A DNA stretch of 36,693 nucleotides from Catajapyx aquilonaris. Its lineage: Eukaryota. The stretch covers positions 62,001 to 98,693 of the forward strand of contig KZ538217.1 of NCBI GenBank assembly GCA_000934665.2. Direction: 5' to 3'. Made by a program: the position numbers and the translations under genes. The notes beneath the pieces are model-generated. The model had not been told where the DNA came from and did no database searches. It saw nothing but the letters and a program-made list of their open reading frames with translations. Positions 1 to 36,693 of the stretch are shown piece by piece (the stretch's first letter is position 1; the number at the start of each line of letters is the position of its first letter).

Positions 1-888
1 AATTGTACAAAAACAAGGAGTCGCTCAGGCAACATATGGCAACACACTCTGAGATACTGAGGTACAAGAATAATAAATAAATAATTGAAGTCATGTTAAT
101 CAATTTTTCTTGAACCAGGTACACATGTGAAGTGTGCTCAAAAGCATTTCGTCAGCACAGCCGGCTTCAGGAGCATATGATGATCCACACAGGAGAACGT
201 CCCCACATATGCGACACATGCGGCAAGGGTTTCCTTCACCGATCGAAGCTTAACGAGCATGTTCTTCACCACCAAGATCCAAGCCCGTACCCATGTAAGG
301 AATGCGGTAAACGTCTAGCATCACGCTTCTCTCTGGCTGAACATCTGCGACAACACACTGGCGAGAAACCCTACAAATGCCAGCAGTGCGGCAGCCAATT
401 CGGTTCAAGAGGACAACTGGCGTATCACAAGCGTTCGCACATACAGGACCAAGATTCGCTTATGTACATGTGTGGAGCGTGTGGCCGACATTTCAGGTTG
501 TAATTGGTGTCGACATGTTGTAGCCGTAAATACTGATGAACGTTTCAATTTCTACAGGTCAGTTAGCGGGCTCCACTATCATCGCGAACGTGCACATGGG
601 AAAAGAGAGGCGTATGCTTGCACCGAGTGTGGGAAAGTACTGGACACGTACACCAAGCTGGTGTTGCATCGCCGCCTACATGCAAGCCCACACACATGCA
701 CCGAGTGCGGGAGAAGGTTTCACAGCAAGAGGAAGCTGTCCACACACGTAGCCTCACATGATGCGGGGAAACTCAGGCATGTGTGCAGCGAGTGCGGAGC
801 TGCATACTCGCTTCCCGCAGGACTTCAGGCTCACAACGAACAAGTGCACCAGAAGCAAGGAGAAGACGGGACGCAGGTTCTATTTTGA
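1..888 (+). CDS. C2H2 zinc-finger array protein, 3' part (5' end outside window). Exons <1-61, 119-496, 558-888
   Basis: Tandem C-x2-C...H-x3-H fingers with HTGERPH and HTGEKPY linkers. GT-AG introns 62-118 and 497-557 join the frames. Stop at 886-888; AATAAA at 1144-1149. Confidence 0.92.
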
Positions 889-1397
889 GAACGTAAGACA
901 TGCGATAAGTGTAATTGACATATCAGTGTGTCGCCACTGAGACGACAAAATTGTTGATTTGCTTGTGGAATAATTTTAATTTATTGTTATTACCGCTGAG
1001 GCCGTGAAGACATTGGGAAGGCTCCAGAATAATTATTTCACACAATCTTCGCTTACGTAAACCAACAATTATTTTTGTTTGCATTTACACTCTACTATTT
1101 AAGATTCTGTCTACCTGGATCTGTGTACTTGCAACATATTGTGAATAAATTGTTTTAATTAATTGTGTGCCCCTTAATTTTCATGATTCATATGCTGACC
1201 ACCAACATTTAAGCCGCGTTTACATGCGAGGGATTTATCAGCAATGTTTCAGCTATGTAACCCATTTTTTGGGGGTGAACATACATCGCTGCAACATCGC
1301 TTGCATTTTGAAGTTTGCAATATTAATTACGTGGAGACCTGCATTTATTTTACAGAAGATTTTATTGCAATCCAACCGTTGTTATAACTGAGTAATT

Positions 1398-1903
1398 TTA
1401 CTGTAACAACTTGAAGTTATTTTCCGGAGTTTGCGATACCGTAAATGGCGTCATAAGTAGCTGAAACGTGGCTTCATTCATGTCCATCTCATTTTCCGAA
1501 TGACTCTGCACCACGTCGCATCCTCTTCGCTGCGGATGGCGTGACACACTGATGTTACGTGCTCCAGTCACAGTGTCCAGCGTCATTTTCCTAGTCTCTA
1601 TATTCCCGTCCCCGCAACGCCTGACCAGCATCGTCTCCTCGATTCTGGGGTTGTCCGACACCTTGGGGGGAGTAATGAGTATGCACGTTGGAGGCAAGTT
1701 CTCGTGAGGCTCGTCGCACAGGAAGGTCATGTTGTACACGTACTTAGTTCGAGCTCTGATCTCAATTGAGGTTCGCACTGGTTTGTCGCCCATATGCGTC
1801 ACACACGGTATGCCCAACGGACCTGTAAAAATCATTGTAATTATAACCCACTGACACTTTTCTGACCCAAGTTCATACCTGTCACAACTTTGAAGTACGC
1901 CAT
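1398..1903 (-). CDS. Hypothetical ~150-aa protein of unrecognised family (MAYFKVVTGPLGIPCVTHMGDKP...). Exons 1903-1879 and 1822-1398
   Basis: Open frame that is GC-richer than its AT-rich flanks. A 56-nt intron (ag|gtatga ... ttttacag) links an upstream ATG in frame. Minus-strand AATAAA at 1349-1344. Confidence 0.6.
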
Positions 1904-2546
1904 TTGACTCCGGTTCAACTTGAGAATTTCTCATCTTCCAAATAATATCATTTTTTCTCTCTCTCTTTTGGCCAGTTTCTAAGCAACCATAAGTATTCAC
2001 AGACAACAGTGTCTGTTGTAAATATGATTTTTTTTTTACTGTTGTCCATGCAATAATTTGATCCTATTTTAAAGAGGCAACCATGTCGAGCATATGATCG
2101 GCCGCTGTTTGTTTCCTTAACAAGTAGGCCGCTCTACTGTACTCTCTGAAGTCAGGACAGGTGCATACACGCACGTAGACAACTACACATGCAATTATCC
2201 TAATTTCGCTAATTTTTAATTTGCAGCCAAACAGAACATTTTTGCATTTTTCTCTTTTTAAAAGTTTGGCAGCTACTTTAAGCAGCTATTTCCTGACAAG
2301 TTACTTATTTACAGCCGCTACGTTAGTCCGAGCCCGCACGTGCTGGCTGAGGTGAACACATATTATTATGAAAATACTTGCACACATATTAGATGGACGC
2401 GCAATTTGGCGTGGTTTCCACTTGAATTTTTTTTTTGGCAAAAATTTGTTTTTCTTCAAAAATTTCTCTCAAAAAAATCTCCTGCGGTTTCGGTAGACGG
2501 ACTCGGGCTGCCCTGAGCCACTCGAAGTCGGGTTGTGGAGCGGTAG

Positions 2547-5433
2547 ATGGTAGAGCCTTCCGACTCCAGCAACTTGCAGGAGTGTCGTAGGTATATTAAT
2601 TATTTTAACATCAACGGGAAGCAATTTGGCTTAAATATTTGCGCAGTATTTAAGTATTTATTGTTTCAACATTTAGTAGGCAAAAGGAAGTAATGGAGAT
2701 GGGCAGAAATTTGCTAGAGTCTTCCGCAGCCAATTTGTCCGTAACTTCAATTATTGCGAAGTACCATTCATGAAGAGGAAATGGTATTTTTTAATGTTTT
2801 GCCTCAGTACTTAGTGTTTATTATTTAATATTTAATAGTAAAGCAGCACGTGGAAATGACTTATGGCCAGAATATTTTATGCAGATAATTACATCGTAAC
2901 CTCAAATTGCGAAATGCAGGTCATGAAGATGACAATGACATTTAATGACAAAGGTTTTTTGATCACAATAGTCAGTTTCACACTATTTTAATTGATTCTC
3001 CGCATCATAGTGTGTAAGAGCGGTAAAATTATTCATAAATTAATAAATATGTCGACGATAAATATTAATTCGAGTCCTTAAAATTAGCATTAGCAGTGAG
3101 CATAGAAGAAATTATAATATCAATTGCATGACCTGTTCAGGCCAAAAACATTGCAATATAAAGTAGCACAATAGTTTGCCTGTCATCTATAATAGATATA
3201 ACAGCATGTCAACCGTGCTGCCATGGACTTGAGCTTTTTGCGGCATCAAAAGGTCATGAAGTAGGGGGGGGGGGTTGAACTGGCAGGCTGCCAGATGCCC
3301 CACATTTTCGTTACGTATCACTTATGAGTGTGGCTATAAAAGGAGGCCAACTCGACTCATATCTTCCTTTTTTACCATTTGCAGTGGTATATACGGGTGC
3401 CAGTGCGCTGTGGTCTGGGGATCTCTACTGAAATTGACCAAAGGAGCGGAGAAGCCAGCGGAAAATATGGAGTTGGGACTCAGGTGATGTGCCTTTAATT
3501 AAATACTAATAAATAAAAGTAATATAAAAATTGAGATTAAGGCCACGTTTGCTTGAAAGCGATTTGGATCAGCAATGTGCAGCAATGAAACCAATTATTT
3601 TGGATGAAAATAAATTGCTACCATGATTGTTACTTTTGCTCAGCGATAGTCGTCGCTGCACATCGCTAATCAAATCAATCGCATGTAAACGCGGCCTAAG
3701 AAATATAAGATAGCTGCGTTAGGAAGTAGATAAGCCTTGCAATTATTATTATCAGCATTAAAATTGTAATCTTTATAAAGAACCGGATTACCATGAAGTC
3801 ATATTCCAACTGAGATTCATATCTGCACCGGGTAAATTAGCCAAAAGCAAACTTGTTACTGATTTACAAAGGTCGTAATCCCAATTAGGCCGTGATTACA
3901 TGTGATCAGCAATGAAAGTAATTGTTTGGGAGCGAAACGCGATTGTGACTTTCGATCCAAACAATTGGTTTCGTAGCTCACATGTAAAGCGGCCATATGA
4001 GATGCATTCACTTATTTTTTTCTGAAGGTTACGTAGCATGCTCTATGAGTAATGAATTTCAGTGACTTTAAATAAATGACTTTTCATCTCACTTTTTTTT
4101 TTTTTGAAAAAGGGAGACTATGCTTCTGGGCATGGGAAACCCCCTCCTGGACATCATTGCCATGACGGATGACGCATTTTTGGTCAAGTACGGCATGAAG
4201 CCGAACGACGCCATCCTGGCCGAGGAGAAGCACATGCCCATGTACGAAGAGATGGTTCAGGCGTACAAGACCGAGTTCATAGCCGGAGGGGCCACGCAGA
4301 ATGCCATGCGCACGGTCCAGTGGGTGGTCGGGAAGCCAAAGGTCTGTGCTTTCATGGGATGCATTGCGAAGGATGAGTTCGGAAAGATCCTGGAGGAGAA
4401 GGCGGCAGGGGATGGGGTGCATTGCAGGTACCAGTACAGCGACAAAGAACCTACAGGTATCCAGTTGGTTTACTTAAGATAAATTTTCTTCTGTAATTAT
4501 GCTCTGTATGACTGGCATCGGCAATGACATTTTTCTTCTCGCACTAGGTACTTGTGCGGTGGTCGTGACCAAGGGTGGAACCCAGCGTTCTCTCTGCGCT
4601 AACCTGGCCGCCGCGAACTGCTTCACCCGGGACCACCTGGACATCCCGGAGAACGTGGACATACTGGAGAAGGTCTCCTACATCTACATCTCGAGCTTCT
4701 TCCTCACCGTCAGTCCGGACAGCATAATGCAGGTGGCTAAGCATGCCTCCCAGCACAACAAGGTCTTCGCCATGAACTTCAGCGCTCCGTTCCTCTGCCA
4801 GTTCTTCAAGGGCCCCATGATGGACGCCTTCCCTTACGTTGACATCATGTTCGGAAACGAAGCGGTATTGCGCAATTGAGAGTAAACCCAGCGTACCTGT
4901 AGTTGAATGTCTTGTTCCGAGTATACTAGCAGTTTCAGCTTTTGACGTAAACATTTACTAACGCACAACCGACTATTCCAGGAAGCGGCCACATTCGGCA
5001 AGGAGCAGAATCTGGGTAGCGAGGACCTCCGTGAGATAGCCCTGAGAGCGGCTGCCCTCCCGAAGGAAAACAAGCTGAGGGACAGAATAGTGGTGGTGAC
5101 CCAAGGGTCGGATCCCGTAATTGTAGCGCACAGAGGCGAAATCAAGGAGTTCGAAGTGAACCAGCTCGATGAGAGCACGATTGTCGACACCAATGGAGCG
5201 GGAGACGCATTTGTCGGAGGTAATATCGTATTATTGAAACTCCGTTTCCGCATCACAGTGCGACAATGTCGTTCGTAAAATTAATGTCTGGACTTAATAT
5301 TTCAGGTTTCCTGGCGCAGTTGATTCAAGAGAAGCCTCTGGAGCTGTGCATAAAATGCGGAATCTGGGCGGCAACCCAAATAATCAAGCAGTCCGGCTGC
5401 AGTTTTCCGGCAGACATGACCTTCAAGGAATGA
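2547..5433 (+). CDS. ADK: Adenosine kinase (PfkB family). First exon 2547-2590 or 3467-3483, then 4113-4456, 4548-4864, 4982-5219, 5306-5433
   Basis: Motifs LGMGNPLLDI, AGGATQN, RSLCANLAAAN, NFSAPFLCQF, GNE and the PfkB signature DTNGAGDAFVGGFL. All introns are GT-AG and preserve the frame. Confidence 0.97.
3335..3342 (+). promoter_or_regulatory. TATA box upstream of the proximal ADK first exon
   Basis: TATAAAAG in GC-flanked context about 130 nt upstream of ATG 3467. Confidence 0.55.
3541..3696. mobile_element. MITE family 1 copy (PIF/Harbinger-like)
   Basis: Inverted termini ggccacgttt... / ...catgtaaacgcggcc flanked by TAA on both sides. Confidence 0.75.
3888..3994. mobile_element. MITE family 1 copy
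   Basis: ggccgtgattacatgtga ... tcacatgtaaagcggcc, with the family's internal aattgtttgg...ccaaacaatt hairpin. Confidence 0.7.
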
Positions 5434-6286
5434 CGAGCGGGACATTACTCGGACGGACGTTATAATAATGGAGGATTATATAGGAACGTGTTTTTTTGCT
5501 GTTGAATGGCTTGCAATATCAATGACCAAATTATACTGAACACATGCGTTAACAACGACCAAGTTTATGTTACGAGCTGCTACTTGCTCGAATATTAGGT
5601 ACATTTTTTTCATAATAAAAGATGTTGATTTTTGCGAGATCATGTGATTGGCATGAGACACCGCTTGTCTCCAGTAGACATTGAATTTTTTGTGTTTTCA
5701 CTTGAATTTTTTTTTCTCTTCCAATCCCAGTACCTTTGTGACCTTTCACCTCGACATGACCCCACGCATGCTCTTTCTCCTTCCACAGAATCTGTTTTCA
5801 GCGATTCTTTCTCAATACATTTTCAATCATAAATTATGCGCCGGATAAATAATAATAATTGGTGTGTGTGTCCAGCATTATTTATTTAATCCACAATAAT
5901 AATAATAAATCTACAGGCATTACGAATTTAATACAGACTTGCAGTTTAAAGAATTTGAATGAACAACATGCTGCTTTTTATTTTCGAGAACAAACTTTGC
6001 TAAATTAAATTCTCGCGAAATATATTTTGAAGTTTCCGCGCTTCTCTTTTTTTGCAAATCGTTTTCCAAAATGGCGTCTCTTTGCTTCTCATTCGAGGGA
6101 ACGTGGGCTTGATTCTTTGTCCAGGGGATTTATTTCTGCCTCCTGCTGCATACTCCTGGATCCTGAGCAGCTTCCAGGTCTGCTGGAGTCTTTCTGGATA
6201 TAGACAGGTAGGCTCGTTGAACTGCATGAATAATTACATTTGCATTGTTTTGTGTAATGGGGTTTGGACATCACAGGGGGTTGAAC

Positions 6287-9200
6287 ATGCCGTACTGTGC
6301 GGTACTGAGCTGTCCTGGGAAGGAAAAAATACATAGGTATCCGTCTACAAGTGGATCAAACTTGGAGCGTAGAAATGTATGGATCGAACGGACTAATCGC
6401 ATGGCAAAAGACGGTGGACCGTGGCAGCCGTCGCAATCAGCTGGATTATGCGATGTAAGTGTGTGGCTGGCCGTACAGAAATTGCTAGAGTACCAGTACG
6501 ATCATGCATGTGTTTCTTCTATTTAATGCGACTATTTAATTGCAGGCTCACTTTGAAAAGTCGCAGTTCGAGTTGCATCGGAGGGACGGCTTGAAGAAGC
6601 TCAAGCCTAATGCTCTTCCGACCTTGTTTCCTCAGCCCATAGGAAAGCTTCCTTCCCATGGGAAAGTTGGTCGGAAGCAACAACATGTGGTTCGCACAGA
6701 AGTTGATGAGACTCTGACTTCTCCCAAAGGCAGGAAAAAGGGTCGGACGAAGGAAACGGTAGAGAAGGAAGCGGAAAAGAAGAGCAGCGAGGAAGATGAT
6801 ATTGCACGGAATAATGGGGTGAATAAGAAGGTTAAGGAGGTGAGGATTACTAATTAACAATAATTGAGTACTAATCATTGACAATATGTAAATAATAATT
6901 GATTACTAATCATTGACAATAAGTAAATAATTGATTACTAATCATTGACAATAAGTAAATAACGTAAATTACAGTATGCCTTGAGGAGCAAGAAGGTAAC
7001 GCCTGCTAACCTCCTTTCATCGAGATCCAAGATGCAGTCGAGACGTACAAGAGGCACAAAGAGGAAGGCGGAGGAGCCCGTTGATTTGGTTAGTCGTTGG
7101 CTCCGTAAGGTAATCAATTTGGATATGATGATGCCAATGTCGCTTAATTATTTCAAGGTGTGTGTATCCGAGACACCCTCGAGCGCCAGGAAGAGAAAGG
7201 CAGAGGATGCCGCAGAGCCCATTGATTTGGTAAGTCAACAGCATATATTGAAATCATGGGCATCAAAGTCACTTTAATTATTTTAAAATGCGATTGTCAG
7301 TATATCATTATTTTTTTTCTCTTACTAGACAATGGACACCATGAGGAATATTCAAGCTGAGGTGTCTGAAGCAAGTGAAGGACAGGTATCTGAAGCAATA
7401 AATGAAGGAGACGTGAGCATGACATACTGTGAAAGTAGCTTTAAATGTCCGTTGTGCTGCAGCGAAAGCATGACATCTCTTCTCGCCCTAAAATGTCACT
7501 TGGAGTGGGTTATGGATCGCCTCCGCTGCCCTATCTGCAGTGACAAGTTCGTGAGTCTCAGGAGCATGGTCAAGCATCTGGAAGGACATCTGGTTAGATG
7601 TGAGTTATCTCGGGCACAAGAAGAAAGGTGTGAAGTCGCAGAAGAGACAACCATGCATGAGGACACTGACAATGTTGAAGATCATTCTCAGGTCAGCCAA
7701 GATAATAAATCCGCACAGACAAAATTTTTTCAGTGTTCTAATATTGAGCTGGTACTAATTTTGGGAGGAAACAATGAACTTAATGTAATTAGGACTATCA
7801 CTGCAAAAGCTATCAATTTTTCCATTCTCGCACTGTGAAGTCAAGTCGACTCAGAGTAATAAAAGGAAGCATATTAGTTAGTGTCATAAAATTATTGGAA
7901 CATGTGTGTTAAAGTTGGGATCACTTGACAGGATGATGGGTTAATCGCTGCTGATGAAGTGAACATGTCGGAAGGAGAGAAGTCTGATGCTGCGGATCTA
8001 CTGGAAAGCAGGACTGAGGTAAGCCTCCAGAGATGTTACAAGTAATAATTTTTATTGTCGTTCATATCTTATAATAATCATTGTCACTACAGGCTAAAGA
8101 AGAAGCCTTCAAGGTCCCACATGACCACTGCTACTCCAACAAGAAGGATGCACCGCAAGAAGACCTGACTTTAACAGAAACTAATAGTGAAGTGTTGGAT
8201 GACACTTTCACAGTGCCTTTGGTATTGCCTATAACGGTCACGCCTTCAACTGACCTTCCAATCAAGGTAGCTGCCGATGCGAATGGGCAGCTCATGCTGG
8301 AGATGGATCCCGGAGAAATGACATCGGCCATAACTACAGATCCTGCACCACTGATTCTTCCACCTGAGGTTCTTCAGTATGTGTTACAGAACGAAGCCCA
8401 GAGAAGAGCGGAAATCCCTTCACAGATGTCCTGGTGTATTGTGAAGGAACACAAACCACTTCCTGTTGCGAAAGCTATCCCGGAGAGGTGAGACATTTTT
8501 GTGGCTCACTCGTTTCAGGTCGCAAATTTCGGTTGAAGTTCTGTTGATGCAGGTTTCATTTTCGTATAGAAACAAATGTGGACTTTTGCATATCATAACT
8601 CGACTTCTTTCTGTTGCAGGGAAGACAAGCCCATAAGGCGTCTAAAATGCCACCGTTGCTATCGTAAATTCCGGCACCCGCGGGGTCTTCAAGATCACCA
8701 GCTAGATCACGCTACTCAAGATTCGGTGTGCGATAAGTGCGGTGAGGTATGCCCTTCGTTGCATGACCTTAAGACTCACTTGCGCACCCATAAGCGCAAA
8801 ACATACACTGCCCAATGCAACTTGTGCCAAAAAGTGGTGTCACGAAACAAGTTCAAAGAGCATATGGTTAGGCATGGTGAGCCGCACTTTGAGTGCCAGA
8901 CGTGCGACAAGAAGTTCTTCTTCGAGGCCAGCTTGGTGAGGCACACCTGGAAGCATACCGGAGTCAAGCCGCACTTGTGTGACACATGCGGAAAGACCTT
9001 CTCCACTTTAGATAAGATCAGAAGGCATTTGACCACTCACACTTCCCCCCAACATGGCCAATGCGAGAAGTGCAACGTCCAGTTCATGAGCTTGCACCAC
9101 AAAAAGGTACTTTAACAGGCTTTTTATTTAAGTCTGAAGCGTCTAAGGCCCATAATTTTCTAGGTTCACAAAAGGTGGCACTCTATTCAAGAGGAGCGCT

Positions 9201-9663
9201 GCGGTTTGCGATGCGACGCATGTTCCTTGGATTTCACGTCACTGGAGGAATATTCCGAACACATGAAGACTTCTCATGCTGGCAATGCTTCTATTGAATG
9301 TGATATTTGCAAGAAGCAGTTCAAAAATGAAGGTGCTCTCAGCCATCACATGCAATGGTGTCACATCCAGCCCTTGCAATGCCCCATATGCGATCGTCGT
9401 CTCGCCACAAAACCCACCCTCAAGGTCCATATTGAGAATCACAAGCTTGGAAAAGCCAGGACATTAAGGTAAGTTGGCAGCTTAAGAGCTATCCGGAATG
9501 TATATATAGAGATGTTATTCACTAACTGACATTTCATCACAGGGGTCGCAAAGGACATCGAAAGCGAGGATCGGATAAAAAGCCAGTCAGAACGAGGCGG
9601 AAAAAAATCAAAGCGACCGATTCGGCATCTACGCCGTTCGTAGCCGAAGATGATGCGCAATAA
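6287..9663 (+). CDS. Gene A: THAP + CPLCC double finger + HCF-binding motif + C2H2 array. Exons 6287-6454, 6546-6839, 6975-7088, 7158-7229, 7329-7691, 7932-8018, 8093-8487, 8620-9106, 9164-9468, 9543-9663
   Basis: THAP signature MPYCAVLSC...W...LCD|AHF...LKPNALPTLF; CPLCC module; DHCY at 8123-8134; C2H2 fingers with an HTGVKPH linker. Every junction is GT-AG and in frame. A 5'-UTR intron is likely at 6208-6276. Confidence 0.88.
6859..6962. repeat. Intronic tandem repeat, about 3 x 32-35 nt
   Basis: Unit aataattgattactaatcattgacaataagtaaat occurs three times with minor variants. Confidence 0.9.
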
Positions 9664-9724
9664 TGGTGCGATTTGTGGCATAAGCTCAAAAATTTATTTG
9701 AGCTGCAGAATATATTGCCTTCAT

Positions 9725-10064
9725 AGGGGAGACTGAGTGGCGCCGCGGTAACGTGCGCGCCCACGGATGTTAAGGTCCCGGGTTCGATCCCAGCCCGGGG
9801 ACACCCCCTTCATCTCGTGCAGAGTTTAGGGCCATCTCTGACTTCGTCTCGGGTGGTATTTCCTATAGACTAAACCACCCAGGGGAGCTCACAAAATGAC
9901 CACATATGTCATTGCACTGCACTTGCACATCCCCTCCTGTCATCCTCCCTATCGCTCGCTGTACCCGGGCGTTACGGCAAAAGGACCAACTGTATCAAGC
10001 TTGTACAAATTTAAGCATAAATAAAGGTACTGTGCCGATGCCCTAGGGCGGTGCACTAAAACCC

Positions 10065-10142
<78 letters not shown>
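9725..10142 (+). mobile_element. tRNA-derived SINE with (ATT)n tail and 14-bp target-site duplication
   Basis: Pol III A-box-like TGGCGCCGCGG and B-box GGTTCGATCCC at the head; (ATT)n tail about 10065-10142; flanks tatattgccttcat (9711-9724) and tatattgcctttat (10143-10156). Confidence 0.88.
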
Positions 10143-10147
<5 letters not shown>

Positions 10148-10673
10148 TGCCTTTATTTTCCAGTAAATATATTTCCCACCTCAGAGCTAACAAGATAAGA
10201 AGAAGTGCTGTGTATTGTAAGATGTCGAAACAATGTGCTGATTTTTTCATTGCTGCAGTGTAGGATTAACTTGGAATTCTGTACAACAATGGCAATACAT
10301 GTGTCATTGGGATATTTTTAGACTGTCGACAGTATTATTGTTTCAGAGGCAGTACTTAAATACGAGTTTGCGGACTGCGTTGTACAGATGGTGAATAAAT
10401 ATAGTGATTACTCTTCATAAGCCGTCAATGAGTTCACTCTGGCAGTATTACAATTTATGAGAAGATGAAATTGCTTCTTTTTTTTGTATGTTGCTATCCA
10501 GATTGATCGAAACTGAACAATATTTGTAATTGAATAAAAACGAATTGAATTGGGTTTCCTGTTTTCCCCGCATACTTTCCCGCCCGCCGCCATCTTTGTA
10601 TGGCCCACGCCCCATCACAGAAGCAGAGTGGAAAATTAAGACAGCCTGCTGAGAGAAGATACAAGATAGAAGA

Positions 10674-11515
10674 ATGGTTTCTTGTGTAGCCATAGGTTGC
10701 ACAAACAGATCATGCAAGAAGTATGACAAGAAAATTACATATCACATGTAAGTTTATTCATTCTCTTGATTTTTTGCATGTTGTATACACCATTCCTGCT
10801 GCATACATCACTCCTGACTTGTTTTTTCATGAGGTATTATATGGTTTCTTGGATAATGTTGATTATGACAAACAGGTTTCCCAAAAATCCTGAGAGGAGG
10901 AAGTTATGGATACGTGCAGTTCGAAGGAAGGATTGGAGCAAGCAGCCACCCGGGCCGTCTAAGATAATCCACCTCTGCTGTGAGCATTTCACAGAGGATT
11001 GCTTTGACCGAACGGGATTGGCGACTGTTCGACTGAGAGAAAATGCCATACCTACAGTCTTTCCGGGATTCCCATCTTATCTGCAGCATGTAAGTGAAGT
11101 AACAATCTATCTGAATAAAGATGTAATACACACGGTATAGTTGATAAAGTATATTTGACATTTCTAGCGACCTAAGGCAGTGCGAAAGCCTCCTAAGCGT
11201 CGGTCGTCTCTGTCCATCACAACAAGTGATGAGAAGAATGATGCAAGTAGTGAGCCACAGCATATACCTGATGCCGGCACAGTGAACATCACGACAGCTG
11301 GACCTTCAAGTTCAACAGTACCTAATCTGACGGAGCAACCGGATGCCACAGTGGACTTGGTTTCAGAATCGGCTTCGGCAAATGTTGTAGATACTCCACG
11401 CAAAGTCGCCCTTAAACGCAAGCTGGATAGTGTCACAGGTAAGTACAGTTCAGCTACAATTAAAAGTATGACGCGGACTTGTAGACGCTTAGTGAGAAAA
11501 ACTGCTGCGACTTAA
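10674..11515 (+). CDS. THAP + coiled-coil protein resembling a P-element transposase N-terminus, truncated (possibly pseudogenising). Exons 10674-10747, 10876-11089, 11168-11515
   Basis: MVSCVAIGCTNR...YHM|FPKNPERRKLW...LCCEHF...VRLRENAIPTVF, then TPRKVALKRKL. In-frame TAA at 11513-11515 is followed by 28 more open codons. AATAAA near 11635-11646. Confidence 0.8.
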
Positions 11516-11672
11516 ATAAGAAATCAATTTGGGGAACTCAAAAGTGGCAAATTGATATCAGGCGATGGCCTTGCTGTTCTTGAAGACATACCTGGGTTAT
11601 AGTAGAACCCAAATTGGCGAATATCTATTGGAAATAAATAAATAAATTGGACATTTAAAAGTATCGTCGATA

Positions 11673-11733
11673 TATCGATACAAAAAAATTAGCGATATAA
11701 TCTAGCCTTTCCAAGAATATCGATATATCGATA
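11673..11733. promoter_or_regulatory. Three TATCGATA (DRE-type) palindromes upstream of the second THAP/coiled-coil gene
   Basis: TATCGATA at 11673-11680, 11718-11725 and 11726-11733, 150-200 nt before ATG 11878. Confidence 0.5.
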
Positions 11734-11877
11734 TTACGTTACGTCACTTCCCGAAGCATCCCGAAGGTCCACTTCGCTCGGAACATTTTTTTCTTGTTCG
11801 ATTTCACGTTCGAATAATTATTCTCAGTTGATTATTGTTGATTGCTCTCTGTTGCAGCAGCCTTCCTTCCTTCAACA

Positions 11878-13973
11878 ATGAGGTATTGTTGCGTCTACGG
11901 CTGCAAGAGCGACAGCAGGCGCTTCGAGAAGGGCGTGCCCCAAGGAATCACCTTCCATAGGTATAAAAGCCTCTCTAAGGAGAGCTTCATTCCAGTGGCT
12001 TATCATTTGACTCTAAATAATATCATCACAGGTTCCCCAAGAATGAGAAGATACGAAAAATGTGGGTTGAGAAGCTGAGGTGGAAGAACTGGCAGCCGTC
12101 CAACACCTCCCTGGTGTGTTCGGAACACTTTGCGGAGAGTGACATGGACAGGATGTCCCAGTCCCTGGTCAGGGTGCGGGAAGGTGCGGTACCCACAATT
12201 TTCAAGGGTTTCCCTGCTCACCTGCAGAAGACCGAGAAGAAGAGGAAGCCGCCCAAGTACAGGGAGCCGCCTCCTCTGCCCCCAATTTGTCGGGTGAAAT
12301 CGGTCGAGTCTTGTTCAGAGCAGCGCTACCGGGAACTCCCAGATAATTCCGTAAGCGTTATCTTCATGCGAAAGGCAAAGTTTGTCGGTTCGTCCGGTTT
12401 CATACCCATTTCGTAGTGATTTCATACCCATTTTGTACCATATTGGACACAAGACGGACACGAAATGGGTACGGATGGGACCATGGCAACAGGTTTTCAT
12501 GGTAGCGTCGATACAATACCATGGCAACAATGACGTCTACATATCTGTAAGACAAAGTGTGTTCGCTTGTTTGTCCATGGCAACAATCATGTCTACCTCT
12601 CCGATTCACGTAAGTCCGAACCTTTTTAGATATCCATACGCTCTAAAGTAGTGCCCCCCATGCCGGGGCCTACCGCTCCTCACTGCAAAATGTGGAGTTC
12701 GTGTAGCGCTGCAGCTACCGCATGGGCTGCCCATGATAATTAGGCATTCGAATTACATGTACCAGCAATGTTTCTTCGAGAAAGCCAGCGAAACCGGGGA
12801 CTAATTTTGCGGCGGGTCACCCCCTCGGGCGTATGTATATCCAAAAAGGTTCGGACTTATGTGAATCAGAGAGTATCTATAAGACAAAGTTTGTTTGCTT
12901 GTTTGTCCACGGCAACAATGGCATCTACATATTATGTACACATGAGGTAAAGTTTGCTTCTTTGTTCATGGCAATGGATCTCCCAACAACAGTGACATTC
13001 AATGCCATATCACTGGTGCCAACAATGATTTGTTTTTTGTTGTTGACCACCATGGAAACAGGCTGCACTGCTAATGCTGTAATGTTAAAGAGTATCTTCT
13101 AATCCTTTGGGTATAATAATTACAGGCTACTGCGACAACAAGTGCAAGTCCCCATATGGAAGCGGCAGCCTCTTCATCGGAGAACGTGGGTGTCGTCCGT
13201 CCAGATAATCCTCAGAAAGGAGCCACGACTAGCTCCAGTCAGCTATCGGTTTCTTACAGTAGCATCAGGTGTTCGATGCCACCAATCCGGGTTCAGAAAG
13301 TCAATCTAAACCCATCGTTATCCAAGAACACGCAGCCCAATCCCCTGCCTGTGATAACGTCTGTTGGAAGCCAGCAAGTGAGCCACCCAAATGAACAGGC
13401 GTCAACTGAAGTGGTGCCGCCTACAGTGTGGGAGTTGCATATGCAGAAGCAACTGGAGGAACTGCAGGAGGTGGTGAAATCGAAAAGTGGCGAAGTGAAG
13501 GTTTTGTTTCAGAACAGGCGGAGGTTGACAGATAGGAACCGAAGGCTTGGAAATGCCATCAGTGGGCTGCAGAAGCGCATTGCGTTTGTCGAGAATGTGT
13601 CGGAAAGTGGTGCAAGCCAGGAGGATGACGCACAGCCGGAAGAAGCCAGTGTCGAAATGAGCCACCTTGAACTGCTCAGCGCTCCTTTAGGACTGAGCTA
13701 CACGATGGCAATCCGGAGAAGAGAGTCAACGTTGAAGCACCAAGTCGAAGAAGCACAACGCAAATTACTGACGAGTGTTAAGAAGGTGAGAAACAAACAG
13801 ACTAGAGACTGAACAGGCAAACTCTGAAACAATTCTAATTCCAGATAAAGGAGCTGGAGCTGGAGAAGCTGAAGTTGTCACAGCGTACCGCCAGCTTGAA
13901 GTGTCTCCTGGACCTCCTGAAGAAAGACGAGTCCCTTCAGGGCGACGACATGCTCGTAGTGGAAAGAGAGCAG
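11878..13973 (+). CDS. THAP + two coiled coils protein. Exons 11878-11960, 12032-12350, 13126-13785, 13845-13973; last exon uncertain (read-through stop near 14014, or an exon at 14782-14853)
   Basis: MRYCCVYGCKS...TFHR|FPKNE...W...VCSEHF...VREGAVPTIF; heptad-rich segments in the last two exons; in-frame GT-AG junctions. Confidence 0.82.
12596..12873. mobile_element. MITE with TA flanks (Tc1/mariner-like)
   Basis: ctctccgattcacgtaagtccgaacctttttagatat ... atatccaaaaaggttcggacttatgtgaatcagagag, about 45-bp inverted termini bounded by TA. Confidence 0.8.
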
Positions 13974-14225
13974 GTATGGCCTCAGTTGCCTCAGCTCCTA
14001 TGTAGAATTGGCTAGGTGTGACTTTGTCTCGCATTGGCTCATCACGTAGGTACAATCTGTCACAAAAAAGTATTGGCCACTTTTGCCCACATTTTCCGTT
14101 CAGTTCGGCCGAAAGATTTTGACAGATAGTAGATGTAGTTACCATGTGGAGTGGGAGTAGGAAGTGTGCCGTCCGGTTGTGGCATTTTCCACTATCGGTA
14201 CGGTCAATGTGGGGGGGCGAGCCAG

Positions 14226-14674
14226 GCAGTGTTGCCCAATTTTTAGTTCACTAGTAGTGAAACTAATCAGCTGCTAGTATGTGTGGGCCAAATAGACATC
14301 TCTGTGTTTACACTGGGCCGTATTCAGAGTCAACAACAAGAAGTTAGTACAGTGCTTTAAACCACGTGACCCAGTTCACTAAGAAAATTCGCATTCAGAG
14401 TCGCGCTTTAGGCCTAGTACGGACTTAGTGCGATCCTGATAAAGATCGTGGCAACACCGCGTCTCGCTAGTACAGTGTTCGAACCTAGTGCACCGCTCAA
14501 AGCAGGCAGTGAGGCGACTCTGAATGGGAGCAACTAGTCTGGCGCTAATGCGAACCTAGCGGCGCACTAGTTAGAGTTGACTTTTGCGCTGCATTAGCGA
14601 ACGACTCTGAATACGGCCCACTGGCATTTTCAACAAAGTCGACTGATGGCATTGGCAAAATTTGGCAACACTGC
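14226..14674. mobile_element. Non-autonomous DNA element hosting a nested MITE
   Basis: gcagtgttgcccaattt ... aaatttggcaacactgc, flanked by CCAG on both sides. Confidence 0.6.
14315..14619. mobile_element. MITE with perfect 17-bp terminal inverted repeat
   Basis: gggccgtattcagagtc ... gactctgaatacggccc, flanked by ACT/ACT; an internal cattcagagtcgc / gcgactctgaatg pair. Confidence 0.82.
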
Positions 14675-14938
14675 CCAGCCCTCCCTCCACCACTTGGATG
14701 TAGCCACTACCATTTGGCGAACCTTCTCTCCCTCTCCGGACATTGCTTCCATACCACATGGTAATAACTACATGCACCTAGGTGATGAGTGAACCCATGT
14801 ATAGGGACAGAGTCACGTCTAGCCAATTTTTCATACATCATAATTATATATAATAAGCGGTTACGTCCTAGACAACCTAAAAATCTGCAAAAAAAATGAA
14901 CGCCCAATTCAGTGGTTTTTAATGTACTCTAAGTACAT

Positions 14939-15040
14939 GGCTGGAATGTTAGTCCCACTGCTAACTTAGCAGTACCAGAGTTGGTAGTGGCACTGCTAAG
15001 TTAGCAGCTGGTTAGCAAGCAGTGGGACGAAAATGCTGCC
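14939..15040. mobile_element. Short palindromic element (family 2), uninterrupted copy
   Basis: gtcccactgctaacttagcagt ... actgctaagttagcag...cagtgggac; homologous to 16021-16516. Confidence 0.65.
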
Positions 15041-15086
15041 TATGGATTATTTCAATATCAACTGTCGGATCCAAGGCTGGGTCCAA

Positions 15087-15390
15087 TGCGCATGCGTGAT
15101 TCGGGCTCTGTAAGCAAAGTTGGAGCCTCATATTGCCATTGCGCATGCGTTCCATGCCCTACCCTAGTCAATTATCAACAATCGACTGATTTGGTAACAA
15201 TGCGCATGCGTGCTTCCGTCTTTCTGTGGTAAACAGCCTCTTGTGGACGCATGCGCATTGTGCACAAATGCGTGACGCTGCAATCTGCCGTGACCGTTTG
15301 CTCCGGTAATTTTCAACATCAACTGCCCGGTGTTATTGCGCATGCGTGCTTCCCTCAGTGTAGACTCAACTCCTTGCAACTGCGCATGCG
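15087..15390. promoter_or_regulatory. Array of six TGCGCATGCG (NRF1/Erect-wing-type) motifs
   Basis: Copies at 15087, 15140, 15201, 15248 (reverse), 15337 and 15381, upstream of CGCCATCTT (15450) and ATG 15655. Confidence 0.6.
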
Positions 15391-15654
15391 TGCGATGCTC
15401 GATAGTGTGAGGCTGCAATTTTCCCGTGACGTAATGTAAGGTTGCCCGGCGCCATCTTGTCTCCAAAATCCTCTTCTCTCCGTGTGTTTCCGTGTCCATC
15501 CCGGATCCTGGATTGTTGTTGCTCCTCCTGGGCATAAGGCGCGTCGCAACGATGCCCATCTAGATTGCACGGGGCACTTTCCCGCCCATTTTTCGTCGGT
15601 TCCCTGAGCTTTTGAAAGGTTTAAAAAGAGGGATAATAGAGACGAGGGAAGAGG

Positions 15655-15807
15655 ATGACTGGCTGCTGTGCCAAAGGATGCACCAACAGGACGGAAAAGG
15701 GGTTCAGGCTGTTCAGGTTCCCCGCCAACAAGATGGTCAGGGAGGTCTGGCTGGCCAGCGTCAAGAGGGGGGACAACTGGAACCCTGCTCATCCCTGCCT
15801 CTGTGAG
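15655..15807 (+). CDS. Gene B alternative first coding exon B1: N-terminal half of a THAP domain, predicted to splice to 18562
   Basis: MTGCCAKGCTNRTEKGFRLFRFP...W...CLCE then donor gag|gtgagg, phase 0. I found no xHF-encoding exon before 18562. Confidence 0.78.
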
Positions 15808-16020
15808 GTGAGGGAACGCCACGAGAGAAGGAAAGAAGGACTGGGTCGTACACTTGCAATGGGTCCTTTGCCAACCACTTGAACCGCCTGTTGCAGGCCT
15901 ATCTGCAGCAGCGTACCATTGAATAATTATTAGTCGAGGAAATGGGATGCTTCTGGTGGTTGGCATGTTACGTTGTTATGAGGACTAACAATGATGTTGG
16001 TGGGCATATCCAGAGTGTTT

Positions 16021-16516
16021 GGATGGAATTTTCATCCCACTGCTAACTTAGCCAACACTGGTACAGTGCTGGACAAATTAGCCGTCGCTGAATGTTTTTT
16101 TTCCGTCGGCGACGGCGCTGCGTTACCTGGCAACTCCATCCGGCGGGCCAATTCAAACATCGGCACATGGAGAGCGCTTCCATTGTTGCCACTGTTTACA
16201 AATCGAGTGAGAGACGCAGACGACCCAGCGACGGGTCTCTTCTGCCTGCTTACACAGTATCTGCAGGGATATGCAGGAGAAACCGGGGAAATCAATGATG
16301 TTAGAAGCAATAAGTCATTTAGGGGTCACTCACTCGATTTGTAAACAGTGGCAACAATGGAAGCGCTCTCCATGGGCTGATGTTTGAATTGGCCTGCCGG
16401 GCAGGGTTGCCAGGTAACTCCGCCGCTGCCGGAAAAAAACATTCAGCGACGGCTAATATGTCCAGCACTGTACTGCTATGTTGGCAGTAACTGGCAGTGG
16501 GAAGAAAATTCTACAC
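16021..16516. mobile_element. Family 2 element interrupted by a long-TIR MITE
   Basis: ggaattttcatcccactgctaacttag ... gcagtgggaagaaaattc; same termini as 14939-15040. Confidence 0.65.
16064..16470. mobile_element. MITE with ~150-bp inverted termini and TA duplication (Tc1/mariner-like)
   Basis: TA|cagtgctggaca...atggagagcgcttccattgttgccactgtttacaaatcgagtgag is mirrored at the right end ...tgtccagcactg|TA. Confidence 0.9.
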
Positions 16517-16531
16517 TTTGTTTTTTAAGAC

Positions 16532-16686
16532 TGCATCCGGAAGGTCGGCCGTCCCACGGAAAAAAAGCCGTATCTGCAAAACCGTTAAGAGTCGACTTGC
16601 CAGTGCTCGAGAGCGGGAAAGTCAACTCTAACAGTTTTTCCGATATGGCTTTTTTTCGTGCGACGTCAGAGGTGTTCTCGGGATGC
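16532..16686. mobile_element. Degenerate inverted-repeat element
   Basis: gcatccgga...cacggaaaaaaagccgtatc...agagtcgactt versus aagtcaactct...gatatggctttttttcgtg...cgggatgc. Confidence 0.55.
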
Positions 16687-16706
16687 TCAGCAACTGCATA
16701 TTTTAA

Positions 16707-17179
16707 AGCTGCGTTTACATGTGAGCGATTGGACGACTGGTAGCATCACTGACTGTGAGTAAAGGCCATTTCACAAAAAAATGTTGCGCGGCAAATTTTT
16801 TATTTATATTTATTGTTGCCAATAATTAATAACAATTGGCGGGGCAGGCGTTTGCTGCTTGCCGCTGCCGCAAAATCTTTTTGTGAAATGGCCTTAACCC
16901 AAGTAACCAGTATTGTGTGAGGTGAAAATGGATTGTTACTTTCATCTCAATATTGGTTACTTGAAGCTGCATTTACATGTGAGCGATTTCACTAGCGAAA
17001 TCATCGCCAAGCGGTAACATTTCCAAGTAACCAGTATTGTTTGAGGCAAAAACTGTTACTTTCACCTCAAACAATATTGGTTACTTCTCTCGGTGGAGAC
17101 TTCGCTTGTCAAATCGCTCACATGTAAATGCACCTTCACTTGGCTTTGCTTGTCAAATTGCTCACATGTAAACGCGGCT
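16707..17179. mobile_element. MITE family 1 copy containing two nested MITEs (16763-16894 and 16965-17135)
   Basis: Outer: TAA|agctgcgtttacatgtgagc...gctcacatgtaaacgcggct|TAA. Inner 1: TAA|aggccatttcacaaaa...ttttgtgaaatggcct|TAA. Inner 2: agctgcatttacatgtgagcgattt...aaatcgctcacatgtaaatgcacct. Confidence 0.85.
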
Positions 17180-17944
17180 TAAAGGAGGGTAAACAACCGT
17201 AATTGAGAAGGCACTTAAATACAACTAAGCATCATAAATGTGTTAAACCACCAGTCTGGTAAAGAACTACATTGCACTGTAGCTTATCCGTACATCGCCG
17301 AAAACATAAGTGAGAATTGAATGTACGGGGAAAAAATGTGTTGCAAACAAAAGAAATAACATACTTTTATTATACAGAAGAAATATTAAAAATTAATGAA
17401 AAGTTTTATTATCTTCATTAAATGGTCATACGAGACGGCTAGGCGTACAGACTAGTCGTCGCTGGCTACCCCATTTCTGGGAGTATGCCGTGATGTAATG
17501 AATCAAAGAATTAAACCTTAGTTAAAGCAGCATACACTGTGTACTCAGAGTACATTAAAAACCTCTGAATAGTTCATTTTTAGATTGTCGAGGACCATTT
17601 TTGGATAATCCGCGTTTTCCGATTATTCAGGTGCGCCTGTGCGTTCATTAGCACCAATAATAATCGGAAGTACTGTGTATGTAGAAGTTGGTACGAGACG
17701 TTCCTTTTCAATTGCCCATCTCCTCAATGTGAATAGTAATGCTTGGCTGTTACTAAAACTACGTGAAGATTCAGCTGCGTAATAAGTGTCTGATGAAAGG
17801 TGAAGGAAATGTGTGGGCACGCTGGGCTCACGTGAAAAGTGCTGAGGCATGCAGTTGATACCAGAAATTTTGTTTGCCCATCTTAGGCGTGAATTCTAAC
17901 TATTGGAAAAGGAGAGAGGATACTAAGAGATACCCCCTGACAAA

Positions 17945-20900
17945 ATGCCGGGCTGTGCAGCCAGATATTGCAAGAACAACCACATGAAAGGCTTCCGCCT
18001 TTTTAAATTCCCGTCGGATCCAGTAAGGAGGCTGGAATGGGCTAAAGTGATTGGCAGGGAGCCCCGACCCAATTCATCTCTTTGTGAGGTATGGCCCCCT
18101 TGCAATCATTCAACCCAAAATAATTTATAAAAAAAAGACACTTTTATCTCAATTTGTTCCAAGATCTTGTGTGCCTCTTCACCATTAGGCCGTGTTTACA
18201 TGCGATCGATTTGATCTGCGGGGAAATCAATTTTTTGGGAGAAATCGATTGTTACTTTTGCTCCAAACCATTCGACACTCAGCAAATCGCTCACATGTAA
18301 ACGCGGGTTTTATACTGCTTGATGCAAAAGACACTGTCTGTACTTTTATTTTTTGTTCAGTTAATCCAACTGTGGTAGCAACCTTGCACTCATTTTGAAC
18401 TTTGTTCGCTATTAGTACTTTAGTAGTTTTTTTTTTCTTTCCATTATCACAGAAAGAATGGCAAGAAATGGGTGTGGCCTGGTTGCGGTAGTAGCGACGC
18501 TGCACTGTTACACTCGAGACAACTTTCAGATTTATTTACCAGACGTATTGTTCCTCCGCAGGTGCACTTCGATGAGTCCCAGTACGAGAGTCATCGCAAA
18601 GATGGATGGAGGAAGCTGAAGCCCAATGCCGTTCCCACCATCTTCAACATCCCCGAGCCCCCGAAGCCATCCAAGCCCCTGAAGGCTGATGTTGCCAAGA
18701 CCCCCCGTGCACAGAAGCCCGGCAAGGGTGGCAACAAGACACCTGTCCTGCCACCGTACAAGAAGAGGGCCACCTGCAAGAAGGAAGTGGTGGAGGAGCC
18801 TGAGGCTGACGAGGCTGAAGATGATGTCGGTGTGGACATGGGAGGCGACGACTCACAGTCCGATGAAGAAGGGAAGGGAAGGAGAAGCACTCAGGACAAG
18901 GAAAACATAAGGAGAAAGGTAACCTAATATATTGTCACATCAAATTTACGCTTACTTTCGCTGCATTTTTGTTTCAGACTCCGTTGAGGGCCAGGAAATT
19001 GGGGCAAGCGTCTCCACCTCCGTCCCTGCAGAAGCCGTACCAGTTGAGGCGACTTGCCATGAAAAAGGAGGCTGTTGCTGACGACACGTTTGAGGACACT
19101 CCGGAGCTAGTTGAGAAGTCGTTGACTCGCAGAAAGTCCTGCATGGGGACCGCTGACGGGAAGGTGAAGTGTCCGCTCTGTTGCGGGGAAGCTCTTGTGT
19201 CGCTCCGTGCCCTCAAGTCCCACTTGGAGTGGGTCATGGGTCATCTCCAGTGCCCGGTCTGCAAGGACAGATTCACCAGCCTGAAGGGCATGGTGGGTCA
19301 CCTGGAGAGGCATCTTATGGACAGGGAAGACGCACAGAGCGACGAAGAGGGTCAGGACGACCCTGGAGAGACGGCGGTTGATGAAGTGGACGAGGACGGG
19401 GAGGAAATCACGCCAGATATTCATGTACGTCACATGCGTCTTGCTGCCCTATACTACTCGAGTTGATAGTAAACATTTTGGAGTAGCGTTTACATGTGAG
19501 CAATTTGCTTGAGCAATTGTTTGAGGGTGACAATCGAGTGTTACTTTTGTACCAAACAGTTGGTTTCATCGCTGAGCGAATCGCTCGCATGTAAACGCGG
19601 CCTAAGACTGAATTTTTAAATTTTGAATAGTGCGAATTTGGGCTGCAGGTTGTACAGTATGTGTTTTCTGGACGAGGCGTAATTTTAGTTTTTTTTATAT
19701 ATTTTTAGCCCGAACGTGAGATTGATCCGAAGCGGTTGAATTTAACGGAAGAAGCTGCTGAAGAGGATCCTTTAGGAGTCCGGACTGACGTACGAAACTG
19801 TTTTTCACTATTGTTATGCCTTCTCATTAGCGCCAGTTCTTGATTGTCGATGGTTTTGCAAATTGTACGCTTGCATAGTAACGGAAGGAATCTTTCAGGA
19901 CCCGGACGACGCGTCAAAGGTACCCCACGATCACAACTATTTCAACAAGAAAACCAAGACAACATCTGTCACCACGGTTTTACCCGAATGTCCTCCCAGC
20001 TCCTCCCAGATGGTTGTCCCGGTGGCCCCTTCGGACGTCATCCCCACCACCTCCCTGGCCCCAGTGCTGGAGAAGCCCCTCCAGTTCAAGATCGAGGCGA
20101 AGGCCAACGGGGAGATGGAAGCCACCACGACGGACCCTGCCGCACTGCAGCTCCCGCAAGAGGTCCTCCAGTTCATCCTCAACAACGACCAGATGAAGGA
20201 CAGGGCTGGGAACACGCCGCAGGTCACCTGGTGCGTGGTGCAGGACAAGAGGTCGGCGGACGCTGGAAAACCTCCAGTCTTGCCAGATGAAGTGGAGTTC
20301 CACAAGCACTTTCCCAAGAGGTGAGTAGTTTCATAATTGCGATGGAGCTTCATGTCAACTTGTCCTTTTGTTTGTTCCAGACGTGCCAAGTCGCAAGGCC
20401 AGTTTCGTTGCAACCGATGTCGGCGTGTGTTCCGCCATCCCGAGAGCCTCGAGCAGCATCAGGCGGAGCATGCGGAACAAATGTCAGTTTGCGAGAAGTG
20501 CGGTGAGATGCGGCCGTCTTTGCACGAGCTTAAAGTTCACATGCGTTCGCATCGCCGCAAGTCCTACATGCGCCAGTGCCCTCTCTGCGAGAAGGTCGTG
20601 TCCCAGCCCAAGTTCAAGGCCCATCTGGTCACTCACCGCGAGCCGCAGTACCAGTGCACGTTATGCAGCAAGCGGTTCTTCTTCGAGAGGATGCTCCTGA
20701 GGCACTCCTGGAGGCACACGGGGGTCAAACCCCACTTGTGCGACGTATGCGGAAACAGCTACTCATCGACAGAGCAGCTCAGAAAGCATTCGCTGAAACA
20801 CGCAAGCACTCAGTTTGGGCAGTGCGAGATTTGTGGGATGCGATTTGGAAGCACACATCACAAGAAGGTATTGTTTCGTTGCGGCAACTTAGTTTTTTTC

Positions 20901-21840
20901 TTGAGGTCTTTCACTCAGCAATGGAGCGGCCCTTTAACATGTGACTGAAATTTCGCAGGTTCATAGCACGTGGCATGCATCACAAGAGCGCCGCCGCTTC
21001 CGCTGCACGTCTTGTTCGGTGGACGGGATGTCGCTGCAAGAGTATCGCCAGCACAACGAGGCCAATCACGGAGGATCCCCGCAGTTCGAGTGCGACATCT
21101 GCCAGCGTGTCTTTAAAAGCGCGGGCTCCTTATACGGCCACAAGAAGTCGCGACACGTCAGCCCCATTTATTGCCCGATCTGCGGGCGATTCTTCTCGGC
21201 AAAGTCGTACCTCAGTGCCCATCTCGAGGCTCACAGGACTGGAAAGGCCAGGTTAGTTTGGGATAGGATTAATTGAGGTCCAATTAATTTACACGCTTTT
21301 CCTGTCTCCAGGTATGTGTGCCCCGATTGCGGTTTTGCGTATTCCGGCGTCTGCGCTGTCAAGACGCATCGGCTGAACCACCACCACTACACCCACCACC
21401 ACCATGGCGCTGGGAGTAGTGGTCGAGGCACCCTTGGGGAGGGGAAGAGACGGAAGAAGAAGGCTGACGGCAACAAAGGAGCGGCTGCGGAGAGGCAGAG
21501 CTACGAGATGGTTCCTGCGAGTGACTATCAAGTGACTATGGAGCACGGCTACCAGGACCAAGGTGGAATGGTGGAGGTGTCCACAGGCGGCACGGTCGTC
21601 CCCATCCCTCTTCACGAGCTGCACATGCACGGGCTCACCCTCCAAGCGCACCCACTGCAGGAGTTGGAGGTGCACGACATGCAGGTGGAAGCCGCGATGC
21701 AGGAAATGCAGATGCAGGTCATGCAACAGCAGCAACAACAGCAGCACCATCCGGAAGTGGAATATGTCGAATACGAACAGGTGAATCTGAAGGAGGAAGC
21801 CGACGTGAGTCAATACATCGTCGTGCAAGAAATGGAGTGA
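17945..21840 (+). CDS. Gene B (paralog of A): THAP + CPLCC + HCF-binding motif + C2H2 array + His/Gln-rich tail. Exons 17945-18088 (B2; or B1), 18562-18918, 18978-19424, 19709-19789, 19899-20320, 20381-20867, 20959-21251, 21312-21840
   Basis: MPGCAARYC...W...LCE|VHF...LKPNAVPTIF; CPLCC; DHNY at 19929-19940; fingers collinear with gene A; intron positions largely shared with A. Confidence 0.9.
18188..18308. mobile_element. MITE family 1 copy (intronic)
   Basis: ggccgtgtttacatgcgatcgattt ... aaatcgctcacatgtaaacgcgg. Confidence 0.75.
19483..19602. mobile_element. MITE family 1 copy (intronic)
   Basis: gcgtttacatgtgagcaattt ... aatcgctcgcatgtaaacgcggcc|taa. Confidence 0.75.
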
Positions 21841-23078
21841 AGTCGCATTTGTGTCCAGGTATTTCAATAGCCGTTATTGGTCGTACTTGCGACTTGCGGC
21901 AGCATTTTCGCTTGGTTGGCAAGCGACGTTTTGAACACGATTGGCCAGTTTTGAGTTGGAACATGTCAGAGTTGCCTTATTACCCCCCGAGAGGTCACCA
22001 ACTTCTCGTCCAGATGTACACTGGTTACTTGGAGATTGTTGTCCCATCGATTGTGTCCTTCCTCCATTTAAAAAAATATCAGTGTGTCATAAAAACCGAG
22101 GGAAGGATCTTCCGCTGCAGGAAGCTTCGGTCAGGAGCATTGTGATTAATTAACAGTTGTAATTAAAAGGTGTCAACTTTTCGTTAAAGGTTGTTTTTTT
22201 TTTACCCTACCGAGGCATATGGTAGCCGATAATTTTTGTAACGATCTCGACGAGATGTTCAAGAGTCCTGTCACTTGCGTTATGTTGAATTTATTCTGAC
22301 CTCGTAATGTGCAAAGTGCTTTATGAATCTGTCGTGACTCAAGTCATGCAGGTATTGATACAATTGGTGTATAATTTAAAAGGTACGAAATGATGTGTAA
22401 AGTACGTCGACGTACAAAATAATTTAAAAGATTAAATCCCCGGAATCTCTATTACTGCTGTTTAATTGGTAGTGTATTTAGCCGAATTTAATTTCACATG
22501 TAACCCCCCAAACAGTTTGCACCTAACCTGCAAAAGCGATTATAAGTAATTATGAGAGAGTCCACACCAGTATTTAATTAATTCAACAGCAAGTACGAAA
22601 GGGGGATATTTTGAAAGAGTGATTATGCTGATAACGGGTGTGAATATTAATTTATATTTACTTCTCATGGCACATGTTTCCAACTAATTAATTTACGCAG
22701 GACGTCGACAAGAGCTTTTTCAACTTCATTCTCGTCACATTAATGGTTAGCTTTTTTATAATTAAGGAAGGTCTGTTGATGAAGTAATCATGTTATACCC
22801 CACACATGTATAATTAAGATCATTAGGTAACTTACATGTAATATTTTTGTTTAAATGTACTTTGTATATAAGACCATAATGAACACCTTTTCACTGGTAA
22901 AGACTGTTATTCGTCGTTCCATCCTGTTGGGGTATCCCCCGCAGCAATTGCATGCACATAAGACCGAGTACGGAACTCAAAATAACACCCATTTATTTCG
23001 CAAATACTTTACAGCAATGAGTAATTACGGCCTATGTATTCAGGTGATGAATTGTGACGAAATCACATTAATGCTTCA

Positions 23079-23210
23079 GGCCCGCATTTACGTACGAGTG
23101 ATTTGATCGGCGATGAAACCGAATTGTTTGGGGCAAAACGCGATTGTTACTTATGCCCCAAAACAATTGGGTTTCATCACTGCTGATCAAATCGCTCGTA
23201 GGTAACCGCA
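23079..23210. mobile_element. MITE family 1 copy, diverged
   Basis: gcatttacgtacgagtgatttgatc ... gatcaaatcgctcgtaggtaaccgc, with the shared core cgcgattgttactt. Confidence 0.7.
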
Positions 23211-23496
23211 TGTTGACCCAATCGCAATTATTTCCTCGTCAGATCAACGTAGGTACAGTATTACGAGAAAAAAATGGTCACTTTATGAAACCTGTTCAAT
23301 GAGGACACTTTCTGCAACACAACATTGCTGCAATTACAAAAATTGTTCAATTCTGTGCGCTTCACTTATAACATGTACCGTACTATCCAAAAGTGAGAAG
23401 CAAATTATTATCTTGGGACAATTCTGTTGTACTATATAACCCTCCAGCCGCAAATGAAAATCTCGTGTCAATTCCACAACTTCACTGTAATGCGCC

Positions 23497-26400
23497 TCAA
23501 ATGATGATCTCCTCGGACATCATGTTGTCCTCCGCTGCGATGGCGTAGCAATCCCCATCCACAATCTCCTCCAGTACTGTCTGCTCAATAATGGTTCCGT
23601 CCACTCCCGAGTCCGCAGTGCCGTGCATCTTCATGTGCGACTGGAGAGCAAAGATCTTGGCGTAATCCGCACCGCAGATGAAGCAGGAGAAGGCGAGCTT
23701 CTTCATGTCGTGGTCCTTCATGTGGGCCGTGAGGCTCTTGTTGAACGCGAACCCTCGTCCGCACAGCTCGCACTTGAAGGGACGAGTGTGGCAACGGACA
23801 TGCTGCCACAGGCGTTGACTCGACTTGAATCGTTTTCCGCACTGGTCGCAAACATGCTGTACATCATTGGGGTTCAGGTAACGCTCGATGTCGTCGGCCT
23901 CAACTTGCACCACCTTCGAACAATCATCATTTCAGTAACGTACATTTCCCACGTAAAATGTGACAAACCTTTGGCTCTCCGACCATTGCATCCGGATCAG
24001 AGTGGGACTCCAGATGAGCCCTGAAGCGATGCATTAGCTTGAATCCGGCCCCGCACACTGGGCAGGTGTGGGTGAACGGTCCCTCGGAGTGTGACAGAAG
24101 GTGCGTCTTCAAATGGGCGTGCAGATAGAAGCGGCGGTTGCACAGAGAGCAGGCATACGGCATGGTGTGCTTCCGACGCTTGTGCGCCTGGAAGTCAACG
24201 CTGCTGGTGAATCGCTCGGCGCAGAAGGGACACTGGTAGCGCTGGACTGTGCTGTGGTGCTTCTGCATGTGGTTGCGTTTCGTTGCGTAGCAGTTGAACG
24301 ACTGAAAAAAGGTCACATTATTACATGGCAGCGAGCTTGACTTAATCGCGCTTACCTTTCCGCATATTGCGCAGTTAAATTTCTTCCCGGTGTGCTTCGC
24401 CATGTGCTGATACCTCCCCATGTACGAGCGGAATCTCTTCTCGCAGTATTTGCAGTCGTAGTACTTGTCCGGCTCTGACTTTGAGTACGGCTTCACCCTC
24501 TGTTTTGGCGGCGCGGGCATCTCCGGCTGGATGGCATCCTCCGCATTTGTCTCTCCTTCTGCCGGCTCATGCGGATGGCAGTTGTTCTTCTTGTGCTGCC
24601 ACAGGCCGCTCCACTTGGTGAAGATCTTTCCGCATCCGTCGCACATGTACCTGCCGTCCCCCCTGTGGCCGCTCTCATGTTCGGCCAGATCGTAATTGCT
24701 CACAAATCTTTTCCCGCAGTAGGAACACAGGTGAGGGTATTCCCCGGTGTGGGTACGCATGTGGCGTCGCATGTTCGGGCCAGTACGGTACGTCTTTGCG
24801 CAGACCTTGCACTGGAAGGGCTTCTCACCCATATGGCGACCACGGCGATGCTGCATTAGAAGAGAGTCCGTGTGGAATCGCTTCGGGCATTCTGGACACT
24901 GCAGCTGCGGCCAGATATGGCTGCCCTTCTGAAATTACAACATTCATTACATTGTGTAACCGATGTTGGCTCTATTGTAACTCACGACGTGACTGTCAAG
25001 TGAAGACTTGTACTTGAAGACTCGTCCGCATTCCTCGCACTTGAATTCGCCCTCTTCGCCCTCTGCCTCCGCTTTCTCCTGCTCTTTGCCCGCCCCTTCC
25101 TCGTCCTCCTCCAGTCGCAAAGTAGGGTACTCCTCAGCGTCCTTCATCCCCATCTCCTTGTGCCTCTTCAGGTGGTTCTTGAGAACCCCGAAGGACTTCA
25201 CGATCTGTCCGCACCCGTAGCACTTGAAGTAGAAGCGCTTCCCATGCGACTTCTTTAGGTGGCTCACCAATGACGACACGGAAGTCACGTACCGCTGGCA
25301 TATGTGGCAGCGCATGATCTTCCAACCCTTGCCGTGAAGCGTCTCAGTCGCAATCACTTGCACTCCTAAGGAAATAATTTTCATTGTAAAAAACGCACAA
25401 ATTTTTTACCAAGCAGCATATCCTAACCTTTCAAGACAAGGTCGTCATCCTTTTCATCGTTCCCACCACTCTCCTTCTGGACTCCCCATTCCGGAAGCCC
25501 TTCCTCGTTGGCTGCTGGACTCGGTTCTTCAACTTCCGGATCAAGCGGGTCCGCATCTGCAGGTTGGTCCATTCCTTCCTCCGACATCGGATTCGGCTGT
25601 TCAGGTTCAGCCAGGATGACCATCTGAACTTCCGCCGGTTGTTCCACTTCCTTGTTTTTGCAGCCCTTCAGATCTATGAAGGGTAAGATGCATTGCTTCT
25701 TTGGACTCGAAGCGGTGCTGATGGGTGCGGAAGAGGGATTAGATCGCCCTGAAGCTGCGGCGGCAGCTGCCGCAGCCGCCGCCGCCGCCGCTTTCTTCTC
25801 CAACTCCTGACGGATGTAATAGTTATGCTCATTCGGCACCACGTCATCTTCACCCTAGTCAGGGAAAATAAGCATCGACATTATTACATAATAAGAACTA
25901 ATTCGCAACAGATTTCAGGAAAATGTACGTCCAACAAGCTCAGATTATGGGTCTCGCTTTATTTGGCTTCAGTACATCAGAACTGCCAATTACATCTTGT
26001 GCGATAATCTTATCAGCATTTCATTTCACTCGTCACACCAAACACTGGTCAAGTACTCATTACTTTGGGTACGAAGAGTAATACAATCCCTGCTGATGTA
26101 AATACGGACACTCGGCTGCATTTACTTCAGAACAACTACGGATCAAGCAGCTCCTCGCTTGCCACTTCGACAATCACGCTCACGTTAGTACAGTGCGACT
26201 CCATGTGCGCTTTCAGTACGTGCCTAAAAGCAAATCCATGCCCGCACATCTCGCACTTGAATGGCTTGGTGTGTGTACGCACATGATGCCACAGCTTCTG
26301 CGACGACGAGAACACTTTTCCACATTCGTCGCACACACAACTGCTTTCTGCCTTGATATCCTCCATGCTGACGACCTTAGGCTTAGATGCGCTATCCTCC

Positions 26401-29400
26401 TCATTCGTATGACTCCTGACATGCTCTTCAAACGCATTTTGGCGCTGAAATTCTGCACCGCACTCGCCACATGTGTGATTAAACGTGCCTTCATGATGAG
26501 CCAACATGTGAGTTCGGAGATGTGGCATCGTGCCAAAGCGACGGCCACACAAGCCACATGCCAAGGGGCGCGTATGTCGCCTCTGTTTGTGTTCACTCAG
26601 CTGTATCTTACTTCCAAAACACTCGTCGCATTGCGGACATTTAATAGTCAGGCCATCCGAATGCATGCGAGATTTATGTTGCCACAAGGACACGTATGAC
26701 TTCAGTACTTGTGGGCAACTTGGACATGGCCATACCCGTCCGGCGTGTGAGTCACGATGCTGCTTGTACCCACCGTATGTCTTGTATGACTTTTTACACT
26801 CCTTACACTCGTAAGTGTAGGCTCGCCTTGCTGGTGGCACCTGTCCGCAAAGTCTCCGATGGCGGTACAACTGCGAGTACGCCTTAAAAGTACGTCCGCA
26901 TCCGTCACACTGGTACGACTCATTCTCGGCATGACTCTCCTCATGCTCTTTCAAATGGAAGCTCGATGTAAATTTCTTGCCACAGTACGAACACAGGTGA
27001 TGGCGCGTGTCATTATGTCGATCGATATGCCGCTTCAAAACTTGCCTCGAAGCGAAACTCTTATTACAGTGCGGACAATCAAACGGGCGCTCTCCCGTGT
27101 GCTTCAAATTGTGTTGCTTTAAAGCGGCACGAGTAGGAAATTTCTCTTCGCAGATGTCGCAAGTGTATCGAAATTCACGATGCACCTTGGTGACATGCCG
27201 GTGGCGGTTTGGACGACCAGTGAATGATTTGTCGCAGTGAGGGCATGGGTAAGCTTTTGGCGACTTGAAAGTAAACTCTTCGTTATCGGATGTACCATCA
27301 GTATCGTCCATAATCGCATCTATAGACTCGTTTAGCGGACCTGCTTCCGATAGAATGTATGACTGCGATCCGCGGTCTACGAAAGATTCATTGGGATCAA
27401 GTACGACTCCCACTTGCTTGTGGCTCAAGTCATCAGCCGGCACAACCTTCGGAGAGTCTCGCCTTCTGACTTGCATCTCTCGAGCCTTCTGAATGACTTC
27501 CTTCCTGTGCGCCTCCAAATGATCGGTCATTCCTTCGTAGGTTCCCTCGCTCCTGCCGCATGTCACGCACGTATATATTAATCCGTCCTTCCCTCGCTCT
27601 TCCAGGGCGGCACGATCGTAGTGCACATGCACACAGCACACATCGTCATCGTCCTCTTCGTAGCGGTTCGGCATCTGGAAGATACGCTTGCAATAATGGG
27701 TTGAAAACCAGTCATCGTCTTTTTTTAAAAAAATTTGTCTTCTTCTCAGCACACATGTTCTTCTGGGTGTGGTAAATCTTGAGTAATGCTTGTAATGAAA
27801 TTCTGCATTGTTGTAATTATGTGTATGCATTCCATGCGAACTATTTCGGAAAGGAATTACGACAAACAAAATTCTTTTGTCCGTCGACTGTTCGGTCCTT
27901 CCACATTTTAATTGAGTGTAAATATGGCAGTGGCCGTAACTATTCCCAAATTTCACATTCAGCACATTTCAACACAGAAATTCCACTACATATTTCCCCC
28001 CCACAAAAAAAAACATTGCAGCCTAGCCAAACAGCTTCGCGTGTTTATAAATATCAGCACAACATCTTCGACCGTAATAAAACAACCTCCAGCCGACGTA
28101 AAGTAACTCGTAATTCTCACCTCCAAAGGAATAGCAGTGTGCGGGACTGTGTCCACTTCCTGATGGCCAGACTTCCTCATCTCCGCAGTCGCCTTTCCTC
28201 CCAAATCTTTTGGGCACTTCTCGCCAATGTGACTTGCGAGGCTTGTAATGGAATCGAATCCGGTGGCTCCACAAGCAGGACATGACATTTTCAGAGATTC
28301 CAGGTGGTGCTGGAGGGCTTGGCGTGACAGAAAAGTGGCGTCGCAGCAGAGGGGACACTTGAGAGATCCCTGCAATAACAAAATGATGGGTTTATGCAAT
28401 TGTACAAGTACATACACTATGATTCGATAGTACAAGCCTTTCAAATAACTCTACGAACCTGTTTGTTCTCCTTAGCATTACCACTCTTGGCTTCTCGGAA
28501 GTGAGACGGAGCTTCCTTCCCTGGCTTGCTCGGATTAGGGTCGAAGTGAAGCTGGCAAAAGAGGTCAAAATTTGAAGCCGCTTATTCCTCTGTACATGCG
28601 AAAATTACTTACCTCGCATATGACTGAATTTGCAATCTTCGAGAGAGATGGCCATGAGAGAAATTTGAGCCACTTTTGCTGCACTTCTTTGGTCTGCGGA
28701 AACGGATAGAACTGCATGCTCACCAGGGACGTGTTCGAAAGGCAACCAGGGACGCAGCAACGTTTTACGCCTTCTTGAAGGTTCGTTTTCACAGCTGGAA
28801 TCGACATGAAAACATAAGTACATCTCCAGGATTTTCATAATCGTGGTACTGACCTATCCTGCCCTTGGTGTTGTCCTTTGGCCTCTCTTCGTACTCGAGA
28901 GGCAGGGAAGGTGGGACGTATCCTTCAGGCAAAGGATATATCTTCCCATCAAATATCTTAGGCACAGCAGTGATCAGAAGCTTGTCCTTGTAGGCCGAAC
29001 GGAACTGCGAGTCTTCGAAGTGCTCAGCGCAGAGCACCAAGCCTTTGAAGCGGGCCTTCGCTGGAGTAATGTCCTCTCGTTTACACATTGTTAACCAGAT
29101 CTTGCACCTAGAAAAATTGACAATTAGCGAGCGTATAGAAACAGTTGTCATACGGAATTACCTTTCCTCGTCGACGGGGAATCTGAAGAACTTTGTGTCC
29201 GAGTTCCATCCCTTCCTGTTGTAGCAATTGGGTGCTGTGCAGAATGGCCCCCTGCACTTCTTCCCCAGCCCCGCGTTCTCCTTCAGCTGAGCGTACCCGC
29301 GCATCACGTTGTGGGCGTGCAGGGCAAGCACCTCGTCGTCCTCCTCTTCCCTCTCCCCGACCTGTCCCGCCCCTCCCTCGTCCCCCACCTCGTTTGGCTG

Positions 29401-29574
29401 CTCCAGCTCCTGCAGGATGTACCCTTCAGGAATCTCCCCGATCAGCGCCTCCATCTCCCCGCACCGAGTCAGAACCACAATAGGATTGACGTGGTCTCCC
29501 CCCATTGTGACCGCCATCATCTGCGGCTCAGGCTCGCCCATCACCACTGCATCGGTGCTGGCAGCCGCTTCCAT
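23497..29574 (-). CDS. Gene C, long form: acidic leader + THAP + degenerate THAP + CPLCC + HCF-binding motif + poly-Ala + C2H2 array 2. Exons 29574-29162, 29107-28854, 28794-28613, 28551-28459, 28369-28121, 25854-25428, 25365-24986, 24928-24356, 24301-23969, 23913-23497
   Basis: THAP1 FCTAPNC...FFRFP...W...LCAEHF...AVPKIF; THAP2 RCCVPGC...FYPFP...W...ICE|LHF; CPLCC; EHNY at 25830-25819. All junctions are GT-AG and in frame. The 28121-to-25854 join is inferred from phase and from the architecture of paralogs A and B. Confidence 0.8.
26136..27674 (-). CDS. Intronless C2H2 array 1: alternative terminal exon of gene C, or a nested same-strand retrogene
   Basis: 1539-nt open exon starting at acceptor cttccag|ATG (phase 0), with many fingers collinear to array 2, a stop at 26136 and minus-strand AATAAA near 25960. 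Confidence 0.88.
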   Translation of the reverse strand: MPNRYEEDDDDVCCVHVHYDRAALEERGKDGLIYTCVTCGRSEGTYEGMTDHLEAHRKEVIQKAREMQVRRRDSPKVVPADDLSHKQVGVVLDPNESFVDRGSQSYILSEAGPLNESIDAIMDDTDGTSDNEEFTFKSPKAYPCPHCDKSFTGRPNRHRHVTKVHREFRYTCDICEEKFPTRAALKQHNLKHTGERPFDCPHCNKSFASRQVLKRHIDRHNDTRHHLCSYCGKKFTSSFHLKEHEESHAENESYQCDGCGRTFKAYSQLYRHRRLCGQVPPARRAYTYECKECKKSYKTYGGYKQHRDSHAGRVWPCPSCPQVLKSYVSLWQHKSRMHSDGLTIKCPQCDECFGSKIQLSEHKQRRHTRPLACGLCGRRFGTMPHLRTHMLAHHEGTFNHTCGECGAEFQRQNAFEEHVRSHTNEEDSASKPKVVSMEDIKAESSCVCDECGKVFSSSQKLWHHVRTHTKPFKCEMCGHGFAFRHVLKAHMESHCTNVSVIVEVASEELLDP

Positions 29575-29724
29575 CGTCACGCCTCACTGAAATGGGGCCC
29601 AGAATAATTAGAGACGTTGACATTTCATTCTGATATGTCGCATAATTTGTGCCCAGTACAAAATAATTTCAGGGCGACATTCCACGAAAGTATTGTGGCT
29701 AGATCATGTTCCATCTTACGTATA

Positions 29725-31010
29725 TAAAGGAAAGTTAGTTACTTAGTCAGTTTGTCAGTTAGCTAGGTGGTGAGTTTGTTACCTTGTTTGTTAACGACTG
29801 AGCTTGTTAACTATGGTTAACATGGTTAGAATGTGCTAGCTAGTTAGTGAGTTTATTAGCTAGTTGGTGAGTTCTTTGCTTGTTTGTTAACTTGTAAGTG
29901 CGTTTCTTAGCTAGTTGGTGAGTTCGTTAGATTGTTAACTAGTTCGTTTGTTAACTATGGTTAACATCCCCCGAAAAGGGTAAAGCCCTCGAAAGGGGTT
30001 TCATAATAAATAAAATAAATAAATAAACTATGGTTAACATGGTTTGTGAATTTATGAGCTAGTTAGTTAGCTAGTTAGTGAGTTTATTAGCTAGTAAGTG
30101 AGTTCATTAGCTAGTTAGTGAGTTATTTGTTTGTTAACTAGTTCATTTGTTAACTATGGTTAACATGGTTTGTGAATTTATGAGCTCGTTAGTTAGCTAG
30201 TTAGTGGGTTTGTTAGATAGGTAGTTAGTGGGTTTGTTAGATACGTAGTGAGTTCGTTAGATTGGTAGTGAGTTCTTTAGCTTGTTTGTTATCTAGTTAG
30301 TTGTTAACTACATGGTTAAAATGGTTAGTGGGTTTGTTAGATAGGTAGTTATACTAGGGGCAAGATAACTCATGCGTTTGGGGAAGTGGCTTGTAACCTT
30401 GGCAACCATAATTAGCCCCGCCCCCTGCTGAATTTTTTTTGTATGGAATTTAGAACGATTGGGGGGGGGGAAATATTTCCTCCTGCTGGGTTACCAGTAG
30501 CGTAAGTGTAAACAAACCCATCTCATTCTTGAGGCTTTAGAGAACATAACGCCCATCTCCTTTGAAATCGAATCATCTGATAGGTCAACCGGTAGAGGGC
30601 GGGGCTAATTACGGCTGCCAAGGGCACAAGCCACCTCCCCAAACGCATGAGTTATCTTGTCCCTATTGTAGTTTGTTAACTAGTTTGTTAACTATGGTTA
30701 ACATGGTTAGTGGGTTCGTTATCTAATTAGTGAGTTTGTTAGGTAGGTAGTTTGTTAGATAGTTAGTGAGTTTGTTAGGTAGGTAGTTAGTTAGTTAGTG
30801 ACTGTTAGTTTCTTAGATAGTTAGTGACTCTGTTAGTTTCTTAGATAGTTAGTGACTCTGTTAGTTTCTTAGATAGTTAGTGACTCTGTTAGTTCCTTAG
30901 TTAGTGACTGTTAGTTTCTTGGATAGTTAGTGACTCTGTTAGTTTCTTAGTTAGTGACTCTGTTAGTTTCTTAGATAGTTAGTGACTCTGTTAGTTTCTT
31001 AGATAGTTAG
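29725..31010. repeat. Low-complexity TTAG/GTTA-based satellite grading into a ~28-nt minisatellite; abuts an assembly gap (N 31011-31022)
   Basis: Recurrent ttagctagttagtgagtt and gttaactatggttaacatggtt; from about 30800 the unit is ttagatagttagtgactctgttagtttc. Confidence 0.9.
30352..30668. mobile_element. MITE with ~75-bp inverted termini and TA flanks, inserted in the satellite
   Basis: caagataactcatgcgtttggggaagtggcttgt...taattagccccgccc is mirrored by gggcggggctaatta...acaagccacctccccaaacgcatgagttatcttg. Confidence 0.88.
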
Positions 31011-31147
31011 NNNNNNNNNNNNTCCAAAAAAAAAAAAAAAAAAAAAACCCCAGACTGTTTTTTTTTTCGAACGAGTGCCGAGCAGTGTAAAGCAGCGACG
31101 CCTCTCACCCGATCGGACACACTACGCGGAATAATAATTAATTATAC

Positions 31148-31808
31148 TTGATCTCATCTAGGCCCCCACGAAGAAAAAAAGGAAAACAGAAAATTCGGTG
31201 CGCCATCTTGATTCGCCCTGTTCGAAGCTGGTTCGAAGGTTCGACACGAGGGGGTCGGAATGAACGCAGCTGTTCATTTTTTTGGAAAAGACAGGGGCGG
31301 CCCGGCGAGAGTGTTCCATATATATCGAGAGAGTGCACGGCATTCAAAGTAATGGAACAAACCAAATTGTCCCCCAGAGTGACATGTAGTACTTGAAACA
31401 TTGCATGAACGTTACAAGCACCACTGTTGCTGTCGTGTGGTGAACCCCCCAAAAGAAAAGCAGCTTATAGCCAACAGCTGCTTAACCAGCAATATAGCTA
31501 CCTAGAACAGTGTGTTGTGCAATTAATTATTATAAATATGGTTTTTTATTAATATTGCCATTGCATTTTTGACAAGTGACATTTTTTATTTGGCGTGTCC
31601 TTCATACGGCTTCGTCATATTTGATGAGCGCAATTTGGCCGTTGATGTGACGTCACGTAAGAAAAGGCGGCCATCTTTGATGTGACGTCACAAAAGCGCT
31701 GTTCGGCAAAAGATGAAGGGGATGGAATGTCTTTTGGAGAAATATTTTTCATAAAATAATGTTTATATATCTCTCTCTCCACACTCATCCGTGGCCCGTG
31801 GGTTACAG
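31148..31808. promoter_or_regulatory. Divergent promoter region with non-coding first exons of gene C (minus) and ORC2/gene D (plus)
   Basis: Minus-strand donor at 31147; plus-strand donor cag|gtaatg at 31809; YY1-type motifs at 31201 and 31669; TGACGTCA at 31648 and 31683. Confidence 0.6.
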
Positions 31809-32403
31809 GTAATGGCGTAGGACAGTTCGTGGCACGTTCAGGGTATTGAAAAAATGTATGGAGCGAGTAACTGCAGCAATAATGGAATGTTCGAATTAAT
31901 GTTGTCTCTGCCAGGGGTAATTACACAATTTGAATGCCAGGTATCTTATTTATTATTATATTATATTATTATTTATTATGTTTGTTTCAATTTTTATTGT
32001 TTGGCAATAATTACACTGTTTTTTTTTTTTTGTTGTTGCAGATTCACATTGATGCGTCTGATGCACAGCTGATGCTCTGAGACTGGCATTTTACTAAGGT
32101 ACGAGGTTTAAGATGTCATATTACATTAACCGGTACAGGCAGAGAGCAGTTGTACATCGCAACTTGTAAAATTTTGTATCATTTCCGCAATTTAAAGTGT
32201 TGCGATTAGCATTACGAAGCGTTAGGATTTTACAGGAAATCTGCTGAACTCTCTTTGCGTCTTTAGTTTTATTAATTTAATTTAAAGATGTTGAAGACCA
32301 CAACCTATTTAATCAGCTAAAAGTGAGATATGAATTAGATTAAAATTATTGTTTGCAGCATTTCAACTTTAAAAAAAATAAATCGAACCGAACCAAGAGA
32401 GTG

Positions 32404-34125
32404 ATGGAGCCTTTGAGGAAGAGCCCCAGGAAAAGTGCCGCAGCTCAGTCTCCCCAGAAGCGTGCGAGGATCCAACTCTTTAAGGATAACGACAGTTCCA
32501 ACAGTATTTCAACTACGCCACCTCGGAAGACTCGCTACCCTGCAACACCAAAGTCGGGTTCTAAAGAAGATACGTCAAAGCCCATCTTAACACCAAAGCG
32601 GGTAAAGCAGCTGGCTTTGCCTGATTCTCCAGAGAGCCGCACCAGTGGAGATACGTCAAAGTCCAACGTGACTCCAAAGCGTGTGAAGCAGCTGACTTCC
32701 AATGCGGATTCTCCAGAGAGCTGCAGTTCCAGGACCAATGGAACATCTGAAGTGCCTCGGACTCCTACCGCCAAGTCTCGCGGTGCTAATGCTGCGACTC
32801 CAAAGTCTGTTGGATCTGTAAAGTTCAACTTGACTCCCAAGCGTGTAAGGGAACTTGCTTCAACGCCTGAGGCGCCGCGGACCTCCTCTAGATCCAACCC
32901 AGGGACACCATCAACACCTTACAATCTCCGTCGTCGCATCCAGAAGCAATTTGAGAAAGCGCTGGAAGAGAGCGACTTGAGCGACAGTGAAAGCGATTAC
33001 AATCCGTCGGACTCCGAGAGTGAATCGGAAGTGTCGGAGCAAGAGCTTGAAGAAGATGATCCGTTTCCTGTGTCAACACCTAAGCGGACCCGAAAGAGGA
33101 ACGTGCACGATGGTGATGACTCTGAAGATATTGAGTCGTACTTTTCAGCGCAGGGAAAGCAGCATACATCAAGCCACACTCTTGGGCGACTTCGCAATCC
33201 GCAGTTGTCTCGTGCTACTGTACATTGGGCAGTGTCGTCGCGAGTTGCGGACCATGCTGCACAGCGTAAAGAACTTACTCAGGAACACTTGGAGTCGTTC
33301 TCAAAGTGGATGGTGATGCTGAACGAAGGCTACAATTTGATCCTGTATGGCCTTGGATCGAAACGCAACGTACTAGATGCATTCCGCGCGAAAATGTGTT
33401 CAGCTTATGATGTCATTGTGGTTGACGGATGCTTTCCGTCATTAAGTATCAAGCAGGTGCTGGATAACATATCAGAGGAATTTCTGGGCCATGACGGATC
33501 ATTCGGTACGACCTTAGAACAGGCGACGTTCATCGCAAAACATGTTACCATACCGCTTGTATTGTTAGTACACAACATGGACGGTCCAGCACTGAAAGAC
33601 GAAGGTGCGCAGATGGCATTTGCGACGCTAGCAAGTGTGCGTAACATACTCTTGATCGCCTCGATTGATCACGTTAATGCCAAGTTACTATGGGATCACA
33701 ACAAGTTGTCCCGCATGTGCGTCAAGTGGGTGGATGCCACCACTTTCGCGCCTTACTTGGACGAGACCGCTTTCGAGGACATGATCCTGCTGAACCAGAA
33801 CAACACCCTTGCTCTGTCGTCTCTCACACACGTGTTCTGCTCGCTAACTCCAAACACGAAGAAGATCTTTCTACTTATCCTGCGCCACCAGATGGAAAAT
33901 CCGTCCGACTTGTCATGTCCTGGAATCGCATTTTCCGAGCTATACCAGAGCTGTCGAGAGGCGTTTCTGGTCAACTCCGACTTGACATTGCGGGCACAAC
34001 TGACCGAGTTTAAGGATCACAAACTGATCAAGATGAAGAAAGGAGCGGACGGGATGGAGTACCTGGTGGTGCCTCTCAGTGAAAAGACCATAGCCGAGTT
34101 TTTAGAGAAGCAGTCGAACGAGTAG
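32404..34125 (+). CDS. ORC2: Origin recognition complex subunit 2, single coding exon (573 aa)
   Basis: ORC2 motifs YF...TSSHTL, GYNLILYGLGSKRNVL, LLVHNMDG, LIASIDHVNAKLLWD, DATTFAPY..ET, FLVNSDLTLRAQLTEFKDHKLI. Acceptor at 32358; AATAAA at 34186-34191. Confidence 0.97.
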   Translation: MEPLRKSPRKSAAAQSPQKRARIQLFKDNDSSNSISTTPPRKTRYPATPKSGSKEDTSKPILTPKRVKQLALPDSPESRTSGDTSKSNVTPKRVKQLTSNADSPESCSSRTNGTSEVPRTPTAKSRGANAATPKSVGSVKFNLTPKRVRELASTPEAPRTSSRSNPGTPSTPYNLRRRIQKQFEKALEESDLSDSESDYNPSDSESESEVSEQELEEDDPFPVSTPKRTRKRNVHDGDDSEDIESYFSAQGKQHTSSHTLGRLRNPQLSRATVHWAVSSRVADHAAQRKELTQEHLESFSKWMVMLNEGYNLILYGLGSKRNVLDAFRAKMCSAYDVIVVDGCFPSLSIKQVLDNISEEFLGHDGSFGTTLEQATFIAKHVTIPLVLLVHNMDGPALKDEGAQMAFATLASVRNILLIASIDHVNAKLLWDHNKLSRMCVKWVDATTFAPYLDETAFEDMILLNQNNTLALSSLTHVFCSLTPNTKKIFLLILRHQMENPSDLSCPGIAFSELYQSCREAFLVNSDLTLRAQLTEFKDHKLIKMKKGADGMEYLVVPLSEKTIAEFLEKQSNE

Positions 34126-34338
34126 AAACTCGTGAGTCGTACTCAGTTTATAATGGTCGATATTTTTGTACTTTTTTTTAATTGAAATAAATCTCACTCG
34201 ATGGAAACAGTCATTTTGTTAGATAGGTTGTGGTCTATTGCGATAATTCGGCACATTATAGTAAGTAAATTTTTCTATTCGTCTTTTCACCAGATTAATG
34301 AAGAAATTAATTGCTTTATTTTATTCCAGTGCATCGTC

Positions 34339-36693
34339 ATGTTGCCGCTGACGTGTCCCCTATGCTGCGAGTGTCACTTCGACACCTGGTCGGACTTGCA
34401 CTCTCATCTGGCCTCGTTAATTAACGATGGCATGACATGTCCCAAGTGCAACGTGAGGCTTGGTATGGATGAGATTCTCTCGCATGTAAAGTCGCATGCG
34501 GATGATGAAATGATGCCGGGCGATATGCTGGGAATTATGGAGGAGGTGGAGGTTGGAGATGAGACGTCGGCAACTGACATGTCTTCGGCTGTGGAGGACG
34601 AGGCTGCTAATTCCGATGATGAGTCGGGCGGAGAAGACGAGTATTGTTGCGCTAAGTGCGGCAAGTTTCTGATGGGTACGGATGGTCTTACGCAGCATGA
34701 GGCTGCCTGCATAAGCGGCGACATGGACTGCGACGTCGACGACTTGGAAACATCCGCTGGCTTAGCAAATTCTAATGACAAGTTGGGAACAAGCGTCAAC
34801 GATGCAAACATTGCCTTTTGCACCATTATTCACGATCCAAGCGTTAAGTGCAATGAATTGGGCACCGCGGATTCCCAGGAAACGACGGCCTTCAGCGTCT
34901 TTCCTACCTCCGCTGGACCACCGCCTGAAACTTTGGACAAGTTCACAGTCGAGGATCCGGAGAAGACTGTCCTACTAGTGATGCCGTCAGAGTCCGGCGA
35001 ATCGAAGCTTGAACCGCAAAAATTCCAGATCCTCTACAAGGAAGCGGATGCGCCGCAAAACCATCAAACTCCGAGTTCCTCTAATTTCGACAACAACAAG
35101 GAGGTGTTCATTTACATCACAAATCCAGACCAGGTGAGTAATTTCTATTAATTGTTACGCTGCATGGTGATGATAATATGATCGGCAGGTGGTGGACATC
35201 ATTAGCTGCAGGAAATGCCGCTGCACCTTCTCCGTCTCGGAGTGGAGACGCCACCATAGCACTTGCGGAAAAATCAAGACGCAAGTTAGGAAGGTTCAGG
35301 TCTCGCCGAAGACGCATCTTCTGGACAAGCTCTGGTGCGAATCATGCGGCAAGAATTGGCCGAAAGAGGAATGGGGAAAGCATGTGGCCCTTCTGGTCAT
35401 GTGTGAGGTTTGCGACAAGTACGTGAACCACGCGCTAGTAGACAGACATGTGGAGTGGCTGCACAAGGATATGACAAGCTTCCAGTGCGATGTGTGCGAA
35501 GAGAGCTTCGAACGCGCTTCTCTCAGGTGTGTTTACATACGTATCTGCGTTTACATATGAGCGATTGTTACTTTCGCTCAAGTTGCTCATATGTAAATCA
35601 GTAAATGCGGCATTTGGGCTGTTCTAATTGTTAAACTCTTACAGATTGCAGCATATGAGCGAAGCCCATCCGGAAGTAAAATGTCTTTATTCGACCAGAG
35701 AGAAAGCGCCGCCCATTAAAAATTCGGTTCAGGCGGTCAACCAGCTGCGGTTTCTCTGCCCGTACTGCTGGGAAGTGTTTTCTACCTCGGAGCTGCTACG
35801 CAAGCATGTGCGGACACATTTGGCGCATGTTCCTACCACGTGCGTGTACTGCCCGAGAAGATTCACGTCGCCTGTGGAATGCTGGGAACATGAGCGGATA
35901 CATTGCAATAGTGGGAAGCCGTACGTGTGTCACTTCTGTACGAGCGTGTTTGCAACGAATGAGGCTTGTACGCATCATATGAACGCACATGCGGATAGTC
36001 CGAGCGAGCCGAGATATGAGGAGGCGGTGTTGAGTGACGGTGTGTGTCAGGCGTGTGGCATGGTGGTTGACCCGCGGGACTGGCCAGCTCATGCTCAGAT
36101 ACTAGTAAAGTGTGATGTGTGTTTAAAGCACGTTCAGCACATTGTGCTGGATCGACATGTGTCAATACGGCACAGTAGCGTGTGCCTGCTGCGATGTCCG
36201 CTGTGTGACGATGCATTCACTAAGCCATCTGAAAAGTTGCAACACATGTTGACTCACACGCAAGACATCCAGGCGAGCGTACAAAAAGAAACGTGCCTCA
36301 CATGTCCTGTGTGCCAAAAAGTGTTTGTTCGTAGCCAGTGGTTTAAGATGCATTTGAGCCAACATGAAGCGCCACAGCAGTACGCATGCTCGCAGTGTGC
36401 CCGTCGCTTCCGCACTGAGCAAGCGCTACTTCGACACGAGGCGAAACACCCCGAATACAGCCGGTACATGTGTCCGCACTGTCCACGCACCTACCTTTCA
36501 TCAGTGGATTTGAAGTTGCACTACTTCTGTCATCTGTGCCGTACAGAAGCTCCCGAGGATTTGTCGAACCAGCCGAGCTTTCCAGGCGAGGAAATACAAG
36601 AACCCGTCTCCTCTGATCTAATGGAGGAGATGTACGTGTGCGAGGCTTGCGACCAACAGGTGCCACTCGAGCACTACGTACGCCACAGGAAGC
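34339..36693 (+). CDS. Gene D: N-terminal CPLCC double finger + acidic linker + mixed C2HC/C2H2 fingers, running off the window. Exons 34339-35133, 35189-35526, 35645->36693
   Basis: MLPLTCPLCCECHF...HL...CPKC...H..SH. The third exon (absent from the ORF track because it has no stop) reads LQHMSEAH...FLCPYCWEVFSTSELLRKHVRTH... and appears open to the end. Confidence 0.88.
35546..35611. mobile_element. Internally deleted MITE family 1 copy (intronic)
   Basis: ctgcgtttacatatgagcgattgttactttcgctcaagttgctcatatgtaaat...gcggc. Confidence 0.65.

What the first reader, a model, noticed from the sequence alone, without database searches (positions are those of the whole stretch)
6287..36693. Candidate system: a modular THAP-CPLCC-HBM-zinc-finger family diversified by duplication and exon choice
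Seen: genes A, B and C share the ordered cassette THAP > CPLCC double finger > VPx[DE]HxY > long C2H2 array, and D keeps CPLCC plus fingers. B appears to swap its THAP front half, C appears to swap its finger array, and the locus is dense with MITEs and P-like THAP genes. Known: THAP is the P-transposase DNA-binding domain and [DE]HxY recruits HCF-1. Inference: a lineage-specific expanding TF family functionally analogous to KRAB-ZNF or ZAD-ZNF clusters, possibly targeting transposons. That function is not shown by the sequence.
Basis: partly seen in the sequence, partly recalled or inferred. Interest (0 to 1): 0.8.

Follow-up and report, generated by a model that had tools for sequence, protein, structure and literature searches.

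The report
Zinc-finger family repeatedly capturing transposon heads
An old insect zinc-finger gene has been copied about a dozen times in this genome, and several copies likely took their front DNA-binding domain (THAP) from different jumping genes; two of them may also choose between alternative front or back ends, but that choice and any role against transposons are untested.

Summary
The anatomy is real. A, B and C (through its second ending only) read THAP > CPLCC double finger > VPx[DE]HxY > C2H2 array; D has CPLCC plus fingers. Spliced contigs of one run confirm 6 of 7 introns of B and 7 of C, but none of the four joints that would show exon choice. The CPLCC module is not new to this lineage: it heads THAP-less zinc-finger proteins of termites, a cockroach and a wasp. 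I found 11 copies here, 5 with THAP, 3 with the full cassette. Four close paralogues carry THAP heads of two transposase types (AU p = 0.0004), so heads were likely captured or replaced more than once. B's spare half-THAP exon is intact and has no other second half. Duplicates are old and base-contact residues have not changed faster than others, which does not fit a KRAB-like arms race. The scan noted other THAP-zinc-finger clusters in this genome before. Verdict: new variant of a known kind (transposase-domain capture by zinc-finger genes).

The parts
6287..9663 (+). Gene A: 10 coding exons, 801 aa, THAP (intron at CD|AHF) > CPLCC (aa 256) > VPHDHCY (aa 374-380) > 9 C2H2 fingers
10674..11600 (+). 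T1: P-like THAP plus coiled coil, in-frame stop at 11513-11515, no catalytic core; THAP 73% identical in DNA to the head of a THAP-C2H2 gene on contig C1079
11878..14015 (+). T2: THAP plus coiled coil, no catalytic core; last exon ends at a phase-0 donor (13974) or reads through to a stop
15655..15807 (+). Spare first-half THAP exon (51 codons, ATG to CE|GT, phase 0); candidate alternative first coding exon of B
   Evidence: Pfam THAP E 4e-8; only xHF second half downstream is at 18562; 31 of 50 aa identical to a P-like transposase with third positions near saturation, 12 of 28; joint not seen
17945..18088 (+). Proximal first-half THAP exon of B (48 codons, CE|GT, phase 0)
   Evidence: Pfam THAP E 1e-6; joint to 18562 not seen
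18562..21840 (+). Shared body of B: THAP second half, CPLCC, VPHDHNY, 10 C2H2 fingers, Q/H-rich tail
   Evidence: open model; 6 of 6 introns of this body seen as joints, that at 18918/18978 with only 20 letters on its short side
28121..29574 (-). Shared front of C: acidic start, THAP1, shortened THAP2, CPLCC exon ending at a phase-0 donor (28120)
   Evidence: open model; 3 of 4 introns seen as joints
26136..27674 (-). C ending 1: intronless 512-codon finger array without the HCF motif, begins with ATG at the acceptor; poly(A) signal at 25958
   Evidence: joint from 28121 not seen
23497..25854 (-). C ending 2: five exons, VPNEHNY, 15 C2H2 fingers; paralogue of ending 1 (38% identity, E 1e-85)
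   Evidence: 4 of 4 internal introns seen as joints; joint from 28121 not seen
34339..36693 (+). Gene D: CPLCC at the N terminus plus about 12 fingers, no THAP, no HCF motif; cut by the contig end
1..888 (+). Finger array of a fifth family member (gene 0) whose CPMCC exon lies about 1 kb before the window

Best explanation
This is a tandem group of zinc-finger genes that share an N-terminal CPLCC double finger also found in other insects, and whose THAP heads were likely captured by splicing from P-like transposases on more than one occasion, giving predicted multi-grip transcription factors that would recruit HCF-1. Steps: (1) shown: THAP-less CPLCC + C2H2 proteins exist in termites, a cockroach and a wasp, and 11 related copies exist in this genome; (2) shown for C, weakly for B, modelled for A, C1728 and C1958: THAP exons are spliced in front of CPLCC; (3) inferred from trees and intron positions: at least two independent captures or a head replacement; (4) inferred: B uses two alternative first exons that each supply half a THAP domain (about 65%), and C uses two alternative last parts, one with and one without the HCF motif (about 55%); (5) inferred: THAP and the C2H2 array bind DNA, the [DE]HxY motif recruits HCF-1, and the targets are most likely host promoters rather than young transposons.
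For: Gene models open. Joints in run X1. THAP-less homologues: Zootermopsis P0003, Periplaneta P0183, Cryptotermes P0184, Chelonus P0166. A, B, C1728 and C1958 group by CPLCC (85/87) and share a second motif, yet A/B heads have the CE|xHF intron of the P-like transposase on C2310 (PF21787, E 1e-18), while C1728/C1958 heads have the intron before FP and group with T1, T2 and other P-like elements (87/87); holding the four heads together is rejected (AU p = 0.00045). At least 147 THAP matches among 150 scored candidates give ample donors. Spare exon intact, no other second half, no transposase remnant behind it. Endings 1 and 2 of C are collinear paralogues with compatible phase and a separate poly(A) signal.
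Against: No joint for any of the four alternative splices; the acceptors at 18562, 27675 and 25855 score low against a matrix built from the window's own introns (3.4, 4.9, 1.7; most training sites 4-14). One run only, not on record as RNA. Trees rest on 53-59 columns with long branches, and the CPLCC clade is below the starred mark; I had seen a first THAP tree before the test, though the group was named from CPLCC. C1728 and C1958 are models without RNA and one uses a GC donor. The HCF motif is absent from the termite and wasp proteins and does not always bind. No binding or expression data.
Confidence: 0.65

Rival explanations
1. No exon choice: the exon at 15655 is a stranded relic of a P-like insertion, and ending 1 of C is a separate single-exon gene (or retrocopy) nested in C's intron.
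For: No joints. The spare exon is closer to a P-like transposase (31 of 50 aa) than to B's own first exon (21 of 48). Ending 1 starts with its own ATG, lacks the three introns that ending 2 has in the aligned part, and lies in a frame open for about 98 codons before that ATG; its acceptor is within the background range.
Against: The spare exon keeps ATG, both cysteines, P, W, the third cysteine and the donor while third positions are near saturation and the rest of the element is gone. Only 446 bases separate C's donor from ending 1, and the phase fits.
Confidence: 0.3
2. A KRAB-ZNF-like defence family: the arrays or the THAP heads track transposons and CPLCC is the effector that recruits a repressor.
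For: Lineage-specific copies, no close database relative of B's fingers, heads of transposase type that could bind the ends of their donor families, as shown for KRABINER (bioRxiv 10.1101/2020.05.07.082677, passages).
Against: Only 11 copies found; duplicates are old (A/B 36% overall). Identity at positions -1, 2, 3, 6 is 14 of 36 against 39 of 100 at other non-structural finger positions for A/B, and 15 of 44 against 40 of 127 for C's two endings. CPLCC is predicted to fold as two C2H2-like fingers, with no known repressor link.
Confidence: 0.12
3. One ancient THAP-CPLCC fusion, with later divergence and intron shifts, and loss of THAP in the other copies.
For: All five fusions have the same order; trees are short and weak.
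Against: Homologues in four other insects lack THAP; the one-clade test for four heads is rejected; intron positions match two different transposase types.
Confidence: 0.12

Closest known systems
THAP-ZAD-ZNF genes CG6689 and CG10431 of Drosophila (PMC9810180, three passages read)
   Same: A THAP domain gained independently, twice, in front of the N-terminal module of a tandem insect zinc-finger family; a paralogue keeps only a THAP fragment.
   Different: Here the host module is a CPLCC double finger, not ZAD; an HCF motif follows; alternative THAP halves may be in use.
Host-transposase fusion genes by transposase capture (Cosby et al., bioRxiv 10.1101/2020.05.07.082677, abstract and passages)
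   Same: Transposase DNA-binding exons spliced to host regulatory genes, often first as alternative isoforms.
   Different: There the transposase part is mostly added behind KRAB in tetrapods; here THAP is added in front and the finger array is kept. Binding to the donor transposon is not shown here.
Human THAP proteins with an HCF-1 binding motif (PMC13631171, passages)
   Same: N-terminal C2CH THAP domain and a [DE]HxY motif.
   Different: They end in a coiled coil, not in CPLCC plus a C2H2 array; T1 and T2 resemble that layout more than A-C do.
Insect CPLCC-C2H2 proteins (Zootermopsis XP_021942368.1, Chelonus XP_034951287.1; automatic names only)
   Same: N-terminal CPLCC double finger, long linker, C-terminal array; the copy on contig C5371 also shares their third atypical finger.
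   Different: No THAP, no HCF motif; function undescribed as far as these calls show.
Drosophila P neogenes with swapped THAP exons, and mod(mdg4)/lola (recalled; only reference titles seen; the paper itself not held)
   Same: Alternative DNA-binding exons on a shared body.
   Different: Not checked here; those bodies are a P repressor or a BTB domain.

Membership tests
THAP domain proteins | C2CH ligands plus conserved P, W, F, P | tested here: met
   A, both forms of B, C THAP1, T1, T2 in the alignment; Pfam PF05485 over cut-off for 6 exons. C THAP2 has the ligands but lacks the last box.
THAP domain proteins | Sequence-specific DNA binding | not testable with these tools
   needs a binding assay
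HCF-1 binding proteins | [DE]HxY motif | tested here: met
   A, B, C ending 2; 0.6-1.2% in shuffles; absent from C ending 1 and D
HCF-1 binding proteins | Association with HCF-1 | not tested
   motif is an imperfect predictor
ZAD-ZNF | N-terminal zf-AD domain | tested here: not met
   no zf-AD among the 24 Pfam families matched by the 10 CPLCC members nor in the exons
KRAB-ZNF | KRAB domain | tested here: not met
   no KRAB match in the 27 frames scanned, which are not all exons
KRAB-ZNF (works-like test) | Faster change at base-contact residues between paralogues | tested here: not met
   14/36 vs 39/100 and 15/44 vs 40/127; two pairs only, protein identity, old duplicates
KRAB-ZNF (works-like test) | Binding to and silencing of transposons | not testable with these tools
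   needs ChIP or knock-down
P-element transposase (for T1, T2) | Catalytic RNase H-like core behind THAP and coiled coil | tested here: not met
   tblastn of P-like bodies hits only THAP and coiled coil in the window; no Pfam match
P-element transposase (for T1, T2) | Terminal inverted repeats and target duplication | tested here: inconclusive
   one search lists no pair that frames T1 or T2; only the 25 longest of 31 pairs were shown
Host-transposase fusion genes | Transposase-type domain on separate exons spliced to a host domain | tested here: met
   C joints, B joint with short side, THAP type shared with P-like transposases
Host-transposase fusion genes | Dated insertion shown by empty site in related species | not testable with these tools
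   no related genomes held

The most novel reading that the evidence does not exclude
CPLCC is an unnamed insect N-terminal module, a third kind beside ZAD and KRAB, whose genes act as a standing socket for transposon THAP exons: heads are exchanged in evolution (two types on four close paralogues) and within one gene (B completes one THAP domain from either of two halves, with T2 as a possible further head), while C switches HCF-1 recruitment on or off together with its finger array, so that each captured head lets the host bind the ends of the donor P-like family.
Probability: 0.2. Interest if true: 0.72.

Novelty: new variant of a known kind. Interest (0 to 1): 0.42.

Why it matters
It gives a compact invertebrate case of transcription factors being assembled from transposase DNA-binding exons, with donors still in the genome, and points to an unnamed N-terminal double finger kept from termites to wasps. 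If B's two half-exons are both used, one THAP domain would be built combinatorially across an intron; four RT-PCR reactions would decide this. The principle (THAP gained repeatedly by a zinc-finger family) is already known from Drosophila, which limits the surprise.

Tried and rejected
Census by a codon pattern for CPxCC: 345 matches against 153 for the reversed control, but 0 of the first 30 loci fetched were real double fingers; the excess is compositional and was dropped. Profile search of 1.84 billion representatives was swamped by ordinary poly-finger proteins; 2 of the 150 listed had the N-terminal module (P0132, P0166). Atlas search gave only generic finger clusters. Exact look-up of ORC2 and of C ending 1 found nothing. 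No RNA holder was listed by the run search; the single run X1 is of unrecorded kind; parts without cover (T1, most of T2, 27480-27914) are no evidence. The 31-base inverted pair 14907/17570 around the spare exon was considered as transposon ends; the genome search found only the neighbouring short repeat as multi-copy (40 of 638 candidates scored), so this is unsupported but open. Homodimer prediction for CPLCC: no verdict (0.71, one control 0.53). Fold searches found only C2H2 pairs, best Z 5.3, rmsd 3.7 over 53 residues. My model of C ending 2 mis-cut one exon (corrected); the C THAP2 row was out of frame and was left out, as was the C2382 THAP row. The density of short inverted-repeat elements against the genome was not measured. 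Literature: seven searches on THAP, zinc finger, exon shuffling and capture listed no paper on this family; none used the word CPLCC, and subscription papers and supplements were not seen.
Full report
Setting. The window is G000:C388:62001-98693 of a 286 Mb genome with short introns. It holds an adenosine-kinase-like gene (PfkB match at 4108-4479) and an intronless ORC2 (32404-34125) among zinc-finger genes. The homologues found are from insects; I did not identify the species.

Observation. Exon models with GT-AG introns give open frames for A (801 aa), B (919 aa), C with either ending (909 aa with ending 1; 397 + 709 aa with the corrected ending 2) and D (726 aa, cut off). A, B and C with ending 2 have the order THAP, CPLCC double finger, VPx[DE]HxY, C2H2 array. 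C with ending 1 lacks the motif; D lacks THAP and motif. The motif arises in 0.6-1.2% of shuffles of each linker. A and B are clear duplicates (36% overall, 134 of 254 in the finger array, same intron positions in the THAP and finger exons). C is more distant: its arrays match A and B at 23-28%.

RNA-like evidence. One run holds the region; its contigs skip GT-AG introns, so I read it as RNA though it is not on record as such. It shows 6 of B's 7 introns (all but the first; the joint from the THAP second half to the CPLCC exon has only 20 letters on one side), 3 of 4 introns in C's front, including THAP1-THAP2-CPLCC, and 4 of 4 inside ending 2. None of the four branch joints appears among the 12 joints listed; depth there is low, so this is no evidence against them. 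A and D were outside both laid stretches.

Origin of the core. The CPLCC module stands at the very start of THAP-less poly-finger proteins of Zootermopsis, Cryptotermes, Periplaneta and Chelonus and of one unnamed protein. In this genome three protein queries gave 11 copies: gene 0, A, B, C, D on C388, and C1728, C1958, C1388, C5371 and two on C2382 (9 of 10 matches; D; C2382b among 23 matches; checked). This is a lower bound. C5371 shares a third atypical finger with the termite and wasp proteins and is the likely orthologue, although the 53-column tree does not resolve it. Five copies have THAP exons in front; my motif scan of the flanks saw none on the same strand for the others (C5371 has only about 1 kb upstream). 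Three of 11 have the full cassette. C1728 (323 aa) and C1958 are short, with THAP, CPLCC and a second motif but no long array. The module is predicted with mean pLDDT 92 as two C2H2-like fingers; Pfam matches the second finger; the first has an invariant extra cysteine and usually no second histidine. B's main finger exon has no relative above 32% identity among 47 candidates (weak search).

Origin of the heads. The heads of A and B have the intron at CE|xHF, as does a P-like transposase on C2310 (THAP, HCF-like motif, coiled coil, PF21787). The heads of C1728 and C1958 have the intron before FP, like T1, T2 and other P-like elements. These four genes group by CPLCC (85/87) and share a further motif, yet a tree holding their heads together is 33 log units worse (AU p = 0.00045, 16 rows, 59 columns). 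Inference: at least two captures or one replacement. Caveats are short alignments, long branches and unconfirmed splicing in C1728 and C1958. T1's THAP is also 73% identical in DNA to the head of an unrelated THAP-C2H2 gene on C1079, another sign of head traffic. The genome has at least 147 THAP matches (150 of 282 candidates scored), and HCF-like motifs occur in 5 of 9 P-like loci scanned, so both parts are common here.

Exon choice in B. The exon at 15655-15807 ends in the same phase and at the same residue as B's proximal exon, and joins in frame to 18562. No other second half lies between and no transposase remnant follows it. It is 31 of 50 identical to the C2310 transposase with 12 of 28 third positions shared, and 21 of 48 to B's proximal exon: a separately captured, old and intact exon rather than a duplicate. 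Five GC-rich palindromic motifs and a YY1-like motif (labels recalled) lie at 15088-15457 just upstream. I put use as an alternative first exon at about 65%.

Exon choice in C. Ending 1 is an intronless, collinear paralogue of ending 2 (38%, E 1e-85), in phase with the donor at 28120, with its own poly(A) signal at 25958. It also begins with ATG and its acceptor is unremarkable, so a nested single-exon gene remains possible. About 55% for an alternative last exon. If so, the choice also decides whether the HCF motif is present.

Function. From established knowledge THAP and C2H2 arrays bind DNA and [DE]HxY can recruit HCF-1, though not always (PMC13631171, passages). Paralogue pairs show no excess change at base-contact positions (14/36 vs 39/100; 15/44 vs 40/127), the family is small and the duplicates old, so ordinary regulation of host genes is likelier than an arms race. 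Binding of THAP heads to their donors' ends, as for KRABINER, cannot be excluded.

Comparison. Closest are the Drosophila THAP-ZAD-ZNF genes, where THAP was gained twice by a zinc-finger family (PMC9810180, passages), and transposase capture in tetrapods (bioRxiv 10.1101/2020.05.07.082677, passages). Lineage-specific THAP expansions are widespread in animals (PMC10027918, passages). It is not a ZAD or KRAB member. Earlier notes of this scan describe several other THAP-zinc-finger clusters in the same genome and half-THAP exons sharing one exon in an octopus (unchecked); none names CPLCC.

Verdict. Observation partly confirmed, interpretation partly supported; new variant of a known kind; interest 0.42.

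Noticed in passing
window:32404-34125: ORC2 is encoded without introns, with a long TP-rich N-terminal part holding three related repeats.
   Followed up: no
window:29730-31010: Degenerate tandem repeat of short G/T-rich units, interrupted by an inverted-repeat element at 30350-30670 and ending at an assembly gap, just upstream of gene C.
   Followed up: no
window:16061-17190: Several nested or adjacent short inverted-repeat elements between the two THAP first-half exons of B.
   Followed up: partly
L055:608-2083 (G000:C2382): An intronless THAP gene lies head to head with a CPFCC-finger gene, a possible stage before fusion.
   Followed up: partly
L111 (G000:C1079): THAP head 73% identical in DNA to T1, fused to an 8-residue tandem repeat and a C2H2 array without CPLCC.
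   Followed up: partly
L092-L094, L097, L099: Internally deleted copies of the C2310 P-like element that join the first 25-30 THAP codons to the end of the transposase.
   Followed up: no
window:20151-20243 and 8347-8450: Unnamed motif (EVLxF ... VxWCxV) shared by A, B, C1728 and C1958 between the HCF motif and the fingers; no Pfam match.
   Followed up: partly
window:4119-5433: Adenosine-kinase-like gene (PfkB) between gene 0 and gene A.
   Followed up: no

Follow-up and report, generated by a model that had tools for sequence, protein, structure and literature searches.

The stretch of DNA analysed here (the window) comprises 36,693 nucleotides of a Catajapyx aquilonaris contig (KZ538217.1) and holds a dense cluster of THAP genes and gene pieces. 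The gene described below is the second of a local family of genes for THAP plus C2H2 zinc-finger proteins. An ORC2 protein is also encoded in the window; the proteins that match it best are 47-51% identical and belong to crustaceans, birds, one annelid and one hemichordate. The 5′ part of the THAP gene contains two exons, named B1 and B2, each of which encodes the N-terminal half of a THAP domain, and a further exon, E3, which encodes a C-terminal half. The features of the locus, in window positions, are the following:

15088 to 15390, no strand assigned: cluster of six GCGCATGCG palindrome-type motifs, promoter-like, upstream of B1.
15451 to 15458, plus strand: GCCATCTT motif, 204 nt upstream of the B1 ATG.
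15584 to 15654, plus strand: B1 leader and homologue of the B2 one, starting with GCCCATTTT; acceptor-like AG at 15607-15608.
15655 to 15807, plus strand: B1, ATG and THAP N-terminal half, 51 codons, three Zn ligands; LCE end in phase 0, donor GAG/GTGAGG.
15808 to 17875, plus strand: spacer or intron between both units, filled by MITE-like inverted repeats at about 16020-16480 and 16703-17184.
17876 to 17944, plus strand: B2 leader, starting with GCCCATCTTAG, with an acceptor-like AG at 17885-17886 followed by GCG TGA.
17945 to 18088, plus strand: B2, ATG and THAP N-terminal half, 48 codons, three Zn ligands; LCE end in phase 0, donor GAG/GTATGG.
18562 to 18918, plus strand: E3, predicted shared exon, starting with VHFDESQYESHRKDGWRKLKPNAVPTIF; encodes the His ligand (V-H-F) and the AVPTIF box, followed by a basic/acidic linker of low complexity; acceptor ...cctccgcag/GTG, phase 0 at both ends.
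18978 to 21840, plus strand: rest of the gene, with exons 18978-19424, 19709-19789, 19899-20320, 20381-20867, 20959-21251 and 21312-21840 (stop).

Translation and inspection of the flanking bases bore out the initial annotation of the two half-exons, according to which each has an ATG start, three zinc ligands, the segment KGFRLF.FP and an LCE end followed by GT in phase 0. The translations, of 51 residues for B1 and 48 for B2, run from M to LCE with a GT directly 3′, and KGFRLF.FP is common to both. The ligand cysteines are C4/C5, C9 and C50 in B1 and C4, C9 and C47 in B2; the loop preceding the third cysteine is three residues shorter in B2, the ATG of which has an A at −3. Both half-exons are intact.

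The three pieces were scored separately against the Pfam THAP profile (PF05485), for which the gathering cut-off is 23.9 bits. B1 matched profile positions 1-55 (E 9.3e-8, 33.2 bits) and B2 positions 1-54 (E 3.7e-7, 31.2 bits), each N-half exceeding the cut-off by itself, and B1 was the best THAP match among the half-exons of the window. The 18562 exon matched positions 57-87 (E 0.0048, 18.1 bits), under the cut-off when scored alone. Judged by these scores, the THAP match of the half-exons is far beyond chance. The THAP family is characterised by a C2CH signature (Cys, 2-4 residues, Cys, about 35-50 residues, Cys, 2 residues, His), together with a conserved FP, a Trp and a C-terminal AVPTIF box. 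These hallmarks are present as RFP and W32 in B1, KFP and W32 in B2, and NAVPTIF in E3. The C2CH spacing was found in both combinations across the predicted junction: 40 residues lie between C9 and C50 in B1 joined to E3, followed by E-V-H, and B2 joined to E3 has C4, C9 and C47, with 37 residues between the latter two, again followed by E-V-H. Either half would obtain its His ligand only if spliced to 18562.

The shared exon had first been drawn as ending at 18660, a boundary that we correct, since its coding part extends from 18562 to 18918. It had also been described as the only exon with the fourth ligand. This holds for the gene but not for the window: a tblastn search of the complete window with the three pieces revealed no other THAP second half at 15808-18561, and the remaining second halves, at 6549, 11030, 12126 and 29022, are all in other genes. 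The intron position of E3 (C-E/D, intron, x-H-F) is the same in paralogues at 6546 and ~28553 (minus strand).

Downstream of E3, the gene encodes an atypical CPLCC...H / CPxC...H finger pair followed by C2H2 fingers (zf-C2H2 Pfam matches). A sequencing run of unspecified type (X1), which matches 0.29 of the sequence words, was aligned to positions 10300-29999. Its spliced contigs confirmed five GT..AG introns 3′ of 18978, as well as three introns of a minus-strand gene, and being spliced they indicate that X1 behaves like a transcriptome. The joints of this gene, among those listed for X1, start at 19424, and among the X1 joints and pieces listed for 10300-29999 none was at B1, B2 or 18562. 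The X1 depth in bins 15556-16212, 17527-18183 and 18184-18840 was 4.31, 1.02 and 5.18, respectively, values that mix contigs of repeat elements with exons and cannot rank the parts of the gene. The predicted 3′ junction of E3, 18918>18978, would link E3 to the contig-supported exons. Joined in this way, B1 or B2 opens a frame that continues unbroken through E3 and ends with the 21840 stop codon after 922 or 919 residues, and the predicted product with either half-exon is a THAP plus C2H2 zinc-finger protein.

Comparison of the two half-exons revealed 21 of 51 identical residues (41%, E 8e-12), and each is the best relative of the other in the window (tblastn E 5e-9 vs 1e-4 for the next best). 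The homology was also detected in the DNA of the whole unit (15584-15809 vs 17876-18090; score 63, reached by 0 of 300 shuffles) and in the leaders alone (15580-15654 vs 17860-17944; score 29, reached by 2 of 1000 shuffles). It ends at the leader, blocks further upstream giving 428/500 and 346/500. Identity by codon position was 0.54, 0.58 and 0.35 over 48 aligned codons; as read from this alignment, the silent sites are saturated, and the protein pattern and all ligands are kept. The exons are adjacent and homologous, have lengths of 153 and 144 nt and both end in phase 0, features by which exons arisen through tandem duplication are recognised. On these comparisons, B1 and B2 are an old tandem duplicate of the whole 5′ unit, made up of a leader of about 70 nt, the ATG and the half-domain.

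With regard to composition, 42 of the 51 third codon positions of B1 are G or C (GC3 0.82 vs an intron GC of 0.44; binomial p 2e-8), which matches the bias of the gene (0.69, 0.70 and 0.79 in E3, E4 and E6, respectively). The value for B2 was 27/48, or 0.56 (p 0.06 vs the 0.44 background). The coding signals of B2 are weaker than those of B1, with a lower GC3, a shorter and less canonical L3 loop and no promoter-type cluster. Taken together, the sequence comparisons support the view that both half-exons have evolved as coding sequence.

Neither the spacer ORFs nor an opposite-strand ORF of 206 aa (15355-15975) gave a Pfam match, and no Rfam family matched in 14000-19500. B1 and 18562 lie 2.75 kb apart, vs 55-290 nt in the confirmed introns. 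Such a distance could mean that B1 is the first exon left from a separate tandem paralogue of which the rest was deleted, producing its own short or non-coding RNA or a truncated peptide unlinked to 18562, and the dense THAP cluster in the window indicates that local gene duplication and loss are common there. We consider this origin very improbable: about 1 kb of the distance corresponds to inserted inverted-repeat elements (I1-I13), the B1/B2 homology is detectable over the leader-plus-exon unit only and not over a gene, B1 has a current coding-type composition, and its strong donor lacks any other in-frame partner.

Both leaders open with a conserved GCCCATYTT, a possible initiator; the GCCCATTTT at the start of the B1 leader is presumably initiator-like. 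All six GCGCATGCG motifs of the window are located directly 5′ of B1, with none in the vicinity of B2, in a cluster that we take to be NRF1/ewg-like; a count of six was reached in 0 of 100 shuffles (mean 0.46). The GCCATCTT motif, assumed here to be YY1-like, has five matches in the window and is not enriched (27 of 100 shuffles reach five); three of the five are at the 5′ ends of THAP genes (6068, 10589 and 15451). A donor-like site is located at 15436. No ATG occurs in the 95 nt at 17850-17944, whereas the preceding 171 nt contain six. Judged by its pyrimidine content (0.70), the AG at 17886 makes a good acceptor, and it is not kept in the homologous B1 leader. The initial annotation proposed promoter choice; given a GCGCATGCG cluster upstream of B1 only and an acceptor-like site before B2, a single promoter combined with alternative splicing is no less possible than a pair of promoters.

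The claim that splicing of B1 into the acceptor at 17886 leads at once to a TGA could be read directly from the bases: GCG TGA comes immediately after the AG at 17885-17886, and a frame entering from B1 in phase 0 is terminated at the second codon. Co-inclusion of B1 and B2 in one mRNA therefore gives an immediate stop. An in-frame B1-B2 fusion via the AG at 17928-17929, possible on paper, was rejected as unlikely because this site sits within a purine-rich stretch.

The same stop could have another meaning if only B1 were productive, with transcription starting at the promoter-like cluster and B1 spliced to 18562, and if B2 were a copy that recently lost its function, or a "poison" exon in which the TGA reached via 17886 leads to mRNA decay. 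The presence of an acceptor-like site and GCG TGA before B2, the confinement of promoter-like motifs to the region upstream of B1, the codon bias of the gene in B1 and much less in B2, and the better THAP score and more canonical loop of B1 are all in line with this explanation. However, B2 keeps its ATG, open frame, three ligands, FP, W, phase-0 GT donor and above-cut-off Pfam score despite saturated silent sites, features none of which a poison exon would need, and its leader is ATG-free and still recognisably like that of B1. For these reasons we regard exclusive use of B1 as unlikely.

Exclusive use of B2 appears still less probable. B1 would then be a 5′ leader exon splicing to 17887, translated as an upstream reading frame of 52 codons or not at all. 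A paralogue at 6.2 kb apparently has a non-coding first exon, at about 6050-6207, with a putative acceptor 10 nt before the ATG of its N-half; the 17886 site looks usable as an acceptor, and B2 is the half-exon nearest to the shared exon and has the A at −3. Against such a role for B1 stand its GC3 of 0.82 and its position as best THAP match of the half-exons in the window, and an upstream reading frame would have no reason to keep zinc ligands, FP, W and a phase-0 donor. The absence of the acceptor-like AG from the homologous B1 leader also argues against it.

Relatives were searched for in other sequences. A search of representative proteins with B1 gave 310 matches at E<=1e-3, with a best identity of 60% and no copy of the gene itself among them; the E3 protein search gave no match among proteins of "longer" or "near" length. 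In two of nine relatives from outside the window, the reading continues beyond LCE in what looks like intron sequence. The metagenome scan with B1 gave five loci, none with two N-halves, and that with exon 4 no match. Two of these loci, L001 and L002, the flanks of which are readable, contain one full N-half each rather than two, which speaks against a conserved pair, although they are short contigs and at most candidate orthologues. In L001 the N-terminal and C-terminal THAP halves are about 1.5 kb apart. L003 and L005 share an identical partial match, and L004 has a 17-residue fragment.

According to the THAP1-DNA structure report (PMC2879526), base-specific contacts in the major groove are made by Gln3, Lys24 and Lys46-Ser52, and the minor groove is contacted by Arg65 of loop L4. 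The major-groove positions so described fall in the part encoded by B1 or B2 and the Arg65 position in the E3 part, in agreement with the initial annotation, which had placed major-groove reading in the N-terminal half and the minor-groove loop in the C-terminal one. In the THAP1 alignment, B1 and B2 carry T and P, respectively, at the position of residue 3, and R and K at that of residue 24, and L3 is different throughout.

Since each half completes the C2CH set only via 18562, the gene most likely makes two isoforms. That these exchange the half of a single THAP zinc module that reads the major groove is a prediction to which we give somewhat better than an even chance. We infer that both junctions, 15807>18562 and 18088>18562, are made. 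As the isoforms would differ in the half that reads the major groove, they probably differ in DNA preference.

In this account, an old tandem duplication copied a 5′ coding unit with a leader of about 70 nt, the ATG, the first three ligands, both beta-strands and loop L3, and both copies have stayed protein-coding. The phase-0 donor of B1 or B2 would be spliced to 18562, which would supply the His, loop L4 and the AVPTIF box. The resulting isoforms, of 922 and 919 residues, would be identical apart from the N-terminal half of the THAP module, and the choice between them would be made by two start sites or by a single promoter and alternative splicing. More tentatively, and at a little under even chances, we propose that in one transcription-factor gene a single zinc-coordinating THAP module is assembled with one or the other of two ancient and diverged N-halves, the variable exon contributing the third Cys and the constant exon the His. 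Two DNA-reading surfaces would thereby stand before the same C2H2 array, through a choice of start site or splicing that the stop in the second leader would enforce.

Should both junctions be real, a single regulator would have two DNA specificities by exchanging half of a metal-binding fold, and its zinc site would be assembled across a splice junction. The two forms would also constitute a natural matched pair for learning which THAP residues set the preference, with the N-terminal tail, the Lys24 position and L3 different and L4 identical. If one exon alone is used, the locus would be an ordinary exon duplicate heading for loss.

In UGT1A and the clustered protocadherins, variable first exons with their own start codon and donor are joined to constant exons; these variable exons encode whole domains, and each has a proven promoter of its own. 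The gene described here would resemble these systems in having several candidate first exons, with their own start codon and donor, for common downstream exons. It differs from them in that the variable exon encodes half a domain and the second promoter is only putative.

Tandem exon duplication is described as a source of mutually exclusive exons in three reports (PMC9741552, PMC8373072, PMC9013439). B1 and B2 fit that description as adjacent, homologous exons of like length and phase that are old and of which both copies are kept. The duplicated unit here differs in including a leader and the ATG, and exclusivity would be imposed by an in-frame stop in the second leader. The event was thus at the 5′ end, and the choice may be one of start site rather than of splice-site competition.

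FOXP1 exons 18 and 18b (FOXP1-ES) are, according to a review (PMC11701043), mutually exclusive exons of the forkhead domain that keep the frame and the forms of which prefer different DNA motifs. The locus shares with FOXP1, as outlined there, two homologous alternative exons for part of one DNA-binding domain, the isoforms being predicted from sequence in our case. Whereas the FOXP1 exons are internal, B1 and B2 each begin with the start codon and encode all but one of the four zinc ligands, and the shared exon would complete the site. Within the THAP family, a report on human THAP4 (PMC12578292) describes isoforms with (or without) the THAP domain, THAP4-204 vs THAP4-202. Isoform choice would alter the THAP content of the protein in both genes; in THAP4 the whole domain is present or absent, and here one half would be exchanged for a diverged copy.

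Our literature search found no THAP example of half-domain exon exchange in print. By analogy with the systems above, the locus would represent tandem-duplicated exon substitution inside a DNA-binding domain, which for THAP would be new, and if this is true, THAP would join the few DNA-binding domains in which specificity is retuned by substitution of homologous exons.

The translations, the Pfam matches and the tblastn searches agreed with the initial annotation in identifying two half-exons and one shared second half of a THAP domain. The two N-terminal halves are as follows:

B1: 15655-15807, plus strand, encoding MTGCCAKGCTNRTEKGFRLFRFPANKMVREVWLASVKRGDNWNPAHPCLCE, with GT directly after
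B2: 17945-18088, plus strand, encoding MPGCAARYCKNNHMKGFRLFKFPSDPVRRLEWAKVIGREPRPNSSLCE, with GT directly after

Positions 1-55 of the Pfam THAP profile were matched by both B1 (E 9.3e-8) and B2 (E 3.7e-7), above the gathering score in each case, and positions 57-87 by the exon at 18562 (VHFDESQYESHRKDGWRKLKPNAVPTIF...), so that the exon boundary falls between the third Cys, where the variable exon ends, and the His found two residues on, where the shared exon starts. The argument that B1 cannot be spliced in frame before B2 was sustained, the sequence directly after the AG at 17885-17886 being GCG TGA. A tblastn search with the three half-domain sequences, covering the window in six frames, gave no additional THAP second half in the interval from B1 to 18562.

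Introns in the window are of the GT..AG type, with lengths of 55-290 nt, and the DNA is that of an animal. Spliced contigs from X1, a sequencing run of unrecorded kind, contained five GT..AG joints (19424>19709, 19789>19899, 20318>20379, 20865>20957 and 21247>21308), with the cut displaced by 2, 2 and 4 places at the last three. When these joints and the inferred junction 18918>18978 were used, B1 or B2 followed by the exon at 18562 and the later exons gave an open frame of 922 or 919 codons, respectively, with its stop at 21840; 3′ of the THAP module it encodes an atypical pair of fingers, CPLCC...H / CPxC...H, along with C2H2 fingers of the classical type. The best reading, to which we give somewhat better than even credence, is a pair of alternative N-terminal halves of the THAP domain with one common C-terminal half; anatomy and frames agree with it, although neither 15807>18562 nor 18088>18562 was crossed by any contig or read among the X1 joints listed. 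That B1 is instead a stranded first exon seems very improbable. The X1 contig of exon 4 starts at 18979, one base inside the exon, and does not extend into the shared exon, for which low coverage, or a branch point at which the assembly graph breaks, could be the cause.

Within the window, B1 has its closest relative in B2, and B2 in B1 (21/51 identical, E 8e-12; next-best tblastn match, E 1e-4). Homology at the DNA level (15584-15809 vs 17876-18090) gave a score of 63, reached by none of 300 shuffles, and takes in about 70 nt of leader, significant by itself (2/1000 shuffles). No significant homology was found in the blocks next upstream, whose scores were reached by 428/500 and 346/500 shuffles. 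This confinement to leader and half-exon indicates that the duplicated piece was a 5′ unit and not a gene. Identity by codon position was 0.54, 0.58 and 0.35, and since third positions have become nearly random but both copies retain the ligands, FP, Trp, ATG and donor, the pattern is the one expected if B1 and B2 had been kept as coding for most of the time since duplication.

Third-position GC in B1 (42/51, vs 0.44 in the intron; p 2e-8) matches that of the shared exon (0.69) and of the downstream exons E4 (0.70) and E6 (0.79); exon 5, a small one, departs from these values (0.41, n=27). In B2 the value was 27/48 (0.56), with p 0.06 against 0.44 and p 0.011 when compared with its own intron (0.39). 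Judged by this composition, B1 is clearly a live coding exon, and B2 is probably one, with weaker signs. Production from B1 alone, with which the weaker signs of B2 would be compatible, is unlikely, and production from B2 alone, against which the composition of B1 speaks, is more doubtful still.

Regarding the choice between the two halves, the 36.7-kb window contains six copies of GCGCATGCG, all of them at 15088-15390, directly 5′ of B1, a number reached by 0/100 shuffles, and GCCATCTT is found downstream of this cluster at 15451. We take these to be promoter motifs of the NRF1 and YY1 types, respectively; no motif of either kind was found 5′ of B2. The two leaders have a conserved start, GCCCATTTT or GCCCATCTT, which by consensus could be an initiator and would then favour two start sites. 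In B2 this motif continues into the AG at 17886, with a good pyrimidine tract (0.70). This AG, the acceptor-like AG at 15608 in B1 and the donor-like AAT/GTAAGG at 15436 make it possible that a common non-coding first exon is spliced to either unit, an arrangement that would resemble the 6.2-kb paralogue with its apparently non-coding first exon (6.05-6.21 kb). The two AGs occupy non-homologous positions in the leader alignment. No ATG occurs over 95 nt of the B2 leader, vs six in the 171 nt before, which fits two possibilities, that B2 has a very short leader to itself or that the acceptor is used. Both mechanisms, two start sites and a spliced common first exon, are possible. The interpretation offered in the initial annotation is supported in part, promoter choice being one candidate.

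The introns of the gene contain inverted-repeat, MITE-like elements with common ends of the type GCTGCATTTACATGTGAGCGATT:

16020-16480: MITE-like element
16703-17184: MITE-like element
18184-18310: MITE-like element
about 19480-19560: MITE-like element

They are matched by X1 contigs at high depth, from which it follows that transcription occurs from some copies, wherever in the genome these lie.

The gene sits within a dense cluster of related genes, including paralogues with the same middle motif:

6.2-9.5 kb, plus strand: paralogue
23.5-29.6 kb, minus strand: paralogue
from 34.2 kb, plus strand: paralogue

Since the THAP module is split at the same place in the 6.2-kb paralogue (GLCD/AHF, 6454/6546) and in the minus-strand paralogue (ICE/LHF, about 28613/28553), an intron at this position is a family trait. 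CE-x-HF is continuous in 5/9 relatives fetched from outside the window; in two others (P0008 and P0016) LCE is followed by V and then nonsense, as if a gene caller had entered a GT intron. In one metagenome locus (L001), an N-half lies at 201-353 and the beginning of a second half at 1854-1892. This locus and a second metagenome relative with a full N-half (L002), both short contigs, carry one N-half each, which speaks neither for nor against two isoforms. No orthologue of the gene was found in the collections searched, which lack the species' proteins and near relatives.

The 6.2-kb paralogue has a far more diverged THAP N-half (Pfam E 0.14); the donor ACAG/GTAGGC of its seemingly non-coding first exon (about 6050-6207) has its apparent partner in an acceptor 10 nt 5′ of the ATG at 6287. 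In the minus-strand zinc-finger paralogue (23500-29600), a single frame appears to contain two THAP modules, of which the first is complete (exons at about 29575-29170 and 29108-28850, intron after FRFPVDEE(R)). The second has an N-half at about 28808-28611, ending ICE/gt, and looks truncated because the short exon that follows, LHFDPNPSKPGKEAPSHFREAKS, has the His and lacks the AVPTIF box. Between the zinc-finger paralogues, two more small THAP genes (plus strand, 10676-11515 and 11878-13975), each with an ATG start, are split just before FP (ITYHM/FPKNPE and ITFHR/FPKNE), an intron site different from that of B1/B2. The latter has further coiled-coil-like exons at 13120-13975, and the two may be separate genes or may be alternative THAP units of a single gene. 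An ORC2 homologue occupies 32344-34125 as one uninterrupted 593-codon frame (47-51% identity to its best matches, from several animal phyla; relatives carry Pfam PF04084/PF24882), and about 60 nt beyond its end a fourth CPLCC-finger family member begins (34186-36693), apparently without a THAP exon in front. A perfect (TAT)27 microsatellite (10065-10145) and a TTAG/TAGT-rich minisatellite of about 1 kb (30060-31010, periods 20-106 nt) were also observed.

Residue positions were taken from alignments of B1 to THAP1 and of B1 to B2, with the third Cys presumed, by extrapolation of the former, to be THAP1 residue 54. At the position of THAP1 residue 3, B1 has T and B2 has P; at that of Lys24 they have R and K, respectively. 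Loop L3 is NWNPAHPCL in B1, and its B2 counterpart, RPNSSL, is shorter by three residues and differs along its whole length. All of these positions lie in the variable exon, and loop L4 and the AVPTIF box in the shared one. As described for the THAP1-DNA structure, the major groove is occupied by a sheet of two strands, Gln3, Lys24, Tyr50/Ser51 (loop L3) and Ser52 make base-specific contacts, and the minor groove is reached by Arg65 of loop L4 (PMC2879526). The premise that the major-groove half varies and the minor-groove loop is shared is sound in the light of these contacts and the alignments, and because of this division it is reasonable to infer that the B1 and B2 proteins, if both are made, would prefer different DNA.

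Exchange of B1 for B2 would belong to the substitutions of homologous exons within DNA-binding domains. Full-text literature searches found no THAP case of it, the nearest being THAP4, whose described isoforms differ in having or lacking the whole domain (PMC12578292). Substitutions of tandem-duplicated exons are described as a recognised class (PMC9741552, PMC8373072, PMC9013439), and in FOXP1, as reported for exons 18/18b, forkhead specificity is likewise changed by homologous exon substitution (PMC11701043).
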